From: an uncultured Haliscomenobacter sp.
GTDB lineage: Bacteria > Bacteroidota > Bacteroidia > Chitinophagales > Saprospiraceae
Reading direction: 5' to 3'
Assembly (NCBI GenBank): GCA_964607915.1
Contig: CAZSMU010000001.1
Coordinates: 8,904-72,903 of the forward strand
DNA: 64,000 bases
The translations under genes were made by a program, and so were the position numbers. Below the pieces are notes generated by a model. It was not told where the DNA came from. It ran no database searches and worked only from the letters and a program-made list of their open reading frames with translations. Positions 1 to 64,000 of this stretch are shown here, piece after piece. How positions within the stretch are numbered: position 1 is the stretch's first letter; each line of letters starts with the position of its first letter.

Positions 1-2432
1 TGGGGGAAGTAGTCGTCTCCGCTTCCCGCGTTCAGGAGAAGCTGCTCACCTCGCCGGTCGGTATTTCCAGGATGGACAGCCGTCAGGTGCGCATGTCGGC
101 CTCCCCCGGCTTTTATGATGCCCTCGGAGATATGAAAGGCGTTCAGATGCTGACACCAAGTCTGGGGTTCCGTGTCATCAACACCCGCGGCTTTGCCAAT
201 ACTACCAATGTGCGTTTCGTACAATTGATAGACGGGGTGGATAACCAGGCTCCGCACATCGGTGCCCCCATCGGCAACGCCTTGGCGCCCGGCGATCTGG
301 ACATCCTCGACATGGAGGTAGTACAAGGCATCGCCTCAGCGCTGTACGGCATGAACGCCACGAATGGATTGGCCAACATCCGCACCCGCAACCCTTTTGA
401 ATCAGAAGGGGTCAGTTTCCGCCAGCAGGTCGCGGTCAACCATCTACAGGACCCACAGGGTATAGGGGCCCGGGCCTACACCGAGTCGGCATTCCGCTGG
501 GCGAAAGCGCTGACGCAGCAGTGGGCCTTCAAAATCAATATAGGTTTTTCCAAAGGGTACGACTGGATAGCCGGCAATGACAGCGACCTAAACCCCTTAG
601 CCAACCGGACGACTAATCTGACCGGTACCGATAACCCGGCATACGACGCCGTCAACGGCTATGGGAACGAATCCTCAAATCGCCGCACCCTCTCCCTCAA
701 CGGTAAAAATTACGTCGTCGCCCGGACCGGCTACCGGGAACAGGACGTCGTGGACTATTCGCTCCAGAACCTAAAGGCCGACGCTACCCTCGCATACCGG
801 CCTAAGGAAGGGATGGAACTTTCCTATACCGGCCGTGCCGCCTTTTTAGACAACGTCTATCAACGATCAAACCGCTTCCGGCTGGAAGACTACCTGCTCC
901 AACAGCACGTCCTGCAATTTCGGGGACCCCTGCTCCAGGCCAAAGCATACCTGAACGGGGAAAATACAGGCCAATCCTACAACCTCCGCTCTATGGCGGA
1001 AAACATAGACCGCTATTCCAAAAGCGACGACCGCTGGTTTTCCGACTATACCAAGGCCTTCCAGGAGGCGTTGAAAACCGACCCGGACATTGTACAGGCG
1101 CACCGCCGCGCACGGGCTGTAGCGGACGCCTTCCGGCCCCAGCCCGGCACGGAGGCATTCCGCAGGATACTGGACACCCTGGCCCAGGTCAACAACTGGG
1201 ATATCGGCGCAGCACTCAGGGTACGCGCCCGGCTTCTGCATACAGAGGGCCTACTAGACGCCGGCCAACTCCTAAAAATGCCCTTCGACCTGCATGTCGG
1301 CACCGACTTTCGGCAGTACATCATCGTGCCCGACGGCAATTATTTCATCAACCCGGTGGATAGTACCCGTAACCTGACCTATTCCCGGTACGGTTTCTTT
1401 ATCAACGGGACAAAGTCGCTCCTGCATGGAAGACTTCGCCTGGGGGCAGCGCTCCGCGCCGATAAAAACCAGTATTTCAAACTCCAGTGGAACCCCCGCA
1501 TCAGCGCCGTCTATGCCCTTTCCGAATCCGGTTTCCTGCGCGTTTCGTACCAGAACGGTGCCCGTTTTCCCAGTATCTTCGAAGGGTTTTCCAATATCAA
1601 CAGCGGGGGGGTCAAGCGCGTCGGTGGGTTGCGGGTCATGTCAGACGGCATTTTTGAGCAGTCCTGGCTCAAAAGCTCCATTGACGCGTTCCAGTCTGCC
1701 GTCAACACAGGCGTCAATACCCTGGGGCTGAGCCAGTCTGCCGCTGTCGAAAAGCACAAAGCTCTCCTGCAGCGAAACCCCTACACCTACCTGCAGCCCG
1801 AGCGGATGCGCGCTTTTGAGGCAGGCTATCGGGGTTTTCTTCACAAAAAACTGTACATAGACCTGGATGTCTATCTCAACCGCTTCTCGCGCTTTATCGC
1901 CCAGGTAGAAGCCAGCGTACCCGATACCAGTGATCCTGCAGAGATACCGACTTCCCTGTTCGTGCGCTCCCGCCAGGCCCGCTACCGCTTGTGGACCAAT
2001 TCCAGAACCACCGTTTTCAACTACGGTGCAGCGCTGGAACTGCGCTATGCGCTCCACCGGAACTACGAGCTTTCCCTGAACGCCAGCTACGCCGCCCTCA
2101 AGCAGACGGAGCAGAATGACGGGCTGGAAGACGGTTTCAACACCCCTGCCCTCCTGCTGCGGGCGGCCTTGAACGGCCATAAGTTCCTCGGCAACTGGAG
2201 CGGACAGGTTGCGGCCCGCTACCAGAGCAGCTTCTATTGGCAATCTTTCCTGGTCAATGGCGACGTACCCGCCGTCTTCACCCTGGACGCACAACTCAAC
2301 TACACCTTTGGCAGCCCGCTCATCAACCTGAAATTCGGCGGTACCAACCTCCTGAACCGCTACTACTATTCTTTTCTCGGCGGCCCCCAAATCGGCGGGT
2401 TCTATTATGGGACCGTGACGTATTATTTTTGA
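1..2432 (+). CDS. TonB-dependent outer-membrane receptor (5' end cut by window edge)
   Basis: The frame is open from base 3 (GEVVVSASRVQEKLLTSPVGISRMD looks like the start of a plug domain). The ATG at 72 is therefore internal. Plug motifs LIDGVDNQ and MEVVQGIASALYGMNATNG, a long barrel, and a C-terminal ...GTVTYYF ending in an aromatic residue. Confidence 0.85.
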   Translation, partial: GEVVVSASRVQEKLLTSPVGISRMDSRQVRMSASPGFYDALGDMKGVQMLTPSLGFRVINTRGFANTTNVRFVQLIDGVDNQAPHIGAPIGNALAPGDLDILDMEVVQGIASALYGMNATNGLANIRTRNPFESEGVSFRQQVAVNHLQDPQGIGARAYTESAFRWAKALTQQWAFKINIGFSKGYDWIAGNDSDLNPLANRTTNLTGTDNPAYDAVNGYGNESSNRRTLSLNGKNYVVARTGYREQDVVDYSLQNLKADATLAYRPKEGMELSYTGRAAFLDNVYQRSNRFRLEDYLLQQHVLQFRGPLLQAKAYLNGENTGQSYNLRSMAENIDRYSKSDDRWFSDYTKAFQEALKTDPDIVQAHRRARAVADAFRPQPGTEAFRRILDTLAQVNNWDIGAALRVRARLLHTEGLLDAGQLLKMPFDLHVGTDFRQYIIVPDGNYFINPVDSTRNLTYSRYGFFINGTKSLLHGRLRLGAALRADKNQYFKLQWNPRISAVYALSESGFLRVSYQNGARFPSIFEGFSNINSGGVKRVGGLRVMSDGIFEQSWLKSSIDAFQSAVNTGVNTLGLSQSAAVEKHKALLQRNPYTYLQPERMRAFEAGYRGFLHKKLYIDLDVYLNRFSRFIAQVEASVPDTSDPAEIPTSLFVRSRQARYRLWTNSRTTVFNYGAALELRYALHRNYELSLNASYAALKQTEQNDGLEDGFNTPALLLRAALNGHKFLGNWSGQVAARYQSSFYWQSFLVNGDVPAVFTLDAQLNYTFGSPLINLKFGGTNLLNRYYYSFLGGPQIGGFYYGTVTYYF

Positions 2433-2573
2433 CAAGTAATACACTTTCGGTACCCTGCGTCCCTATACGGCGAGGAGGATGGGAGCCTTTTTGTCCCAGC
2501 GATGATTTTTCCTTACCAAAAGGCCGTTAAACCTTTGCTGCTACTCATCATCCAAGTGCAATAACGCAATTCG

Positions 2574-4376
2574 ATGATTCGATTCAACTGGTTTATTGCC
2601 CTGATGCTGTTGGGTACAGCCTTCTGCCAAGCGCAGCGACGCCCCAATTTTGTACTCCTCCTCGCCGACGACCAGAGCTGGAACGGCACTTCGCTGCGGA
2701 TGGACCCGACACGCCCGGATTCCCGCAGCGACTTTCACCTGACCCCGAGGCTGGAGACCCTGGCGAAAACCGGTATGACCTTCAGCCAGGGCTACGCCCC
2801 GGCCCCGAAGTGCTCCCCCTCCCGCATCAGCATCCTGACGGGGAAGACCAATGCGCGGCTCCACTTTACGTTTACGGACAATATCAAAGAAGACAGCACC
2901 CGCTTGCTGGAACCGGTCACGGAGATGGACATTGCCGATTCCCTCACGACTATTGCCGAGTGGCTGAGGCGCCAAGGTTGGGGCTACCTGAGTGCCCACT
3001 ACGGGAAATGGCATATCCGCGGCGGTGGCCCTGCGCAACATGGCTTCGACCGGGGCGACGGAGAAACCGGTAACGAAGACGGCAACCAGGGTGGACTAAT
3101 ACAAGCCAACCCCCGTAAAATTTTCAGCATCACGGATTCGGCCTGCGCTTTTATGGCAGATGCCGCCCGCCTCGGCCGTCCTTTTTACGTGCAAGTATCG
3201 CACCATGCCCCCCGAAAACCTATCGAAACGCGGCAGGCCACGTTGGCGGAATGGTCCAATCCGGCCCTCCATCCCCTTGGTCAACGCCATAAAGACCCTG
3301 AATATGGCGCGATGCTGAGCGATATGGACGTCGGGCTGGGTATCTTGTTCGATAAAATCAAGGCTTTGGGCCTGGATTCCAACACCTATATCATCTATAT
3401 CGCCGACAACGGGGCGGGCGGGAACAACACCCCGCTCAGCGGCGGCAAAGCAGCGTGTAAAGAAGGCGGTATCCGCGTACCACTGGTCATCGCCGGGCCG
3501 GGTATCCCCGCCAATGTATACAACACAACCCCTGCGGTCGGCTACGACCTTTTTCCCACCATAGCCGCCCTCGCCGCGCAGAAAGACCTCCCGCTCCTCC
3601 CCTCCGGCCTCGATGGCAGCAGCCTGTTGCCCTTGCTCAAGTCCGGTAGCGGCAACTTCGCCCGGGGCCAGGAGCTGTTTTTCCACTGCCCCCACTACAA
3701 CGAATCCACCGTGCCGCAGTCGGCTCTGGTAGAAGGGCAGTACAAACTCCTGGCCGACTATGAACTCGGGACCCTGGCCTTGTATGACCTCGGCAAAGAC
3801 ATTGGGGAGACCAAAGACCTGAGTACACTCTATCCGGAAATCGCCCGAAAGCTGACCATTCGTCTGCGCGACTATCTGAAAAGCGTAGAAGCCCGCATGC
3901 CCGGTCTCAACCCGGCTTTCGCGGGATATAAAGGCAGCGCAGGCGACCTCGATGCCGACGGTCTACCCGACGCCTGGGAAATACGGGAATTGCTCACCGA
4001 CCGCTTCATCAGCAGCGATGATCCTGACCAGGATGGACTAAGCAACCTGGAGGAGTATCGGCAACGCAGCGACCCCTACGTTTCCAACCGCCCCACAGCC
4101 GTGGCAGAGGCCATGGCGGAAAGCCCGATACTATTCCGCGTGCGTACGAACCCTTTTTCAAAGCTGTTACAGCTCGACCTGAGTACGGAATGCCAGGGAC
4201 AGCAATGTATATATTCCCTATACGACCTTCAGGGGCGGCTTATTCTTCAGCAGAAAGTATCGTACGCGCCGCAAATCAGTGTCTATACCCCGGCGCTGAT
4301 ACCGGGAACGTACCTGCTTCGCCTTCAACTACAGGAAAGCGGCTCCAGTCAATCGCAAATGGTATTGTCCTATTAA
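2574..4376 (+). CDS. Secreted sulfatase (arylsulfatase family) with Ca-binding repeats and T9SS C-terminal sorting domain
   Basis: Signal peptide MIRFNWFIALMLLGTAFCQA. Sulfatase metal site NFVLLLADDQSWN. Formylglycine motif CSPSR in APKCSPSRISILTGK. DxDxDG-type repeats (DLDADGLPDAWE, DDPDQDGLSNLEEY). Beta-rich tail YSLYDLQGRLILQQ...GTYLLRLQ typical of T9SS CTDs. Confidence 0.9.
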   Translation: MIRFNWFIALMLLGTAFCQAQRRPNFVLLLADDQSWNGTSLRMDPTRPDSRSDFHLTPRLETLAKTGMTFSQGYAPAPKCSPSRISILTGKTNARLHFTFTDNIKEDSTRLLEPVTEMDIADSLTTIAEWLRRQGWGYLSAHYGKWHIRGGGPAQHGFDRGDGETGNEDGNQGGLIQANPRKIFSITDSACAFMADAARLGRPFYVQVSHHAPRKPIETRQATLAEWSNPALHPLGQRHKDPEYGAMLSDMDVGLGILFDKIKALGLDSNTYIIYIADNGAGGNNTPLSGGKAACKEGGIRVPLVIAGPGIPANVYNTTPAVGYDLFPTIAALAAQKDLPLLPSGLDGSSLLPLLKSGSGNFARGQELFFHCPHYNESTVPQSALVEGQYKLLADYELGTLALYDLGKDIGETKDLSTLYPEIARKLTIRLRDYLKSVEARMPGLNPAFAGYKGSAGDLDADGLPDAWEIRELLTDRFISSDDPDQDGLSNLEEYRQRSDPYVSNRPTAVAEAMAESPILFRVRTNPFSKLLQLDLSTECQGQQCIYSLYDLQGRLILQQKVSYAPQISVYTPALIPGTYLLRLQLQESGSSQSQMVLSY

Positions 4377-4397
4377 AACACCTTTATCCGCAAGCAC

Positions 4398-7300
4398 ATG
4401 AAACCTTTTCTTGGTCTTTTTATCCTTTTTTTTCTGGGAATGCCGGCATTTATTCAGGCGCACCCAGGCAATCTTTCCCCCGGCCACTCCCTTCATTCAT
4501 GGCATGTCCGGGGCGAAAAAGCACCGGTTCGCGGGCACTTTCTGTACAGTGCGGACGGCAAGGCCGTTATACAGACTGAGACGGGGGCGATACAACGGTT
4601 TCCGCTGGAACGGCTCACCGAAGCCGACCGGAAAAAAATAGCGAAAAAAAGCGCCTATATCCAGTCTTTGCATACAAATCCCTCCTCCTCCGAAGCGATG
4701 CGGGGCTTGCCGCAAGCTTTCACCTGGTCCGTTTGGGCCTTGCTGGCTTTGTTTGTCGGCGGTCTGGTATGGATCTTCCAGCGCCGGCGGCGTATCTCTA
4801 TGGCGTATCCCCTGGCAGCCGCAATTTGCCTGCAAGCCTCTTTATTCCTTCTTTCGGCCTTTGGACCGGCTATACAGGCCATATCCACCACCGATCCGCA
4901 GTTCGTAGAGTCTGCGTTCAAGCCCTTTAAACCCCAGGTCGCTACTTCCTGGAACGACCAATATTTCTTCGTCTCCTCTCTTGGCATCCCCGATCATCAG
5001 ATGATGGTTGGCATCACCAAATGGCAGCAGCAGGTACCCATTCCCCAGTGCTACACAGGCGATAATTCCTGGCCCATCCCACTGAACCCCGAGCTGGCTG
5101 CCGAGCCGCTGGCCATTGAGCAACACTTCATGAAAGGCGCTGTGGCCATAGCCGCCAATGGAATCCCCATTTTCAACGCCCGCAACAACACAGGGCTGGA
5201 TTCCTATCTCGCGGGTGAACTCGATGAATTTGGTGGCCATTGCGGACGGGCCGACGATTACCACTACCATATCGCCCCTCTTCATCTCGAAGGAAAAACC
5301 ACGGCGGTATTGCCTATTGGCTTCGCACTCGATGGGTATGCCCTGTACGGCAGCAAGGAACCCGATGGATCGGCCATGAAGCCCCTGGACGCCAATCATG
5401 GACATTTTGGCAGCAATGGGGTATACCACTACCACGGCACTAAAGTATATCCTTATTCTGTAGGCAAAATGGTGGGAAAAGTAACCCTCGACCCCAAAAC
5501 ACCGGCCCCGGAAGACCAAATCCTTCCCCAAGCCTTCGCCAGTCCGGTCCGCCCAGCCCTGCCCGGCTTGAATGGAGCTAAAATAACGGGCTTTGAAGCC
5601 AACGGCACCCAGGGCTATCGCCTCAGTTACCAACTCAACGCCCAAAACTACCAGGTCAACTACTCCTGGACCAAAGAGGGAAAATTTCAGTTTGATTTCG
5701 TCAATCCCAATGGTACTTCGACTTCCCAAACCTATACAGGAAAAACGCTCTGCACCCTGCCCGCTCAGCCTGTTGATTCCGCATTCACCCTCAGCAGCCC
5801 GGTCATAGGTGCCGACTCCCTGCTTCCTGCCCGATATACCTGTTGGGGTACCGGAATCAATCCCCCGCTGCAATGGAAGAATGCACCCTCCGGAACGACC
5901 TGTTTTGTAGCGCTCATGCACCATTTCGACAAGGATAAGGTTGAAAAAACATATATGATACTATACGATATACAAGGTAGTATAAACGCTATCAAAGAAA
6001 ACGAGTCCAGCGTGGGCAAGTGGGGCGGAAATACGCAGAACAACCTCGCTGCATATTCCCCGCCCTGCTCGCAAGGGGGCGGGTTGAAAGCCTACTACCT
6101 CACGGTGTATGCTCTTAAACAGTGCGTTTCGTTTACGACCACCCCCAAAACACGTCAGGAAGTATTAGCTAAAATCCAGGGTTTTGTGCTCGACTCCGCT
6201 TCCCTGACCACCTTGTACGACAATACCGCCCAGCCCCCGGCCACTCCCTGGCAGTTTAAGTGTAGCGAATTGCTGGGCAGGCCAACCGACCGCTCCGTCA
6301 CCCTCAACATGATGGCGGATGCCGAAGTCGAGCTCTATGTGGAATACGGGACCAAAAGCGGTACGTACAGCCAGCGTACTCCCTCCAGGACCTTTCCTTC
6401 CTCCCTTCCTTTCGACCTTGAACTGACCGGGTTAGCTGCGGACACCCGCTATTACTACCGGGTGCAGGCCCGGCGCACCGGGGAAACCGCTTTCCAGGCG
6501 AGGCCGGAACGCAGTTTCCATACCCAGCGCAAAAAAGGAAGTTCCTTTACCTTTGTGATTCAGGCAGACCCACATTTAGACGAACAATCTGATACCCTGG
6601 TCTATAAGACTTGCCTTCAAAACCAACTCGCCGACCAACCCGATTTCATGGTGGACCTGGGCGATTTTCTGATGTCGGACAAACTGGTAGAGCCCAACTA
6701 CCAAAAAATCGAAGACCGAAGCCTGCTGATGCGCTCCTACTACGATATCAGCGGGCATTCCGTACCCCTCTTCATCGCCCTGGGCAACCACGAAGGGGAA
6801 GCTGGGTGGACCCTGAACGGTACCCCCGACAACGTAGCCATCTGGAATACCCTGGCCCGCAAAAAGTACTTCCCCAACCCCATTCCTAACGGCTTTTACA
6901 CGGGCGATACCGTTTCGTATGCCCTCGTCGGCCAACGGGAAAATTACTACGCCTGGGAGTGGGGCGATGCCTTGTTCATCGTATTGGACCCCTATTGGTA
7001 CACGACCGTAAAACCTACCCGGGACAACTGGTATTGGACCCTCGGCAAAGCACAATACGACTGGCTTAAGAAAACCCTGGAGGGCAGTACGGCTACCTTC
7101 AAGTTCGTATTTGCCCATACGCTGATCGGTGGCTCAGAAGCAGCCAGAGGCGGGGTGGAATTTGCCAACCTCTACGAATGGGGCGGTCAAAACAACGATG
7201 GTACACCGGGGTTCCAGGCCAAACGCCCCGGTTGGTACAAACCTATCCACCAACTCCTGACCGAGCACAGGGCTACTATCTTTTTTCATGGCCATGACCA

Positions 7301-7850
7301 TTTTTACGCCAATCAGCAACTGGATTGCATGGGGTACCAGCTCGTACCGCAACCCAGTCACCCGCAGTTTGCATCTGCCAACCAGGCGCAGGACTACGGC
7401 TATCTCACGGGCAAAATCATACCCAACGCCGGCCACCTGCGCGTGAGTGTCAGCCCCGATGCTGTCAAAGTAGAGTACGTCCGTGCGTATAAACCGGCCA
7501 ACGAAACTACCACCCGCAAAAATCGGGATGTATCCGATTCCTATACCATCCGCCGGGGCGATTGCTTCGTCACCGCCGTGGAAGAATCCTCCATGCCGGA
7601 CGGTGCTGTACAAGTGTATCCCAATCCTTCCAAAGACAAATTTTTCGTAGAACTCAGCCCCGAGGTGAACCCGGCTAATCTGTATCTGACCCTGCGCAAC
7701 CTCTTGGGGCAACCCATCCCTGTACATATCGTAAGTGGTATTCATGCACTGGAATGCAGCACCGACGGCCTTGCCCCCGGTATCTACTTCCTCGAAATAT
7801 ATGATGAAAACACCCGGAAAAAGGAGATTACAAGGGTCATCAAGCAGTAG
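4398..7850 (+). CDS. Large secreted fusion protein: YHYH domain + PEBP(YbhB/YbcL)-like domain + purple-acid-type metallophosphoesterase + T9SS C-terminal domain
   Basis: YHYH motifs GRADDYHYHIAP and GVYHYHG. PEBP-like block LPARYTCWGTGINPPLQWKNAPSGTTCF...YYLTVYAL. FN3-like RYYYRVQA. Metallophosphoesterase motifs IQADPHLD, DLGDFL, GNHE, FFHGHDHFY. CTD tail VYPNPSKDKFFVEL...GIYFLEIYD. It lies 21 nt downstream of the sulfatase gene. Confidence 0.8.
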   Translation: MKPFLGLFILFFLGMPAFIQAHPGNLSPGHSLHSWHVRGEKAPVRGHFLYSADGKAVIQTETGAIQRFPLERLTEADRKKIAKKSAYIQSLHTNPSSSEAMRGLPQAFTWSVWALLALFVGGLVWIFQRRRRISMAYPLAAAICLQASLFLLSAFGPAIQAISTTDPQFVESAFKPFKPQVATSWNDQYFFVSSLGIPDHQMMVGITKWQQQVPIPQCYTGDNSWPIPLNPELAAEPLAIEQHFMKGAVAIAANGIPIFNARNNTGLDSYLAGELDEFGGHCGRADDYHYHIAPLHLEGKTTAVLPIGFALDGYALYGSKEPDGSAMKPLDANHGHFGSNGVYHYHGTKVYPYSVGKMVGKVTLDPKTPAPEDQILPQAFASPVRPALPGLNGAKITGFEANGTQGYRLSYQLNAQNYQVNYSWTKEGKFQFDFVNPNGTSTSQTYTGKTLCTLPAQPVDSAFTLSSPVIGADSLLPARYTCWGTGINPPLQWKNAPSGTTCFVALMHHFDKDKVEKTYMILYDIQGSINAIKENESSVGKWGGNTQNNLAAYSPPCSQGGGLKAYYLTVYALKQCVSFTTTPKTRQEVLAKIQGFVLDSASLTTLYDNTAQPPATPWQFKCSELLGRPTDRSVTLNMMADAEVELYVEYGTKSGTYSQRTPSRTFPSSLPFDLELTGLAADTRYYYRVQARRTGETAFQARPERSFHTQRKKGSSFTFVIQADPHLDEQSDTLVYKTCLQNQLADQPDFMVDLGDFLMSDKLVEPNYQKIEDRSLLMRSYYDISGHSVPLFIALGNHEGEAGWTLNGTPDNVAIWNTLARKKYFPNPIPNGFYTGDTVSYALVGQRENYYAWEWGDALFIVLDPYWYTTVKPTRDNWYWTLGKAQYDWLKKTLEGSTATFKFVFAHTLIGGSEAARGGVEFANLYEWGGQNNDGTPGFQAKRPGWYKPIHQLLTEHRATIFFHGHDHFYANQQLDCMGYQLVPQPSHPQFASANQAQDYGYLTGKIIPNAGHLRVSVSPDAVKVEYVRAYKPANETTTRKNRDVSDSYTIRRGDCFVTAVEESSMPDGAVQVYPNPSKDKFFVELSPEVNPANLYLTLRNLLGQPIPVHIVSGIHALECSTDGLAPGIYFLEIYDENTRKKEITRVIKQ

Positions 7851-7977
7851 GAAGCCGTATTTTTTCCAAAATCTTCTAAATGCTGTCGTACGTGTTTGAC
7901 CCCTCGCAATAACTCATTTTTATATCTTTATGGCCTGAATACAGGAACCATAGTGGTAAAAATCAAAGTGAAGTAAA

Positions 7978-8457
7978 ATGGGAAAAGCTGGGGCTATTTT
8001 CGGAGCGATTTTTTTTGCTGCGCTTGCGATGACGGGTTGTACGGGTGGGTCGAACCATCCGAAAGAAACAGAAACCACCTCAGGTGCATTGGATCCCGGG
8101 AAATCCGTATCCGATGAGGTTGCGCCCGAGCAGGAGGCCATGCGCTCAGGCATTGCGGAATTGCTTCAAGGCAAATGGCAGCATGTAGATGATAAATCCA
8201 ACTATCTGGTTTTCGAAGGAAATCACCGAAAGGAAACGGCGGGGGGTTCTGACCAATGGGATGATGAACTCTTTGTGTTGTCGGATAAATGTGCAAACGA
8301 TTTTAATAAAAACAGTGAAACAGAGCCGGAAAAAGACAGGTACATCTCCTGTTTAGCATCAGATTTATGTTGGTATATCCTTGATGTTGACCAGGAAACC
8401 TTGTCCTTGAGCTATATGGGGCGGGGGAATACCCTAACCTATAAGCGGGTGCAATAG
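7978..8457 (+). CDS. Small hypothetical lipoprotein
   Basis: 159-aa ORF with a hydrophobic N-terminus ending in a lipobox-like AMTGC. Acidic, low-complexity linker. No recognisable family. Confidence 0.55.
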   Translation: MGKAGAIFGAIFFAALAMTGCTGGSNHPKETETTSGALDPGKSVSDEVAPEQEAMRSGIAELLQGKWQHVDDKSNYLVFEGNHRKETAGGSDQWDDELFVLSDKCANDFNKNSETEPEKDRYISCLASDLCWYILDVDQETLSLSYMGRGNTLTYKRVQ

Positions 8458-8523
8458 CCGTTTTTCACCCCTCGCTGACTCCTTGCCACACATCCACTTT
8501 ACAACACACAAAACCGAACGTAC

Positions 8524-10968
8524 ATGCACAGGATAACCGCACTTATCGTTGGGGGGCTATTGCTTCCCTTTGCTTTTTACGCACAATCCGACCAGGGGTA
8601 TCAGGTACCGCCCAAAGCGATTGTGGACCTGGTGGATGTGCCGCCCACACCGGCGGTGCGCGTGAGTCCCCGGGGGCAGTGGATGCTGCTATTGGACCAG
8701 GCAAGTATGCCTTCCATCTCGGAGCTTGCCCAGCCGGAGCTGCGTTTGGCTGGCCTCCGCATCAACCCCGCCACGAATGGGCCCAGCCGTACCGGAGGCT
8801 TTACGGGTATGTCGCTGCGCGACATGAACCTTCCCGGTGGGGCAGCAATCCCCCTCCGCGGTCTGCCCGAAGAACCGCAAATCGGCACGCCGCTCTGGTC
8901 GCCCGACGGAAAAAAAATAGCGTTTACCCACACTACTGCCCAGGGAATTGAGCTCTGGTTGGCCGATGTCGGTACCGGAACCGCCCGGCGCCTAAACTGT
9001 GCGCCCCTGAATGAAGCGCTGGGCACCGGCTTTCGCTGGTTTTCGGATAGCCGCAACCTGCTCGTCAAGACCGTCCCGCCCAATCGCGGCCTTGCGCCGG
9101 CAGAGCCGGAAGTGCCTGCTGGTCCGGTGGTTTCTGAAAATGCCGGGAAGGCGGCTCCTGCCCGCACCTACCAGGACTTGCTGAAAAGCCCGCACGACCA
9201 GGCGCTCTTTGCGTATTTCGCGTCAGCGCAGCTCCTCGTGCTCGATGTAGAAAGCGGGGCCAGCAGCCCCCTTGCCCCCGAGGGCATGATTGACGACATG
9301 GATGTTTCGCCGGACGGCAACTACGTGTGGGTCAGCTATGTCAAAAAACCATTTTCCTACCTCGTGCCCGTATCGAGTTTTCCTATGGAAGTGGCGGTGT
9401 TCAACCGGCAGGGCCAAAACGTGAAGACCATTGCCGATCTTCCGCTCGCTGAAGACACACCAGCGGCTTTTGATGCGGTGCGCAAAGGGCCTCGCGCTGT
9501 CAACTGGCGCCCCGATCTGCCGGCCACCCTGTACTGGGTAGAAGCCCAGGACGAAGGAGACCCGCGTAAGGAGGTAGCGGTCCACGACAAACTATTTCTT
9601 CTGCCCGCTCCGTTTACCGGTACACCGACGGTAGCCATGGAATTCGCCCTTCGCTTCGCCGGGGTGCGCTGGGGCAATGAAGGCCTTGCCATCGCTACCG
9701 AGCGGTGGTGGCGCAACCGCCGGGAAGTTATCACTCGTTTTTCCCCTGGCCAGCCCGCGGCAAAAAAGGAAGTCTTGTTCGACCGTCCCTATGAGGACCG
9801 CTACAACGACCCTGGTCAGTTCATGATGACCAACAATGCCGGAGGCCGCAGCGTACTGCTGCTGGGTGAGCAAGGGAAAAAACTATACCTCTCGGGTATG
9901 GGCGCTTCCCCGGAAGGCAACCGCCCTTTTATAGACGCGTATGACCTGGCCACCCGGACGAGCAAGCGCCTGTGGCGCTCCGAAGCGCCCTATTACGAAA
10001 TGCCCGTCGCCATGCTCGATCCGGCCCAGGGCCTCGTGCTGACTAGCCGGGAATCTACAGAGGTGCCGCCCAACTACTACTTGCGCAACCTGCGCAACGG
10101 TACCCTCAACGCCCTTACCCGCTGGGAAAACCCGTACACCGCATTGAAGGGGATTAAAAAAGAACTGGTGCAATACCAGCGCGAAGACGGCCTGAAGCTC
10201 AGCGGTACGCTCTATCTGCCCGCCGGCTACAACAAGGAAAAGGATGGGCGTCTGCCCGTGTTCATGTGGGCCTACCCCCGCGAGTACAAGACCGCCGATG
10301 CCGCCAGCCAGATCAATGGCTCGCCATACCAGTTCATCCGGCCCGGCACCACATCGCCGCTGCTTTGGGTGACCCAGGGCTATGCGGTGTTCGACGACTT
10401 TGCCATGCCTATCCTCGGCGAAGGCGATAAAGAGCCCAACGAGACGTTTGTAGAACAGCTCCGCGCAAGCGCTGAAGCAGCCGTCAACAAACTCGTAGAT
10501 ATGGGCGTCGCCGACCGCAACCGCATCGCCGTCGGAGGCCATTCCTATGGCGCATTTATGACGGCCAACTTGCTGGCACACACCGATATCTTTGCCGCCG
10601 GCGTCGCCCGCAGCGGCGCCTACAACCGCACCCTCACGCCGTTTGGCTTTCAGCAGGAAGAACGAACCTACTGGCAAGCTCCCGAAATCTACTACAAGAT
10701 GTCACCGTTCAACTACGCCCATCAGATCAAGGAGCCCATCCTGCTCATTCACGGGGAAGCCGACAACAACTCGGGCACCTTCCCTATTCAGAGCGAGCGT
10801 TTCTACAATGCGCTCAAAGGGCATGGTGCCACGGCGCGTCTGGTGTTTCTGCCCCACGAAAGCCATGGCTATAGGGCCCGGGAGTCCATCCTCCACACCT
10901 TGTATGAAACCAATGCCTGGATGGACAAATACGTAAAAAATCGTCCGGTATCCGCAGTGAAGCCGTAA
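8524..10968 (+). CDS. S9 family serine peptidase (prolyl oligopeptidase / dipeptidyl-peptidase-like)
   Basis: Signal peptide and an N-terminal beta-propeller-like region. C-terminal alpha/beta hydrolase with GGHSYGAFM (GxSxG), LLIHGEADNN (Asp) and HESHGY (His). Confidence 0.9.
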   Translation: MHRITALIVGGLLLPFAFYAQSDQGYQVPPKAIVDLVDVPPTPAVRVSPRGQWMLLLDQASMPSISELAQPELRLAGLRINPATNGPSRTGGFTGMSLRDMNLPGGAAIPLRGLPEEPQIGTPLWSPDGKKIAFTHTTAQGIELWLADVGTGTARRLNCAPLNEALGTGFRWFSDSRNLLVKTVPPNRGLAPAEPEVPAGPVVSENAGKAAPARTYQDLLKSPHDQALFAYFASAQLLVLDVESGASSPLAPEGMIDDMDVSPDGNYVWVSYVKKPFSYLVPVSSFPMEVAVFNRQGQNVKTIADLPLAEDTPAAFDAVRKGPRAVNWRPDLPATLYWVEAQDEGDPRKEVAVHDKLFLLPAPFTGTPTVAMEFALRFAGVRWGNEGLAIATERWWRNRREVITRFSPGQPAAKKEVLFDRPYEDRYNDPGQFMMTNNAGGRSVLLLGEQGKKLYLSGMGASPEGNRPFIDAYDLATRTSKRLWRSEAPYYEMPVAMLDPAQGLVLTSRESTEVPPNYYLRNLRNGTLNALTRWENPYTALKGIKKELVQYQREDGLKLSGTLYLPAGYNKEKDGRLPVFMWAYPREYKTADAASQINGSPYQFIRPGTTSPLLWVTQGYAVFDDFAMPILGEGDKEPNETFVEQLRASAEAAVNKLVDMGVADRNRIAVGGHSYGAFMTANLLAHTDIFAAGVARSGAYNRTLTPFGFQQEERTYWQAPEIYYKMSPFNYAHQIKEPILLIHGEADNNSGTFPIQSERFYNALKGHGATARLVFLPHESHGYRARESILHTLYETNAWMDKYVKNRPVSAVKP

Positions 10969-10980
10969 ACACGAGAAATA

Positions 10981-13299
10981 TTGACCTGGATTGCACTCTG
11001 CTTTGGTATTTGCCTGTTGCCTCCGCAGCAGCCTGCGGCACCCGTTCAAACGATTCGCGGCACCGTGGTGGACCGCGAAACACAGGCTCCGCTGGAGGGT
11101 GCAGCCATCGCTATTGCCGACTCACCTACAGGGGTGTTTAGCGACGCGGAGGGGAGGTTTGCTCTTCGCAACCTCCCCTCCGGGCGCTACACGATACAGG
11201 TAGCGATGATTGGGTATCAGTCGCTAACCCTCTCCGCACTGGAGTTAGGCAGTGGCAAGGAGCTCGTACTCAACATCCAGATGGACCCTTCTCCGCTGTT
11301 TTTGGAGACCGTGACCGTCCGGGCGGAACCCGAAAAAAACAGGGCGCTCAACGATATGGCGATGACCAGTGCACGCCAGTTCTCACTGCAGGAAGCCAAC
11401 CGCTACGCCGCAGGCTATGGGGATCCAGCGCGCATGGCCGTGTCTTTCGCCGGCGTCACCAGCTCGGGGGATGACGATAATAATGAGATCGTCATCCGGG
11501 GAAACTCGCCCAAGGGCCTCCTGTGGAGGCTCGAAGGCATTGAAATCCCCAACCCCAACCATTTCAGCGACGGACAAGGGGCTACCAGCGGTATCATCAG
11601 CATGATCAATACCAACAGCCTGGCTAATTCCGACTTTTTTACCGGGGCTTTCCCCGCAGAGTACGGAAATGCTGCTTCCGGCGTGTTTGACCTGCGCTTC
11701 CGGCGCGGTAACGACCAGCAGCACGAAGCCATGGCCCAGCTCAGCGTGATCGGACTGGAAGCAGCGGCAGAAGGGCCGCTCCCCCTGGAGGGGGCGTCCT
11801 ATCGGGTCAATGCGCGCTATTCCACCTTGGAGCTGCTCTTCAAAACCGGCCTCTTGAATATTGACCCCGGCAGCTTCAACCCCGCGTACCGGGACTTCAA
11901 CTATACGTTTAACTTCCCTACCCAAAAAGCCGGTACGTTCACGCTCTGGGCGCTCGCCGGTGTGAGCCTGGCCGACGACGAAGACGCGGGGTCAAAAGAG
12001 ACTGGTCGCCAGAGCCTGGGCGTATGGGGGCTGGGACACAAAATCCCAGTCGGTAAAAGTGGGTACTTCTACTCCGCCGTCGCCTGGACCGACGAATCGT
12101 CCGCTTATTACCGCGATAACCTCATAGACAACCGCTGGATCAATACCCGCGACCAGACCTACGCGTACCAAAACCTGCGCGCTTCCACCTACTACAACGC
12201 CCGCCTTTCCAAAAGGCTCACCCTGCGCAGTGGGGCCGTCGCCAGCTCCCTGGGGTACTACCTCGACGAGAACCGATGGGATAACGCGCGCAAACGAATG
12301 GTCAATTTCCTGAGGGAAGATGGCCGCACCGGGTTCCTGCAGGCGTATTCCCAATTCAAGTACCAGGCCGGCACCCGCCTCAGTGCTACGGCTGGCGTCC
12401 ACTACTCCCGCTTCCTGCTCAACGACAAACAAGGACTCGAACCTCGCTTCGGCCTGCGCTATCAGGTTGCCCCCAATGCTTCCTGGAACCTGGGCTTCGG
12501 CCTGCACTCCCGTTTAGAGCCCGTCTCTGTATATCTCTACAAACGGCGCGTGAGCGAAACGGTGTTCGTACAGCCCAACCGCACTCTCGGCCCGCTCAAA
12601 GCGGCCCACTACGTACTGGGCTATTCCTGTACTTTCGGCCCCCACACCCGGATGAACGTGGAAGCGTATTACCAGAACCTGTATAATATCCCCGTGGACT
12701 CCAGCAGCAAAAGCTCTTACTCTTTGCTCAATTCATCCTCCGGTATCCCTTCCAACGTGCTCGATAATGAAGGCCTGGGGGAAAATGCAGGCATAGAAGG
12801 TACCCTGGAGCGCTCTTTTGCCGACGGATACTACTACATGCTCACCACCTCCCTGTTCAAATCCATCTATCGGGCAGGAGACCGAAAATGGCGCAACACG
12901 GTGTTCAACAATTCTTTTGCCTATAACATGCTGTTTGGGAAAGAATTTGCCCTGGGCCGGCAAAAACAGCATTTCCTCGTGCTCAACCTGCGCTATATGG
13001 TGCGGGGCGGCAACCGCTATACCCCCATCAATATAGGCGAATCTATCCGGCTGAACACAACGGTCTATATCAACTATCTCGCCTATGTGCCTCGCCTGCC
13101 TACCTACAAACGCCTCGATGTCGGCGTGTCGTACAAAATCAACCGCCCCCACGCCACCTGGCGCTTCAGTGCGGATATACAGAATATCTCCAACCGAAAA
13201 AACCCCGTCGAACAACGGTACAGCACACAGACCAAGGCGTTGTATTACAACTATGCACTCCCTTTGGTCCCTATTTTAGGGATAAAAGTGGATTTTTGA
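10981..13299 (+). CDS. TonB-dependent receptor with carboxypeptidase-regulatory-like N-terminal domain
   Basis: IRGTVVDRETQAPLEGAAIAI...GRFALRNLPSGRYTIQVAMIGYQS (CarbopepD_reg-like). Plug motifs (IVIRGNSPKGLLWRLEGIEI). Barrel ending ...LGIKVDF. The first possible start in this ORF is a TTG, so the start is uncertain. Confidence 0.8.
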   Translation: MTWIALCFGICLLPPQQPAAPVQTIRGTVVDRETQAPLEGAAIAIADSPTGVFSDAEGRFALRNLPSGRYTIQVAMIGYQSLTLSALELGSGKELVLNIQMDPSPLFLETVTVRAEPEKNRALNDMAMTSARQFSLQEANRYAAGYGDPARMAVSFAGVTSSGDDDNNEIVIRGNSPKGLLWRLEGIEIPNPNHFSDGQGATSGIISMINTNSLANSDFFTGAFPAEYGNAASGVFDLRFRRGNDQQHEAMAQLSVIGLEAAAEGPLPLEGASYRVNARYSTLELLFKTGLLNIDPGSFNPAYRDFNYTFNFPTQKAGTFTLWALAGVSLADDEDAGSKETGRQSLGVWGLGHKIPVGKSGYFYSAVAWTDESSAYYRDNLIDNRWINTRDQTYAYQNLRASTYYNARLSKRLTLRSGAVASSLGYYLDENRWDNARKRMVNFLREDGRTGFLQAYSQFKYQAGTRLSATAGVHYSRFLLNDKQGLEPRFGLRYQVAPNASWNLGFGLHSRLEPVSVYLYKRRVSETVFVQPNRTLGPLKAAHYVLGYSCTFGPHTRMNVEAYYQNLYNIPVDSSSKSSYSLLNSSSGIPSNVLDNEGLGENAGIEGTLERSFADGYYYMLTTSLFKSIYRAGDRKWRNTVFNNSFAYNMLFGKEFALGRQKQHFLVLNLRYMVRGGNRYTPINIGESIRLNTTVYINYLAYVPRLPTYKRLDVGVSYKINRPHATWRFSADIQNISNRKNPVEQRYSTQTKALYYNYALPLVPILGIKVDF

Positions 13300-13448
13300 T
13301 TTTGCTCTGCACAGGCTGAACCTCCCTCTCGTTTTTGCCGTTATGTTGTGGGTATGGAAAAGGATTTTTGCGGAGGGAGAACCTACGAACCCTCTCGCAA
13401 GGCTGCTCCAACAAACCCCAACGGCTCTAAAACTAGTATTACAAAACT

Positions 13449-14318
13449 ATGGCACAGAAAAGCGTACAGCAAGTGATGGCCCCGCCCCGCCCGCATATGG
13501 TCGGCGACGGCTTCCGAGTACATAACTTCATCCCCGGTAGTACCGGGCCGGGCATGCAGCGCATGGATCCTTTCCTCATGCTCGATTACAACTCGCGCTT
13601 TTATTTTCCTCCTACCGACACGCCCCGGGGGGTAGATGTGCACCCTCACCGGGGCTTCGAGACCGTGACCATCGCCTATCGGGGCCGCGTGGCACACCAC
13701 GACAGCTATGGCAACAGCGGGGTAATCGGAGAAGGCGACGTCCAATGGATGACGGCCGCCTCGGGGGTGCTGCACAAAGAGTACCACGAAAAAACCTTCA
13801 GCCAGGCCGGGGGGGACTTTCAAATGGTACAGCTATGGGTCAACCTGCCCGCCAAATTCAAAATGTCGCAGCCCAAATACCAAAGCATTACGAATCCGGA
13901 AATCCCAAAGGTGGAAATACCCGGCGGCAGAATAGAGGTCATTGCAGGGGAATACCGCGGCACGCCAGGTCGGGCTTCAACGTTCTCCCCCGTCCACCTG
14001 CAAAATGCCTCTTTGCAGAAGGGGGCCACAGCCGACTTTGTATTCCCCGCCCACTTCAATACGGCCCTGGTCGTCGTGGAAGGAAGTATCCGGATCAATG
14101 GGGCAGAAAAAGCAGAAACGGACCACTTCGTCCTGTTCAAAAATGACGGGGATACATTCGCCGTTGAAGCGCTCGAAGACGCCCTGGTGCTGATTCTCAG
14201 CGGGGAGCCGCTTCAGGAGCCCATTGCCGCCTACGGCCCCTTCGTCATGAATACCCGCGAGGAAATTGTCCAGGCCTTCGAAGATGCGCAGGCCGGTAAA
14301 TTCGGGGTGCTGCACTAA
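13449..14318 (+). CDS. Pirin family protein (cupin)
   Basis: HPHRGFETVTIAYRGRVAHHDSYGNSG metal-binding motif. Bicupin length of 289 aa. Confidence 0.9.
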   Translation: MAQKSVQQVMAPPRPHMVGDGFRVHNFIPGSTGPGMQRMDPFLMLDYNSRFYFPPTDTPRGVDVHPHRGFETVTIAYRGRVAHHDSYGNSGVIGEGDVQWMTAASGVLHKEYHEKTFSQAGGDFQMVQLWVNLPAKFKMSQPKYQSITNPEIPKVEIPGGRIEVIAGEYRGTPGRASTFSPVHLQNASLQKGATADFVFPAHFNTALVVVEGSIRINGAEKAETDHFVLFKNDGDTFAVEALEDALVLILSGEPLQEPIAAYGPFVMNTREEIVQAFEDAQAGKFGVLH

Positions 14319-14326
14319 ACGCAGGC

Positions 14327-15025
14327 CTATCGCTTTTTGCTGCGCAGCGCCCGGGCAATGGCCTGCTCCGCCAACGGACCCATAATCTGGTACCCGGCTA
14401 AGTTCGGGTGTACCCCGTCATCGCCCAGCCCGCTGCGCAAGCCCTTGCGCTCGTCGGCCATAGCAGAAAAGTAGTCCAGATAGACGCAGCCATGTTGTTC
14501 GCAATAGGCTTTGATCATACTGTTTAACCTGAAAATCTTTTCAGCCGGCTCCAGGCCCGGCTTCCAGGGATAGTCATATACCGGCAGTACCGACGACAAA
14601 ACGACGGCTATGCCATTCACTCTCGCCAGGTCGGCCATAGAGGCGATATGCCCCATAATCTCTTCGATGGTGGTGGGTCCGGTATTCCCGGCGATATCGT
14701 TGGTGCCAGCCAGGATAACTACGGCTGCCGGCTTCAGGCTGATGACATCCTGCCGGAACCGCACCAACATCTGCGGCGTAGTCTGTCCGCTGATTCCCCG
14801 GTTGACGTAGGGCTTGTCTTTGAAAAACGAAGGGTCGATATTCTTCCAGCCCTCGGTAATGGAATTGCCCATAAACACCACCCGTTTTTCACCGGGCTTG
14901 GGAAGGGCAAGGGCTGTATTCTCCGTTTGAAAACGCTTGAGCGAGGCCCAGTCCTGGGCCTGTAGGGTACTTGCTGTCATAGTAGAGAAAGCGAAGAGGA
15001 TGTACATAAAAAGGAACTGCTTCAT
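14327..15025 (-). CDS. SGNH/GDSL family hydrolase (secreted)
   Basis: SGNH blocks VVFMGNSITEGW, ILAGTNDI and DDGVHPN. I place the start at ATG 15025 (MKQFLFMYILFAFSTMTASTLQA signal peptide) rather than the 308-aa ORF start. Confidence 0.85.
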   Translation of the reverse strand: MKQFLFMYILFAFSTMTASTLQAQDWASLKRFQTENTALALPKPGEKRVVFMGNSITEGWKNIDPSFFKDKPYVNRGISGQTTPQMLVRFRQDVISLKPAAVVILAGTNDIAGNTGPTTIEEIMGHIASMADLARVNGIAVVLSSVLPVYDYPWKPGLEPAEKIFRLNSMIKAYCEQHGCVYLDYFSAMADERKGLRSGLGDDGVHPNLAGYQIMGPLAEQAIARALRSKKR

Positions 15026-15045
15026 GCTGAATGGTTTTATGTCAG

Positions 15046-15100
15046 GCTTGTTGCGATAGATATCGCAGGGAGGTAGAGAACCTTTTTGTCCTGCAAATAC
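15046..15100. repeat. Degenerate copy of the CTTGTTGCGAGGGG-type palindromic repeat
   Basis: GCTTGTTGCGATAGA...GAGAACCTTTTTGTCCTGCAAATAC resembles the left TIR plus the internal CCTTTTTGACC block. Confidence 0.4.
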
Positions 15101-15160
15101 GCTCCAAAGACGAATATAGTACTGTTTTTTCAAAAAAGTTTTTTTGTAAGCCGCGAATAG

Positions 15161-15200
15161 ACTTGTTGTACGGGGGCTCATGGGGTTTTCATAAAAAAGA
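15161..15200. repeat. Degenerate half copy of the CTTGTTGCGAGGGG-type repeat
   Basis: GAATAGACTTGTTGTACGGGGGCTCATGGGGTTTTCATAAAAAAG. It has the same GAATAGACTTGTTG flank as the copy at 60098. Confidence 0.4.
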
Positions 15201-15265
15201 AAAATTCCGTTTCTTACTTTTTCGAGCTTTGGTTTTCTTTGTAGTTGTATCATACTTGTTGCCGC

Positions 15266-17290
15266 ATGCGTTTTTTGCCTTTCATCTTTCTATTTTCACC
15301 GGGCTACCTGCTCGCTGTACTCCCGGGGGTAGTCGGAGACACTCTTCTTCAAGATAGCCTGCGAGAGGTGGTCGTGACCGCACAGCGCCGCGAGGCGAAT
15401 CTGTTCGAAACGCCTTCCACGATTGAGATCCTGCGTGCGGATGCCCTGCGCCTGCGCCAGGCGCGCACCGTGCCCGAGGCCCTGGTCGCCACCTCTGGGG
15501 TGTTCAACCAGTCCACCAGCCGATCCGGGTCGCCTTTTCTGCGCGGGCTCACCGGCAACCAGACCCTACTGCTCGTAGATGGCATCCGGCTCAACAACGC
15601 CACGTTCCGTTACGGCCCCAACCAATATCTCAATACCCTGGATCCGTTCTCCCTCAACCGGATTGAAGTACTGAAAGGCGGCGGGTCGGTTGCGTATGGC
15701 TCCGACGCTCTTGGGGGGACGATTCAGGTTTTTTCTGTTGACCCTCGGTTCAGTGACGGCCCATCCCGATGGGGAGGGCGGGCGCTCGGGCAGTTCCAAA
15801 CCCGCGATATGGAACAAAGCGGGCGCTTAGACCTGGCGTATAGCAGTAGCCGTGCCGCGTTCACAGGCGGATTTACCCTGCGGGATTTCGGAGATGTGTA
15901 TGGAGGGAAAAATACCGGCCGCCAAACCCCCTCCGGCTATGGCGAACGCGCCTGGAACGGTAAAGCCCGCTTTCGGCTGGCCAAAAATCATTTCCTCACG
16001 CTTGCCCAGCAGTCGTTCGCTCAGCAAGACCAGCCTGTATATCATAAAATCCAGTTGGAAAATTTCCTGCGCAACCACTTTGCCGAGCAGAAACGCGCCC
16101 TCAGCTATGCCCGATGGCAGCACCAGCCGGAGGGCAGCCGGCATCGCTTCACGGCTACAGCCTCTCTGCAAAACACCCTCGAAGGCCGGGAAAGCCAAAA
16201 GAAAGGCAGTGTCGTTCAGACAATCGAGGAAGACCGGGTGCGCTCCCTGGGGCTGGGCTTTCAATTTGAAAGCGCCCCCGGTGAGTACCTCAGCCTCAGC
16301 AGCGGCGTGGAGGTATATCGCGATCTCGTGCACAGCACACGTAGGGACCAGAATACGACTACGGGGATACACGCCGAGAAAAGAGGGCTATATCCCGATG
16401 GCGCGACCCACCTCAGTGCTGCGGCATACGCGCTCGCTACCTGGGACAAGGGCCGCTGGCAGCTTGCCCCAGGGCTGCGCTACAACTACTTTTCGATCAA
16501 GGTAGCTGATGCAGATATTGGGGAGAGCCATCTGCAACCTTCAGCGTTGGTGGGCAGTATGGCAGCTCTGTATCGATTTTCGCCTTCCGTAAATGGGTTT
16601 GCCCATGTATCCACCGCCTTCCGCGCTCCGAATATTGACGACCTGGGTACACTGGGGATTGTAGATTTCCGCTATGAAGTCCCAACCCAGACCCTGAAGC
16701 CTGAGTCGGCGCTGAATATGGAGCTCGGTCTCCGTGCCCGCTCCGAATGGATGCAAGCTGAGCTCTCTGTGTACCACAACCGCCTGAATGACCTTATCGT
16801 ACGTATCCGGGAAGGAAGCGACTCCATCGCCGGCTATCCGGTATATCGAAAGGAAAATGTGCAAAAAGGATATATTCAGGGGGTAGAAGGCGATTTTCGA
16901 GCTGCGCTGGGGCCTGCTTTTGCGTTTGAAGCTGCCCTTTCCTGGCAATACGGGCAGAATGTTACCCGCAATGAGCCCATGCGCCGCATCCCGCCGCTGT
17001 TTGGCCGGGTAGGGCTACAGTATGCCCGCTCCCGGTTCCGGTGTACGCTGGAGAGTTTGTTTGCCGGTCGGCAGGACCGCCTGGCCGCCGGTGATATCAG
17101 CGATAACCGCATTCCTGCTGGCGGGACTCCAGGCTGGGCCGTGGTCAATATCTATGGGGAATGTACCTGGAAAAAATTGATCCTCCGCGCAGGGCTGTGG
17201 AACTTGTCGGACGAGGATTACCGCTACCACGGCTCCGGCATCAATTCCCCTGGCCGGAGTGCTGTGTTTGGGGTAGAATACGTTTTTTAG
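15266..17290 (+). CDS. TonB-dependent receptor (no N-terminal regulatory domain)
   Basis: Start taken at ATG 15266 (MRFLPFIFLFSPGYLLA). Plug motifs VVVTAQRREANLFETPSTIEIL, LLLVDGIRLNNATFRYGPNQYL and VEVLKGGGSVAYGSDALGGTIQVF. C-terminal ...FGVEYVF. Confidence 0.88.
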   Translation: MRFLPFIFLFSPGYLLAVLPGVVGDTLLQDSLREVVVTAQRREANLFETPSTIEILRADALRLRQARTVPEALVATSGVFNQSTSRSGSPFLRGLTGNQTLLLVDGIRLNNATFRYGPNQYLNTLDPFSLNRIEVLKGGGSVAYGSDALGGTIQVFSVDPRFSDGPSRWGGRALGQFQTRDMEQSGRLDLAYSSSRAAFTGGFTLRDFGDVYGGKNTGRQTPSGYGERAWNGKARFRLAKNHFLTLAQQSFAQQDQPVYHKIQLENFLRNHFAEQKRALSYARWQHQPEGSRHRFTATASLQNTLEGRESQKKGSVVQTIEEDRVRSLGLGFQFESAPGEYLSLSSGVEVYRDLVHSTRRDQNTTTGIHAEKRGLYPDGATHLSAAAYALATWDKGRWQLAPGLRYNYFSIKVADADIGESHLQPSALVGSMAALYRFSPSVNGFAHVSTAFRAPNIDDLGTLGIVDFRYEVPTQTLKPESALNMELGLRARSEWMQAELSVYHNRLNDLIVRIREGSDSIAGYPVYRKENVQKGYIQGVEGDFRAALGPAFAFEAALSWQYGQNVTRNEPMRRIPPLFGRVGLQYARSRFRCTLESLFAGRQDRLAAGDISDNRIPAGGTPGWAVVNIYGECTWKKLILRAGLWNLSDEDYRYHGSGINSPGRSAVFGVEYVF

Positions 17291-17299
17291 CGCAGGCTT
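17280..17299. repeat. Left copy of a perfect 20-bp direct repeat ACGTTTTTTAGCGCAGGCTT flanking the higBA cassette
   Basis: Read directly from the sequence. It contains the TAG stop of the TonB-dependent receptor (17288-17290). An identical 20-mer is at 18073-18092. Confidence 0.95.
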
Positions 17300-17589
17300 T
17301 ACCTATTTATCTCCGGGATGTTGGGCAACTCATCGGCTAGGGCATTTACGGATTCCTCTAGGTCAAAGTCATCTTGAAGCCCCAGCCAAAATTTTGGCGA
17401 GGTACCAAAATATTTGCTCAGTCTCAGCGCTGTATCTGCAGTGATCCTCCTTTTCTGTTTTATGATTTCACTGACCCTCGTTTGGGGGATTCTGAGGTCT
17501 TTCGCCAGTTTGTGTTGGCTGATTCCCATTGGAATCAGGAACTCTTCCAGCAACACTTCCCCCGGGTGTACGTTGGACAATTTTTCCAT
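17299..17589 (-). CDS. higA: HigA-family antitoxin (XRE-type HTH)
   Basis: 96 aa. HPGEVLLEEFLIPMGISQHKLAKDLRIPQTRVSEIIKQKRRITADTALRLSKYFGTSPKFWLGLQ is the classic HigA/VapI HTH pattern. It lies downstream of a HigB-like gene. Confidence 0.9.
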   Translation of the reverse strand: MEKLSNVHPGEVLLEEFLIPMGISQHKLAKDLRIPQTRVSEIIKQKRRITADTALRLSKYFGTSPKFWLGLQDDFDLEESVNALADELPNIPEINR

Positions 17590-17948
17590 CTTTCTGTTCT
17601 TTTCAAGAGATCATTTTGGGGCCAAAGAGTCTTCTTGACTCCGAGGGGATTCCACCTCGCAACAAGCCTAATGGTAGTTGTTATTTGAACCCTGTATGCG
17701 TCATTTTCGGACCAAATAAAAACAATTCTCCACTGGTTATTGATTCGGATACTCCAGTAATTTTCCAGGTCTCCTTTCAATTTCTCCAATCTGTTGCCCG
17801 GCGGTACTCTGAGATCGCTGATGTCTTTAGCGCTATTGATCATTCTGAGTTTTCTTCTGGCAGTAGGCTGGATATCCTTTGGTAATTTCTTGGTATAGGC
17901 TCCTTCCCAAATATCTTTTGTCTCTTTACTACCGAAACTCTTTATCAT
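17535..17948 (-). CDS. higB: HigB-family (RelE/ParE superfamily) toxin with a frameshifted 3' end; canonical gene would be 17668-17948
   Basis: MIKSF...LEKLKGDLENYWSIRINNQWRIVFIWSENDAYRVQI matches the ~92-aa HigB killer-protein family. After aa ~89 the called frame runs on for 44 more codons. The neighbouring frame reads N-Y-H-stop (TAG at 17668-17670), which is the normal family ending. Confidence 0.8.
   Translation of the reverse strand: MIKSFGSKETKDIWEGAYTKKLPKDIQPTARRKLRMINSAKDISDLRVPPGNRLEKLKGDLENYWSIRINNQWRIVFIWSENDAYRVQITTTIRLVARWNPLGVKKTLWPQNDLLKRTERWKNCPTYTRGKCCWKSS
17618..17667 (-). repeat. Partial copy of the CTTGTTGCGAGGGG-type repeat between higB and higA
   Basis: The minus strand reads GCTTGTTGCGAGGTGGAATCCCCTCGGAGTCAAGAAGACTCTTTGGCCCC, starting at the base after the canonical higB TAG. 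No matching right-hand TIR. Confidence 0.7.
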
Positions 17949-17960
17949 ACCAACGCTTCA

Positions 17961-17971
17961 CGTTATTAACG
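17961..17971. promoter_or_regulatory. 11-bp palindrome CGTTATTAACG upstream of higB (possible HigA operator)
   Basis: A 5+1+5 palindrome ending 12 nt upstream of the higB ATG (17948). Type II TA operons are usually autoregulated at palindromes. Short, so it could be chance. Confidence 0.25.
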
Positions 17972-18005
17972 AAAAGCATGGATGATTAGTTCGTTTTTTC
18001 AATAT

Positions 18006-18069
18006 ACTTGTTGCGAGGGGGCAGAAAATGATCCTTTGGAGCTCTGGATGATTCCATCTCGCAACGAGT
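18006..18069. repeat. Short-form CTTGTTGCGAGGGG-type palindromic repeat (64 bp)
   Basis: ACTTGTTGCGAGGGGG...CCATCTCGCAACGAGT. It ends 3 nt before the right 20-bp direct repeat and 10 nt from the SDR stop codon. Confidence 0.8.
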
Positions 18070-18072
18070 CCA

Positions 18073-18092
18073 ACGTTTTTTAGCGCAGGCTT
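18073..18092. repeat. Right copy of the perfect 20-bp direct repeat ACGTTTTTTAGCGCAGGCTT
   Basis: Identical to 17280-17299. It contains the TAA stop (18080-18082) and the last four codons (SSLR) of the SDR gene. Confidence 0.95.
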
Positions 18093-18778
18093 GACAAGCC
18101 ACCATCTACGCCGATAACCTGGCCTGTGATCCAACCGGATAAGTCTGAGAGCAGGAACTGTGTGAGGGCAGCCATATCGTCCGGCATACCGATTCGGTTG
18201 AGGGGGTGGCGTTTGGCGGAGGCTTCGATTTTTTCGGGGGTATTCAGGAGGCCCTGTGCCAATGGAGTCTGGGTGAGGGAGGGAGCTATCGCATTGACCC
18301 GGATTTGCTGTGCAGCCAATTCGGCGGCCAGGGAGCGGGTTAGGCCCTCGACGCCGCCTTTAGCTGCCGCGATGGAACTGTGAAAAGCCATCCCTGTTTT
18401 CACAGCTACTGTACTGAAGAGTACTACGCTTGCACCATTGGCACGCTTGAGGCGCGGGAGTACTACCTGGACCAAGCGCACCGCCCCGAGGACGTTTTGC
18501 TTGAAGTCGGCGAGGAAATCGTCTTCACTGAGGCGGTTCACTGTTTTCAGAGTGATGCTGCCCGGGCAATATACCAGCCCATGAAGGGTGTCGGGCAGTG
18601 CTTGCAGGCCGTCGAGAGGGTCGTTGACCACATCCATGCTGAAATGGGTGGTATTCAGAGCCTGTAACTCGGCGCTGAGGGTGCGCGACAGGGTGTACAG
18701 GGTATGATCGGGCGCACACAGTTGCGCGAGGCGCAAACCGATGCCCTTACTGGCTCCGGCGATGAGTATATTTTTCAT
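18080..18778 (-). CDS. Short-chain dehydrogenase/reductase (SDR) family protein, atypical active site
   Basis: N-terminal Rossmann motif ILIAGASKGIG and typical SDR length of 232 aa. RVNAIAPSL and C-terminal ITGQVIGVDGG. The usual YxxxK is replaced by FHSSIAAAK. Confidence 0.8.
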   Translation of the reverse strand: MKNILIAGASKGIGLRLAQLCAPDHTLYTLSRTLSAELQALNTTHFSMDVVNDPLDGLQALPDTLHGLVYCPGSITLKTVNRLSEDDFLADFKQNVLGAVRLVQVVLPRLKRANGASVVLFSTVAVKTGMAFHSSIAAAKGGVEGLTRSLAAELAAQQIRVNAIAPSLTQTPLAQGLLNTPEKIEASAKRHPLNRIGMPDDMAALTQFLLSDLSGWITGQVIGVDGGLSSLR

Positions 18779-18810
18779 GGAGATAGAACACAGGAAGAGG
18801 TTCTTGGTTC

Positions 18811-18838
18811 AAAAGACTTTCGCATCCTCTCGCAACGG
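18811..18838. repeat. Minimal or collapsed copy of the repeat family
   Basis: AAAAGACTTTCGCATCCTCTCGCAACGG. It shares the TCAAAAGACTT flank with the copies at 20546 and 31335, and ends 2 nt from the stop codon at 18841-18843. Confidence 0.45.
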
Positions 18839-18840
18839 TT

Positions 18841-19725
18841 TTACCACCAGGCATAGGGTGCGTCGGCTACCAAATCCGTGATGTTGCCCTGTAGCGCAAT
18901 CTGGGTGCGGCCGCGCGCATTGCGCAGTTCCATGGTCCATCGCATAGGGCGCAAAACGCCTTGGAAAAACTGGTATGCTTCATATTGTATCGAGCATATC
19001 AATTGAGGTGAGTGCAGGGTGAGCGTACCTATGTTGCCCGAAGTCGGATCCATGCGAAGTTGTAAAGCAAATGGAATATCCATGCCCGGAAAGGTGGCCT
19101 GTAATCCCCCGTCTGCAAATTGTTCCCAGCAAATAGCCGGATCGGCCCAAGCCTGCGGCCGCCATACCAGGGATGCATAATACATAAAAAGGGCAGAGAC
19201 TCGCGTGCCACCGCTTTGCAACGGGCTATCCGTTAGCTTGAAGCCCAGGAGGTCGTCCTCCCATTCCGCCTCTCCAGGCGCTGTGCTGAGGCAGATAGTG
19301 CGAGAGAGAAACATACCTACGGTCAGGTCAGCGTACCAGACGATTCCCCCAGTATGACCGCTTGTTATAAAGCATTTACCTTCCCAGGGCTTCCAGGCGG
19401 AACCTTTTTTACGGAGGCGGACAGCCCCTTTCTGCCGCATGCGCAGCGTACGGGCCAGCGCTGGTTCTTCCATTGCTCCACTGCGGAGGATGTAATCCCG
19501 CAGCAAATCTGGAAGTTGCTCGATATCCTCGCGAGCCAGGCCGGGGGAGGCAGGGGTCTGGTCGTGTTCGGCAAACAAAAGGGCAGCCCGCTTCTGTGCC
19601 TTGCGCCTCGCCCTCGCAGATGCGACGAAATCCCAGGCACCCAGTATTGCTGCACCAGTCAGCGTCACACCGGTCAGTATCGGTAGCACCGACGCCCCAA
19701 CCATTATTATGAGTATCGCGTACAT
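18841..19725 (-). CDS. Hypothetical membrane-anchored protein
   Basis: Start taken at ATG 19725 (MYAILIIMVGASVLPILTGVTLTGAAILGAW, a TM helix). The rest has no motif I can name. Ends ...APYAWW. Confidence 0.6.
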   Translation of the reverse strand: MYAILIIMVGASVLPILTGVTLTGAAILGAWDFVASARARRKAQKRAALLFAEHDQTPASPGLAREDIEQLPDLLRDYILRSGAMEEPALARTLRMRQKGAVRLRKKGSAWKPWEGKCFITSGHTGGIVWYADLTVGMFLSRTICLSTAPGEAEWEDDLLGFKLTDSPLQSGGTRVSALFMYYASLVWRPQAWADPAICWEQFADGGLQATFPGMDIPFALQLRMDPTSGNIGTLTLHSPQLICSIQYEAYQFFQGVLRPMRWTMELRNARGRTQIALQGNITDLVADAPYAWW

Positions 19726-19832
19726 GTTCGCTCCTTTTTTCTGAAAAGCCGCCCAACGGCCCGCGGCCGGAATATCTTGCTTTTTTGAAATAAGCCCCAA
19801 AATACGGTTAAACTTGACGGGAAGGAATTGGA

Positions 19833-19885
19833 TTTGCTGCGAAGGGGATCATCGAGAGGTCAAAGGTCCAGGGCTTTTTAACCCC
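19833..19885. repeat. Half copy of the repeat family
   Basis: TTTGCTGCGAAGGGGATCATCGAGAGGTCAAAGGTCCAGGGCTTTTTAACCCC closely parallels one end of the 158-bp form (ACTTGTTGCGAGGGGGATCATCAAGGGTCAAAAAGGCCCCTTT). Confidence 0.6.
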
Positions 19886-19936
19886 AGCATGAAAAAGGGC
19901 CGATACAGCAGTACTGTGTCGGCCCTTTTTCATGCT
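19886..19936 (-). terminator. Bidirectional intrinsic terminator hairpin downstream of the OmpH-like gene
   Basis: AGCATGAAAAAGGGCCGATAC / GTGTCGGCCCTTTTTCATGCT. The GC core GGGCCGA/TCGGCCC is flanked by A5 and T5. It lies 15 nt past the stop codon at 19951. Confidence 0.7.
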
Positions 19937-19950
19937 GGGCGCAGGGGCGT

Positions 19951-20460
19951 TTACAGGACGCCCAGTTTTTTCTTTACCAGAGGCATGAGGTCATCGGCGT
20001 CCCGGGCGTGCAGGATAGCGTTGAACGAACCCGTGTCGAACACCAGGGTGAAGCCATTTTCCTTAGCCACTTCCTGGATGGTCTTTTCCAGCATCTCTAC
20101 GATGGGTTTCAGCAGCTCTTCCCGCTTGGCTTCGACCTGGCGGGCTACATCTTCCTCATAGGCTTTGATGGCATCCTGCTCTTTCTGCAGGGCAGCCTGG
20201 CGCTCCTGCTGTATCTTGGGCGACATCGTGCCCGTCTGCGATTCAGCGATGTATTTGGCTACGTTGCCTTTGAACTCTACGGCCATTAGCTCGCCTTTGG
20301 CAACCAATCCTTTTTGAAAGACCTCCAACTGCTCGTCGGCAGTCTTGGTTTGGGGCATCAGGGACAGCATGTTCCCGAAGTTCAGATGGCCGTATTTTTG
20401 GGCGTGGGCGGCGCTCAATCCGCCGGCCAACAAGAGGGCAATCAAGAGTATTCTCTTCAT
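19951..20460 (-). CDS. OmpH/Skp family periplasmic chaperone
   Basis: 169 aa. Signal peptide MKRILLIALLLAGGLSAAHA followed by a long Q/E/K-rich coiled-coil, typical of OmpH. Confidence 0.85.
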   Translation of the reverse strand: MKRILLIALLLAGGLSAAHAQKYGHLNFGNMLSLMPQTKTADEQLEVFQKGLVAKGELMAVEFKGNVAKYIAESQTGTMSPKIQQERQAALQKEQDAIKAYEEDVARQVEAKREELLKPIVEMLEKTIQEVAKENGFTLVFDTGSFNAILHARDADDLMPLVKKKLGVL

Positions 20461-20545
20461 AACGCGTCATTAATGTTTGCGCAAAGTTAGCGTTATCGGG
20501 CAAACTCCGCAGTATTTTTTTGCACCGACCCCATTTTTTCAAAAG

Positions 20546-20667
20546 ACTTGTTTCGAGAGGTGAGCAGATTGGGGTAAAAGTCCTTTTTGACCTCCACAAT
20601 AATTTTAAAAACAATTTGTGTTTTTTATTTTGTTTTAAAACAAAAAAGGCATTTTTTTGCAACAAGT
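20546..20667. repeat. Diverged 122-bp copy of the repeat family with an embedded AT palindrome
   Basis: ACTTGTTTCGAGAGG...GGGGTAAAAGTCCTTTTTGACC...TTTGCAACAAGT. The interior contains the 18-bp perfect palindrome TTTTGTTTTAAAACAAAA (20628-20645). Confidence 0.55.
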
Positions 20668-20695
20668 TCACGGTTTTAAAACAAAATGATTTACC

Positions 20696-21496
20696 ATGCC
20701 TGTTTCGTCGCACAAATCGCCCACTCCGGTGCAGTATATACTACACCATGTTTTTCCTGTGCTTCGCGAGCGCTTCCGGCGCTATTGGTTCCAGTGCGCT
20801 TTTGCAGGAATCCTCTCCTTCGCGTTTTTTCAAAAGCAGTTCAGCGTGCAAGTTGCCTGGGACGAGGCATCGCCTGTCGCGACCAGAGAGGAACCTACCT
20901 CTGTACTCCGTTCAACTGGACAGGAGAGCCCTCCCATGAACGTATCCCTGTTGCAGCCGCGTCGGGTAGAGAAAACCAGAAGCCCGGCGCCCGTTGAAGA
21001 AGACAAAGAAGCAGAAGTACCGGAGATCGTTGCACCTGCTTCAGAAGCAGAAAAGACAAAGCTGCAGGAAGCGTATATCAAGCGCTATGCAGCCGTCGCC
21101 CAGGAGGAGATGAGCCGCTACGGGATTCCGGCGAGTATCACGCTTGCCCAGGGGCTGCTGGAGTCCAATGCCGGGCTGAGCCCGCTGGCTAGCTCGGCAA
21201 ACAACCACTTTGGCATCAAATGCTTTTCCCGACACTGCTTCAAAGGCCATTGCCGCAATTACTCCGATGATTCGCATAAAGATTTTTTCCGGGTCTATGC
21301 GAATGCCTGGGAAAGCTTCCGAGCCCATAGTCTCTTTCTACAGAAACCGCGCTATCAGGCTTTGTTTCGCCTACGGAAGCGCGACTACCGGGGTTGGGCG
21401 CACGGGCTCACCAAAGCAGGCTACGCAACAGACCCCGGCTATGGCGACAAGCTGATTCGCATGATTGAGCGCTTCGAGTTGCATCGCTACGATTAG
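20696..21496 (+). CDS. Glucosaminidase-domain protein (mannosyl-glycoprotein endo-beta-N-acetylglucosaminidase-like), membrane anchored
   Basis: TM segment YWFQCAFAGILSFAFF. C-terminal domain ITLAQGLLESNAGLSPLASSANNHFGIKC...AGYATDPGYGDKLIRMIE. Confidence 0.8.
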   Translation: MPVSSHKSPTPVQYILHHVFPVLRERFRRYWFQCAFAGILSFAFFQKQFSVQVAWDEASPVATREEPTSVLRSTGQESPPMNVSLLQPRRVEKTRSPAPVEEDKEAEVPEIVAPASEAEKTKLQEAYIKRYAAVAQEEMSRYGIPASITLAQGLLESNAGLSPLASSANNHFGIKCFSRHCFKGHCRNYSDDSHKDFFRVYANAWESFRAHSLFLQKPRYQALFRLRKRDYRGWAHGLTKAGYATDPGYGDKLIRMIERFELHRYD

Positions 21497-21566
21497 TGCC
21501 GGCGACAAGGGCGGAATCGCCGGGGTCGAGTAGACGTCTCGGGATTACCCTACTGACCCAACGTAC

Positions 21567-22397
21567 CTAAAAGCGCTTCTCGATGGCTTGCAACACTTCC
21601 CAACTGCTGCCGCTGCGGTGCGCCACGGCGATGATGCGGCAGTTGGATGCGTTCCAGTTGCCCGGGAGGAGGAAGGTGTAGCTGCGCCGGACAGGCGAAC
21701 GTACCCCCAGGTCTTCCCCGACAGGCGAACCGTCGTAAGGCGTGAGGGCCCGGCGCAGCACATGCTGATGGAGATACTCCGGGTTTTTTCCATCGGGGCC
21801 GAGTTGTACATCGGCGATATTGCTCTCGGTGATGAATACAGAAAGGCGTAGTCCTTCGGTATTGAGCCCCTGTATGAGCCGGACGATGTCAATATCGGCG
21901 CGGAGTTCGCGGCGGGAGCTGTCGTAGCTGACCGCCATCCGCAGATCCAGTTGTGGGGTTTTCCCGAGTTCCTCGGCGATGAAGCCGGCCCATTGGGCGC
22001 GGCTGAGCTGAAGGTCAGCCTCTCCTTCAAACTTGCGGCGGTTGATGACTGCCGAAGGATAGCCCAGGGGCTGCCCTAACAAATTCAGGAGGTTGTTGCC
22101 CTCGGGGGTGCGGAAATCATAGCGGTTTTCCGCATAGGGGTTTGAAAAAAAACCGGCGTGTATCGAGGTCACAACGAGGCGCCCGGGGTAGCGCGCTTCC
22201 AATTGTGCGATTTCCGAACTACCCGCCGGGCAGTTGACGCAACGCACCCCTGAAAACTCTTCGACAAATACCCGCTGCACAATTGGTGCCGAAGGTGTAC
22301 CGCTATCCTCGAGCGGGGTGATGGTGGGGCCTATTTCAGTACAGGCGACCCCGAGGGCCAGGAGGAGGAATGCAGGAAATGGCTTCATAGCGTGCAT
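21567..22397 (-). CDS. Omp28-related outer-membrane lipoprotein with thioredoxin-like CxxC
   Basis: Start at ATG 22397 or 22388. Lipobox ALGVAC. VFVEEFSGVRCVNCPAG motif as in Omp28-related proteins (family assignment from memory). It begins 12 nt after the upstream barrel gene. Confidence 0.65.
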   Translation of the reverse strand: MHAMKPFPAFLLLALGVACTEIGPTITPLEDSGTPSAPIVQRVFVEEFSGVRCVNCPAGSSEIAQLEARYPGRLVVTSIHAGFFSNPYAENRYDFRTPEGNNLLNLLGQPLGYPSAVINRRKFEGEADLQLSRAQWAGFIAEELGKTPQLDLRMAVSYDSSRRELRADIDIVRLIQGLNTEGLRLSVFITESNIADVQLGPDGKNPEYLHQHVLRRALTPYDGSPVGEDLGVRSPVRRSYTFLLPGNWNASNCRIIAVAHRSGSSWEVLQAIEKRF

Positions 22398-22408
22398 AGA
22401 TCTATCTT

Positions 22409-24133
22409 TCAAAAATTGCTGTTGACCGCGAACTTGACCCCGCTGAAAGCAGGCTCGAGCCGGCAAATACCCCCGGTACAAACCACTCCTTCCACCTGCT
22501 TGACATAACTCAGCATGAAGGTGTTGGTTTTTATGCGGTAGAATATATCGGCGCGCGGGAAGTGCAGCGCGAGCTTCCGCCCCCGGGCGTCGGTAGGGCT
22601 GTTGCGCCCGGGACCAATATTGTACATATCCGACAGACTAAAGGTCCAGGAGGGCGCGATGCTGAACTCGGCGAGGGCAAATAACCAGTCGCCGTAATCC
22701 TGCCGGGCCGTACCGCTGGCATCGCGGCCCATTTTCATAAACTGGGCTTCTGCCCGCCAGGAGTGGCGTTCATCTATCTTGTATTGAAACTCCGCGAAAG
22801 GCGTCACAGTGCGCACCCTGCCGGCACCGGGCTTGAATTCAAAAATTTCCTGGTTGTAGTCCTGGTGTTGCACACCGGCGATGGCGTTGGCCCTCCGGCC
22901 TATCTTCCGCTGGAGCTCGAAAAAGGCTTCCCGGTAGAGAAGCTCCTGGTCGAGTCGGGCGATATGCGAAGCGTTCAGGTTGATTCGCCAGGATTTGCCA
23001 ATGCCGGCCCGGACATCGGCCTGGAAGGCAAGCTCGCCCTGCTCTTGAGTGGCGGCATTGTACCGACTGGTCAGGCGATAGGTGTTGACCCTTGACATAG
23101 GCGGCAAGAAGTGAATCATCCCGCGGTTGAGCTGCTCCTGGGGCCGGGTGCGAAAACTGAAGCGCTCGGTGCGCTTGGCTTCCAGGGTCAGGCCGAGGTT
23201 TTTTACCGAGTAGCTCAACGTCGTGTACAATACAGAACCGGGCTTATTTACAAAGCGATCGCCTGTAACCGTGTCCCCGTTCAGCACACTGCGCGCAAAG
23301 GGATCATTGATGGCCTCCCGGGTTTTGTAAGCCGTTTCGACATACCAGGAAAAGTCGCCAGCGCTGAAGGTATTGAAAAAGGTGAACGCGTAGGCGTTGT
23401 ATTTGGGTACGAAGGCATCTTTTGAGCTGTAGGTGTTGAGCGTGGCTACCAGACTGTTCATAGACAAATCGTCGAGGGTACGGGCGACTATGCCAATGCC
23501 GGGCGCGCTGGTCCACCAAAAACGGTCCGAGCCGGAGCTCAGGAACCCGTCCAGAGCGATACCCCGGATAGCAGAGCGGTAGGTATCGAACTGTTGCTTC
23601 TGCCGTCCGGCAAAGGCGCGAATCTGCCATTCCGGCGTCAGGGCATAGCTCAGTTTCAGTCCGACAAGGGCATTGTCTATGAGTTGGGGACGCTCTTCGT
23701 AGGCGCGGAATACAATACCGCTGCCCACCTGGTCGTAGATATACCCGGCCTGTATGGCCAACCGATCTACGGTTTTCCGGACAAACCAGTTGCCTATGCC
23801 CTGACCGGAGTAGGAGTCGGTCGGGTTGAGGAGGTTGGACTGGTTGAACACATCAAAGCGAAAGCCAAAATCAAACCCCCAATTGCTGTAGTTGAGGTTT
23901 AGCCAGGACTCGGTACCGAACAACTGGCGGTCGTACTGCGGGGTGTTGGCAGCCCCAATCAGGGTGTCGCGCATAAAAAAGTTGGCGTTGGCTTGTAAGT
24001 TGCCGGAGAGCTGACCCGACTGGCCCGGTACCGCAGGCGCCTGGGCCTGGGAAGGAATACCAAAGAATATCCCAAACAGCGTTAAATAGAGGCGAACTTT
24101 GCCCCTATATTTCGGGTTTTCAGGAAAATCCAT
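22409..24133 (-). CDS. Predicted outer-membrane beta-barrel protein of unknown function (possibly DUF6029-like)
   Basis: Signal peptide LYLTLFGIFFGIPSQAQA. Alternating aromatic/polar strand pattern throughout. C-terminal ...KFAVNSNF. The family name is not verifiable here. Confidence 0.6.
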   Translation of the reverse strand: MDFPENPKYRGKVRLYLTLFGIFFGIPSQAQAPAVPGQSGQLSGNLQANANFFMRDTLIGAANTPQYDRQLFGTESWLNLNYSNWGFDFGFRFDVFNQSNLLNPTDSYSGQGIGNWFVRKTVDRLAIQAGYIYDQVGSGIVFRAYEERPQLIDNALVGLKLSYALTPEWQIRAFAGRQKQQFDTYRSAIRGIALDGFLSSGSDRFWWTSAPGIGIVARTLDDLSMNSLVATLNTYSSKDAFVPKYNAYAFTFFNTFSAGDFSWYVETAYKTREAINDPFARSVLNGDTVTGDRFVNKPGSVLYTTLSYSVKNLGLTLEAKRTERFSFRTRPQEQLNRGMIHFLPPMSRVNTYRLTSRYNAATQEQGELAFQADVRAGIGKSWRINLNASHIARLDQELLYREAFFELQRKIGRRANAIAGVQHQDYNQEIFEFKPGAGRVRTVTPFAEFQYKIDERHSWRAEAQFMKMGRDASGTARQDYGDWLFALAEFSIAPSWTFSLSDMYNIGPGRNSPTDARGRKLALHFPRADIFYRIKTNTFMLSYVKQVEGVVCTGGICRLEPAFSGVKFAVNSNF

Positions 24134-24176
24134 ACGTTGTGCTTCTTTTAAACGAAACTAAGGAATCTAAAGGACT

Positions 24177-24671
24177 ATGAAATCATTTCCATTCATTTTC
24201 TCCCTGTTTTTACTGTCTGGCGTCGCACTGCACGCCCAAAAGACCCTGCCGGACCTCACCTTGAAGACTCTGGAAGGAAAACCGGTGCGCATCCTGGAGT
24301 ATGCGTCCCGGCACCAGGTGACGGTGTTGAGTTTCTGGGCAACCTGGTGCGCTCCCTGCAAACGCGAACTGGATGCCATGACGGAATTACACCCCTCCTG
24401 GACGGCCAAATACGATGTGCAGGTCCTCGCCATTACCGTGGACGATCAGCGGCAACTCCCGAAAGCCAAACCCATGGCCAACGCACAAGGATGGCCGTTC
24501 GCCCTGCTGAGCGATGCGGCAGGCCAGTTGAAGAACGCGCTGAATTTTCAGGCTATCCCGCATACCGTACTGGTCAATCAAAAAGGGGAAATTCTGTATG
24601 AGCACACGGGGTACGTACCCGGTGACGAGTTGGAGCTGGAGAAGAAGATTGCGCGGTTCGGCGCTAAGTAA
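24177..24671 (+). CDS. TlpA-like thiol:disulfide oxidoreductase (thioredoxin fold)
   Basis: Signal peptide and VLSFWATWCAPCKRELDAM (WCxxC). 164 aa. Confidence 0.9.
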   Translation: MKSFPFIFSLFLLSGVALHAQKTLPDLTLKTLEGKPVRILEYASRHQVTVLSFWATWCAPCKRELDAMTELHPSWTAKYDVQVLAITVDDQRQLPKAKPMANAQGWPFALLSDAAGQLKNALNFQAIPHTVLVNQKGEILYEHTGYVPGDELELEKKIARFGAK

Positions 24672-24679
24672 GCCGTTGT

Positions 24680-26563
24680 TTAGCCGGCGAGTTCTGCCAG
24701 TTCCATCCAGCGCAATTCTTTCTCAGCGATTGCGTCGCTGAGTTGCTGGAGTTCCTTAGAGAGGGAAATGATGCGGTCGGGAGTCAGGTCACTGGCATTG
24801 AATTGTTCGGAGACCTGGGTTTTCTTTTCTTCGAGCCGCTGAATTTCCTTTTCGATGCGGTTCATCTCCTTGCGCTGTTCGAAGTTGAGCCCTGGCTTTC
24901 CGGTCTCTCTTGTGGGTTGGCTCTCTTTGAGTTTTTGCTGTTCCGAGCGTTCCTGTCGGCGTTGCTCGCGGTCGCGTTCCTTTTGCAGTTCGCGGTACTC
25001 CGTATAATCGCCGTTGAAATCGCGGATTTGGCCTTTTCCTTCGAATACGAAGAGGTGGTCCACAATTTTATCCATGAAAAAGCGGTCGTGGGTTACGATG
25101 AGTACGCAGCCGGGGAACTCGAGGAGGAATTCTTCGAGAACGTTCAGGGTGAGGATATCGAGGTCGTTGGTAGGCTCGTCGAGGATGAGGAAATTGGGGT
25201 TGCGCATGAGAATAGTGAGCAGGTAGAGGCGGCGTTTTTCGCCCCCGCTCAGTTGGGACACGTACACCTGCTGTTGTTTGCGGCTGAACAGGAAGCGTTC
25301 CAGCATTTGCGCGGCGGAGAGTTTGAGGCCTTTTTCCAGGGGGATGTACTCCGCGATGTCCTGTATGACGTCAATGACCCGTTTATCTTCCTGTAGTTGT
25401 ATCCCGTCTTGTCGGTAATATCCAAAGACTGTATTGCCGCCGATGACGACCTTGCCGGCGTCGGGCCTCAGTTGTTGGGTGATGAGGTGGAGAAAGGACG
25501 TCTTGCCCACTCCGTTTGGGCCTACGATGCCCACCCGTTCGTTGGGTTTGAACTTGTAGGAGAAGGTGTCCACGAGTACTTTATCGCCGTAGCGTTTAGA
25601 GACGTCGTGGAGTTCCAGCACTTTTTTGCCGAGGCGCTGGCCTTTGATATCAATTTGGATTTCTTTATCCGTAGAGGCTCCGGCTACTTTATCCTTCAGC
25701 TCGTAGAAGCCGTCCACGCGGGATTTAGCTTTGGTAGTACGCGCCTGGGGCATGCGGTTTACCCAATCCAGTTCCTTTTTGAGCAGTTTGCGGTCTTTAT
25801 CGAGTTCGATTTCCTCATTTTCCATGCGTACGGCCTTTTTCTCCAGGAAGGCCGTATAGTTGCCGGAATATCGGTACAGCTTGCCCCGGTCGAGTTCTAC
25901 GATGGTATCGCAGACGCGGTCGAGGAAGTAGCGGTCGTGGGTGACCATGAGGAGGGTGAATTGGGGGTTGTGCAAGTACTCTTCCAGCCACTCGATCATA
26001 TCGAGGTCGAGGTGGTTGGTCGGTTCGTCGAGGATGACGAATTCCGGGTCGTGGAGGATGAGGCGCACCAGGGCGAGGCGCTTTTTTTGGCCGCCCGACA
26101 AAGCGCGTACCGGCTGCTGGAAGTCCGTGATGCGGAAGCGGTGCAGGAGTTCTTTTACCCGGGCCTCGAAGCCCCAGGCCTGCAGGCTGTCCATAGCAGC
26201 CATAGCGGCTTGCAGTTCCCCCTGGTTTTCGCTTGCCAGCAGCAGTGCGTTTTCGTAGCGTTTGATGGCTTGTACGAGCGGCGTATCCGAGTCTAAAGCA
26301 GCTTCGAGGGCGGTGTGGTGCGCATAGAATTCCGGATCCTGGTCCAGGAAGGCAATGCGCGCATTCCGGTGGAGGAATACGCGCGACGACTCGCCTTCAG
26401 AACGTTCGACTCCGGCGGCGATGCGCAGCAAGGTGGACTTTCCGGAGCCGTTTTTGGCTACGAGGGCCACCTTCTGACCTTTGTTGATTTGCAGGGTTAT
26501 CTGGTCGAAGAGGACCTTTTCCCCATACATTTTGGAGACTTGCTCCAGTGAGAGGTAGTTCAT
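24680..26563 (-). CDS. ABC-F family ATPase (Uup-like, with C-terminal coiled coil)
   Basis: Two ABC cassettes and no TM domain. Walker A GSGKST and GVGKTS; signatures LSGGQKKRLAL and LSGGEKRRLYL. Basic/acidic coiled-coil tail. Confidence 0.92.
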   Translation of the reverse strand: MNYLSLEQVSKMYGEKVLFDQITLQINKGQKVALVAKNGSGKSTLLRIAAGVERSEGESSRVFLHRNARIAFLDQDPEFYAHHTALEAALDSDTPLVQAIKRYENALLLASENQGELQAAMAAMDSLQAWGFEARVKELLHRFRITDFQQPVRALSGGQKKRLALVRLILHDPEFVILDEPTNHLDLDMIEWLEEYLHNPQFTLLMVTHDRYFLDRVCDTIVELDRGKLYRYSGNYTAFLEKKAVRMENEEIELDKDRKLLKKELDWVNRMPQARTTKAKSRVDGFYELKDKVAGASTDKEIQIDIKGQRLGKKVLELHDVSKRYGDKVLVDTFSYKFKPNERVGIVGPNGVGKTSFLHLITQQLRPDAGKVVIGGNTVFGYYRQDGIQLQEDKRVIDVIQDIAEYIPLEKGLKLSAAQMLERFLFSRKQQQVYVSQLSGGEKRRLYLLTILMRNPNFLILDEPTNDLDILTLNVLEEFLLEFPGCVLIVTHDRFFMDKIVDHLFVFEGKGQIRDFNGDYTEYRELQKERDREQRRQERSEQQKLKESQPTRETGKPGLNFEQRKEMNRIEKEIQRLEEKKTQVSEQFNASDLTPDRIISLSKELQQLSDAIAEKELRWMELAELAG

Positions 26564-26568
26564 ACCGT

Positions 26569-28680
26569 TTATTGCCGGGTCATATCCTGTAGGATATGGA
26601 TAGTTTCCCGGATATATACGTCTTTGGCGACGGATTTGATGAATTCGGTACTGCGCGCTTTGGCGGATTCGTCGGCTTCGAGGGCTGGCAGGTCAACGGC
26701 CAGGTGCCGTACATTTTTGATAGCATCCTTGGGAAAAAAGTCTTTGTAGGCTTCGCCCTCTTTTTCGCGGGCGGCTTCGAGAGAGCGGTATTCGTCGAGT
26801 TGGAGGGAAATGACCGAGGCGTCGCGTATAGCTTTGATGCGCTGGGCATTTTGGGCCACTTTCTGGAACACGGGGTCTTTTTCTATACGGCTTTTGCTGC
26901 GGCGCTTCAGGTCTTCCATGTTTTTGATGCGGAAGGTATTCTGGGAATACGCTACCGACGGGATTTGGGTCCATGCCAGGGGGTGGTCTTCCTGGCGTTC
27001 GCCGACTTCGGAGAGTTGGAACTCGTCGGGCAGAACGATATCGGGGGCAACGCCCTTGAGCTGTGTGGAGCCGCCATTGACCCGGTAGAATTTCTGGGTC
27101 GTGATTTTCACTTCGCCAAGCGGCTGTATTTCCGGGTTGTCGGGGATGCCATTGTCCAGGTTGAAGAAGCGCTGGACAGTGCCTTTTCCATAGGTCGTAC
27201 TGCCGACGATGACGGCGCGTCCATAGTCTTGCAGGGCGGCGGCGAGGATTTCAGAGGCGGAGGCGCTGAGGTTGTTGACCATGACCACGAGGGGGCCGCC
27301 GTACTGCACCCGCTTGTCTGTGTCGCGCAGGATCTCCGGTTGGGAATCCCGGGACTTGACCTGTACGATGGGACCACTTTCGATGAAGTAGCCTGTCATG
27401 CGCTGGACATCGCGCAGGGAACCTCCTCCGTTGTTGCGTAGGTCCAGGATAATCCCGGCTACATTTTCCGCATTGAGTTTTTCGAGTTCTACGGCTACGT
27501 CTTTGGCACAGAAACGGCCGTTGGGATCGTTGAAGTCGGCATAGAAACTAGGCAGGTAGAGGTATCCTATGCGGGCCCCATCGTTGCCGTCAAGGAGGAG
27601 TGAACGCGCGTAGGTATCTTCGATTTGTACCACTTCGCGCACGATTTGGATAGTTTTGGTACTCCCGTCCACTTTTTTGATGTACAGACGCACGAGGGTA
27701 CCTTTTTTGCCCCGGATCAGCTGCACCACGTCGTTGACGACCATACCGCTGATATCCTGCCATTCGCCATCGGTGCCCTGGGCGACTTTCATAATCAAAT
27801 CATTTTCCTGGAGTTCTTTTCCTTTCCAGGCCGGGCCACCGACGACGATGGAAGCTACGCGGGTATAATCCCCCTGGGTTTGGAGGGTAGCGCCGATCCC
27901 TTCCAGTCTGCCGGAGAACCGAATATCGAAATTCTGCTTTTCAACAGGGGCAAAGAAGTTGGTATGGGGGTCGAACATCGCCGCTATGGCATTCAGGTAT
28001 TCACCAAAGCGGTCGGAGCGTTTGACTTTGAAGAGCCGCTCGTAGTACTCGTCGTAATTTTTGAGGGTTGCCTCGCGGGACTCTTTTTCCAGTTCCGCGA
28101 TCGTTTTTTTAGGGATTTCTGCATTATCGCCGGAATCTTTCTCCTGCGATTTGACCTTGTCTAACAGGCGGTCCAAGGTCTCGTACTTGAGGTATTTGCG
28201 CCAAAGATCTTTCAATTCGGCGTCGTTCCGGGCGAACGGGCGTTTTTCCGGATCTATCTCAAACTGTTCGCGCGTAGTGAAATCGAAGGGTTGGGCCAGG
28301 ATTTCCCGGTAGTAGCCCTGGGTTTTGGTGAGGGAGGCATTCAACATGCCATAGGAATCTTCAAAAAACTGCACAGTGCCACCTCTGATCTGGTCGTCGA
28401 GTTGGGCTTCCTGTGCGGAGAGTTTCTTGAGGTCTTCCTGGGTGAAGAAGCGGTGATATCCATCCATATCCTCTAAATAGTAGGTATAGAGGCTGCGGGA
28501 GAACGCATCGTCGAGGTTTTTGGGGCTGAAGTGAAGTTGGTCTATAAATGCCATCATGGTCTTGAGCAGCACGTTTTCCTTGGGTTCTTCTGCGCTGGAC
28601 CGGGACCGGTAGGGGTAGAACCCTGCCAGTAAGGTGACGGCGATGATCAGGGGGAAGACATAGATTCCGCGCAATTTCAT
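26569..28680 (-). CDS. S41 family C-terminal processing (tail-specific) peptidase
   Basis: ILDLRNNGGGSLRDV and NLSASASEILAAALQDYGRAVIVGSTTYGKGTVQ (Ser/Lys dyad region). A PDZ-like segment. Start taken at ATG 28680 (MKLRGIYVFPLIIAVTLLAG); the ORF-track start at 28704 is TTG. Confidence 0.9.
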   Translation of the reverse strand: MKLRGIYVFPLIIAVTLLAGFYPYRSRSSAEEPKENVLLKTMMAFIDQLHFSPKNLDDAFSRSLYTYYLEDMDGYHRFFTQEDLKKLSAQEAQLDDQIRGGTVQFFEDSYGMLNASLTKTQGYYREILAQPFDFTTREQFEIDPEKRPFARNDAELKDLWRKYLKYETLDRLLDKVKSQEKDSGDNAEIPKKTIAELEKESREATLKNYDEYYERLFKVKRSDRFGEYLNAIAAMFDPHTNFFAPVEKQNFDIRFSGRLEGIGATLQTQGDYTRVASIVVGGPAWKGKELQENDLIMKVAQGTDGEWQDISGMVVNDVVQLIRGKKGTLVRLYIKKVDGSTKTIQIVREVVQIEDTYARSLLLDGNDGARIGYLYLPSFYADFNDPNGRFCAKDVAVELEKLNAENVAGIILDLRNNGGGSLRDVQRMTGYFIESGPIVQVKSRDSQPEILRDTDKRVQYGGPLVVMVNNLSASASEILAAALQDYGRAVIVGSTTYGKGTVQRFFNLDNGIPDNPEIQPLGEVKITTQKFYRVNGGSTQLKGVAPDIVLPDEFQLSEVGERQEDHPLAWTQIPSVAYSQNTFRIKNMEDLKRRSKSRIEKDPVFQKVAQNAQRIKAIRDASVISLQLDEYRSLEAAREKEGEAYKDFFPKDAIKNVRHLAVDLPALEADESAKARSTEFIKSVAKDVYIRETIHILQDMTRQ

Positions 28681-28818
28681 GATGTCTTTGTTTTGAGTGT
28701 GCAAGAAAACTTTGTTATCGGGTGTTTTTCCATACTATGAAACGGCATCCTTGTGGAAGTAGTTTCTATACAGAACAGATATTAGACGGGAAAGTAATAA
28801 AAACAGTTGTACGAATAA

Positions 28819-28875
28819 ACGCCTTGGCATGAACTTGTTTTCAAAAATAGTGAAAACAAGTTCGTGCCAAGGCGT
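28819..28875. repeat. 57-bp near-perfect inverted repeat (25-bp arms, 7-nt loop)
   Basis: ACGCCTTGGCATGAACTTGTTTTCA-aaaatag-TGAAAACAAGTTCGTGCCAAGGCGT. There is one T/C difference, which would be a G-U pair in RNA. The arms contain AACTTGTT, the outer part of the repeat-family TIR. Confidence 0.85.
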
Positions 28876-28903
28876 GTGTGCTGTACATATATATCCTGGA
28901 TAT

Positions 28904-29061
28904 ACTTGTTGCGAGGGGTCAGCGAGATGGGAAAAAAGAGTCATTTTCTTTCCACGCGAAGGCTTTTTGTGGGAGTATAGCCCGGCTATATGACCACGAA
29001 AAGGCGCAGGGTGGGAAGAAAGGGGCCTTTTTGACCCTTGATGATCCCCCTCGCAACAAGT
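28904..29061. repeat. Long-form (158 bp) CTTGTTGCGAGGGG-type palindromic repeat
   Basis: Perfect 15-nt TIRs ACTTGTTGCGAGGGG / CCCCTCGCAACAAGT. Nested imperfect palindrome centred on TATAGCCCGGCTATA. It ends 6 nt after the pyrophosphatase stop codon. Confidence 0.9.
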
Positions 29062-29067
29062 CTACTA

Positions 29068-31227
29068 TTACAGGAAGGGGGCGATGACGACCGCTACGAT
29101 AGACATCAGTTTGAGGAGGATGTTGAGCGAGGGGCCGGACGTATCCTTGAACGGATCGCCCACGGTGTCGCCCACCACTGCTGCCTTGTGCGGATCGGAG
29201 CCTTTATAATAGGTATTGCCCTGGATATCCACGCCGCCCTCGAACATTTTCTTGGCGTTGTCCCAGGCGCCGCCAGCATTAGACTGGAAGATAGCCATGA
29301 GTACTCCGGTAGCCGTTACGCCGGCCAGGAGGCCGCCGAGCATTTCCGCGCCGCCCAGGAAGCCGATGAGCACCGGGGAGACGACAGCGAGCAGCCCGGG
29401 TACTACCATCTGCTTGATAGCTGCTTTTGTGGAAATTTCCACGCATTTGCCGTACTCAGCCTTGCCTTCTGCCTGGTGGAAGACATCCTGGTCTTCTTGC
29501 GGCCAGGTATGGAACTCCGCTTCTCCGTGTTTGTGCATCAGCTCCAGGGCGCGGGTCAATTCCGGGATGGTGCGGAACTGGCGGCGCACTTCCTGGATCA
29601 TGTCCATAGCGGCACGACCGACGGCGTTCATGGCCATGGAAGAGAACAGGAAGGGTAGCATGGAGCCGATAAGCAGACCGCCCATCACGATAGGGTCGGC
29701 CACGTCAATGGACTCCAGTCCGGCAGTGGTCATAAACGCAGCGAAAAGAGCCAGAGCGGTCAGTGCGGCAGAGCCAATGGCGAAGCCTTTCCCGATGGCG
29801 GCAGTCGTATTGCCCACAGCGTCGAGTTTGTCGGTGCGCTCGCGCACTTCTTTGGGCAGTTCTGCCATTTCGGCGATACCGCCGGCGTTATCGGATACTG
29901 GTCCGTAGGCATCCACAGCGAGTTGGATACCGGTATTGGAAAGCATGCCCACGGCAGCGATAGCGATCCCGTAAAGGCCAGCATAGTAGTGCGCGCCGAT
30001 GATAGCGATGACCAGGATTAGGATGGGGATTGCCGTGGACTGCATGCCCACGCCGAGGCCGGCGATGATATTGGTAGCAGAGCCGGTCAAGGAGTTATCC
30101 ACGATAGATTTCACCGGTCTGGTGCCGGTGCCGGTGTAGAACTCCGTGATGATTCCGATGGCGAGGCCTGAAAGCAAGCCGAAGATGACTGCAAAGAACA
30201 CGCCATTTGCCGTGTAGACTGTACCCGAAACGACCCAGCTCGCAGGCAGCATCCACTGTACGATGACCCAGGTGAGGGCAAGCATAATGGCCGAAGAAAG
30301 GAATTCGCCCCGGTTGAGCGCCTTTTGAGGATCTCCACCTTCCTTCACCCGCACGAAGAAGGTGCCGAGGATGGAGGTCAGGATACCGACGCCAGACAGG
30401 AACAAGGGCAACAGAACGGCATTGAGGCCGCCAAAGCTATTCGTAAGGTCGAAACCCGGCATGCCTACGAACGTCGCGCCCAGGACCATGGTACCGATGA
30501 TCGAACCCACGTAGGATTCAAAAAGGTCGGCGCCCATACCGGCTACGTCGCCTACGTTATCGCCCACGTTATCGGCGATAGTTGCCGGGTTGAGCGGGTG
30601 ATCCTCGGGAATGCCGGCTTCGACTTTGCCCACCAGGTCGGCGCCTACATCGGCTGCTTTGGTGTAAATGCCACCGCCCACGCGCGCGAACAACGCAATA
30701 GATGAGGCACCAAAAGAAAACCCGGTAATGACATTGACAATCTTGTCAATGCCCCAGCCCAGGTTGGAATAGAATAGGTACAATACCCCGAGGCCCAGTA
30801 CTCCGAGGCCAACTACGCCCATGCCCATGACCGAGCCGCCCGCGAAGGCGATTTCGAGTGCTTTGCCCAGGCTGGTGCGGGCTGCGTTTGTGGTGCGCAC
30901 ATTGGCTTTGGTAGCCACGCGCATACCGATGACCCCTGCTATGGCGGAACAACCTGCGCCTACCAGAAAGGAAAGGGCAATCAGAGGAGAGGAATTTTCT
31001 GAATTCGCAGTTGCCGCAAGTACGACGGCTACAACCGCTGCGAAAATGGCAATGCGGCTGTATTCTGCTCTGAGGAAGGCCATGGCGCCTTCTGCAATGG
31101 CTTTTGCGATGTTCTCCATGCGCGCGGTGCCCACCTCCTGGCGGCTGACCCAGGCCGATTTCCAAAAAGTGTAGAGCAGGCCGAAAACGCCGAAGATGGG
31201 GATTAAATACGTGATAGTCTGACCCAT
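29068..31227 (-). CDS. hppA: Membrane-integral pyrophosphatase (ion-pumping PPase, K+-dependent subfamily signature)
   Basis: [46 protein letters not shown] (Ala in GNTTAA indicates the K+-dependent class), GGAWDNAKK and [18 protein letters not shown]. Start at ATG 31227 ([13 protein letters not shown]). The upstream 66 codons of the ORF run through a repeat copy. Confidence 0.93.
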
Positions 31228-31334
31228 GTTCAAATTCGATTTGTAAAAGGATAACGAATAGACGGGAACGCCGGCATCAGGCCGTGCTGTTTTTTCCGAC
31301 GTGCAAAAGTAAAGAATTTCCGGGATTGTCAAAA

Positions 31335-31403
31335 GACTTGTTGCGAGGGGATTCATCGCGAATTCAAAAAGAGCCTCAAAAGGAAACTGCGATTCCCAAC
31401 GTG
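31335..31403. repeat. Short-form copy of the repeat family (right end degenerate)
   Basis: ACTTGTTGCGAGGGGATTCATCGCGAATTCAAAAAGAGCCTC...ATTCCCAACGTGT. Confidence 0.65.
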
Positions 31404-31499
31404 TACCAATTAACGACAATAACAACCCGAAAAAAGAAAAAAAAACGCCAATTATCGAAAAGGTATAGGTAATTCCAGAGATATACTTAATTTTACGCC

Positions 31500-31672
31500 A
31501 CTGAAGAGAAAAACAACTAAGCGCAGTTAAAAATATAAAACCCGCTAAACCTTCTATCAGGAAACGGGTTTATAAGAGTACCTCAATTGCCACTCGGCAA
31601 TTGTCAGGGGTTTTGGGAATAGGAATTTTTGCTGTCTGGCCGCTATTTAGTAGCGCCAGGCAGTTTTTTTTT
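31500..31672 (+). ncRNA. Candidate small structured RNA ending at an orphan intrinsic terminator
   Basis: No ATG and no convincing ORF. Three hairpins: AAACCCG/CGGGTTT (31538-31571), CAATTGCC-actc-GGCAATTG (31584-31603) and a terminator at 31632-31672. A -7-like box TAATTTTA is at 31488-31495. The 5' end is a guess. Confidence 0.25.
31632..31672 (+). terminator. Intrinsic terminator with no upstream plus-strand gene
   Basis: CTGTCTGGCCGCTA-tttag-TAGCGCCAGGCAG (13 pairs, one bulge, one G-T) followed by T9 (31664-31672). The opposite-strand flank is not T-rich, so it is plus-strand specific. Confidence 0.65.
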
Positions 31673-31966
31673 ACCTATTGTCAAACCTGGCGAGGGGAAA
31701 AACCTTCGGTTCTCGCCTTCGGCCAAATAAAGACCAGGCTTTTTGTGAGAAACCGCCTGCTCTGCCTGCATCGCCAGCAACGCCTTCTCCCAAGAAGCCT
31801 TTCCAGGATAAGAAAGAATTTCCCACCCCCCAACTACATACGACAGGTATTTCTATAAAATGTTTGGCACGATTCGCAGATTTATTGCATATTTAAACCG
31901 AAAATACCGAAAATTGTCCACCTTAACCATAAGGTGAGGGTAGTAGTATTGTCAAAAGCATAAAAA

Positions 31967-32118
31967 ATCGTTGTGAAGGTGCAACCTCCAGGGGGTAAAA
32001 GGACTCCTTTTCGCCGATGCGTCGTCTTTTTGTTCATGTAGCGCCACGTTATTCCTTAAAAAGTCTTTATGTGGACAAAACGGCTCTTTTTCCTTCTCAC
32101 TGACTCTTCACAATAAGC
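31967..32118. repeat. Diverged long-form (152 bp) copy of the repeat family
   Basis: It aligns end to end with the reverse complement of 28904-29061, for example AAAACGGCTCTTTTTCCTTCTCACTGACTCTTCACAATAAGC against AAAATGACTCTTTTTTCCCATCTCGCTGACCCCTCGCAACAAGT. It ends 19 nt before the kinase start codon. Confidence 0.6.
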
Positions 32119-32137
32119 CTATTCAATCGGTTCGCCT

Positions 32138-34294
32138 ATGACCAGACCGGAAATCTCTTGGGAATCTGAGCGCCAGAAACTCGCTGCGAGGGTCGAACAA
32201 TTAGAGGCGCAACTACAGGAGGCCAGGCAGGACCTCTCGGCTGCTTCGCACAAGCTGGACGTGATGAAGGCTCGGATGGACCAGCAGGAGGAACGCGTAC
32301 TCTCTGCCGTGCGGGCCAATGAAAAAAAATATACGACGATCATCGAAAACATGTCTCTTGGGTTGGTAGAAGTGGATAACCGCGGCTGTATCCAAAAGGT
32401 GAATCGCGCATTCTGTGCCATGACGGGCTACTCCCGCGAGGAACTGCTAGGTGCCGGAGACGAACTGCTCCTTACCGAGGACAATAAAGCCGTGATCGCC
32501 CGCCAGATGGCCCTTAGAAAAGAACATATCTCTTCTGCCTATGAAATACAGGTGCGCCGTAAATCGGGCGAGTTGACCTGGATGCTGATCAGTGGTTCGC
32601 CAATCTACGACCGGGACGGAGAGGTGGTCGGGTCTATCGGTATTCACTACGACCTCAGCGAGCAAAAAAAATGGACAGCCGAGCTGGAGCATGCGAAAAA
32701 GACCGCCGAAGAAGCCCAGGAGGCGGAACAATCTTTTCTCGCCAATATGAGCCACGAAATCCGTACCCCCCTGCACGCGCTGCTGGGTATGGCACAACTT
32801 CTGGAGGATACGCCGTTGAGCGTAGAACAACGGGAATACCTCAATCTGCTTCAGGTATCGGGAAAACAGTTGCAAAAACTGGTATCCGATATCCTGGACT
32901 TCTCCCGCATCGAATCGGGGAACCTGGAAGTACAGCACCAGGTGTTCAACGTAGAAGAACTGGTGCATGGGCTTCGCCTCACCTTCGCCCCGCTCATTGA
33001 CCAAAGTAATGTACGGTTCAACGTACATATCCATCGCCTGGCAAGCCCTCTTTTCAACGGGGATGAATCGCTCATCCGTCAGATTTTGTTCAATTTGCTG
33101 GGCAATGCCATCAAGTTTACCCCGAAAGGGGAAGTGCGCCTGAATGTTTCGCAAGTTCCGTCTGACAATGGGCGCAGCTGGGTCCGCTTTTCCGTGGAGG
33201 ACACGGGCATTGGCATTGCCCCAGATCAGGTCGAACTGGTATTTCAAAGCTATAAACAGGTCAAGCGCAGCGCCCAGAGCGAGTTTGGCGGTTCCGGCCT
33301 CGGTCTGGCTATCGCGCATCGCCTGGCCTGCTTATTAGAGGGAAGAATCCTCGTAAAAAGCGAGCCCGACCAGGGCTCCGTTTTTTGTCTGGAAGTGCCG
33401 TTGACACAGGCCGACCCTCCAAAACGTGTCCTGAAGCCCCATAAGGCAGTAAATCCTCCTGTGCTCACGGCCTCCCCGCGCATACTGTTGGCAGAAGATA
33501 GCCCCGCGAACCGAAAATTCGTAGAAGGATTGATGACAAAATGGGGCCTCGCCTTCGACTCGGCAGAGAATGGTCTGGCTGCCCTGGCGCTCGCACGACA
33601 GCGCAGGTATGACTTCATCTTGATGGACCTGCATTTGCCCGATCTGGATGGTGCCACCCTGGCAGCGAGCATCCGCAATGCTTCTGGTGTCAACAAGGAT
33701 ACGCCCATCCTTGCCATCACCGCTTCCGCGACGGTCCAAACCCGGGAAAAGGCCCTTGCGGCCGGTATCCAGGATGTATTGTTCAAGCCCTTTGGTCCGT
33801 ACCAGCTCTGTGAAAAAATGGGGGATGTATATCGTCAAACGAGGGAAACCGCCTTGACCTCTCGGCGTTCGTCTGCAACAGAGCTTCCACCCCCAGCCGA
33901 AGAGCCGCGCTTTTGGGTTCCGGAAGGGCCAGCGGCGTATTTTTTGGGCGACCGCCAACATGCCCTAGAGGTGTTCTTGTGTTTTAAAGATAAAAACCTC
34001 CCCGACACCGGGCGACTCATGGAAGCATATGAGCAAAAAAACTGGCCTCTGGTCAGCAATTTGGCCCATAAGTTGAAGCCCGGATTCGAAATGGTCGGGC
34101 TGAATGCCATGGCGCTCTTGCTGAGCCAGATCGAAATGCTGGATCTGGAAAGTTCCAGTGAATCGTCTTTGACCCTCCTTTTTGCTAAATTACACCATCT
34201 TTACAACTGCTCCCTGCCGTTCGTCCAGCAAAAAATCGCCGAGTTGTCAAAAGGCATTCCGGATTGGCTGCTGATCAAAGGCCCCGTCCGATAA
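32138..34294 (+). CDS. Hybrid sensor histidine kinase/response regulator (coiled-coil, PAS, HisKA, HATPase, REC, HPt)
   Basis: H-box FLANMSHEIRTPLHALLGM. G-boxes DTGIGIAPDQ and GGSGLGLAIAHRLA. REC domain ILLAEDSPANR...DFILMDLHLPDLDG. C-terminal HPt-like HKLKPGFEMVGL. Confidence 0.92.
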   Translation: MTRPEISWESERQKLAARVEQLEAQLQEARQDLSAASHKLDVMKARMDQQEERVLSAVRANEKKYTTIIENMSLGLVEVDNRGCIQKVNRAFCAMTGYSREELLGAGDELLLTEDNKAVIARQMALRKEHISSAYEIQVRRKSGELTWMLISGSPIYDRDGEVVGSIGIHYDLSEQKKWTAELEHAKKTAEEAQEAEQSFLANMSHEIRTPLHALLGMAQLLEDTPLSVEQREYLNLLQVSGKQLQKLVSDILDFSRIESGNLEVQHQVFNVEELVHGLRLTFAPLIDQSNVRFNVHIHRLASPLFNGDESLIRQILFNLLGNAIKFTPKGEVRLNVSQVPSDNGRSWVRFSVEDTGIGIAPDQVELVFQSYKQVKRSAQSEFGGSGLGLAIAHRLACLLEGRILVKSEPDQGSVFCLEVPLTQADPPKRVLKPHKAVNPPVLTASPRILLAEDSPANRKFVEGLMTKWGLAFDSAENGLAALALARQRRYDFILMDLHLPDLDGATLAASIRNASGVNKDTPILAITASATVQTREKALAAGIQDVLFKPFGPYQLCEKMGDVYRQTRETALTSRRSSATELPPPAEEPRFWVPEGPAAYFLGDRQHALEVFLCFKDKNLPDTGRLMEAYEQKNWPLVSNLAHKLKPGFEMVGLNAMALLLSQIEMLDLESSSESSLTLLFAKLHHLYNCSLPFVQQKIAELSKGIPDWLLIKGPVR

Positions 34295-34327
34295 ATATCC
34301 TTTGACTCATCTGAATTTCTCCCGCTC

Positions 34328-35020
34328 ATGTCCCTTAGATGTATCCTTGTTGACGACGATGCTTTGTCCTTGCTGGGCCTCGAAAAACTCTGCGAGCGAA
34401 CGGAGGGGCTGGATCTGGTGGGTGCGTTTGACGGTGTGGCGTCTGCGGTGGCTTTCCTCGAAAAGGAGGAAGTAGATTTAATTTTTTTGGATATCGAAAT
34501 GCCAGAGGAAAACGGGCTGAGTTTATTGGACCGCTTGACCTTTCAGCCACAGGTCGTAGTGGTATCCGGGCGAACCGATTTTGCGTACGAGGCTTTCGAG
34601 TACGCGGTTACGGATTATCTGAAAAAGCCCGTCTCCCTACCCCGCTTCCTGAGGGCGGTCGAAAAAGTGCGGCTGCAGCTCCATCAAAACCAGAGTTACA
34701 GGGATTCTGCGCGGGATATATACATTCGCCAGGAAGGCAAGCTCATCCGCTTGGCTTTTTCAGATATTTTGTTTTTTGAAACGGTCGGCGACTATGTGCG
34801 CATCAAGACCCGGGACGGATCCTTCCTGATTCACCACACCATAAAGGGTATAGACGAGAAAATCCGGGATCCGCGTTTTCTGAAAATCCACCGTTCCTAC
34901 ATCGTCAATCTCGATATGGTGGTGGAAGTCGGGGAGCATTCCCTGGCGATTGACTTGTTCAACATCCCGATAAGCCGGGCTAACCGCCCGGTGCTCCTCA
35001 ACCGGCTCAATATCCTTTAG
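34328..35020 (+). CDS. LytTR-family response regulator
   Basis: REC domain (ILVDDD...DLIFLDIEMPEENG) plus a LytTR DNA-binding domain (FFETVGDYVRIKTRDGSFLIHHTIKGIDEKI...IHRSYIVNLDMV). Confidence 0.92.
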   Translation: MSLRCILVDDDALSLLGLEKLCERTEGLDLVGAFDGVASAVAFLEKEEVDLIFLDIEMPEENGLSLLDRLTFQPQVVVVSGRTDFAYEAFEYAVTDYLKKPVSLPRFLRAVEKVRLQLHQNQSYRDSARDIYIRQEGKLIRLAFSDILFFETVGDYVRIKTRDGSFLIHHTIKGIDEKIRDPRFLKIHRSYIVNLDMVVEVGEHSLAIDLFNIPISRANRPVLLNRLNIL

Positions 35021-35025
35021 CGTAA

Positions 35026-36171
35026 TTAAGCCCGTCGGTGCAGGTTCCGCATGTGCCGATCCATAGACGGGGTATCCAGGATACCTATCAGTATATTCCA
35101 CTCGTTGTACACCGGCATGGCCCCGCTTTGGGAATGCTGTAGTTTTTTTAGGGAAGCTGCGAGCGATTCCTTTTCCAACAAGGGCAAGAGTTCGCAAAGC
35201 ATGTACTGCGAGACCAGGGCATCGCCGTCGGCACTTTGCAAAGCCTGGGCGGTGCGGTGTTCGGGCAGGACAGCGACCAGGTTTTGCCATTCGTCGAATA
35301 CCAGGAAATTTTTTTCTTCCCCCGCCAAAAAAAGCTGTATCGCTTTGTCCATGACATCGGTGGTATAGAGGGGGGTGAAACGTCGGCGCGCCAGGTCGCC
35401 CGCCGTACCGCGGCGCAGCGCTTCCTCGAAAGCGATGAACCGGTACTCGTTGCGGGCCAGAAGGAATACGAATACCCCGATGAAGACCGAGAGCAGTCCA
35501 TCTTTTCCGGAGCTTTCCCATAAGCGCCAGAGGTTAAAACCGATAAAGGCAACAGCGAGGCCCTGCCCGATGCGCGCAGCAAACCAGGTTGCCCGTAGCC
35601 GCCCTATCCACATGCTCAGGAGTGCGCGCAGGATACGGCCTCCGTCCATAGGAAAAGCGGGGATCATATTGAACAAGGCGAGGGCTATATTGATGACGAA
35701 CAGGCCGAGAAGCCATATCCCCCATTCAGGTATATCGGAGAACAAGTAGCTGCCTTCCTGCGATGCCAAGGCCTGGAGCAGTTGCAGGCGCAGCCCGGAA
35801 GGGATAGAGATGAAGTACAGCCCCAGCAGCAGGGCGATTCCGATATTGACCAGAGGGCCTGCCAGTGCTATCCACAATTCGTGCTGAGGTTTAGCCGGAA
35901 GGCGGTCAAGCCGGGCGACACCCCCGATAGGCGAGAGGATGATGTCCAGGGTACTGACTCCGAAGCGCCGGGCCATAAGGGCATGGCCGTATTCATGGAG
36001 TGCAACACAAAGGAAAAGGGAGAGGACGAAACCCGTTTCCAGCAAAATTTCCTGGAAGGACCAGTTCTCGCTCTTGCCCTTATAGAATACGAACACAAAT
36101 ATGAGCGCAAAGGTCCAGTGCAACCGGAGCGGGATACCGTAGAGGGTGAAGACTTGGAGCGATTGCTTCAT
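35026..36171 (-). CDS. Site-2 protease family (M50) membrane metalloprotease with C-terminal CBS pair
   Basis: HEYGHALMARRFG (HExxH) and NMIPAFPMDGGRILRA. Multiple TM helices and a CBS-like tail. Confidence 0.88.
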   Translation of the reverse strand: MKQSLQVFTLYGIPLRLHWTFALIFVFVFYKGKSENWSFQEILLETGFVLSLFLCVALHEYGHALMARRFGVSTLDIILSPIGGVARLDRLPAKPQHELWIALAGPLVNIGIALLLGLYFISIPSGLRLQLLQALASQEGSYLFSDIPEWGIWLLGLFVINIALALFNMIPAFPMDGGRILRALLSMWIGRLRATWFAARIGQGLAVAFIGFNLWRLWESSGKDGLLSVFIGVFVFLLARNEYRFIAFEEALRRGTAGDLARRRFTPLYTTDVMDKAIQLFLAGEEKNFLVFDEWQNLVAVLPEHRTAQALQSADGDALVSQYMLCELLPLLEKESLAASLKKLQHSQSGAMPVYNEWNILIGILDTPSMDRHMRNLHRRA

Positions 36172-37325
36172 ACGGGGAGGTAGGGTTCTTCTTGTATACT
36201 TCTGGAGATGACCATGCGCTGCACTTCAGAAGTACCTTCATAGATCTGGGTGATCTTCGCATCGCGCATCAAGCGCTCTACATGGTATTCTTTTACAAAA
36301 CCATAGCCACCATGGACCTGTACCGCTTCAACCGTGGTGCGCATCGCGACCTCCGAGGCGTATAATTTGGCCATTGCACTGGCGGTATTGTAGTCCTTAC
36401 CCTGGTCTTTGAGCCATGCGGCCCGATAGACCATGAGGCGGGCGGCTTCGATTTCCGTAGCCATATCGGCCAGTTTGAAAGCGATGGCCTGGTGCTGGTA
36501 GATGGGTTTGCCGAAGGTTTCGCGCTGTTTGGAGTATTCGAGTGCCAGTTCGTAGGCACCAGCAGCAATGCCCAGCGCTTGTGCGGCAATGCCGATGCGG
36601 CCTCCTGCCAGGGTTTTCATGGCAAATTTGAACCCAAAGCCATCTTCCCCGATCCGGTTTTCTTTGGGCACTCTGACGTCGGAATACAGTATGGTGTGGG
36701 TATCCGAGGAGCGTATGCCGAGTTTGTCTTCTTTAGCTCCGATTTGTACGCCGTCCCAGGAGGTGTCCACTATGAAAGCATTGATTCCGCGGGAACCTTT
36801 TTCGGGATGCGTTTGGGCTATCACCAGGTGTACCTGCGAAGAACCGCCGTTGGTGATCCAGTTTTTCGTGCCGTTGAGCAGATAATAGTCGCCCATGTCC
36901 ACTGCCGTGGTGCGTTGGTGGGTGGCGTCGCTGCCAGCTTCCGGCTCCGAGAGGCAGAAGGAGCCGAGCCATTCCCCCGGGGCGAGTTTGCTTAAATAGC
37001 GCTCTTTTTGGGCCTCCGTTCCATACGCTTCCAGCCCCCAGCAGACCAGAGAGTTGTTGACGGACATGAGCACGGAGCAACTGTTGTCCACTTTGGAAAT
37101 TTCCTCCATAGCGAGTACATAAGCGAGCGTATCCATGCCACCTCCGCCGTACACGGGGGAGCACATCATCCCCAGAAAGCCCATTTCGGCCATCCGGCGG
37201 ACTTGTTCTCGGGGGAAAGCCATGGTGGAGTCGCGTGCTATGACGCCCGGTTTCAGTTCTTTTTGTGCGAATTCCCGTGCTGCGTCCCGCACGGCGAGTT
37301 GTTCTTCGTTCAGGTTGAAAAACAT
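36168..37325 (-). CDS. Acyl-CoA dehydrogenase (short/medium-chain type)
   Basis: CLSEPEAGSDA, GGYGFVKEYHVERLMRDAKITQIYEGTSEVQRMVISR. Start taken at ATG 37325 (MFFNLNEEQLAV). Its stop overlaps the M50 start in ATGA. Confidence 0.92.
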   Translation of the reverse strand: MFFNLNEEQLAVRDAAREFAQKELKPGVIARDSTMAFPREQVRRMAEMGFLGMMCSPVYGGGGMDTLAYVLAMEEISKVDNSCSVLMSVNNSLVCWGLEAYGTEAQKERYLSKLAPGEWLGSFCLSEPEAGSDATHQRTTAVDMGDYYLLNGTKNWITNGGSSQVHLVIAQTHPEKGSRGINAFIVDTSWDGVQIGAKEDKLGIRSSDTHTILYSDVRVPKENRIGEDGFGFKFAMKTLAGGRIGIAAQALGIAAGAYELALEYSKQRETFGKPIYQHQAIAFKLADMATEIEAARLMVYRAAWLKDQGKDYNTASAMAKLYASEVAMRTTVEAVQVHGGYGFVKEYHVERLMRDAKITQIYEGTSEVQRMVISRSIQEEPYLPV

Positions 37326-37375
37326 AGCGTGTACAGGTTTTTTTGAAGGAAACAGGTCGTGCTGGCGGCGGAGGT

Positions 37376-37675
37376 TCAAATAACCTCCATCAAGGTGCGA
37401 AAAACGACAAATTTGCCGGGGAAGCGCTCTGAGACCTCGGCTTGGAGTGATTTGGCATGCTCCTGTTGGTAAGCGTACATCGCGGCGAGGTCTGGACAGA
37501 AGTACTGCACGGCATACGTCACCCCGTCCGGTTCTTCGTGCATCATACGGCAGATGCGGTAATCGTCGAATTTACCCGTCTGCATGACCCGAGGGATATG
37601 CGTTTCCCGCATCCATTGCAACCAGTCAAGGTGTACATCCTGGTCAATTTTGACGGTTACATTATAGATGAGCAT
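37376..37675 (-). CDS. DUF4286 family protein
   Basis: 99 aa. MLIYNVTVKIDQDVHLDWLQWMRETHIPRVMQTGKF is the pattern I recall for DUF4286. Confidence 0.7.
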   Translation of the reverse strand: MLIYNVTVKIDQDVHLDWLQWMRETHIPRVMQTGKFDDYRICRMMHEEPDGVTYAVQYFCPDLAAMYAYQQEHAKSLQAEVSERFPGKFVVFRTLMEVI

Positions 37676-37680
37676 TGATT

Positions 37681-38370
37681 TTATTTGCGCTTGTTGTTTT
37701 TGGCGTACTGCTGACGGCCGTTACCTTTGTTATTGCTTTGTTTCCCGCCGCCGTAGGGCGAGCGTTGGGAGTAGGGTTTGTATTTATTGCGGCGTTGGTT
37801 TTGTTGTTGTTGCTGGTTTTGAGTAGGTTGCACCAAGTTGTCGATCGCTTCCGAGACGACCAGTTTTCCCCCGGACATCAGTTCGAGGTCTGCCTTTATA
37901 ACATCGTCGCTGACAAAGTGTTCTTTGTTCCAGGTTCGATAGGCCAGTTTCATGTAGGAGGCGATAATGGAGACGAGCGCTTCGCGCTTGGGCCCCGGCT
38001 CCATCTCCAGGGCTTTTCGGATCAGTTTTTGGACACTCGCACCATAATGCCGGAAGTTCTGTTCCTTCTCCGGGTACTCCACGGGCCCTGGTTTTTTATA
38101 GGCGGCCTCTTCTGTGGGGATGATGCCGTTGGGGGGCATGACCTTGATATCGTAGTTGGCAATGCGGAACAGGTGTTTCCAGAGTTTATCGCGAATTTCC
38201 TCGATACTGCGGGTTTGCGGCTGCATCTGGAACATCAGGACGATGATTTGTTCGACAAATTTTTGGCGCACGACGTCGTCTTCTATGGTTTTTGCATGGA
38301 AGATCAATCGTTGTACATTTCTACCATACTCCGGTATGATCAACTCCTCCAGTTGGGAGTTGTATTCCAT
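37681..38370 (-). CDS. DUF4290 family protein with Q/N/K-rich tail
   Basis: MEYNSQLEELIIPEYGRNVQRLI is a typical DUF4290 N-terminus, so I use ATG 38370. C-terminal low-complexity QNQQQQQNQRRNKYKPY. Confidence 0.7.
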   Translation of the reverse strand: MEYNSQLEELIIPEYGRNVQRLIFHAKTIEDDVVRQKFVEQIIVLMFQMQPQTRSIEEIRDKLWKHLFRIANYDIKVMPPNGIIPTEEAAYKKPGPVEYPEKEQNFRHYGASVQKLIRKALEMEPGPKREALVSIIASYMKLAYRTWNKEHFVSDDVIKADLELMSGGKLVVSEAIDNLVQPTQNQQQQQNQRRNKYKPYSQRSPYGGGKQSNNKGNGRQQYAKNNKRK

Positions 38371-38411
38371 ATCCAGTTTTGCTTTTTGCATAGTATGCTT
38401 TTTTCCTTGAT

Positions 38412-39749
38412 TTACTTGTATTTGGTAAACGCCACCTTGAGCTTTGCTCTGTAGGTAGCACCGCCTGCGCCGTAGAGTACGGCGCGGCTATTGTTTTCTG
38501 TTTTGGGGAACAAGCTGAGCAGCATCTCGTTACTGACTTTCCCGTCGGCCATATCCTGCAAGTGAGCGCTCAGGTTCATGCGGTACAGGCCGGGTTCCGG
38601 GTCGGCGCCTGCCTGGAAGGTACCGCCGAACTTTTGAGGTATTTCGGTATCTGCGAGGGCTACGTCCTTCACTACCTGAAGGTTCCCGTTTTTATCGCGG
38701 TAATAAAGCACTAAAGTAGATGCCGGGGGATACAGATTCGAATCGTCGCCGGGCAGAGTAGCTACCCGGAGCTCCAGGATGGCGTGGTTGACGATGGAAT
38801 TTTTCAGGGAAGCTACGCTGGGAAAGCGGATCTTTCCGTTTACCCCGCCCATGCCCTGTACGAATATATATTGGTTTTGGGCGGAAGGCGTGCCAATCTG
38901 TTTTTCTACGGGTTTGCCGCTCGTATTGTGTTGAAAAGTGGAGACATTGGCCACATAAGGGCTGAACTGGTACTGGAACTGTTTCTGGATGGTATCGTTT
39001 CGGTAATACACCATCATACCCGCCCGGGTAGTATTTAGGTTGACACCTACCAGGGCGCCACTGGACGCAGCAGAGGGTTTGATAAAGATGCCCCTGAAGA
39101 AAGTCTGGAAAATGCTGTCGGTTGCATAGTAAGAGGTGTCGAGGGCCAGGAGTTCCTGTCCCAGGGTCTTGCTGAGGGAAATGCGCACATGGGGAAAGGA
39201 GATGGTATCGCGGGTGCCCGAACCATAATCAAAAACGCGGACACTATCTTTGGACGGGAAAAAAGTAGTGCGCCCGAGGGGGATGGGGCTGTACATAAAG
39301 CGCTCGGTGGAAAAATGAGCCTCCGTAGAAACGATGGGGTCCAGGAGTTGATAGACTTCCAACGAGACCGGCTGGGTGCGGTTGCCATAGAACTTGCTCG
39401 TGTCGTACGGAAGAACCAACACTACGGAATCTACGATGACTTCCCCGAATTTGGGGCTCAGGTATTCCGGGATGAGTTGTGCATATAGGCTTGCTTCTGA
39501 TAATCCGAACAGAGGGTCGTCCGCCCGCCCGAGTACATATGCTTTCAGGAAGGAGTTGGGGGTATGGGTGCGGACGGCTTCGCTGAGTTCGGTGGCAGTT
39601 TCTACGGTGAACGTATCTACGTATTCCAGGTTGAGCAGGTCTTCGCTCAGTAAGTCCAGGCCGGCACTGGTGGGGTCAACGCAGGAATACAGGCTGTACG
39701 ATAGGAGGGCCGGCCATATTAGCCGGCGCAAAAGGCTGTTGAGGTCCAT
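38412..39749 (-). CDS. DUF4270 family lipoprotein
   Basis: Start at ATG 39749 (MDLNSLLRRLIWPALLSYSLYSC lipobox). Located next to the short glycogen synthase gene, as is usual in Bacteroidota. Confidence 0.7.
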   Translation of the reverse strand: MDLNSLLRRLIWPALLSYSLYSCVDPTSAGLDLLSEDLLNLEYVDTFTVETATELSEAVRTHTPNSFLKAYVLGRADDPLFGLSEASLYAQLIPEYLSPKFGEVIVDSVVLVLPYDTSKFYGNRTQPVSLEVYQLLDPIVSTEAHFSTERFMYSPIPLGRTTFFPSKDSVRVFDYGSGTRDTISFPHVRISLSKTLGQELLALDTSYYATDSIFQTFFRGIFIKPSAASSGALVGVNLNTTRAGMMVYYRNDTIQKQFQYQFSPYVANVSTFQHNTSGKPVEKQIGTPSAQNQYIFVQGMGGVNGKIRFPSVASLKNSIVNHAILELRVATLPGDDSNLYPPASTLVLYYRDKNGNLQVVKDVALADTEIPQKFGGTFQAGADPEPGLYRMNLSAHLQDMADGKVSNEMLLSLFPKTENNSRAVLYGAGGATYRAKLKVAFTKYK

Positions 39750-39845
39750 GTGGAGAACTTGACAAAAATTTTGAGGCACAAACATGCCGGGTAATGCATT
39801 CGAATTGGCTTTAGGGAAGGAGCGGGGAAGTAGGCTTCGGGTTGC

Positions 39846-40664
39846 TTATTCCATCACTTTTTCTGGTAAAAGCGTGTGGTAGAACTCCAGGATGGCTTCC
39901 AGGTATCGATCCCCTTGGAACGGCAAGACGGGTTTGCTCAAGGCATGTATATGTTGCTGGACGGGGTCTGCCAGGTGCTCGCTGCCTTGTACGACGGCAT
40001 CTGCGAAGGCCATGGCACCATGCTGCAACGCAATGCCTTTTTCGTCCTGATAGGCGAGCAGGTTTTCCTGCCCGATGTTGTTGCGGAGCGCCTTTTCCAG
40101 AAAGCCCCCTTCCAGTGCGGCTCCGAAGGGCTCGTCATAGACCGAGTACACCACTTTGGCCGGTTGGAAAAGCGGCTCTGTCTTGTACGTCGTTTTGAGG
40201 AATAATGGCACGAGGCTCGTCATCCATCCATGGCAGTGAATGATATCGGGTGCCCAACCAAATTTTTTGACCGTTTCTATCACGCCCTTGCAAAAGAAGA
40301 CCATGCGTTCCGCATTGTCGTCGAAAGGCGCCCCTTCATCGTCTAAAAAGATGTGTTTGCGGCGAAAAAAATCCTCATTGTCTAAAAAATAGACCTGCAT
40401 GCGGCCCTCCGGCAGGGAAGCTACCTTAATGACCAAAGGATAGTCGTCGTCATCTACGATAATGTTCATTCCGGACAAACGAACCACCTCGTGGAGCCGG
40501 TGCCTGCGTTCGTTGATCGCCCCGAAGCGAGGCATGAGCACTCGTATCTCCATCCCGTTTTCCTGGACGTACTGGGGAAGGTAACGGGCTACTTCGGCTA
40601 TTTGCGTGCTTGCTGTGTAGGGCAGCATCTCCTGGGTGACTATCAGCACTTTCCTCTTTCTCAT
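39846..40664 (-). CDS. Short Bacteroidetes-type glycogen/starch synthase (GT5 N-terminal domain only)
   Basis: 272 aa from ATG 40664 (MRKRKVLIVTQEMLPY). DIIHCHGWMTSLVPLFLK motif. Conserved synteny with DUF4270. Confidence 0.7.
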   Translation of the reverse strand: MRKRKVLIVTQEMLPYTASTQIAEVARYLPQYVQENGMEIRVLMPRFGAINERRHRLHEVVRLSGMNIIVDDDDYPLVIKVASLPEGRMQVYFLDNEDFFRRKHIFLDDEGAPFDDNAERMVFFCKGVIETVKKFGWAPDIIHCHGWMTSLVPLFLKTTYKTEPLFQPAKVVYSVYDEPFGAALEGGFLEKALRNNIGQENLLAYQDEKGIALQHGAMAFADAVVQGSEHLADPVQQHIHALSKPVLPFQGDRYLEAILEFYHTLLPEKVME

Positions 40665-40779
40665 GCCGTGAAGATCTGTTATTTCCAACCCTCTAAACGG
40701 ATGCCCACACCGGGCAGTTTAGGAATCAGAATGCAAAGATAGTAAAAAAACCCTTTCTTCCCTAACTATGAATTACTGA

Positions 40780-40937
40780 ACTTGTTGCGCGGGGTCGGTG
40801 GGGAAGGGAAAAAGAGTCGTTTTTTGTCCATACGAAGGCTTTTGAGAGAGTATAGCCTCGCTGTATGACCGAAAGAAAGGCACGGCAGGGCGAAAAAGGG
40901 CCTTTTTGAACCCTCGCTGACCCCCCGCGCAATGAGC
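40780..40937. repeat. Long-form (158 bp) copy of the repeat family
   Basis: It aligns end to end with 28904-29061 at the same length. TIRs are ACTTGTTGCGCGGGG / CCCCGCGCAATGAGC, with a compensatory A>C / T>G pair. Confidence 0.85.
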
Positions 40938-41078
40938 CTATCTTCAAAATGTCCAATAGAATCAGCCTGATACGGCCAACAGGTTTTGGGCATGGTACGG
41001 TTTTTTTATGTACTTTTGCGCCTGTTTTTAGCCAGCGGGTGAGCCGGCCTTATTTCAGCACTTAGACACACCATCGTA

Positions 41079-42182
41079 ATGAGTTTTCCCATAAAACGCA
41101 TTTTTGCTAATATCCTGAAATTCGCGGTATTTTTGGGTACGGGGGTCGGGCTGCTCTATCTCGTGTACCGGCACCAGGCAAATGCCTTTGCCGCGGATTG
41201 TGCGCTCAAGGGCATCCCCGCTTCGGAATGTAGCCTGATAGACAAGATATGGGCGGATTTTCAGGGTATCGCTTTTGGCTGGTTTTTATTGGTGATTGTC
41301 TTTTTTATGATCAGCAACGCAAGCAGGGCCCTGCGCTGGAACATGCTCCTGCGCCCTCTGGGCTATGCCCCCCGCTTCGGCAATGCATTCCTGACGATTT
41401 TAGTTGGCTACTTCCTCAACCTCGCCTTGCCGCGCATGGGGGAAATCGCTCGTTGCGGCGCTTTTTCCCGCTATGAGCGGATCCCGCTGGAAAAAGTTCT
41501 GGGTACCGTGGTCGTAGATCGCATCATAGATATGCTGAGTATCCTGCTGCTGACCGTTCTGGCATTCGTCCTGGAGTACGACACTATTCGACAGTTCGTC
41601 GGCGAACATGTGACGCTGAGCGGTAAAGGATCGGTACTACAGGTCATCTTCTGGGTCATCCTTCCGTTGTCGGTACTCGGAGTACTGGTCGCGTGGAAAA
41701 TGCGGCATCGGCTCTCGCAACTCGGTTTTTTTCAAAAAATTCTGTCTCTGCTCAAAGGATTCTGGGAGGGGATAAAAACCATCGGGCAATTAGAGCGTCC
41801 CTGGTTGTTCGTTCTGCACAGCATCAACGTATGGTTCATGTTTTTTTTGATGTCCTACATTGCCTTCAAGACCTTTGGGGCTACGTCGGGCCTGCCGATG
41901 GTAGCGGCGCTCATGGTGTTTGTCTTCGCGACCTGGGGCGTCGTGGTCCCCTCACCGGGCGGGATGGGATCTTACCACTTTATGGTACAAACGGCCCTCG
42001 CGCTGTACGGGGTAAGCCATGCCGACGGCTTTTCATACGCCAACATCTTTTTTTTCCTGATCCAATTAGGGGGTAATATCCTGCTCGGGATGACTGCGAT
42101 GCTCCTGCTTCCCATCCTAAACCGTGGGTATCAACCCAAATCGCCGGATAATCAAATCGCTGCTGACCTTCAATCAGCCTAA
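41079..42182 (+). CDS. Flippase-like / lysylphosphatidylglycerol-synthase TM-region family membrane protein (UPF0104)
   Basis: About 8 TM helices. SRALRWNMLLRPLGY motif typical of the family. Confidence 0.75.
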   Translation: MSFPIKRIFANILKFAVFLGTGVGLLYLVYRHQANAFAADCALKGIPASECSLIDKIWADFQGIAFGWFLLVIVFFMISNASRALRWNMLLRPLGYAPRFGNAFLTILVGYFLNLALPRMGEIARCGAFSRYERIPLEKVLGTVVVDRIIDMLSILLLTVLAFVLEYDTIRQFVGEHVTLSGKGSVLQVIFWVILPLSVLGVLVAWKMRHRLSQLGFFQKILSLLKGFWEGIKTIGQLERPWLFVLHSINVWFMFFLMSYIAFKTFGATSGLPMVAALMVFVFATWGVVVPSPGGMGSYHFMVQTALALYGVSHADGFSYANIFFFLIQLGGNILLGMTAMLLLPILNRGYQPKSPDNQIAADLQSA

Positions 42183-42192
42183 AGCGCGCCAT

Positions 42193-42693
42193 ATGTCTTT
42201 TTTATCGTCTATACAAGCAAAGGTAATGGATTGGGAACAGGCGGAGGCCTGCGTTGCAGCCTGGCGTTCGCAGGGGCTGTGCATCGTGTTTACCAATGGT
42301 TGCTTTGACTTGTTGCATTTCGGGCACCTGCATTATTTGGCCCAGGCGCGCGACCTGGGAGACCGCCTGGTCGTCGGACTCAATACCGAAGGGTCTGTCC
42401 GCCGCCTAAAAGGCCCCGGGCGACCTATCCACGACGAGCCTACCCGGTTTCTGCAAATGGCTTCACTGGCGTTCGTGGACCTGGTGGTGGGCTTTGAGCA
42501 AGATACTCCCCAAGCGCTCATCCATCGCCTGATGCCGGATGTATTGGTAAAAGGGGGCGATTATTCGGCGGCGCAAATCGTCGGGGCCGACCTCGTGCTG
42601 GCGCGCGGGGGGCGCGTAGAGACGCTGCCTTTCGTAAACGGGTACTCCACGACCGCCATAGAGCAAAAAATTTTGCGCCAATCAAAACATTGA
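42193..42693 (+). CDS. Cytidylyltransferase-like protein (RfaE domain II type, D-glycero-beta-D-manno-heptose-1-phosphate adenylyltransferase-like)
   Basis: IVFTNGCFDLLHFGHLHYLAQARDLGDRLVVGLN, RPI and LVKGGDY. Start at ATG 42193. Confidence 0.85.
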   Translation: MSFLSSIQAKVMDWEQAEACVAAWRSQGLCIVFTNGCFDLLHFGHLHYLAQARDLGDRLVVGLNTEGSVRRLKGPGRPIHDEPTRFLQMASLAFVDLVVGFEQDTPQALIHRLMPDVLVKGGDYSAAQIVGADLVLARGGRVETLPFVNGYSTTAIEQKILRQSKH

Positions 42694-42713
42694 ACTTATC
42701 ACGCGATCATAAT

Positions 42714-43736
42714 ATGTCTGCTACCGTTCGAGAAATCATCCGCATCCTGGAAGAAACCGCTCCGCCGGCACACCAGGAAGAATACGATAATTCCGGCCTC
42801 CTGTGTGGCGACCTACGCCGGGAAGTACGGGGTATCCTCGTATGCCTCGACACTACGGAAGCGGTACTGGAAGAGGCGGCCCGGCTCGGCTGTAACCTGG
42901 TCGTTTCCCACCATCCTATCGTTTTTAGGGGGCTCAAGCGCCTGACTGGTGCCACGTATGTGGAACGGGTAGTGATGCAGGCCATCCGCCAGGATATTGC
43001 GGTGTACGCAATCCATACGAACCTGGACAGCATGTATATCAATGGGGTCAATAGCCGTATCGCCGAAAAGTTGGAGCTTTTGGATACGCGTATCCTCGCC
43101 CCTAAGGACGTGTGGAGACAGGTGCGACTGCCCCTCCCGGCGGCCCTGCTGGAGCCGTTCAAGTCCGGCCTGGGGGCAAATGGCGGGGGCGAAGTGCTCT
43201 CCGCCCTGCACAGCGCCGGCGGGGACGAGGTACTGTGCGAGCTGCGATTCGATGCTGCCCGGCAAAAAAATATCGAAAAATACGTCGCAGCCCTGCATCC
43301 CCCCGCCCTGCAACGGGCAGTCTGGCAGAATGCCCTCGGACCCCACCCCGGTGTGGGAGGGGGCATGATCGGCGAGCTGCCCTTCCCCATGAGCGGGGTG
43401 GACTTCCTGCATTACCTCAAAACCCGGATGCAGACCCAATGCGTGCGGCATACCGCTTTCACCGGGCGCGATATCCGGCGCGTGGCCGTCTGCGGGGGTG
43501 CGGGCAGCTTCCTGCTCAAAACGGCCATATCCCAAGGCGCCGATGCGTACGTGAGCGCCGACTTCAAATACCACGAGTTTTTTGACGCGGACGGCCAGCT
43601 CCTCATCGCAGATATCGGGCACTACGAAAGCGAACAATTTACCATCCACTTGTTACAGGAAATTATTTCAAGTAATTTTCCTAATTTCGCGGTTTATTGT
43701 GCTAAAACAAGCACGAACCCCGTTCATTACTACTAG
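42714..43736 (+). CDS. Nif3-like dinuclear metal centre protein
   Basis: LVVSHHPIVFRGLKRL, AIHTNLD and ADIGHYESEQF. Start at ATG 42714. Contains the inserted middle domain of long Nif3 forms. Confidence 0.88.
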   Translation: MSATVREIIRILEETAPPAHQEEYDNSGLLCGDLRREVRGILVCLDTTEAVLEEAARLGCNLVVSHHPIVFRGLKRLTGATYVERVVMQAIRQDIAVYAIHTNLDSMYINGVNSRIAEKLELLDTRILAPKDVWRQVRLPLPAALLEPFKSGLGANGGGEVLSALHSAGGDEVLCELRFDAARQKNIEKYVAALHPPALQRAVWQNALGPHPGVGGGMIGELPFPMSGVDFLHYLKTRMQTQCVRHTAFTGRDIRRVAVCGGAGSFLLKTAISQGADAYVSADFKYHEFFDADGQLLIADIGHYESEQFTIHLLQEIISSNFPNFAVYCAKTSTNPVHYY

Positions 43737-43781
43737 GGAAAACCCGCATAATATAGCAATCAAGGTTAAAAACAACTCAGC

Positions 43782-44561
43782 ATGGCCAACGAAATAACGG
43801 TTGCAGAGCAACTCAAACAACTGTACGAACTCCAGCTCATCGATTCCAAAATCGATGAAATCGAAGTCCTCAAGGGGGAGCTACCTATCGAGGTGGGCGA
43901 TCTGGAAGACGAAATTGCGGGGCTGGAAATCCGCACCGGGAAGCTGCGGGCCGCCATTAAAGAACTTCAGGCCAATATTTCCAAACAACAGGCCAACGCC
44001 AAAGAAGCGGAATCCCTCATCGAGCGCTATAAGTCCCAGCTCGACAATGTCAAGAACAACAGGGAATTTGACGCGCTGAACAAGGAAATCGAAATGCAGG
44101 GGCTCGACATCCAACTCGCCGAAAAGCGGATGCGCCAAAGCAGTGCGGAAATCGAAGTCAAAGAGGAACAGTTGCGCGCCGTAGAAGAAAAACTGGCCAA
44201 AAAACAAAAAGACCTCGAAGTCAAAAAGACCGAGTTGCAGGACATCATTTCCAAAACGGAAACGGAGGAAACCGAGTTGCGCGAACACTCCAACGCCGCC
44301 CGCCAACACGTGGAGCCGCGCCTGATCAAAGCGTACGATAAAATCCGTTCTTCCTACCGCAACAGCCTGGCGGTAGTGACGGTACAAAGGGATTCCTGCG
44401 GCGGCTGCTTCAACAAAATCCCTCCGCAGCTCCAGTTGGAAATCGCTATGCGCAAGAAAATCATCGTCTGTGAGTACTGCGGTCGTATCCTGGTGGATGA
44501 TTATATCCTCGATTCAAATTACCAGCCGGGTTTTGCGCGGGAAGAAGCCGGAAATGCCTGA
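43782..44561 (+). CDS. Coiled-coil protein with C4 zinc ribbon (DUF164-type)
   Basis: Long coiled coil, then CGGCFNKIPPQ...CEYCGRIL. This is the conserved partner gene downstream of Nif3. Confidence 0.8.
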   Translation: MANEITVAEQLKQLYELQLIDSKIDEIEVLKGELPIEVGDLEDEIAGLEIRTGKLRAAIKELQANISKQQANAKEAESLIERYKSQLDNVKNNREFDALNKEIEMQGLDIQLAEKRMRQSSAEIEVKEEQLRAVEEKLAKKQKDLEVKKTELQDIISKTETEETELREHSNAARQHVEPRLIKAYDKIRSSYRNSLAVVTVQRDSCGGCFNKIPPQLQLEIAMRKKIIVCEYCGRILVDDYILDSNYQPGFAREEAGNA

Positions 44562-44570
44562 ATCTCGGTC

Positions 44571-46058
44571 GTGCGGCACCTGCTGAACGCTGCCTTCTGT
44601 CTGCTGTTGTGCGTGGGCCCTCTGAGCGGCGCCTCCTTCGACTACTCGGAGCCAGCCCCGGCGGTGTACCGACTTGCCCTTTCTTTGAAAATCGAAGAAG
44701 CAGAACGGCTGCTCCTGCGGATGCAAAACCGGAATCCGGATAACCTGGCGGTACAGCACCTATATAATTACGTGGACTTCGCACGCCTCTTCACTAGTGA
44801 AGACCCTGCGGCGTATGCCCGGCTCAAGAAAAACGAGGAAGCCCGCATACGGAACATACAGACGGGAAACCCCGGGTCGCCGTACTACCTGTATGTCCAG
44901 GCGGATATCCGCCTTCAATGGGCCCTGCTCAAGTTCCGTTTTAACGAGCCAGTGTCTGCTTTCCTCGATATGGGCAAGGCGTACCGCTTGCTGCGCAGGA
45001 ATCAGGAATTATTCCCTTCTTTTTTGCCCAACCAAAAAAACCTGGCCATTCTGCATGCTCTGGCCGGCACCATCCCGGATACATACCGCTGGGGCGCCAG
45101 GGTTCTGGGGGGATTGTCCGGTACCGTGAATCAGGGGCGCGCAGAGTTCGAACAGGTTCTCCACAAAGCGCGCAAGCAGGCGTTTTTTTTCAAGGAGGAA
45201 ACGGTACTGATCTACGCGTACGTGTTGCTCCGCCTTTGCAATGAGGGTGAAAAAGCGTGGGATCTGCTGTCTGACCTGCCCTTGAATCCCCAAAATAACC
45301 TGCTGCACTGCTTCGTACAGGCGGATATTGCCATGCAGACCGGCCGTAACGATGCCGCCCTGGAAACCCTCGAAAAACGCCCGGCAGGCCCGGGTTTTCT
45401 CCCTTTTCCCCAATTGGACTACATGCTGGGGGCGGCTCGTTTGCGCAAGCTCGACCCGCGCGCTTCCAATGCTTTTTTGACCTTCTTAGCGCAACACAAA
45501 GGGCCAAATGGCATCAAAGACACCTACCAAAAACTCGCCTGGCATGCTTGGGCCCTGCGCAATGACCAGGCAGCCTATCGGCAGTACATGCTGCGCGCCA
45601 TCAAAGAAGGGCAGGCTGTCGCCGGGGCGGATAAAAACGCCCTGGAGGAAGCGGAGACCCAGCAGATGCCCCTCAAAGCACTGCTGAAAGCGCGCCTGCT
45701 CTTCGACGGAGGATACTACCAGGAGGCGCTGCAAGCCGTTCAGGCTGCCGAACCGCACACGTTCGCCCAACGCCTGGAATACCACTACCGGAGCGGCCGT
45801 ATCCTGCACGCCCTAAAAAATTATCCCAAAGCCTTGGCGAATTACCAAAAAACGATAGCCTTGGGGCGCAACGATGCCTCTTACCTGGCGTGCAATGCCG
45901 CCCTGCAAAGCGGACTAATCTACGAACTCCTGGGCAAAACCCCGGAGGCAGAGCGCTTTTTCCAGATTTGCCTCTCCATGAACCCCGAAGATTATCGCTC
46001 CGGACTGCACCAGGCGGCCAAAGCAGGTCTGAGTAGGCTAAAAGACCAGAAAAATTAA
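44571..46058 (+). CDS. Secreted TPR-repeat protein, function unknown
   Basis: GTG start and signal-like MRHLLNAAFCLLLCVGPLSGA. Helical-repeat composition with TPR-like blocks near the C-terminus (YPKALANYQKTIALG, GKTPEAERFFQICLSMNP). Confidence 0.65.
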   Translation: MRHLLNAAFCLLLCVGPLSGASFDYSEPAPAVYRLALSLKIEEAERLLLRMQNRNPDNLAVQHLYNYVDFARLFTSEDPAAYARLKKNEEARIRNIQTGNPGSPYYLYVQADIRLQWALLKFRFNEPVSAFLDMGKAYRLLRRNQELFPSFLPNQKNLAILHALAGTIPDTYRWGARVLGGLSGTVNQGRAEFEQVLHKARKQAFFFKEETVLIYAYVLLRLCNEGEKAWDLLSDLPLNPQNNLLHCFVQADIAMQTGRNDAALETLEKRPAGPGFLPFPQLDYMLGAARLRKLDPRASNAFLTFLAQHKGPNGIKDTYQKLAWHAWALRNDQAAYRQYMLRAIKEGQAVAGADKNALEEAETQQMPLKALLKARLLFDGGYYQEALQAVQAAEPHTFAQRLEYHYRSGRILHALKNYPKALANYQKTIALGRNDASYLACNAALQSGLIYELLGKTPEAERFFQICLSMNPEDYRSGLHQAAKAGLSRLKDQKN

Positions 46059-46196
46059 CCCGAGCATACCCTAGGTATACTCCGTGCAACAAGTCTACTT
46101 TATACAACCTGTCCTGAAAATTTACACAAAACCTGTTACACGGAGGCATACAAGCGGTCTATTCCCTACCTTTACCTTTTCTTATAAATCGCGCTT

Positions 46197-48641
46197 ATGA
46201 AAATCTCTTTGAACTGGCTCAAAGATTATCTTGACCTCCCCATGGCGCCGGAAAAAATCGGCGAAATACTCACCGATATCGGCCTCGAACTCGAGAGCAT
46301 GGAACGGGTAGAACGTATACCAGGCGGCCTCGAAGGGGTCGTCGTCGGCCATGTGCTCGAATGTATGCGGCATCCCAACGCAGATAAACTTTCATTGACC
46401 CGCGTGGATATCGGTGCGGGGGCAACGCTGCAAATCGTTTGTGGTGCCCCCAATGTGGCCCAGGGACAAAAAGTGCTGGTCGCCACTGTCGGCACCACTC
46501 TCCACCCCGTAGAAGGAGAACCCCTCACCCTCAAAAAAGGGAAAATCCGGGGGGAAGACTCCGAGGGCATGATTTGCGCACAGGACGAACTGGGCCTCGG
46601 CCATGACCATAGCGGTATCCTGGTTCTGCCCCCCGACGCCCCCGTGGGCCTTCCTGCAAAGGCATGGTTCGATCTGAAAGAAGATTATCTCTTCGAAATA
46701 GGCCTCACCCCCAACCGCTCCGACGCCACCAGTCACCTCGGCGTTGCCCGCGACCTGGCCGCCGCATTGAAAACAAACTACAGCCATCCGGGGACTTTGT
46801 GCGTACCGGATGTCAGCGCTTTCACCGTGGATAACCACGACCTGCCCGTCCAGGTCGTCGTGGAAAACACAGAGGCCTGCCCGCGGTATTGCGGCGTCTC
46901 TATCTCGGGCGTCCGCGTCGGAGAGTCGCCGCAATGGCTCGTAGAGCGCCTCAACGTCATCGGCGTGCGCTCTATCAATAACGTGGTGGACGCCACTAAC
47001 TACGTACTCAACGAACTGGGCCAGCCTCTCCATGCTTTTGACCTCGACCAAATCGGCGGTCGGAAGGTAGTGGTCAAGACCCTGCCCCACGAAACCCGCT
47101 TCCGCGCACTGGATGATACAGAACGCGTTCTGCACGAGGAAGACCTCATGATCTGCGACGGGGAATCGCGCGGTATGTGCATCGGCGGGGTGTTCGGAGG
47201 CCTGCACTCGGGGGTTAAAGACGATACCGTGAATATTTTCCTGGAGGCTGCGCACTTCAACCCGCGTTATATCCGCCGCACGAGTATGCGCCACAACCTG
47301 CGCACCGACGCGGCCCGCATCTTTGAAAAAGGGAGCGACCCCAATATCGCCCGCTACGCCCTTCAGCGCGCAGCCCTGCTGATTCAGCAACTAGCCGGTG
47401 GAAAAATCGCGTCCGACATCGTGGATATCTATCCCCATCCGGTACAGCCTCGTCGTATTGCCCTGCGCTACGCACATGTAAACCAACTGATTGGCGCTTT
47501 TCTGGAGCCGCGTGAAATAGAATCCATCCTCGAAGCACTGAACATGGGCGTACAGCGCGTTTCCTCTGATGAAATGCTCGTTTCCGTGCCTACGGATAAA
47601 GCCGATGTGACTCGTCCCACCGACCTCATCGAGGAAATCCTTCGTATCTATGGGTTCAACAAAGTGGCCATCCCCGACAAGTTTAGCTATACCCTGAACC
47701 TCAAGCCACAGCCCGACCCTTCGGATATGCGCAATGTCGTAGCCAACTTCCTGGCCGCCTCCGGCTTTAACGAGATGATGGCGCTGTCGCTCTCCCAGTC
47801 GCGCTACTACCGGAATCCCCTGCTCGGCGTCGCCGAAGAGGAGCTGGCCTACATCCACAATACCTCCAACGCCCATCTGGATGTTATGCGCCCAGATATG
47901 CTCGTCAGTGGCCTGGAAACCGTGCTGCACAACCAAAACCGCCAGCAAAACCGCCTGCGCTTGTTCGAATTTGGAAAAAAATACCGCAAAACGGAATCTG
48001 GCTATGCAGAAACGGGGCAACTCGCTCTTTTTCTTTGCGGGGACCGCTGGAAAGAAAGCTGGCTGGCCGACAAAAAGGCGCAAACGGGCTTTTTTACCCT
48101 GAAAGCCTATGCATCCCAAATTCTGCAGCGGACAGGTATCGAGGGAACGCAGGAAAAACCGCTCTCACATACCGCTTTTTCGTACGGCCTACAACTCCAG
48201 CGCGGCCCCCAGGTGTTGGTCGAACTGGGAAAAATCAACGGAATGCTGACCCGCGAAATGGGCATCCGCGGAGAAGTCTTCGCCGCCGTGTTCAATTGGG
48301 ACCTGCTCCTGCAAGCTATGGGCAAACAACGCATCCGCTACGCCGAGGTGCCGCGATTCCCCAATACCCGCCGCGACCTCGCCCTGGTAGTGGATCAATC
48401 TGTGCATTTCTCCGAAATGGCCGCTATCGCCCGCAAAGTGGGCAAAAAATGGATTCGCGAGGTCAACCTCTTCGATGTCTATGAGAATGAAAGCCAACTC
48501 GGTAGCGGCAAACGCTCCTGCGCCTTGAGCTACGTGTTCGAAAATCCGGAACGCACCCTTCAGGACAAAGAAGTAGATGAAATCATGGACCAGCTCATCC
48601 GCGAATACGAAATGAAACTTAATGCAGCTATCCGGCGTTAG
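46197..48641 (+). CDS. pheT: Phenylalanine--tRNA ligase beta subunit
   Basis: MKISLNWLKDYLDL start. tRNA-binding domain VVVGHVLECMRHPNADKLSLTRVDIG. B3/4 and B5 regions. C-terminal FDX-ACB (DVYENESQLGSGKRSCALSYVF). Confidence 0.95.
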   Translation: MKISLNWLKDYLDLPMAPEKIGEILTDIGLELESMERVERIPGGLEGVVVGHVLECMRHPNADKLSLTRVDIGAGATLQIVCGAPNVAQGQKVLVATVGTTLHPVEGEPLTLKKGKIRGEDSEGMICAQDELGLGHDHSGILVLPPDAPVGLPAKAWFDLKEDYLFEIGLTPNRSDATSHLGVARDLAAALKTNYSHPGTLCVPDVSAFTVDNHDLPVQVVVENTEACPRYCGVSISGVRVGESPQWLVERLNVIGVRSINNVVDATNYVLNELGQPLHAFDLDQIGGRKVVVKTLPHETRFRALDDTERVLHEEDLMICDGESRGMCIGGVFGGLHSGVKDDTVNIFLEAAHFNPRYIRRTSMRHNLRTDAARIFEKGSDPNIARYALQRAALLIQQLAGGKIASDIVDIYPHPVQPRRIALRYAHVNQLIGAFLEPREIESILEALNMGVQRVSSDEMLVSVPTDKADVTRPTDLIEEILRIYGFNKVAIPDKFSYTLNLKPQPDPSDMRNVVANFLAASGFNEMMALSLSQSRYYRNPLLGVAEEELAYIHNTSNAHLDVMRPDMLVSGLETVLHNQNRQQNRLRLFEFGKKYRKTESGYAETGQLALFLCGDRWKESWLADKKAQTGFFTLKAYASQILQRTGIEGTQEKPLSHTAFSYGLQLQRGPQVLVELGKINGMLTREMGIRGEVFAAVFNWDLLLQAMGKQRIRYAEVPRFPNTRRDLALVVDQSVHFSEMAAIARKVGKKWIREVNLFDVYENESQLGSGKRSCALSYVFENPERTLQDKEVDEIMDQLIREYEMKLNAAIRR

Positions 48642-48714
48642 CTTTTTAGCTTATAAAAAGGGAAAATATACCCGCTATGGCAAAGTAAGAACGATTAAAA
48701 TAGGAATCCCCGGT

Positions 48715-49011
48715 ATGGAGGCATTAGAACGCTTGGATCGAATCGAGGCAAAAGTCGGCCAGTTCATCTTAAAAATACAACAGGTCAACCGCATGAACGA
48801 AGCGTTGGTGCGGGAAAACCAGCAGCTCCAACTGGAATTGCTCGAACGGGACAAACTCGTCGCCGGGCTCAAAGAACTACTGCGCGATATGGAACAAAAA
48901 AACACGCGGATGAAAGCCGATGAGGCGCAAAGGACAGCCTCCGTCCAACGACAACTGGAACAGTCCGTGCGCCAATTGAATGCCTGTATCGAACAGTTGC
49001 GCAATCTGTGA
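48715..49011 (+). CDS. Small coiled-coil protein upstream of zapA
   Basis: 98 aa from ATG 48715. Heptad-rich (ENQQLQLELLERDKLVAGLKELLRDMEQK). It ends 1 nt before the zapA ATG. Confidence 0.6.
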   Translation: MEALERLDRIEAKVGQFILKIQQVNRMNEALVRENQQLQLELLERDKLVAGLKELLRDMEQKNTRMKADEAQRTASVQRQLEQSVRQLNACIEQLRNL

Positions 49012-49012
49012 T

Positions 49013-49318
49013 ATGGAGAACCAGGAAAGCAGGCATATTACCGTCCTTATCGCAGGGAGGCCCTATCCACTCAAGGTCAGGGCAGAAGATGAAGCGACCA
49101 TCCGCCAAATCGTAGGCGAGGTGAACGATAAAGTCAACCGCTTCCAGCTGGCCCACCCGAACAAAGACAAACAGGACTGCCTCTCTATGATGCTGCTGAC
49201 GTATGCCGTGGATTTGTTCAAAAGCCGGCAAGTCAACCTGCCCGATCCGGAGGTGCTCGAAAACCGGCTCGCCCGCTTGCACCGCTTGCTGGAAGAGGCG
49301 CTCGCCCCCGATGCCTGA
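49013..49318 (+). CDS. zapA: Cell division protein ZapA
   Basis: ITVLIAGRPYPLKVRAEDEATIRQIVGEVNDKV...CLSMMLLTYAVDL. About 100 aa. Confidence 0.85.
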   Translation: MENQESRHITVLIAGRPYPLKVRAEDEATIRQIVGEVNDKVNRFQLAHPNKDKQDCLSMMLLTYAVDLFKSRQVNLPDPEVLENRLARLHRLLEEALAPDA

Positions 49319-49446
49319 ACGACTTCGCTCGCAGCCTGTGCTTTAAACGATGCAATTATTTGTATAAATAACCCATTTGGGATGTTTTTAGGTTTTTTTG
49401 TAGTATTTTACAGTTTTTTAAAACGCACATAAACAAGAGTACACGA

Positions 49447-51129
49447 ATGGATATAGGAATAGGATTGCTCATCGGACTCGCCATCGGCGCCGTAATCGGC
49501 TACCTGCTGGTAAATGCCGCTTTGAGCAGGAACCGAAAAAAACTACAGGATGAGGCCAATAATCAGGCCGATCTCCAAATCAAAGAAGCTCGCCTGACCG
49601 CAAAACGCCTCACTGACGAAGCGGAAATGAAAGCGGAAAAAATCCTGGACCAAGCCGAAAACAAAAACGAACGGATCAAACAAAAGAAAATCCAGGAGGC
49701 CAAGGAGCATTTCAACAAACTCAAGTCCACCTTCGATACGCATAAGTCGGAACAACTCGTGCAGCTGAAGGAACGCGAAATGGAAATCCGCGCCTTAGAT
49801 AACGAGTTCAAAACCAAAGAGGAAAAAATCGAAGAACGCCAACGCGCCCTCGAAACCCAAAAAACGGAAATCGAACTCAAAGACGCAGAGCTCAACGCCA
49901 TCCGCGAAAACCTGGAGAAACAACTCAAAATCGTGGCCAAAAAGAAAGAGGAACTCGATATGGCCAACGAACTTCGCATCAAGGAACTGGAAAGTATTGC
50001 CCGCCTGACCGAACAGGAGGCCAAAGAGCAACTGCTCGACGCCGTGCGCGCAAAAGCAGAAACCGATGCCATGGCCATCGTCAAAGAATCCGTCGAACAG
50101 GCTAAAGCAGACGCCAACAAAGAAGCTAAGAAAATCGTCATCCAGACTATTCAGCGCATGTGCGCAGAATATACCATCGAGAATACGGTCTCCGTCTTCC
50201 ACCTGGATTCCGACGATTTGAAAGGCCAAATCATCGGCCGCGAAGGCCGCAACATCCGCGCCCTCGAAGCAGCTACCGGTGCCGAAATCGTGGTGGACGA
50301 TACCCCCGAGGCCATCGTCATCTCCAGCTTCGACCCCATCCGCCGCGAGGTGGCGCGTCTGGCCCTCAAAAAACTGGTGGCCGATGGCCGCATCCACCCG
50401 GCCCGCATCGAAGAGGTCGTCGCCAAAACGCGCAAGCAGCTCGATGAACAAATCGTCGAAATCGGCGAACGCACCGTCATCGAATTAGACCTCCACGGCC
50501 TGGATCCCTACCTCGTTAAAATGGTAGGCCGCATGCGCTTCCGCTCTTCCTACGGGCAAAACCTGCTGAAACACTCCATCGAAACGGCCAACCTCTGCGC
50601 AATCATGGCCGCAGAACTGGGGCTCAACCCCAAACAAATCAAACTGGCCAAACGGGCCGGCCTCCTCCACGATATCGGTAAAGTGGCCGAAGAGGAAAGC
50701 GAGCTCTCCCACGCCATTCTGGGTATGAAACTGTGCGAAAAGTACAAGGAAAACCCGGCCGTCTGCAATGCTGTCGGCGCTCACCACGATGAAATCGAGA
50801 TGAACAACATCATCTCCCCCATCATACAGGCCTGCGACGCCATCTCCGGCGCCCGCCCGGGCGCCCGCCGCGAAATCCTGGAAAGCTACCTCAAACGAAT
50901 CGGCGAACTGGAAGAACTGGCTATGTCGCACGAGGGAGTGTCCAAAGCATTCGCCATGCAGGCTGGCCGCGAACTGCGCGTCATCGTGGAAAGCGAAAAG
51001 GTCAGCGATGCATACGCCGACGACCTGGCTTTTCTCATCTCCCAGAAAATACAGGAAGGGATGCAGTATCCCGGCCAGATAAAAGTTACCGTCATCCGGG
51101 AAAAGCGCGCTATCTCCTACGCGCGCTAA
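49447..51129 (+). CDS. rny: Ribonuclease Y
   Basis: N-terminal TM helix and a long coiled coil. KH domain [26 protein letters not shown] domain LLHDIGK...GAHH. Confidence 0.95.
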
Positions 51130-51147
51130 CCCGCTAATCCTGTCGCT

Positions 51148-53967
51148 ATGCGCAAGATATCCGGTCTGAGCAGCGCGGCGTGCCGCACTTTTCGCCCCGC
51201 GAAAAGCGCAGTACGCCGCGCTTTTTTATGGGTAGCCCTCCTTGCCCTCCTGCCGCTATACCCCGCTTTCTCACAAAATATCCCGCTGCCGGAACACCCG
51301 CGCCCCGATTTCCACCGCGCCGATTGGCTCAACTTGAACGGTGCCTGGGGGTTCGCCTTCGACTCCCTCGACGTCGGCCTGCGCGATGCGTGGTTTGAGG
51401 GCAAAGCAGCTTTTCCCCATACCATCCAGGTGCCCTTCCCTTGGGGCTCCAAATTGTCGGGCGTGGCGGACGAAGCAGATATCGCCTGGTATCAGCGCAG
51501 CGTAAGCATCCCCTCCAACTGGACCGGCCGCCGGATATTCCTCGTCATCGGCGCTTCCGACTGGGAAACGAGCGTCTGGGTGGACGGCCATAAGGTCGGA
51601 ACACACCAGGGAGGCTACACCCCGTTTTCTTTTGAACTGACGCCCCATGTCAAAGCAGGGCAAAACAGCCGTATCTACGTCCGCGTGGACGACAAGCGCC
51701 GCGATTTTACCCTCTATGGCAAACAGGGCTACGGCAACGCACGCGGCATCTGGCAAACGACCTATCTGGAAGCCCGTGCCCCTGCTTTCCTCGAATACGT
51801 CCATTGTACCCCGGATATCGAACGCCGGGAAGTCGGCGTCGAAGTGGCCCTGGACAAAGTACCGCAACAGGACATCCTCGTACAGGCAGAAATAAAAACG
51901 CCCGGCGGGCCACTGAAGACTTCTTTTATCTACCCGAAGGGCGCCCGAATGGCCAGCGCCCGAATCCGCTTGCCAGAGCAGCGCCTCTGGACCCTGGAAG
52001 ACCCCTACCTCTACGACATGAGCGTGCAGGTCGGCGAAGACCGCGTGGATACGTATTTCGGGATGCGCAAAATCTCCACCGTCAAACTCCCGGGAACGGA
52101 TTATACCTACGTAGCGCTCAACGACAAACCCCTCTACCTGCAACTCACCCTCGACCAGTCCTACCACCCGGATGGGTTCTATACCTTCCCCTCCGACGAG
52201 TTCATGCGCAACGAAATCCAACTGTGTAAGGATATTGGCCTGAACGGTATCCGTACTCATATCAAAGTGGATATCCCCCGGAAATTGTACTGGGCCGACA
52301 AACTGGGCCTGCTCGTAATGTCCGACCTGCCCAACTCCTGGGGCCAGCCTGATGAGGCCATGCAGGCGGAATCGGAACGCACCCTGCGCGAGATGATTCG
52401 CAGGGATTACAACCATCCATCTATCTTTAGTTGGATAGTATTCAATGAAACCTGGGGGCTGAGCAGCAAAGTGCCAAACCCGGAAAGCGGAAAGGAAGAA
52501 TCCCGATACCTGCCCCGCACCCAGCACTGGGTCGCTTCCATGTACTACCTGGCTAAATCTCTGGACCCCACCCGACTGGTAGAGGACAACTCTATCTGCT
52601 GCGGCGCCGGACATACGGAAACCGATATCAACTCCTGGCACGAATATCTGCCCGGATGGGCCTGGGAGGAACGACTCAAAACAATAGATGAAAAAACGTT
52701 CATCGGCAGTACCTACCACTTTCAGCCGGGATTCCAGCAGGGCGACCAGCCCAACATAAACTCGGAATGCGGCAACGTGTGGGGCTATGACGGCAGTACG
52801 GGCGACGTGGACTGGAGCTGGGACTACCACCGCATGATGAACACGTTCCGAAAGTACCCCAAAGTGGCCGGCTGGCTCTATACCGAACACCACGATGTCA
52901 TCAACGAGTGGAATGGGTACTGGCGCTTCGACCGAAGCCCCAAATTTACCGGCCTCGAAGAATTGGCAGAAGGGATGAGCGCCCGCGACTTCCACTCGCC
53001 TTTTTATATCTCCACAGGCAACGATATTTGCGTCACCGTGAAAGGAGGGGAACGCGTCACTATCCCTCTCTACCTGTCCGTGATGTCGGATATGCCCATC
53101 CCCGACAACCGCTTGTCGCTGGAAATAACCGGAACATTCATGGATAAAACGGGCGTGGAAAAGACAATCCACCGGTCGTCCCGCACACTCGACTACACGC
53201 CCTGGATGCAAGCCGGCTTACCTGCCGAAACGTTTCCGGCTCCCGCCTGGTCGGGCCTGGGCCGGGTCCAACTGTTGCTAAAGGATCCTTCGAGTGGTAA
53301 GGTGCTGCACCACAACGTTTTCCACTTTGTAGTAGATGCCCCTTCGAATCCGGATAAAGTGCGCGTCTTCGAACAGTCCCCTGCCGCCTTCTCCGCTGCC
53401 AACTGGTCGCTGAAGCAGTGGCAGATACTCGACGGGCACAAAGTAAATGGTGCCGGAAAGGGTTTTTTTGAATACCGTATTCCGGTTTCCGGCTTGGACC
53501 TTTCGCAGGTAGCGGAAGCTCATTTTTTGGTCGAAGCCTCTTCCAAGCCCTTGTTAGATAAGGATCGCGATAAGTCTTTTTCCAAAGACCAGGATTATAT
53601 GCTGGGGGCAAGGGTGTCGCCGCACCAGAACCCCAATGCATATCCGATGACCGATAAGTACCAGAACCCGTCCAACTTGCGGATTTCAATTCGGGGGGCT
53701 ACTTCGCAGGCCTACCGCCTTGCCGATGATCCTGCCGACCACCGGGGCGTCTTGTCCTGGCACGCTCAACCCAGGGACCGGAAGCTCTATGAGGCCGGGA
53801 CTTTCGGCGATTTGATCCGAATTCCCATTTCCAGTGCCGTATTGAAAGCGGCACAGCAACGGGGGTACCTCGAGGTACGCCTGGAGGCCGATAATGGGTT
53901 GGCCATCTATGGAGTTCGGTTTGGCCGCTACCCGGTCAATCCAAGTCTGGTGGTGCGCATGAAGTAG
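51148..53967 (+). CDS. Glycoside hydrolase family 2 protein
   Basis: Sugar-binding N-domain (VPFPWGS..., WYQRSV) and TIM barrel with NHPSIFSWIVFNETWG. The N-terminus AVRRAFLWVALLALL resembles a twin-arginine signal. Confidence 0.85.
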   Translation: MRKISGLSSAACRTFRPAKSAVRRAFLWVALLALLPLYPAFSQNIPLPEHPRPDFHRADWLNLNGAWGFAFDSLDVGLRDAWFEGKAAFPHTIQVPFPWGSKLSGVADEADIAWYQRSVSIPSNWTGRRIFLVIGASDWETSVWVDGHKVGTHQGGYTPFSFELTPHVKAGQNSRIYVRVDDKRRDFTLYGKQGYGNARGIWQTTYLEARAPAFLEYVHCTPDIERREVGVEVALDKVPQQDILVQAEIKTPGGPLKTSFIYPKGARMASARIRLPEQRLWTLEDPYLYDMSVQVGEDRVDTYFGMRKISTVKLPGTDYTYVALNDKPLYLQLTLDQSYHPDGFYTFPSDEFMRNEIQLCKDIGLNGIRTHIKVDIPRKLYWADKLGLLVMSDLPNSWGQPDEAMQAESERTLREMIRRDYNHPSIFSWIVFNETWGLSSKVPNPESGKEESRYLPRTQHWVASMYYLAKSLDPTRLVEDNSICCGAGHTETDINSWHEYLPGWAWEERLKTIDEKTFIGSTYHFQPGFQQGDQPNINSECGNVWGYDGSTGDVDWSWDYHRMMNTFRKYPKVAGWLYTEHHDVINEWNGYWRFDRSPKFTGLEELAEGMSARDFHSPFYISTGNDICVTVKGGERVTIPLYLSVMSDMPIPDNRLSLEITGTFMDKTGVEKTIHRSSRTLDYTPWMQAGLPAETFPAPAWSGLGRVQLLLKDPSSGKVLHHNVFHFVVDAPSNPDKVRVFEQSPAAFSAANWSLKQWQILDGHKVNGAGKGFFEYRIPVSGLDLSQVAEAHFLVEASSKPLLDKDRDKSFSKDQDYMLGARVSPHQNPNAYPMTDKYQNPSNLRISIRGATSQAYRLADDPADHRGVLSWHAQPRDRKLYEAGTFGDLIRIPISSAVLKAAQQRGYLEVRLEADNGLAIYGVRFGRYPVNPSLVVRMK

Positions 53968-53975
53968 GCGGCTGT

Positions 53976-56189
53976 TCAAATCTGTTTCAACAGACTGAAC
54001 TTGACGATGGCGTGGTCTTCTGTCTGCCGGGCGTTCAGTTCGTTGCGGAACCCCCGGTTGTTCAGTACGATATAGAGGAAAGACAGGGGCTGATATTCCC
54101 ATGCCAGGCGTATGTTGTAGTTTTTCGCCTCGTTCTCTGAATTTTGCTGGTAGAAACCGATCAACTGCAGCCTGGGATTGAGCGCCAGGCGGCCTTCTAG
54201 GCTGTACAGGTCCACCGTTTCGTCGGTGGCGGGTACGCCGACGGCGATAAAGCGGTTGCGGTTCATGCGGGCGTTGAGCGAGAAATGCGGGGAGGGGGCA
54301 AACTGCAGGTTGAGGTCCATAGACCGGAGTTCGCCGTTGAAATAGGTGCCCCATTCCGCCATACCCATGACGCTCAGTACTTTGGAGGGGTCGGTGCTGC
54401 CAAAAAACAGATGCCGCAAGTAGCGGTACTCCCCCGCCGGTATCGAGATACCCAACGGACTGAAAGATTCTGTAAGGCCCTGAAAAATGGGGTTCATGCC
54501 ATACCCGAGAAAGCCTCCATTTTGAAGATTGAACCAAAGCGGGAAAAAGAAGGTCTGCCGCTCGATGAGTTTGCCGGTAGAGGCCTGCCAGTAGAATTCC
54601 GGCAAAAAGCCGGGCTCAAAGGCGCGGATGTATTTCCGCAAGGGAAGCAGTTTGCCGCGGTAGAACCAGTTTATGCCGGGTGTCGTGGCGATTACATCCG
54701 TACGGGAGACAAAGCCCATCTCCGGATTGAAATCTTTGGTGACGACCGACTGCGTGAGCCATATCTTGTGGGTATTGGTAGAGTGGTAGTACTGCGCGAT
54801 ACCAGCAAAGCCCGGGCGTGTGGAGTTGCCGCCGCTGGTGTGCATGGCGAAGGCGTTGAGCGACTGTTTCTCATCAATGCGCACGAACCCGTCGAGGGTA
54901 CCGACGACGTGGGCGCCTTCCGGTCCGTTTTTCACCGTCATAAGTCCACCTACGCGGTTTTGCTCCCCGAAGTTGCGGGAGTAGCGCCCGACGAAGAAGT
55001 CGGTGGCCGCCTCTCCCGGTGCGCGTTGCCGGATAGCCATGGCCCCGAAGTTCTGTTTTGCTGATCGGTGTACCAGGCGTCCGCCCGCCTGTATGGGGAT
55101 GGGCCGACCGCTGCCATCCAGGCCGATGCTGCGGCTGAAGAAAGGCTGTATGCGCATGGAACCTCCTGAAAAGTCGGGTGACTGTCCGATGTAGAACCCA
55201 AAAAGCGATGCGTTTTCGAGAAAAAATTGCCTTCGTTCCGGAAAAAACACGGAAAATCGGGTCACGTTATTGACCTGTCGGTCCACATCGGCCTGGGCGA
55301 AATCGGTATTGGCGGTGAGATCCAGGACGGTATTGGTATTCAACGCCCATTTCAGTTCGCCGCCGGCCTTTATGTCCGTCCCTTCGGAGTCTTTTTCGCC
55401 GGGTTTTCGGTAGCGGTCATAGGAAAACAGGGTGTAGGGCTGTAGGCGCACGTTGGCCCTGGGCGGCGGCGGTTGCAGGCTGCGGATTTGTCCGGCGTAT
55501 TCCATGCGGGTAGGGGTGAAGGAACGCGGAAAAGGGGAGAACGCTGAAATTTCGTTGGCTGCCCGTCGGTTGCGCGCCAGGTTGAACCCCCAGGTTTGCA
55601 AGCTGTCGCCCGACCCCGGATAGCGGAGTGTCAGCCAGGGGATGGCGATTTCGGCGGCCCAGCCTGAATCGGTGCGCGAGGTGCGCACCCGCCACAGCCC
55701 GTCCCAGTCTTCATCATAAAAAATATCGTCGAAGGCGAGGAGGTCGCGCTGTACCCCGTAGGCATTGGTCGCGAACGCCATGGCGTTGCGCCCGTCCTGG
55801 AAGCCATCAATAGAAACCAGGATGTGGTCGTGCTGACGAGGACTGAAATCGCGCTTGAAATCCGTGGCGCGCAGAGCACTTTTACCGAGGGAATCGCGGG
55901 CAAACACGCCGATGTAGAGGTATTGTTTGTTGAACAAGATGCGGAACTCGGTATCTTCCCCCGGAGGGTTGCCCTGCAGCGGCTCGATTTGGGTGAAGCC
56001 GGCAGCACTGGGCGCATCCCGCCACATGTGTTCGTCCAGTTTGCCGTCCACTTTGAGGGCTCCTTCCATGCGCAAGGCGTTCAGGCTCCGCTTTATAGGA
56101 TTGGGAGGGAAGACCTCCGCATCCTGTGCGGAGAGAGCGAAAGAGGTTAAGAGCAGGGAGCCGCAAAAAATCAAGCGCGATGCATACAT
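53976..56189 (-). CDS. CBM9-like domain + DUF5916 outer-membrane-type protein
   Basis: Signal peptide. N-terminal LKVDGKLDEHMWRDAPSAAGFTQIEPLQGNP...YLYIGVFARD (family-9 carbohydrate-binding-like). Long beta-rich C-terminal region. Family names are from memory. Confidence 0.7.
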   Translation of the reverse strand: MYASRLIFCGSLLLTSFALSAQDAEVFPPNPIKRSLNALRMEGALKVDGKLDEHMWRDAPSAAGFTQIEPLQGNPPGEDTEFRILFNKQYLYIGVFARDSLGKSALRATDFKRDFSPRQHDHILVSIDGFQDGRNAMAFATNAYGVQRDLLAFDDIFYDEDWDGLWRVRTSRTDSGWAAEIAIPWLTLRYPGSGDSLQTWGFNLARNRRAANEISAFSPFPRSFTPTRMEYAGQIRSLQPPPPRANVRLQPYTLFSYDRYRKPGEKDSEGTDIKAGGELKWALNTNTVLDLTANTDFAQADVDRQVNNVTRFSVFFPERRQFFLENASLFGFYIGQSPDFSGGSMRIQPFFSRSIGLDGSGRPIPIQAGGRLVHRSAKQNFGAMAIRQRAPGEAATDFFVGRYSRNFGEQNRVGGLMTVKNGPEGAHVVGTLDGFVRIDEKQSLNAFAMHTSGGNSTRPGFAGIAQYYHSTNTHKIWLTQSVVTKDFNPEMGFVSRTDVIATTPGINWFYRGKLLPLRKYIRAFEPGFLPEFYWQASTGKLIERQTFFFPLWFNLQNGGFLGYGMNPIFQGLTESFSPLGISIPAGEYRYLRHLFFGSTDPSKVLSVMGMAEWGTYFNGELRSMDLNLQFAPSPHFSLNARMNRNRFIAVGVPATDETVDLYSLEGRLALNPRLQLIGFYQQNSENEAKNYNIRLAWEYQPLSFLYIVLNNRGFRNELNARQTEDHAIVKFSLLKQI

Positions 56190-56409
56190 GGTTCGGTGTT
56201 TTATACGGAGGTAAACCGGGCCGGTTGGGCAAGCGGTTTCAAAAACTCAAAAATCCTCTTTTTTCCGATTTTCCCCAATGGGGATGGTTAAAATAGGTGT
56301 TATTTTGGTATTTTAGCCCAGCCAAAAATATTTTCCAAGTAATCGTATTTTCTAAAAATATTATTTTGTTTTATATTTAAAAAACACCATTAACCCTAAA
56401 TATCCTGTG

Positions 56410-59157
56410 ATGAAAAAACACTTTTTTATCCAATGGTTTCTGATGGCGGCATTTGTGGGCGGCATCCACGCCCAGTCGTTCAAGATATCGGGGCTGCGCT
56501 GTGAGCATCTGAAAAATCCGATTGGCCTCGACGTGCGCGAGCCGCGCTTCTCCTGGATGGCCGAAGCGCCGGGCCTGCGCGGCTGGCGGCAGTCTGCCTA
56601 TCAGCTCCAGGTAGCGACAGACGCCGCTTTTTCCCGGAAAAGCCTGGTTTGGGACAGTGGGAAAAGAAACTCGGATGCCTCGGTGCTGCAGGCCTATTCG
56701 GGGCCAGCCCTGCGCTCGGCCACGCGCTACTTCTGGCGGGTGAAAGCCTGGGATGCCGCCGGCGCGGAGTCCGCCTGGAGCGAAGCGGCTTTTTGGGAGA
56801 GCGCCTTGCTCAACCGCAGCGATTGGAGAGCGCGCTGGATAGAACCCGAGCAGGAGGCTACCCCGTCCCGGTACTCAGCGGCACACCACCTGCGCCGGGA
56901 GTTTGTAGCTGCGAAGAAGATTGCCTCGGCCCGGGCGTATGCGACCGCGCACGGCTTTTACGAACTCTATATCAATGGAAAAAAAGTAGGGGACCAGGTT
57001 CTCGCGCCCGGCTGGACCAGCTACCAAAAGCGGCTGCAGTACCAGACCTACGACATCAGCGGGCTGCTGCGACCGGGCGCGAATGCCGTAGGGGCCGTCG
57101 TCGGCGAAGGCTGGTTCCGCAGCGGTCTGGGCTGGGAGTTCCAATGGGGTTACTACGGCAAAAAGAAAGCCTTCCTCTGCCAAATCCAGCTTCGCTACAC
57201 CGATGGCAGCGAGCAATGGATTACCACCGATGCAGGCTGGAAGGTGAGCAACAGCGGACCGATCGGCAAAAATGAAATCTACTACGGCGAAGAATACGAT
57301 GCCCGCCGCGAGATGCCGGGTTGGAGCGAACCGGCATTCGACGACAGCAAGTGGCAAAACGCGTTAGCTGTAGATTACCCACTGGATAACTTGCTCGCTT
57401 CCAATAGTGTGCCCGTGCGCAAAATAGAGGAAATCAAACCCGTGAAAATATTTACCACCCCCGAAGGCGACCTGGTAGCGGATATGGGCCAGAATATGGT
57501 CGGCTGGGTGCGCCTGCGCGTAAAGGGCCAAAGCGGGCAAACGGTTACCCTGCGCCATGCCGAAGTGCTCGATAAAGCGGGTAATTTCTACACCCTCAAC
57601 CTGCGCGCCGCGAAGCAGGTGGCGAAATACACCCTGCGGGGCGGGGGCGAAGAAGTCTATGAACCCCGCTTCAGCTTCTACGGCTTCCGCTATGTAGCGG
57701 TGGATGGATACCCCGGCACCCTGCGCCCGGAAGATTTGACCGGTATCGTGGTCCACTCCGATATGGAACCCACCGGCAGCTTCGAGTGCTCCAACCCCCT
57801 GATCAACCAGCTCCAACACAATATCGCCTGGGGCCAGAAAGGCAATTTCGTGGACGTGCCGACCGACTGCCCCCAGCGCGATGAACGCCTCGGTTGGACG
57901 GGCGATGCCCAGGTGTTTGCCCCTACAGCGGCATTCAACGCCAACGTGGCGCCTTTCTTCACGAAATGGCTGGCAGACCTGGCGGCCGACCAGCGCAGCA
58001 ACGGAGCTATCCCCTTCGTCATCCCCGATGTGCTCAACAAGCCGGACGCCCTGGAGGTCGGCGTCTCCGCAGGCTGGGGCGATGCGGGGGTAATCATCCC
58101 CTGGGACTTGTACCGCATCTACGACGACCGCCGCTTGTTGGAACGCCAGTACCCATCGATGAAAGCCTACGTGGACTATATCCGAAGCAAGGCAGATGCC
58201 TCGCTGCTCTGGAAGGGTGGCTCCGTATTCGGCGACTGGCTCTTCTTCCACCCCAATACCCAGGGCGTGAATAGCCATACCGACGGCGACGGCTTCACCA
58301 ACCACGACTATATCTCGACTGCTTTTTTCGCCCACAGCGCCGATATCGTCTCGCAGGCAGCTGAGGTGTTGGGCAAGTCTGAAGACGCCCGTTTGTACAA
58401 AAATCTTTTTGAAAACATAAAAACGGCCTTCCAGCGGGAATTCATCGCTCCGTCGGGGCGTACGGTATCCGAATCGCAGACGAGCTATGTCCTGGCACTC
58501 CATTTCAAACTCCTGCCCGAGAACTTGCGGCCCGCCGCCGTGAAAAACCTGGTGGACGATATCCGGGCACGCCGCAACCATCTCTCTACCGGTTTTTTAG
58601 GTACGCCTTATCTTTGCCATGTCCTCTCCGACCACGGACACAGCGATGTCGCCTACGACTTGCTGTTGCAAGAGAGCTGGCCGTCCTGGCTCTACCCTGT
58701 CCGGATGGGCGCCACCACTATCTGGGAGCGCTGGGACGGGCAAAAGCCCGATTCCACCTTCCAGGACATCGGCATGAACTCCTTCAACCACTATGCGTAT
58801 GGCGCGATTGGCGACTGGATGTACCAGGTAGCTGCCGGCTTGCGCATGGGTAGTAATGGCTATAAAAATATCCTCATCCAGCCGGCTTTTGGCAAGCGCC
58901 TCGACCATGCCAGGGCCAGTTACCAGAGCAGTTATGGCGAAATTGCTTCCGGCTGGGAGCGCAAAGAGGGCCGTATCACCCTGCGCGTCAGCATACCCGC
59001 CAATACGACCGCTCTGCTGCGGCTGCCCGCAGAAGCCGATGCGTTGAAGGAGAGCGGAAATCCTCTTTCAGCAGCCCGTGGGGTACAGGTCAAAGGCCGC
59101 TCCGGCGAACGGTTGGAACTGGAACTGGGCTCCGGGACGTATGTGTTCGAGTTTTAA
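56410..59157 (+). CDS. Alpha-L-rhamnosidase (GH78)
   Basis: Signal peptide, LRCEHLKNPIGLD start, PTDCPQRDERLGWTGDAQVF and TTIWERWDG motifs characteristic of GH78. Confidence 0.9.
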   Translation: MKKHFFIQWFLMAAFVGGIHAQSFKISGLRCEHLKNPIGLDVREPRFSWMAEAPGLRGWRQSAYQLQVATDAAFSRKSLVWDSGKRNSDASVLQAYSGPALRSATRYFWRVKAWDAAGAESAWSEAAFWESALLNRSDWRARWIEPEQEATPSRYSAAHHLRREFVAAKKIASARAYATAHGFYELYINGKKVGDQVLAPGWTSYQKRLQYQTYDISGLLRPGANAVGAVVGEGWFRSGLGWEFQWGYYGKKKAFLCQIQLRYTDGSEQWITTDAGWKVSNSGPIGKNEIYYGEEYDARREMPGWSEPAFDDSKWQNALAVDYPLDNLLASNSVPVRKIEEIKPVKIFTTPEGDLVADMGQNMVGWVRLRVKGQSGQTVTLRHAEVLDKAGNFYTLNLRAAKQVAKYTLRGGGEEVYEPRFSFYGFRYVAVDGYPGTLRPEDLTGIVVHSDMEPTGSFECSNPLINQLQHNIAWGQKGNFVDVPTDCPQRDERLGWTGDAQVFAPTAAFNANVAPFFTKWLADLAADQRSNGAIPFVIPDVLNKPDALEVGVSAGWGDAGVIIPWDLYRIYDDRRLLERQYPSMKAYVDYIRSKADASLLWKGGSVFGDWLFFHPNTQGVNSHTDGDGFTNHDYISTAFFAHSADIVSQAAEVLGKSEDARLYKNLFENIKTAFQREFIAPSGRTVSESQTSYVLALHFKLLPENLRPAAVKNLVDDIRARRNHLSTGFLGTPYLCHVLSDHGHSDVAYDLLLQESWPSWLYPVRMGATTIWERWDGQKPDSTFQDIGMNSFNHYAYGAIGDWMYQVAAGLRMGSNGYKNILIQPAFGKRLDHARASYQSSYGEIASGWERKEGRITLRVSIPANTTALLRLPAEADALKESGNPLSAARGVQVKGRSGERLELELGSGTYVFEF

Positions 59158-59163
59158 AAAGGG

Positions 59164-59205
59164 GAAATAAGGAAAAACGAGGCCCACCCCGTTTTTCCTT
59201 ATTTC
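59164..59205. terminator. Bidirectional terminator hairpin between convergent genes
   Basis: Perfect 16-bp stem GAAATAAGGAAAAACG / CGTTTTTCCTTATTTC with a 10-nt loop and T-rich flanks. The right arm overlaps the TAA stop at 59199-59201. Confidence 0.65.
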
Positions 59206-60068
59206 TTTTTCTCGTCCAGGATTTTTTTGAAATAGCGCCAGCTCGTCATATTCGGAGCGATGAACACGTCCGGGGCCTTGGCGTATTCCGGATGGCGATC
59301 GAGCACGTATTTTTTGAGTTTTTCGGGCAACTTTTCAAAAGCCCCGCCCATCACTTTGTATCCCCGGCATTGATAGACCAGGTATCCGGGGCGGTCGGCC
59401 ATGCGCATCCAGGGCAGGAAGTCGCTCAGGCGGGTCCAACCCACTTCGTTATAGACCGATTTTTTCTTTGGATCATCCAGATCGGCTTTATCCATGAAAA
59501 ACTGGAACAACTCGGCTGCCTGGTACTGGTCGGAGCGGCTGTTTTCCGGATATTCCGCTTTGGGTAGCGGCGAGGGGTAGAGCAGGAAGATATCGGAAAA
59601 CATGGCTACCCTACCGTCGCCCTGCTCCATGAAGGGGATGCTCCAATCGCCTCGCGGGGATTTGAGCATGAACTTCTGGTTCACGGGGTCATTCCACACA
59701 TGGATAACTTCGACGGTATCTTTTATGAAAGGGTTGTACCATTTCTCGAGGTATTCCCCGGTTTTCAGGTCGCGGTAGAGAGCGACTTCCCGGGTGAGCA
59801 TTTCATAGCCTCCTTCTACAGGCCTCGTTTTAGCGATATTATAGGCTTCCATTTCAAATAATGGCACGCTCCGTTCACCGGGTATAAAGCTGTAAATCAA
59901 ACCTTTCCAGTAATACACCACTTCTTCATCGGAGTTTAGGGAGCCCCGCATTTTGATATAGGCGGTCATATTATCGGAGGGGTCTGCGAGGTTTAGCGGT
60001 TTTTGGGCGATGCCCGGGGCACTTGTGCAAAGTACCAGCAGCAGCGGGAGGAAATACATGTTTTTCAT
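59199..60068 (-). CDS. Hypothetical secreted protein (possibly DUF1838-like)
   Basis: Signal peptide MKNMYFLPLLLVLCTSAPGIAQ. No catalytic motif recognised. The family guess is weak. Confidence 0.6.
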   Translation of the reverse strand: MKNMYFLPLLLVLCTSAPGIAQKPLNLADPSDNMTAYIKMRGSLNSDEEVVYYWKGLIYSFIPGERSVPLFEMEAYNIAKTRPVEGGYEMLTREVALYRDLKTGEYLEKWYNPFIKDTVEVIHVWNDPVNQKFMLKSPRGDWSIPFMEQGDGRVAMFSDIFLLYPSPLPKAEYPENSRSDQYQAAELFQFFMDKADLDDPKKKSVYNEVGWTRLSDFLPWMRMADRPGYLVYQCRGYKVMGGAFEKLPEKLKKYVLDRHPEYAKAPDVFIAPNMTSWRYFKKILDEKKK

Positions 60069-60097
60069 GGCAGTATTTTTGGTGTGTGGATGAATAG

Positions 60098-60171
60098 ACT
60101 TGTTGCGAGGGGGATTATCGCGGGGTCAAAAAGGCTCTTTTTTCCCACCTCGCTGACCCCTCGCAACAAGT
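60098..60171. repeat. Short-form (74 bp) CTTGTTGCGAGGGG-type repeat, best-preserved copy
   Basis: Perfect 15/15 TIR: ACTTGTTGCGAGGGG...GGGGTCAAAAAGGCTCTTTTTTCCCACCTCGCTGA...CCCCTCGCAACAAGT. It lies 18 nt after the stop codon at 60190. Confidence 0.92.
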
Positions 60172-60189
60172 CGAATGTCTATGAAAAGT

Positions 60190-61305
60190 CTATTCATTGG
60201 GGAACTTGAACTCCAGCTTGGTCACGGGCTGGTGTTTGGTCATTTTTTTCTCTATGATTTGCCAGCGGCATCCGGTAGTATCCGAAAAGAGGAAGCATCG
60301 CTCTCCAAACTCGTTGTTTTGTATCGGGCCTACAGAGAGTCGCCTGTCTTTGATTGCCAGGGAGTACACCAGGTCGAGTTTGGGGGTATAGAACGAGTGC
60401 AAGGTAATGCCGAGTTCTCCGGGGCGTTGCTGAGCGGAGCGGTCGGGTTTTGGGCTTCGCGGCAGAAAAAATTTCAATTTGCCGCAGATATTGTTGGGGG
60501 AGACGAAGCCCCAGTAGTGATGGCTGTACCCTGGCTCCATCATGAAGACCCGTTTGGGTCCGCGCAGCCAGTCCCCGTCCAGTTCCGGTGTTTTCTCGGG
60601 TTGCAGGCCGAGTACTTCGTACAGATAGCTCAGTTCTTCTATGCTGTCGGCCTGGATAAAGAAATCGTGGTGGGTGAACTCGCTGGTTTTGAGCGGGGCT
60701 TTTTCGTTGATATAGCCATATCCCGGGATTTCGTACCCATAGCGTTGGAAGAAGACATGGTTGAAATATTCGCCGTACACGGCATTTTCCCGTACGAGTA
60801 CCGGTCGTTTGAAGAAATCGTTTTTACCGGGCTGGTTGAGGCCGAAGAGATCATCGGCGATGGGTTCGGTGGGGAGCCAGGGCTGGCCACCGTCGCGGGC
60901 TGCGGAGTAGATATCGTAAATCCGCATGATATCTTTGGTTTTCATGACGGCCATTCGGGAGCCTATGGTTTCCGGGGGGGCGTAGCCGACGCCGGGGCCG
61001 AGGGGATGGTCCCATATCCAGAGGCGCAGCAGACCGTGGCTGTCTATTTCGCCATTTTGCAGGCGATACGCCTTCAGTCGGGAGGGAACGCCATACATTT
61101 TCAAGGCTTCGGCTGCTGTAAGCTCGGTGCTGTCCACTATAGCGAAGCCGTATTCGCCGAAATACCGTTTGGCATAAGCGGCATCGGAAGCGGCAAAGAA
61201 GACCTCGTAGAGGCCGGAGATGCCTGTTTCGGGCAGCGCTACTTTCATCTGGGCGCTCAGAGAGCCTGCCAACAGGATAAAGAAGAGATACATGTTTTTT
61301 TTCAT
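60190..61305 (-). CDS. Hypothetical secreted protein with VOC/glyoxalase-like repeated beta-alpha-beta modules (tentative)
   Basis: Signal peptide MKKNMYLFFILLAGSLSAQ. Segments such as GLLRLWIWDHP and GERCFLFSDTTGCRWQIIE resemble VOC-fold strands. The plus-strand 396-aa ORF here is the antisense artefact. Confidence 0.55.
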   Translation of the reverse strand: MKKNMYLFFILLAGSLSAQMKVALPETGISGLYEVFFAASDAAYAKRYFGEYGFAIVDSTELTAAEALKMYGVPSRLKAYRLQNGEIDSHGLLRLWIWDHPLGPGVGYAPPETIGSRMAVMKTKDIMRIYDIYSAARDGGQPWLPTEPIADDLFGLNQPGKNDFFKRPVLVRENAVYGEYFNHVFFQRYGYEIPGYGYINEKAPLKTSEFTHHDFFIQADSIEELSYLYEVLGLQPEKTPELDGDWLRGPKRVFMMEPGYSHHYWGFVSPNNICGKLKFFLPRSPKPDRSAQQRPGELGITLHSFYTPKLDLVYSLAIKDRRLSVGPIQNNEFGERCFLFSDTTGCRWQIIEKKMTKHQPVTKLEFKFPNE

Positions 61306-61324
61306 GGCGTTGAAGAATCTTGGG

Positions 61325-61381
61325 CCTTGTTGCGGGGGGTATGGCGGGTCAAAAGGTTCTTTTGACGCCCTCGCGACCAGC
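61325..61381. repeat. Short-form (57 bp) diverged copy of the repeat family
   Basis: CCTTGTTGCGGGGGGTATGGCGGGTCAAAAGGTTCTTTTGACGCCCTCGCGACCAGC. It lies 14 nt after the stop codon at 61396. Confidence 0.7.
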
Positions 61382-61395
61382 TTTTGTAAACACGG

Positions 61396-62859
61396 TTATG
61401 GTCTTTTCAGGTATTGGCCTTTTGGAGATCCTATGACCTGATCGTTTTCATAAATCAGTTCACCGCGCAGAAAAGTAGCTTTGACTTTTCCGGTGAGGGT
61501 CATTCCTTCGAATGGAGTATAGCCCTGTGCAGATTCCGATTCAGAGGCGCGGACGGTGAAAGAGGCGCGGGGGTCGAGGAGTACGAGGTCGGCGTCATAA
61601 CCGATAGCGATATCCCCTTTTGTCCGTAGTCCATAGCGTTTTGCGGGGTTGTATGACAGCAGTTCGGCCATGTGGGGGTAGGACATGCCCCGTTTGCTGC
61701 CTTCCGAAAAAAGCCCTGACAAGAGGTATTCGGTGCCTCCGAAGCCGGATTTTGCGAGGAAAATATTATCGGGGTTCTTTTTGTCGAGTTTGAACTCTTC
61801 GGAGCAGCAGGCGTGGTCGCTGCACACCCAGTCGAGTTGGCGCTTGAGCAGGCAGTTCCAGAGGTATTCTACGTCTTCCCGTTCCCGGATGGGAGGGTTG
61901 ACCTTGGCGTGTCCGGCGCTGGGGGCGTCCACATCGAGCAGCAAGTGGCCAATGGTCACTTCTCTGCGGAAGTTGACATGGGGAAACACTTCTGCCATCA
62001 TGAGCGCGGCATCTACGGCTTTTTTACTGCTGAGGTGGAGCAGGTTGATGTTGGCGCACTCGGTTTCATGGGCGAGGTAAGAGGCGATAAAGATAGCCAG
62101 TCCTTCGGAATGAGGGGGGCGACTGGCAGAATAGGCTCTCAGACCACTGAGTTTGCCTTCGCGTTCCACTATTCCGGTATAGGCCCTCATGATCTCGGCG
62201 GTCTCGCAGTGCATACTGAGGCTGATTTCGTCCCGGATCTCCGGAAACCGGTGCATGGCTTTCTGGATGCCGCGCATGATAAACTCGAAGTGCGCAATAT
62301 CGTAGCGTTCTCCGGCTGGCGTCATGAGGAAGTCGTTTTGGCTATCGGATTTACCATGGAGACCGTGGCTACCGTAGAACATGAAAATCTTGAACGAGGT
62401 GACCCCGAATTTTTCGATCAGCATTTCGATTTCGTCGATATGGCTGTACAGGATGGGGGCGAGGTGATAGCCGTAGTCTACGTGGAACTTATCTTTCGAG
62501 ATGTCCAGTACTTCGGGAAAAAATTCGGCGTAGGGGCCGGTTTTATTGAGGTAGTATTGCCCGGTGCGCATGTAGTTCAGGCTGCTGGTGACGCCCCCCA
62601 TGGCGGCAGCACGGCTTTCTGTGACGGCATCCTGGGCGAGGGGGGAATAAATCCCGGTATGCATGTGGGCATCTACGAGCCCGGGGAAGGCCAGTAGATT
62701 TTTGGCATCAAACACGGCATTTCCTTCTTCCGGGAATATTTCGGGTGCGATGCGCACAAATTTCCCATCGCGGATACCGAGATCCAGGAGTTCTACGGAC
62801 GTTTGGTTAGGCCGTACTACTCTGGCATTTTTCACAATCAGATCGAGCATGGTAGACAA
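61396..62859 (-). CDS. Cyclic amidohydrolase (D-hydantoinase / dihydropyrimidinase-like)
   Basis: LVDAHMHTG metal motif. GVTSFKIFMFY (carboxylated-Lys motif of hydantoinases). 487 aa. Confidence 0.8.
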   Translation of the reverse strand: MSTMLDLIVKNARVVRPNQTSVELLDLGIRDGKFVRIAPEIFPEEGNAVFDAKNLLAFPGLVDAHMHTGIYSPLAQDAVTESRAAAMGGVTSSLNYMRTGQYYLNKTGPYAEFFPEVLDISKDKFHVDYGYHLAPILYSHIDEIEMLIEKFGVTSFKIFMFYGSHGLHGKSDSQNDFLMTPAGERYDIAHFEFIMRGIQKAMHRFPEIRDEISLSMHCETAEIMRAYTGIVEREGKLSGLRAYSASRPPHSEGLAIFIASYLAHETECANINLLHLSSKKAVDAALMMAEVFPHVNFRREVTIGHLLLDVDAPSAGHAKVNPPIREREDVEYLWNCLLKRQLDWVCSDHACCSEEFKLDKKNPDNIFLAKSGFGGTEYLLSGLFSEGSKRGMSYPHMAELLSYNPAKRYGLRTKGDIAIGYDADLVLLDPRASFTVRASESESAQGYTPFEGMTLTGKVKATFLRGELIYENDQVIGSPKGQYLKRP

Positions 62860-62884
62860 TTTAAGAGTACAGGGTTATTTATGA

Positions 62885-64000
62885 TTATGGAGCAGGTGAG
62901 CAGGCGATGATGCCCTTGTGCAGCACAGTTGTGATTTCGTCCAGTGAAAGGCCGCATTCGCGCAGCAATTCGCGGGTATGTTCCCCGATTTGAGGAGGGT
63001 TGAGCCTTAGTCCGGGGCTTGCTTCGCCGTATTCCAGGGGAAATGCGGGCAGTTTGGTGGTCGTCCCGTTTGGCAGGGTGGTATGCAAAAGGTGTTGCCC
63101 CCGGTTGAGGTGGGGGTCGTCAAATAAATCTTCCGGCTTTGCGATAGGGGCAAAAGGAATCTCTGCCGCTTCGCAACGGGCGATGATTTCGGTCTTTGAG
63201 TACATGCGCAATCGGTTTTCCAGTTCAGGCAGGAACCAGTCGCGTTGGTCTATGCGTCCGTTGTTGTTTTGCAGACGGGGGTCGCTCAAGAAGTCTTGCC
63301 AGCCGAAGGCATGGCAGAGGCGCTCCCAGTGTTTTTCGCTTATGACCCCGATAAAAACGGGTTCGCCGTCGCAGGATTCGAAGATGCGGTAGATGCTCCA
63401 GGCACTGACCCGGGCCGGCATAGGGGGTACCGGGGTCTGCAGGATAGCGGCATAGGCCATGTGCTGCCCCATCAGAAATGCGGTGGTTTCGAACAAGGCT
63501 GCTTTGACCAGTTTTCCCTGACCGGTCATTTGCCGCTCATACAGGGCGAGCAGGATACCGATGTAGCCGAACATCCCACCCGTGATATCCACTATCGAAG
63601 TACCGGCACGCAGGGGGTCGCCCGGTCGCCCGGTCATATAGGCCAAGCCCCCCATCATCTGGACGACCTCGTCCATGGCATGCCTTTTTTCATAGGGTCC
63701 GCTGAGGAAGCCTTTCAGGGAGCAGTAGATGAGGCGTGGGTTTCGCATGAGGAGGGCATCAAATCCGAAGCCCAGTTTGTCCATAGTGCCGGGGCCGAAA
63801 TTTTCGACTACGATATCGGCCTTTTCTACCAGTTTGTAAAGGATATCTTTTCCGCTATCGGTTTTGAGATCTATGGCGAGGCTCTTTTTATTTCTATTGT
63901 AAAAAGAAAAATACCCTGCCCCAAAGCCTTTTAACCTTCGGGTGGCATCGCCCTCCGGTGGTTCGACGTGGATCACTTCCGCACCCATGTCTGCGAGGAG
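62885..64000 (-). CDS. Family III CoA-transferase (CaiB/BaiF type), N-terminus beyond window end
   Basis: The reverse strand at the window edge reads LLADMGAEVIHVEPPEGD, the conserved LADxGAxVIKVE motif that sits near the N-terminus. The gene therefore continues past 64000. Confidence 0.85.
   Translation of the reverse strand, partial: LLADMGAEVIHVEPPEGDATRRLKGFGAGYFSFYNRNKKSLAIDLKTDSGKDILYKLVEKADIVVENFGPGTMDKLGFGFDALLMRNPRLIYCSLKGFLSGPYEKRHAMDEVVQMMGGLAYMTGRPGDPLRAGTSIVDITGGMFGYIGILLALYERQMTGQGKLVKAALFETTAFLMGQHMAYAAILQTPVPPMPARVSAWSIYRIFESCDGEPVFIGVISEKHWERLCHAFGWQDFLSDPRLQNNNGRIDQRDWFLPELENRLRMYSKTEIIARCEAAEIPFAPIAKPEDLFDDPHLNRGQHLLHTTLPNGTTTKLPAFPLEYGEASPGLRLNPPQIGEHTRELLRECGLSLDEITTVLHKGIIACSPAP

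Follow-up and report, generated by a model that had tools for sequence, protein, structure and literature searches.

Palindromic spacer repeats of an uncultured freshwater Bacteroidota lineage as a probable MITE family with 3-bp ANT target duplications

Introduction

The gene spacers of Neisseria contain abundant small, non-coding repeats with perfect terminal inverted repeats (TIRs), the Correia elements (NEMIS/CREE); they come in two size classes through an internal deletion of tens of base pairs, often lie near gene ends, form a hairpin when transcribed and have no obvious parent transposase (in part after PMC10969869). Their TIRs measure about 26 bp, they duplicate a TA target, and promoters, IHF sites and RNase III processing have been documented for them. 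The enterobacterial ERIC/IRU sequences, imperfectly palindromic and about 70-170 bp long, occupy transcribed spacers in both orientations, with internal indels giving size variants and a hairpin spanning the full length; to our knowledge, their mobility and target duplications are poorly supported. REP/BIME sequences (REPIN-RAYT systems) are likewise abundant, palindromic, intergenic and often near gene 3' ends; every REP end forms a short hairpin of its own with a conserved 5' tetranucleotide, and we know of no target duplication produced by RAYT or IS200/IS605-type single-strand transposition. Within the Bacteroidota, the strictly intergenic MITEPgRS/BrickBuilt MITEs of Porphyromonas gingivalis are already known, BrickBuilt being much larger than the repeats described below and carrying a minisatellite. 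Most IS5 groups have GG/GA-type ends. Short TIRs and a 3-bp duplication of a short, symmetric AT-rich target are found in the IS5 family (ISL2/IS1031-type), in the PIF/Harbinger-ISL2EU-Spy-Pangu (PHIS) superfamily and in Tourist-like MITEs. Han et al. 2015 (PMC4482050) report that IS5 transposons of bacteria and Pangu elements of eukaryotes have the 3-bp ANT duplication as target in common.

Here we analyse a repeat family found in a 64-kb stretch of DNA, hereafter the window, which resembles each of these systems in part. It resembles Correia elements in its small, non-coding and abundant intergenic units, perfect TIRs, two size classes, frequent position near gene ends, hairpin and lack of an obvious parent transposase, but its host belongs to the Bacteroidota rather than the Betaproteobacteria, and sequence, TIR length (17 nt) and duplication (3-bp ANT) all differ, so that Correia is an analogue and not the same family. 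The architecture of ERIC/IRU is shared as well, although the sequences are unrelated, the density is far higher here and the target duplication is clear. No sequence relationship to MITEPgRS/BrickBuilt is evident; the two are set apart by their descriptions and by host lineage, which here consists of Saprospiraceae-like MAGs. With the IS5/PHIS elements the family shares its short TIRs and 3-bp duplication, but it starts with AGAC and the entire element, not the TIRs alone, is a foldback. An initial annotation of the window had likened the repeats to REP/BIME, Correia or MITE-type elements; the last of these comparisons holds, the second survives as an analogy and the first is rejected below.

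Results

The palindromic spacer repeats are real. The 15-mer ACTTGTTGCGAGGGG, allowed up to two mismatches, has 11 matches in the window, whereas shuffled sequence averages 0.18 and never exceeds 2. An nhmmer search of the window with a profile trained on 25 intact copies, all taken from a related MAG, returned 13 sites at E<0.01 and a further 4-5 marginal ones (E 0.02-3), which amounts to 13-18 copies per 64 kb or about 1 per 4-5 kb (Table 1). The initial annotation had counted at least 18 copies; two that it classed as degenerate, 13343-13412 and 18811-18838, gave no nhmmer match even at E<=10. Two units that it regarded as complete or near-complete also need revision: 31335-31403 is a truncated one-armed copy, and 20546-20667, while indeed a long copy, is strongly diverged.

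Table 1. Copies and remnants of the repeat family in the window; the strand is given in parentheses as plus or minus, with the form, profile match and surroundings of each.
Position (strand)	Form	nhmmer match	Flanks and context
60096..60173 (-)	intact short form, 78 nt; A-arm-first strand is minus; both TIRs 0 mismatches	60095-60172, 86.6 bits, E 1e-25	duplication AAT at 60093-60095 and 60174-60176
28902..29063 (+)	long form, 162 nt, one long unit	arms 28902-28956 (41.2 bits) and 29007-29064 (46.6 bits)	3 nt from H+-pyrophosphatase stop codon; flanking triplets unequal (GAT/ACT)
40778..40939 (+)	long form, moderately diverged, one long unit; aligns with long copies	arms 40779-40831 (22.0 bits) and 40888-40939 (32.7 bits)	divergent spacer, starch-synthase-like gene / LPG-synthase-TM gene
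31967..32120 (-)	long form, strongly diverged; full-length alignment with long copies	arms 31969-32014 (E 0.09) and 32068-32120 (E 2e-4)	17 nt upstream of hybrid histidine kinase gene
61323..61383 (-)	degenerate short form	61325-61374, E 0.003	duplication TTG at 61320-61322 and 61384-61386
18004..18071 (+)	diverged short form	30.2 bits, E 6e-8	between SDR gene stop codon and higB start
20544..20667 (+)	diverged copy; left arm recognisable, interior replaced by AT-rich sequence, right TIR remnant GCAACAAGT	20544-20595, 23.5 bits	
31334..31376 (-)	truncated one-armed copy (TIR + B arm); TIR 0 mismatches	24.7 bits, E 3e-6	
17618..17670 (+)	half copy (B arm + TIR)	20.8 bits, E 5e-5	between higB and higA
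19831..19884 (-)	half copy (TIR + one arm)	22.8 bits, E 1e-5	
8442..8491 (-)	partial copy	17.7 bits, E 5e-4	overlaps end of ORF 7978-8457
2470..2523 (+)	degenerate remnant, marginal	2470-2508, E 0.023	
7897..7915 (-)	TIR remnant, marginal; 15-mer with 2 mismatches	7898-7915, E 0.25-6	
15044..15200 (-)	two remnants (15044-15091 and 15159-15200), marginal	15044-15091, E 0.044; 15159-15191, E 0.82	divergent spacer; in direct-repeat family D1
46071..46098 (+)	TIR remnant, marginal	46071-46096, E 2.9	in direct-repeat family D8

The 15-nt motif had been taken for the end of each unit, and it does mark the ends, but the true termini lie 2 nt further out on each side. The element runs from AGACTTGTTGCGAGGGG to CCCCTCGCAACAAGTCT, that is AGAC...GTCT, and these 17-nt TIRs are both perfect in 25 genome copies and in many metagenome copies. 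The T...A frequently seen beside copies belongs to a 3-bp target duplication and lies outside the element. Among 84 two-ended copies, drawn from the window, two GTDB MAGs, another related MAG contig and metagenomes, two discrete size classes stand out, a short form of about 77 nt (41 copies) and a long form of about 162 nt (40 copies). In alignment, the short form equals the long form minus the stretch between two internal TGGGAAAAAAG direct repeats, and the long form has an extra central hairpin. Neither size leaves coding capacity for a transposase, both being too short. Further collapsed forms occur as minis of 34-38 nt and as one-armed remnants.

The shared internal blocks that had been noted earlier proved to form two conserved, non-identical arms, which allow the whole unit to fold into one long hairpin; palindromy thus extends over the whole element and not over the TIRs only. 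The terminal 17-mer is not self-complementary, and the G-rich blocks of the arms form a GCGAGGGG / GCGAGGTGGG repeat that is direct, not inverted. Common descent of the copies, as previously proposed, follows from their identity of about 88-93% over the full length, in two size classes and in several genomes. The long copy at 28902..29063 aligns with the long copies of other genomes and is 93-95% identical to many metagenome copies.

The flanks of the elements carry the signature of insertion. In 53 of the 84 two-ended copies the 3-bp flanks are identical, compared with 19.8 in shuffled pairings (0/2000 shuffles reach 53), and the first 35 two-ended copies gave the same picture (22/35 against 7.9, with 0/2000 shuffles as high). 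Only this single 3-bp register works as a target duplication; neither another register nor a length of 4-5 nt does. The duplicated triplet has the consensus A-N-T and is mostly ATT or AAT, the left-flank triplets including ATT (28), AAT (28), ATC (5), AGT (4), AAA (3) and ATA (3). Copies in which the usual flanking T is replaced (ATA/ATA, AAA/AAA) still match on both sides, and the minis carry the 3-bp duplication too. The remaining 31 copies are without identical triplets, most of the mismatch types listed differing at one position, and we attribute these unequal flanks to decay. A TA duplication of the IS630/mariner or Correia-like kind, suggested by the arrangement TA|GAC...GTC|TA, was considered and rejected: the 2-bp register matches in 24/35 copies against 24.0 expected, while an excess appears when the flank is extended by one base to the 3-bp register.

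Two window copies can be compared with orthologous DNA of relatives. The loci L026-L028, from relatives at 89% protein identity, are without both of them. The copy at 60096..60173 is absent from the orthologous spacers of L026-L028 and L030, and once it is deleted together with one AAT, stop and start codon are separated by 52 nt, exactly as in L026. For the copy at 61323..61383, which has TTG on both sides, the orthologous empty site is present in L026 and L027. Removal of the window elements together with one triplet restores collinear spacers. Over 7.3 kb of syntenic DNA, one relative at 89% protein identity is free of copies.

Far from being confined to the window or occurring at chance frequency, the motif is carried by three MAGs and by at least 120 metagenome loci, at least 109 of the latter with profile matches. 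The MAG NASQAN2016_083_B_bin.25 holds 24 perfect-ended copies, LaPlata-a_bin-0315 one, and the Saprospiraceae MAG GCA_049315745.1 a diverged long copy. If the window is representative, copies and fragments in its genome would number roughly a thousand. Matches in three viral contigs were dismissed as chance, one of them falling within coding sequence and another on the terminator hairpin of a phage. In agreement with the initial annotation, the literature yielded no match for the repeats, and neither did Rfam. Rfam gave no match at the gathering threshold across the whole window; the sole match overlapping a unit scored 20 bits against a threshold of 80, and the others (16-32 bits against thresholds of 47-100) were located beyond the unit or on a hairpin next to it at 28819-28875. 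A literature search with 13-mers and for MITEs in Saprospiraceae and ISL2 ANT elements found nothing specific to the repeat family. By Rfam and literature, then, this is a previously undescribed MITE family of an uncultured freshwater Bacteroidota (Saprospiraceae-like) lineage.

None of the 84 copies lies inside a gene. Spacers of all three types, divergent, convergent and co-directional, contain copies, which are no rarer in divergent promoter spacers than in others and are randomly oriented relative to genes (18 sense, 20 antisense). The distance on the stop side is at most 10 nt in 23 of 67 cases. In five copies the element's AG is used in a TAG stop, which the last T of the duplication and this AG can rebuild. 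The locus gene maps behind these counts are our own crude gene calls. On gene calls in the window itself, ORF 60175-61365(+), for which an exact-protein look-up returned no record, is probably on the wrong strand, the real gene being 60190-61305(-); by translation and Pfam, the HigB ORF runs through the half copy at 17618..17670.

Individual copies fold far better than their shuffles (z -6 to -10). The RNA of the copy at 60096..60173 forms one hairpin of -43 kcal/mol (z about -7), and the long copy at 28902..29063 reaches -91.1 kcal/mol. In the long form, compensatory changes affect 11 pairs compared with 5.2 in shuffles. Among arm mismatches, read on the A-first strand, G.U and A.C occur 33 and 23 times in the long form and 29 and 24 times in the short form, a difference that is not significant and thus marks no consistent RNA strand; a strand-specific RNA function deduced from G.U asymmetry was rejected on these pooled counts.

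Discussion

Based on the above data, the repeats are very probably non-coding, non-autonomous cut-and-paste DNA transposons (MITEs) with a 3-bp ANT duplication, mobilized by a putative IS5-family transposase in trans. This reading follows from the 17-nt TIRs, the 3-bp target site duplication and the filled versus empty orthologous sites. In the mechanism that we propose, a DDE transposase of the IS5 family (PHIS superfamily), supplied from elsewhere in the genome, would bind the two identical ends and make a 3-nt staggered cut at ANT. The target triplet is duplicated on insertion, and the surviving copies are confined to spacers, where they lie in both orientations. Any effects on neighbouring genes, through hairpins in 3' or 5' UTRs, would be a by-product.

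The assignment to IS5 is drawn entirely from the ANT pattern of the duplication; our literature search found this pattern linked to IS5 in one paper only, Han et al. 2015 (PMC4482050). No transposase or RAYT had been seen in the window by the initial annotation, and none is present among the Pfam-scanned genes, five small or flanking ORFs lying outside the direct scan. Nor did about 1 Mb of fetched loci contain an autonomous IS or a transposase gene with the same ends, metagenome assemblies usually losing IS copies, and phmmer with an approximate E. coli IS5 InsH query found no match in these loci. Every pair of TIRs at a spacing of 0.9-3.4 kb has ordinary genes between its ends. Over the wider range of 0.25-3.4 kb the enclosed genes code for a response regulator, a USP-like protein, DprA, a DUF302-like protein and the like, and in no case for a transposase; solo ends are truncated copies. 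One such arrangement, a 492-bp segment of locus L074 with perfect inverted TIRs around a gene, was considered as a cargo element and rejected; it has no duplication and is thus two truncated copies.

Palindromy over the full length and compensatory changes are not what one expects if an IS simply lost its interior, so the hairpin itself may be constrained. It is conceivable, but rather improbable in our estimate, that the full-length foldback is under selection, the lineage having co-opted the elements genome-wide as RNA or DNA hairpins, or the hairpin serving as a single-stranded transposition intermediate. Co-option may be read from the compensatory changes well inside the TIRs and from the large share of genes that have a copy at the 3' end. 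If true, the co-opted elements might protect mRNA 3' ends, terminate transcripts or act as insulators, in a phylum whose transcription signals are unusual; the alternative, a hairpin intermediate, would be atypical of IS5-type enzymes.

A non-mobile origin is much harder to sustain. The repeats might be host functional sites that evolved in place, as bidirectional terminators, promoter modules or sites of a global regulator, and that selection or gene conversion kept similar. A start codon often follows one terminus at 13-100 nt (approximate distances, given the crude gene calls), and compensatory changes maintain the hairpin potential. The Bacteroidota -7 box has the consensus TAnnTTTG, to which the terminal TAGACTTG is a 7/8 match, but this box points into the element and away from the genes. 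With the box facing inward and orientation random (18:20), we rejected the idea that the repeat is primarily a promoter. There is no consistent T-run after the hairpin. The flanking triplet duplications and the collinear empty sites show insertion events, and the relative with no copy in its syntenic 7.3 kb also speaks against this reading. We consider in-place evolution very unlikely.

Slightly less credible still is an origin as REP/BIME (REPIN) units, inverted pairs of REP hairpins that a RAYT (an IS200/IS605-like tyrosine transposase) would disperse and that would act as transcript stabilisers or terminators. The short, abundant, palindromic and intergenic units, often just past stop codons and folding as a long hairpin, have that appearance, but the 17-nt termini are not palindromic hairpins, the arms bear a direct repeat, a target duplication is present, copies are equally common in divergent promoter spacers, and no Y1 transposase or RAYT occurs among the scanned window genes; we reject REP/BIME on the termini and the duplication. 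Equally remote is a multi-copy family of structured non-coding RNA genes with the hairpin as product and one strand functional, for which the strong folding, the difference between the strands of one long copy (-91 against -62 kcal/mol) and the covariation in the long form could speak, but which is opposed by the absence of any G.U bias, the random orientation, the lack of an Rfam family at or near threshold, and a target duplication with a decay series of minis and one-armed remnants that is typical of transposons.

As a MITE family, the repeats leave knowledge of the MITE mechanism unchanged; they provide a clean and well-bounded set, with a consensus, two forms and an ANT duplication, for a lineage in which no such element had been described. 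The consensus can be used to mask or annotate hundreds of spacer repeats, and the copies can serve as insertion-polymorphism markers for strain typing. The family also explains contig breaks in metagenomes of the population: two contigs, L069 and L136, end inside the copy at 28902..29063. Lastly, it offers an example of a transposon able to enter stop codons harmlessly, TAG being rebuilt.

Copies in the window and in related DNA

The palindromic spacer repeats are real. Allowing up to two mismatches, ACTTGTTGCGAGGGG matches the window 11 times, on both strands, compared with 0.18 times on average, and never more than twice, in dinucleotide-preserving shuffles. The units are recovered at the same sites by a repeat finder, as direct and inverted families, and those reported in the initial annotation are visible on direct reading. 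Searching the window by nhmmer with a profile of 25 intact copies from another genome returned 13 sites at E<0.01, which correspond to about 11 distinct copies (the arms of long copies being counted separately), together with 4-5 marginal sites; this amounts to a density of roughly one copy or fragment every 4-5 kb. Two proposed degenerate copies, 13343-13412 and 18811-18838, received no support from this profile, and 31335-31403, earlier described as a complete unit, is a one-armed fragment.

Nor is the motif confined to the window, as copies are present in two MAGs, NASQAN2016_083_B_bin.25 (bin.25) and LaPlata-a_bin-0315, in GCA_049315745.1 and in metagenome loci. Scanning one genome per species for TTGTTGCGAGGGG-N25-55-CCCCTCGCAACAA yielded 25 loci, 24 in bin.25 and one in LaPlata-a_bin-0315, all 75-78 nt long with a mean pairwise identity of ~93% and the short-form consensus TAGACTTGTTGCGAGGGG TCAGCGAGGTGGGAAAAAAGGGCCTTTTTGACCCCTYGATGATT CCCCTCGCAACAAGTCTA. 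The two arms, TCAGCGAGGTGGG (A) and ATCATCRAGGGGTC (B), are alike but non-identical; their asymmetry is conserved and therefore gives each copy an orientation. The long form comprises the ends of the short form plus ~85 nt including a central hairpin, and alignment shows that deleting the stretch between two TGGGAAAAAAG direct repeats from the long form gives exactly the short form.

Long-form copies of the repeat family
Form	Source	Position or locus
Long, ~162 nt	Window	28902-29063
Long, ~162 nt	Window	40778-40939
Long, diverged	Window	31967-32120
Long, ~162 nt	bin.25	
Long, ~162 nt	Saprospiraceae MAG GCA_049315745.1	L029

A metagenome scan gave at least 120 loci, 109 of which contain profile matches among the matches listed. 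The 84 non-redundant two-ended copies (the metagenome part among the matches listed) have a bimodal length distribution (41 short, 40 long), and mean pairwise identity is ~88% within both size classes, again among the matches listed. A decay series extends to minis collapsed to 34-38 nt and to remnants with a single arm. The retrieved locus L074 has a 492-bp segment (2290-2781) with perfect inverted TIRs on either side of a DUF302-like ORF; its flanking triplets are not the same (AAA/ATG), identifying two truncated copies rather than a cargo-carrying element.

Target site duplication and empty sites

A TA duplication of the Correia or IS630 type, our first suspicion, was discarded, the 2-bp register showing no excess. 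We then compared the three bases ending one position before GAC on the left with the three starting one position after GTC on the right. These triplets are identical in 22 of the 35 two-ended copies that come from the window or from genome- or contig-derived loci (7.9 in shuffles), and in 53 of 84 when metagenome copies among the matches listed are included (19.8 in shuffles); in both cases none of 2000 shuffles scored as high. Duplications of 4-5 nt and shifted registers fail the same test. The element proper is AGAC...GTCT within a 3-bp duplication, because only the 3-bp register beyond those bases gives excess identity. Among the duplicated triplets ATT and AAT predominate, and ATC, AGT, AAA and ATA also occur (consensus A-N-T). 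Where a copy is devoid of the usual flanking T, its two flanks nevertheless agree, e.g. ATA/ATA and AAA/AAA.

Orthologous spacers provide filled and empty sites. The spacer after gene 60190-61305 measures 121 nt in the window vs 38-43 nt in contigs of relatives at 89% (L026-28) and 75% (L030) protein identity. Once 60096-60173 and one AAT are taken out of the window sequence, 52 nt separate the last codons from the next ATG, a spacer equal in length to that of L026 and collinear with it. Copy 61323-61383, with TTG on both sides, is absent from L026 and L027. Immediately where the orthologous gene stops, L026 (7113-7135) carries TAGACTTGTTGC / TAGACTTGTTGCAAAC and the window (~60178-60189, minus strand) TAGACTTTTCA. 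Lying beside the younger insertion, these sequences appear to be what is left of an older copy common to both, the TAG of that older copy acting as the stop codon.

Nature and origin of the family

The family is a MITE: it is small, non-coding and dispersed, with perfect TIRs, a fixed-length duplication, filled and empty sites and a decay series. A REP/BIME-RAYT system is ruled out by termini that are not hairpins and by the target duplication. Both the insertion signatures and the random orientation contradict the reading of the repeats as regulatory sites or terminators that arose in place. As initially reported, no transposase or RAYT domain is found among the window genes scanned against Pfam, and no IS with the family's ends (AGACTTGTTGCGAGGGG-like inverted repeats) was found in ~1 Mb of retrieved DNA. 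Han et al. 2015 (PMC4482050) describe the ANT 3-bp duplication as a feature that IS5 transposons of bacteria have in common with Pangu elements of eukaryotes, which suggests that an IS5-family DDE transposase may mobilise the family in trans.

The family is new, but belongs to a well-known kind of element: its 13-mers do not occur in the searched literature, in which we also found nothing linking MITEs to Saprospiraceae, and the only Bacteroidota elements named in a review of prokaryotic MITEs from 2024 are those of Porphyromonas (PMC10969869). Rfam gave no match to the repeats at threshold. What sets the family apart is its copy density, a whole-length foldback with compensatory evolution, and insertions that rebuild stop codons.

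Folding

The units fold as one long hairpin (short consensus, -50 kcal/mol, z -8.7; a long copy, -91 kcal/mol, z -10.5). Of the 53 pairs in eight long copies (four genomes), 11 have changed on both sides without loss of pairing, compared with 5.2±1.6 in shuffles (0/500 as high) and 2-6 in slid controls. This excess of paired changes indicates that foldback potential is maintained beyond the TIRs. One copy folds at -91 kcal/mol on one strand vs -62 on the other; however, pooled G.T vs A.C arm mismatches (33:23 and 29:24) show no consistent RNA strand, in agreement with the random orientation.

Placement and host

By our own crude codon-usage gene caller, and among the matches listed, none of 84 copies, metagenome copies included, lies inside a gene. 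Copies occupy divergent, convergent and co-directional spacers and, in the last, the A-arm-first strand is sense in 18 cases and antisense in 20 (among the matches listed). With the same caller and matches, 23 of 67 distances on the stop-codon side are ≤10 nt. On the start side, all distances but one are ≥13 nt. In five of the listed matches, the stop codon TAG consists of the last T of the duplication and the AG of the element; insertion into stop codons would be harmless, since the element rebuilds them. We interpret this placement as the joint outcome of a preference for AT-rich ANT targets and of purifying selection in a compact genome.

The window (GC ~55%) carries ordinary chromosomal genes, including TonB-dependent receptors, T9SS-tailed enzymes, pheT, RNase Y, an H+-pyrophosphatase, an ABC-F protein and a higBA pair. 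An 89-nt direct repeat of 71% identity (25158-25246 and 26007-26095) simply reflects the pair of ABC_tran domains encoded by the ABC-F gene (24680-26563). The best homologues of gene 60190-61305 (minus strand) are 87-89% identical, one being annotated from a Saprospiraceae MAG, and three VFQS01 metagenome contigs are 98.7-99.5% identical to the window, which therefore represents an uncultured Bacteroidota population, probably Saprospiraceae-like, present in public metagenomes. In the higB-higA pair (17299-17948, minus strand), the HigB-like ORF runs 43 codons past its Pfam domain, through the half copy 17618-17670, and terminates within the 5' end of the HTH_3 antitoxin gene (17299-17589); this insertion seems to have cost higB its original stop codon and split the gene from higA. 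The MITE also breaks short-read assemblies: L069 and L136, two metagenome contigs that belong to the same population and match the window at 99% identity, both stop within the long copy 28902-29063 (at 28985-28996).

Other hairpins

Low-GC phage-like DNA from marine metagenomes (L054, L087, L091) and an IMG/VR contig (L153) contains TAGACTTGTTGCGAGGGGCTTGTTGCCCCTCGCTTTTTTT, an intrinsic-terminator hairpin. The 18-mer that it has in common with the MITE end is coincidental, and these loci are not family members. Two single-copy, nearly perfect hairpins of the window (19883-19939 and 28819-28875; arms 25-26 nt, 96% complementary) do not belong to the family either. Among the retrieved loci they recur only in the same-population contig L069, and they are likely terminators or regulatory hairpins. 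In GCA_049315745.1 (L029, 4430-4920), the orthologous spacer reaches 501 nt and is filled by long, nearly perfect hairpins of another family, with GCTTCGC/GCGAAGC loops, suggesting that this group commonly harbours palindromic repeat families specific to particular lineages.

Follow-up and report, generated by a model that had tools for sequence, protein, structure and literature searches.

The higBA operon described here is a lineage-specific insertion with a 20-bp target duplication, lying where the convergent genes for a TonB-dependent receptor and an SDR-family oxidoreductase meet in an uncultured Haliscomenobacter sp. (the 64,000-nt stretch of DNA analyzed is referred to as the window). 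The operon probably entered the chromosome only once, by illegitimate recombination as an insertion with long target duplication, and has since been inherited vertically while its toxin gene has decayed.

The sequence ACGTTTTTTAGCGCAGGCTT is present in the window at 17280-17299 and again at 18073-18092 with no mismatch between the two copies, has no further match in the window at three or fewer mismatches (none being expected from 100 shuffles), and occurs exactly twice in the 4.0-Mb assembly, so it is not a common genomic repeat. The duplicated stretch is exactly 20 bp long, the adjoining bases being different on both sides. Copy 1, the left target duplication, contains the stop codon of the receptor gene (15245-17290, plus strand; Pfam Plug and TonB_dep_Rec_b-barrel; product ending ...GVEYVF*), whose final 11 nt (AC GTT TTT TAG) fall within it, and the final T of this copy (17299) doubles as part of the higA stop codon (TTA, 17299-17301). 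The terminal aromatic residue is identical in the receptor orthologues of G006, a sister species of the same genus (86% amino acid identity), and of G002 and G005. Copy 2, the right target duplication, contains the TAA stop and final codons of the convergent SDR gene (18080-18778, minus strand; Pfam adh_short_C2; product ending ...GGLSSLR*), the last 13 nt of which are in the repeat, and this C-terminal GGLSSLR is shared by G006, G005, and one of two G002 copies, the second G002 copy having GGLSALR. The original prediction, which had seen a perfect 20-bp repeat with the receptor TAG in one copy and the SDR TAA in the other, described the locus correctly in all details, and its idea that the duplication was retained because both gene ends must remain intact is consistent with the data.

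Apart from two members of a repeat family, the 773 bp between the 20-mers hold nothing but HigA and HigB, as had been proposed. The higA antitoxin gene (17299-17589, minus strand) encodes 96 residues of the HTH-XRE type (Pfam HTH_3) that match TIGR02607 (antidote_HigA, an equivalog model) with 110.6 bits against a cut-off of 47.7, while the higB toxin ORF as read in the assembly (17535-17948, minus strand; 137 residues) matches PF05015 (HigB-like_toxin; E 5.3e-20, 72 bits against a cut-off of 27) up to profile position 83 of 91. The order is toxin-first, with higB (start 17948) ahead of higA (start 17589), as it is in the higBA homologues of G051 and G031, and judged by toxin family, antitoxin family, and reversed gene order the locus is a HigBA type II toxin-antitoxin system. 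The short region upstream of higB (17949-18003, minus strand) holds a near-palindrome, ACGTTATTAACG, which is likely to be the HigA operator and promoter, and a homologous AACGTTAGTAACGTT is found upstream of higB in G031.

The insert is foreign in composition, and the suspicion that it is richer in AT than its surroundings was borne out by computed GC values of 0.40-0.46 versus 0.55-0.63 in the flanks (0.44 versus 0.58 in a second calculation; 0.55 for the genome). As also noted before, there is no integrase, other recombinase, or transposase within the insert or in the neighboring genes (the neighborhood encodes a GDSL lipase, the receptor, the SDR, DUF6544, and OmpH), and the three matches each to tyrosine recombinase (PF00589) and DDE_Tnp_1 (PF01609) in the genome all lie off contig C1. 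The insert has no terminal inverted repeats: it begins TACCTATTT... and ends ...GCAACGAGTCCA, and its left end, TACCTATTTATCTCC, is unrelated to the reverse complement of its right end, TGGACTCGTTGCGAG. The cassette has a copy number of one in the genome, all 12 contigs examined that encode a HigA at least 99% identical carry it between the same SDR and receptor genes, and both 20-mers are intact in all nine contigs that span both junctions. With the cassette always at one site in at least 12 independent assemblies and devoid of terminal inverted repeats, its earlier designation as a mobile module is not supported. A DDE or composite MITE transposon is a poor match, given the missing terminal inverted repeats, the single copy, and the common site of all near-identical public copies. 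A search for a donor sequence found none, the nearest HigA proteins outside the species being 84-86% identical and coming from Saprospiraceae MAGs.

The empty site that had been predicted, with a 4-nt overlap of the two genes, is present in nature. At the orthologous junction of G006, the closest relative, the receptor and SDR genes overlap by 4 nt with nothing between them (...GTAGAATACGCTTTTTAGCGGAGGCTCGACAACCC), and the region of the 20-mer differs from the species' own allele at 3 of 20 positions. A conspecific empty allele, in which GGGGTAGAAT is followed by the 20-mer and GACAAGCCAC, occurs on metagenome contigs that are otherwise 100% identical to the window, and 31-mers of this empty site were recovered from 3 of 16 public metagenomes (X11, X14, and X4, from three studies), filled and empty alleles coexisting within the same populations. 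In G002 and G005 the receptor and SDR genes are 3 nt apart, with no higBA and no trace of the repeat. The two 20-mers are identical to each other in every sample, and among 60 relatives no filled site was found in another species. The empty alleles would reflect either precise loss through the 20-bp repeats or retention of the ancestral state, and the contigs fit either.

Both repeat-family copies in the insert are MITEs of one family. MITE_L (17590-17669; repeat family D8) occupies the higB-higA spacer, which in the G051 homologue is 8 nt long and free of the MITE; of its terminal repeats one is well preserved (CCACCTCGCAACAAGCCT) and the other degenerate, and its end provides the AG of the higB TAG stop. 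MITE_R (18004-18071; 68 bp) lies at the cassette border between AAT (18001-18003) and AAC (18072-18074), and the AC of the latter already belongs to repeat copy 2 as its opening dinucleotide. Of 104 copies of the family, 43 have the same trinucleotide on both sides (AAT/AAT or ATT/ATT), where 14 would be expected, and in none do four flanking bases match. The family therefore generates 3-bp AWT duplications and cannot account for the 20-bp repeat, and the border copy, MITE_R, probably arrived after the cassette. The core of the MITE terminal repeat has roughly 700 matches (about 350 copies), and the family is abundant only in G000 and G006 according to first-look candidate counts. The family is still active and frequently inserts beside other MITE ends, so that MITE adjacency is in itself unsurprising.

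A palindromic element at the border of a small operon recalls the sedentary chromosomal integrons of Vibrio, which hold promoter-bearing toxin-antitoxin cassettes of less than 1 kb, often in reverse orientation, and higBA is likewise a promoter-bearing unit below 1 kb. Integron recombination makes no 20-bp target duplication. Unlike those of integron cassettes, the palindromes here run GTTGCGAG...CTCGCAAC, an arm order opposite to the R''(RYYYAAC)...R'(GTTRRRY) of attC, and they are MITEs with 3-bp duplications outside any cassette array. An integron gene cassette is a poor match because the border palindrome lacks the attC arm order and belongs to the AWT-duplicating MITE family; for integrases, the search covered the generic PF00589 model with its three matches.

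The toxin gene exists in several damaged forms. In the window, HigB lacks its C-terminal Asp-Tyr-His because one nucleotide is deleted after 17678, so that the protein reads ...VQITTTIRL... in place of an intact toxin C-terminus, and the frame continues through the MITE into higA; the native end of higB would be at 17668. The C-terminal Asp-Tyr-His is catalytic in Proteus HigB. An additional C following 17678 is present in contigs of 12 runs and gives ...VQITDYH, while the frameshift of the window recurs in X4 and L048. The form that ends ...VQITDYH* was seen in X11 and L049, most samples carry a stop-loss allele (...DYH plus 19 residues), one sample (L046) has a Tyr-to-Cys change (...DCH plus 19 residues), and in three samples higB is deleted between the two MITE copies. 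With higA unbroken in all samples, these alleles indicate a HigB toxin that is decaying via several independent lesions beside an antitoxin that remains intact. To call the module recently acquired, as had been done, is therefore an overstatement, since after its arrival it acquired a pair of MITE copies and its toxin gene suffered several independent lesions.

The history that we consider probable begins with a foreign higBA operon of ~620 bp, consisting of a promoter, HigB as a RelE-type mRNA interferase, and HigA as an HTH antitoxin, which would have entered a single time, on the line of descent of this species, and landed at the 4-nt overlap of the convergent receptor and SDR genes. Two DNA joints made 20 bp apart on the target would have allowed repair synthesis to copy the stretch between them to both sides, and we infer that the joining was by illegitimate recombination with little or no microhomology and required neither a transposase nor a site-specific recombinase. 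As one of the two genes would be cut short by any insertion here with a duplication of less than 4 bp, selection would have kept only a duplicating event. The cassette, not being self-mobile, would then have been passed on vertically, the two MITE copies presumably landing later, MITE_L at the higB stop codon and MITE_R at the right border, and the 20-bp repeats may permit its precise loss by excision.

Restriction-modification genes are the precedent for insertion with long target duplication (Nobusato et al., 2000, Gene 259:99): they can be inserted with long, unique duplications of target sequence over 3' gene ends in the absence of other mobile elements (Furuta, Abe and Kobayashi, 2010, PMC2853133). 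This is the best-fitting class for the higBA insertion. The mechanism had been called unclear, which stands for the joining step, whereas the kind of insertion is already documented for restriction-modification genes (PMC2853133). Like those genes, higBA is a compact, addiction-type unit of deviant GC content, in one genome and missing from a relative; its bracketing repeat is single-copy at the empty site, unique in the genome, and placed over 3' gene ends; and transposase, integrase, and inverted repeat are absent. Of the features by which Furuta et al. define the class, absence of the insert where the repeat is single and absence of another mobile element are seen here, whereas a duplication above 30 bp and a restriction-modification cargo are not: the cargo is a type II toxin-antitoxin pair, and its 20-bp repeat is below the 30-bp threshold with which the authors divide long target duplication from site-specific recombination, the duplications in their cases being 46 to about 420 bp (PMC2853133). 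The proposed link of the restriction-modification insertions to double-strand breakage by the restriction enzyme (PMC2853133) is inapplicable to higBA because HigB cuts mRNA.

A repeat of this length could also be the trace of site-specific integration, in which a recombinase of the tyrosine or serine type, supplied in trans, inserted a circular higBA cassette with a 20-bp att core identical to the receptor/SDR junction, the 20-mers being attL and attR. Integrative elements typically rebuild their target gene at its 3' end and are bordered by direct repeats of 15-30 bp, a range that includes 20 bp. The repeat is also shorter than the 30-bp cut-off of Furuta et al. (PMC2853133). As with att-bordered genomic islands, the direct repeats restore a target gene end and empty and filled alleles share the same populations, as reversible integration predicts. 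Such integration is nevertheless distinctly unlikely, since, unlike those islands, the unit is only 773 bp and has no integrase in or near it (the only three tyrosine recombinases of the genome are on other contigs), its repeat is unique to the site and used by no second cassette, the other repeat-flanked cassettes of the genome have different repeats, and no circular-junction loose ends were found in the contigs of 16 runs, contigs being prone to drop rare variants. Moreover, at the three positions where G006 differs the 20-mer has the species' own allele, which points to a copied target rather than an imported att site. Insertion by a transposase with an unusually long duplication is also improbable; it would have used the border MITE end and a cryptic end at the higA stop, in a one-ended or surrogate-end reaction or in one of the IS1630 or IS1634 type. 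Elements of the IS1634 group make target duplications of tens to hundreds of bp, and in G005 an orphan higA lies beside what appear, by eye, to be IS4/IS1634-type transposase fragments. The outer end of MITE_R is no more than 2 nt from repeat copy 2, MITE or MITE-like ends abut right repeats elsewhere (at hipBA and at the MNT-HEPN cassette of G006), and 20 bp is within the 19-26 bp duplicated by the Mycoplasma transposon IS1630 (PMC2853133). Against this, the MITE duplication is never longer than 3 bp, the AAT/AAC flanks of MITE_R take in 2 nt of the repeat, which fits a later insertion at the junction, and the adjacency is expected of an active MITE that is often beside other MITE ends; unlike IS1630 and IS1634, the cassette has no inverted repeat at its left end or transposase on its contig and is single-copy at one site.

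It is rather unlikely that the cassette was received already embedded at this junction by Campbell-type or homologous recombination, from the DNA of a close relative or from a repeat-excised circle. The restriction of abundant MITEs to G000 and G006 in the first-look counts means that a MITE-bearing donor must be a close relative, empty and filled alleles occur in nearly identical backgrounds, and short-homology recombination is active, as the higB deletions of three samples attest; however, such acquisition merely moves the primary event, as an initial insertion that duplicated 20 bp has to be assumed in any case, the 60 relatives include no other species with a filled site, and the repeats match the species' own allele. 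That higBA is ancestral at the site and was precisely deleted in relatives is extremely improbable, even though the repeats could plausibly mediate precise loss and the species does have empty alleles: the cassette is absent from three other species of the genus, G002 and G005 have a different, 3-nt junction that bears no trace of the repeat, the composition is foreign, and no sample shows any difference between the two repeats, despite a divergence of 3 in 20 positions between the species.

A search for further higBA copies or long-duplication insertions, suggested with the original prediction, gave no second copy of the cassette and three other repeat-flanked cassettes in this genome, namely MNT+HEPN, HTH+HipA, and an AAA_15 ATPase that adjoins an MmeI-like restriction gene, each between unique repeats of 24 to at least 97 bp that differ from cassette to cassette. 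In G031, from another family, an unrelated higBA has an 18/19 repeat with copies 777 bp apart. At the hipBA cassette the right repeat is directly adjoined by a MITE or MITE-like end, the MNT-HEPN repeats have MITE-like sequence next to them, and the MNT-HEPN cassette of G006 has a full MITE directly against its right repeat. MITE termini could thus take part in the insertion event and not just arrive later. Given four cassettes with unique repeats of 20 to at least 97 bp, the near-equal spacing of higBA in G031, and MITE or MITE-like sequence by the right-hand repeat in three cassettes, it may tentatively be suggested, as a possibility that we hold to be doubtful, that insertion with long target duplication is a recurrent, dedicated route by which toxin-antitoxin and defense cassettes enter Saprospiraceae chromosomes via machinery as yet unnamed. 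Were this so, the repeats may serve as excision sites and give rise to the filled/empty polymorphism seen in nature.

To our knowledge, the mechanism of insertion with long target duplication, described in 2000, has never been demonstrated, and how small addiction and defense modules with no mobility genes of their own enter chromosomes is an unexplained problem. As a natural example involving a toxin-antitoxin pair the locus is unusually clean: two genes overlap by 4 nt at the target, which makes the need for a duplication obvious. With filled and empty alleles coexisting in public metagenomes, and with three further cassettes at hand, the question is open to population genomics and plasmid assays. 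In Escherichia coli, the toxin of the chromosomal ccdO157 system has reportedly been inactivated repeatedly in natural isolates while the antitoxin was kept, and higBA is similarly a chromosomal pair that occupies, as ccdO157 does, a short junction between housekeeping genes and that has repeatedly lost its toxin and kept its antitoxin; it differs in toxin-antitoxin family and host, and its lesions include a MITE-mediated deletion and a MITE-derived stop codon. The locus hence documents the expected fate of a chromosomal toxin-antitoxin pair in wild populations, in which the toxin is lost by several independent routes, one of them recombination between two MITE copies, and the antitoxin persists.

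The direct repeat ACGTTTTTTAGCGCAGGCTT occurs at 17280-17299 and again at 18073-18092, and the bases adjoining the two copies differ, so that its length is exactly 20 bp. No third match was found in the window with up to three mismatches allowed, and two matches arose in no shuffle. Across the whole assembly (4.0 Mb, 297 contigs, GC 0.55), of which the window is C1:8904-72903, the 20-mer is present only at these two positions, which answers the possibility that it is a genomic repeat. Copy 1 holds the last codons and TAG of a TonB-dependent receptor with Plug and barrel domains (15245-17290, plus strand), and copy 2 holds the last codons and TAA of the convergent SDR gene (18080-18778, minus strand). 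Between the two copies are 773 bases with the genes, both on the minus strand, of the antitoxin HigA (17299-17589; TIGR02607, 110.6 bits versus a cut-off of 47.7) and the toxin HigB (PF05015, E 5e-20), together with two copies of a palindromic repeat family; the stop codon of higA is completed by the last T of repeat copy 1. The GC content is 0.40-0.46 within the insert versus 0.55-0.63 in the flanks. The repeat, gene ends, content and AT-richness described in the original prediction are all borne out by the sequence, the domain matches and GC. An Rfam search of 10000-35000 gave no match at E up to 0.1, and a scan for sigma-70 promoters found nothing, a result that is expected for Bacteroidota.

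The receptor protein was used as a query against 40 relatives and has orthologues in four genomes of the genus, the closest (86% amino acid identity) being in G006, a sister species. At this locus (L002) the ends of the two genes, at 1498 (receptor) and 1501 (SDR), give the 4-nt overlap that had been predicted for the empty site, and the junction reads GTAGAATACGCTTTTTAGCGGAGGCTCGACAACCC, with three substitutions within the 20-mer. The receptor and SDR genes of G005, and both copies of the pair in G002, converge 3 nt apart without the cassette, and the C-terminal Phe of the receptor is conserved in G006, G002 and G005. From the cassette-free junctions in these three genomes, therefore, higBA is an insertion in the lineage of this species. 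The second receptor orthologue of G002 (L012/L020, G002:C2:508217-510078) is broken, with a split match and two in-frame TGA codons, and its SDR and DUF6544 neighbours are intact.

Both states of the site are also found within the species. At least 20 public metagenome runs, of soil, freshwater and drinking water and from at least 11 studies, contain the stretch, and when contigs of 16 runs were aligned to 16800-18600, the filled form was present in 16 of 16, with the empty junction also present in contigs of X11, X14 and X4, three runs from three studies. The empty-junction contigs consist of GGGGTAGAAT, the 20-mer and GACAAGCCAC, are otherwise identical to the window, and carry the allele of this species (GACAAGCCAC) and not that of G006 (GACAACCCAC); each such junction is based on ten 31-mers that are impossible from the filled form. 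Insertion with target duplication, as had been proposed, is proven by the empty sites. In all 12 fetched contigs with a HigA at least 99% identical, the cassette lies between the same SDR and receptor genes, and those contigs that cover both junctions have both 20-mers intact. RNA runs were considered as evidence of expression and set aside, since their contigs extend up to 111 kb with flat depth and are dominated by DNA or uninformative.

The higBA cassette is single-copy in the genome, its ends have no inverted repeat in common, and the genes around it are ordinary ones (pirin-like, GDSL lipase, receptor, SDR, DUF6544 and OmpH). The three PF00589 and three PF01609 matches of the genome all lie on other contigs. 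The cassette is not an independent mobile element, and neither 'mobile' nor 'recently acquired' is supported as a description of it. The donor search found no cassette above 86% HigA identity outside this species, the nearest HigA being in Saprospiraceae MAGs.

The palindromic repeats belong to an ordinary MITE family that duplicates 3 bp of target, AWT, on insertion. Its terminal repeats are AGACTTGTTGCGAGGGG...CCCCTCGCAACAAGTCT, the terminal-repeat core has ~700 matches in the genome in size classes of ~65-70 bp and ~155 bp, and the family, which has no Rfam match, is abundant only in the source genome (G000) and G006. In 43 of 104 good-ended copies the 3 nt on either side are identical, nearly always AAT/AAT or ATT/ATT, against a mean of 14 and a maximum of 22 in shuffled pairs, and four identical flanking bases are found in none of the 104. 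In many copies the two arms show corresponding changes, such as TTGTGGCGAGG...CCTCGCCACAA and TTGTTGCGCGG...CCGCGCAACAA, and hence the arms do not evolve independently. An integron attC reading of the palindromes was rejected, as the arm order and copy number do not fit. Further copies in the window are at 15156, 19827, 20542, 28900-29066, 31331, 40776-40941, 46077 and 60094-60176. Of the two copies in the cassette, MITE_L stands between higB and higA, where the homologue of G051 has a spacer of only 8 nt, and the AG of the current higB stop codon comes from the end of this copy. MITE_R (18004-18071), at the right border, has AAT on one side and AAC on the other, the AC being also the initial 2 nt of repeat copy 2; most simply, this MITE came into the junction later than the cassette. 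In run X4 and contig L049 another MITE end (..CCCCTCGCAACAAGTCT) stands immediately to the left of MITE_R, at 18001, which indicates a recent and polymorphic insertion beside a copy already in place; MITEs are often arranged in tandem in this genome, and the family remains active.

Insertion with long target duplication has been described for restriction-modification genes in Helicobacter, Haemophilus, Neisseria and others (Nobusato et al., 2000; Furuta et al., 2010; PMC2853133), and the higBA locus matches this known but mechanistically unsolved kind of event. As in those cases, the insert is present in one genome and missing from another, whose empty site has one copy of the target; the repeat is unique and overlaps 3' gene ends, the GC content deviates, and mobility genes are absent. 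Unlike the restriction-modification cases, the cargo here is a toxin-antitoxin pair, and the 20-bp repeat is shorter than the working threshold of 30 bp used by Furuta et al. and within the 19-26 bp cited for duplications of IS1630 (PMC2853133). The favoured explanation, for which we infer the joining chemistry, is that two illegitimate joints would form at target positions overlapping by 20 bp, repair synthesis would fill in this overlap, and events truncating the receptor or SDR gene would be removed by selection. An 8-nt likeness, CGTTTTTT, between the repeat start and the right end of the insert (with MITE_R removed) was noted but not taken as evidence of a microhomology joint: both copies are retained side by side, unlike in microhomology joining, and T-runs are common.

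Four other explanations are less likely than these two illegitimate joints. Site-specific integration would use the 20-mer as an att core; no contig of the 16 runs has a circular or tandem junction (...GAGTCCA, the 20-mer and TACCTATTT...), and the contig of the cassette has no PF00589 match. A transposase might instead have acted from a MITE end, of which one lies at the right border; the MITE itself was rejected as the maker of the 20-bp repeat, its duplication being 3-bp AWT and nothing longer in the 104 copies measured. The site might also have been acquired already filled by homologous recombination. Both repeat copies, however, carry the allele of this species. Finally, higBA might be ancestral at the site and lost in relatives, a reading against which the cassette-free junctions of G006, G002 and G005 speak.

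HigA is intact everywhere, and HigB is found in several states. The intact toxin of 93 aa, in which ...VQITDYH is followed by the stop, is present in X11 and L049, while most samples have a stop-loss form of 112 aa, in which 17670 A>G changes TAG to CAG and DYH is followed by 19 MITE-encoded residues; L046 has a stop-loss form with a Tyr-to-Cys change (...DCH and 19 residues). In the window, loss of 1 nt after 17678 turns the C-terminal ...VQITDYH and stop into ...VQITTTIRL... and extends the frame to 137 aa. This frameshift is a real allele common to the window, X4 and L048, and 12 runs have an extra C at the deletion site. A MITE-MITE recombinant, which joins 17664 to 18067, deletes higB and leaves an orphan higA, is found alongside the full form in X15, X12 and X14; L049 was rejected as a further deletion variant, as its gap is a scaffold N-run. 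Judged by sequence, the HigB lesions would be the decay that is expected when a toxin-antitoxin pair resides in a chromosome. Orphan higA genes without higB, with 76-79% DNA identity to that of the window, also occur in G003 (L023, G003:C213, 1458-1745) and G005 (L024, G005:C12, 1465-3266), and in the latter, ORF fragments that by eye resemble an IS4/IS1634-type transposase stand where higB would be.

The genome was scanned for exact direct repeats of at least 16 bp lying 200-6000 bp apart. Repeats internal to genes were set aside, as were MITE-made repeats, which enclose several other AT-richer stretches. Three loci with an AT-richer interior were left, namely higBA, MNT-HEPN and an AAA_15/AAA_21 ATPase, and hipBA was added for its long unique repeat, its interior not being AT-richer than the partly masked flanks. 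The MNT (NTP_transf_2) and HEPN pair (L058, G000:C70:18078-18964) has an exact core of 26 bp, which contains a hairpin, and an imperfect repeat of ~43 bp; the cassette is at the same site in G006, the repeat there consisting of a MITE and a further 22 nt, 62/63 identical. The HTH and HipA pair (L059, G000:C84:13934-15770) has an exact core of 24 bp and an imperfect repeat of ~43 bp, with MITE or MITE-like ends just left of both copies, one of which abuts the right copy. The N- and C-terminal domains of this HipA are on separate overlapping ORFs, and G006 has a hipBA homologue (76% DNA identity) on another contig. The ATPase (567 aa, GC 0.41; L060, G000:C190:1-2545) lies between repeats of at least 97 bp, a lower bound because the contig begins inside the repeat, which duplicates part of the 5' region of the adjoining DUF7149/DUF7814/MmeI-type (MmeI/Eco57I-like) gene.

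Among nine higB/higA homologue loci in other genomes, that of G031, from another family of the same order, is bracketed by an 18/19 repeat, GA(A/G)AAAACTATAATACAAG, with copies 777 bp apart (L042, G031:C37, 1128-1951). This pair is intact (HigB of 94 aa ending IIDYHN, HigA of 99 aa), and the relatives of G031, none of them close, provided no empty site. The homologue in G010 (L039, G010:C53) lies between arrays of an 8-nt unit at 758-853 and 2939-3016, ~2.1 kb apart (GTGTTGAT.../...CAACACGA), which may be another kind of flanking repeat element. Together the repeat-flanked loci suggest that the long-repeat mode of insertion is recurrent for such cassettes in this group, and a dedicated mechanism is not implied. 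The higBA locus adds a toxin-antitoxin cargo and a short repeat to what is known of these insertions, and it is unusually good natural material for solving how they arise.
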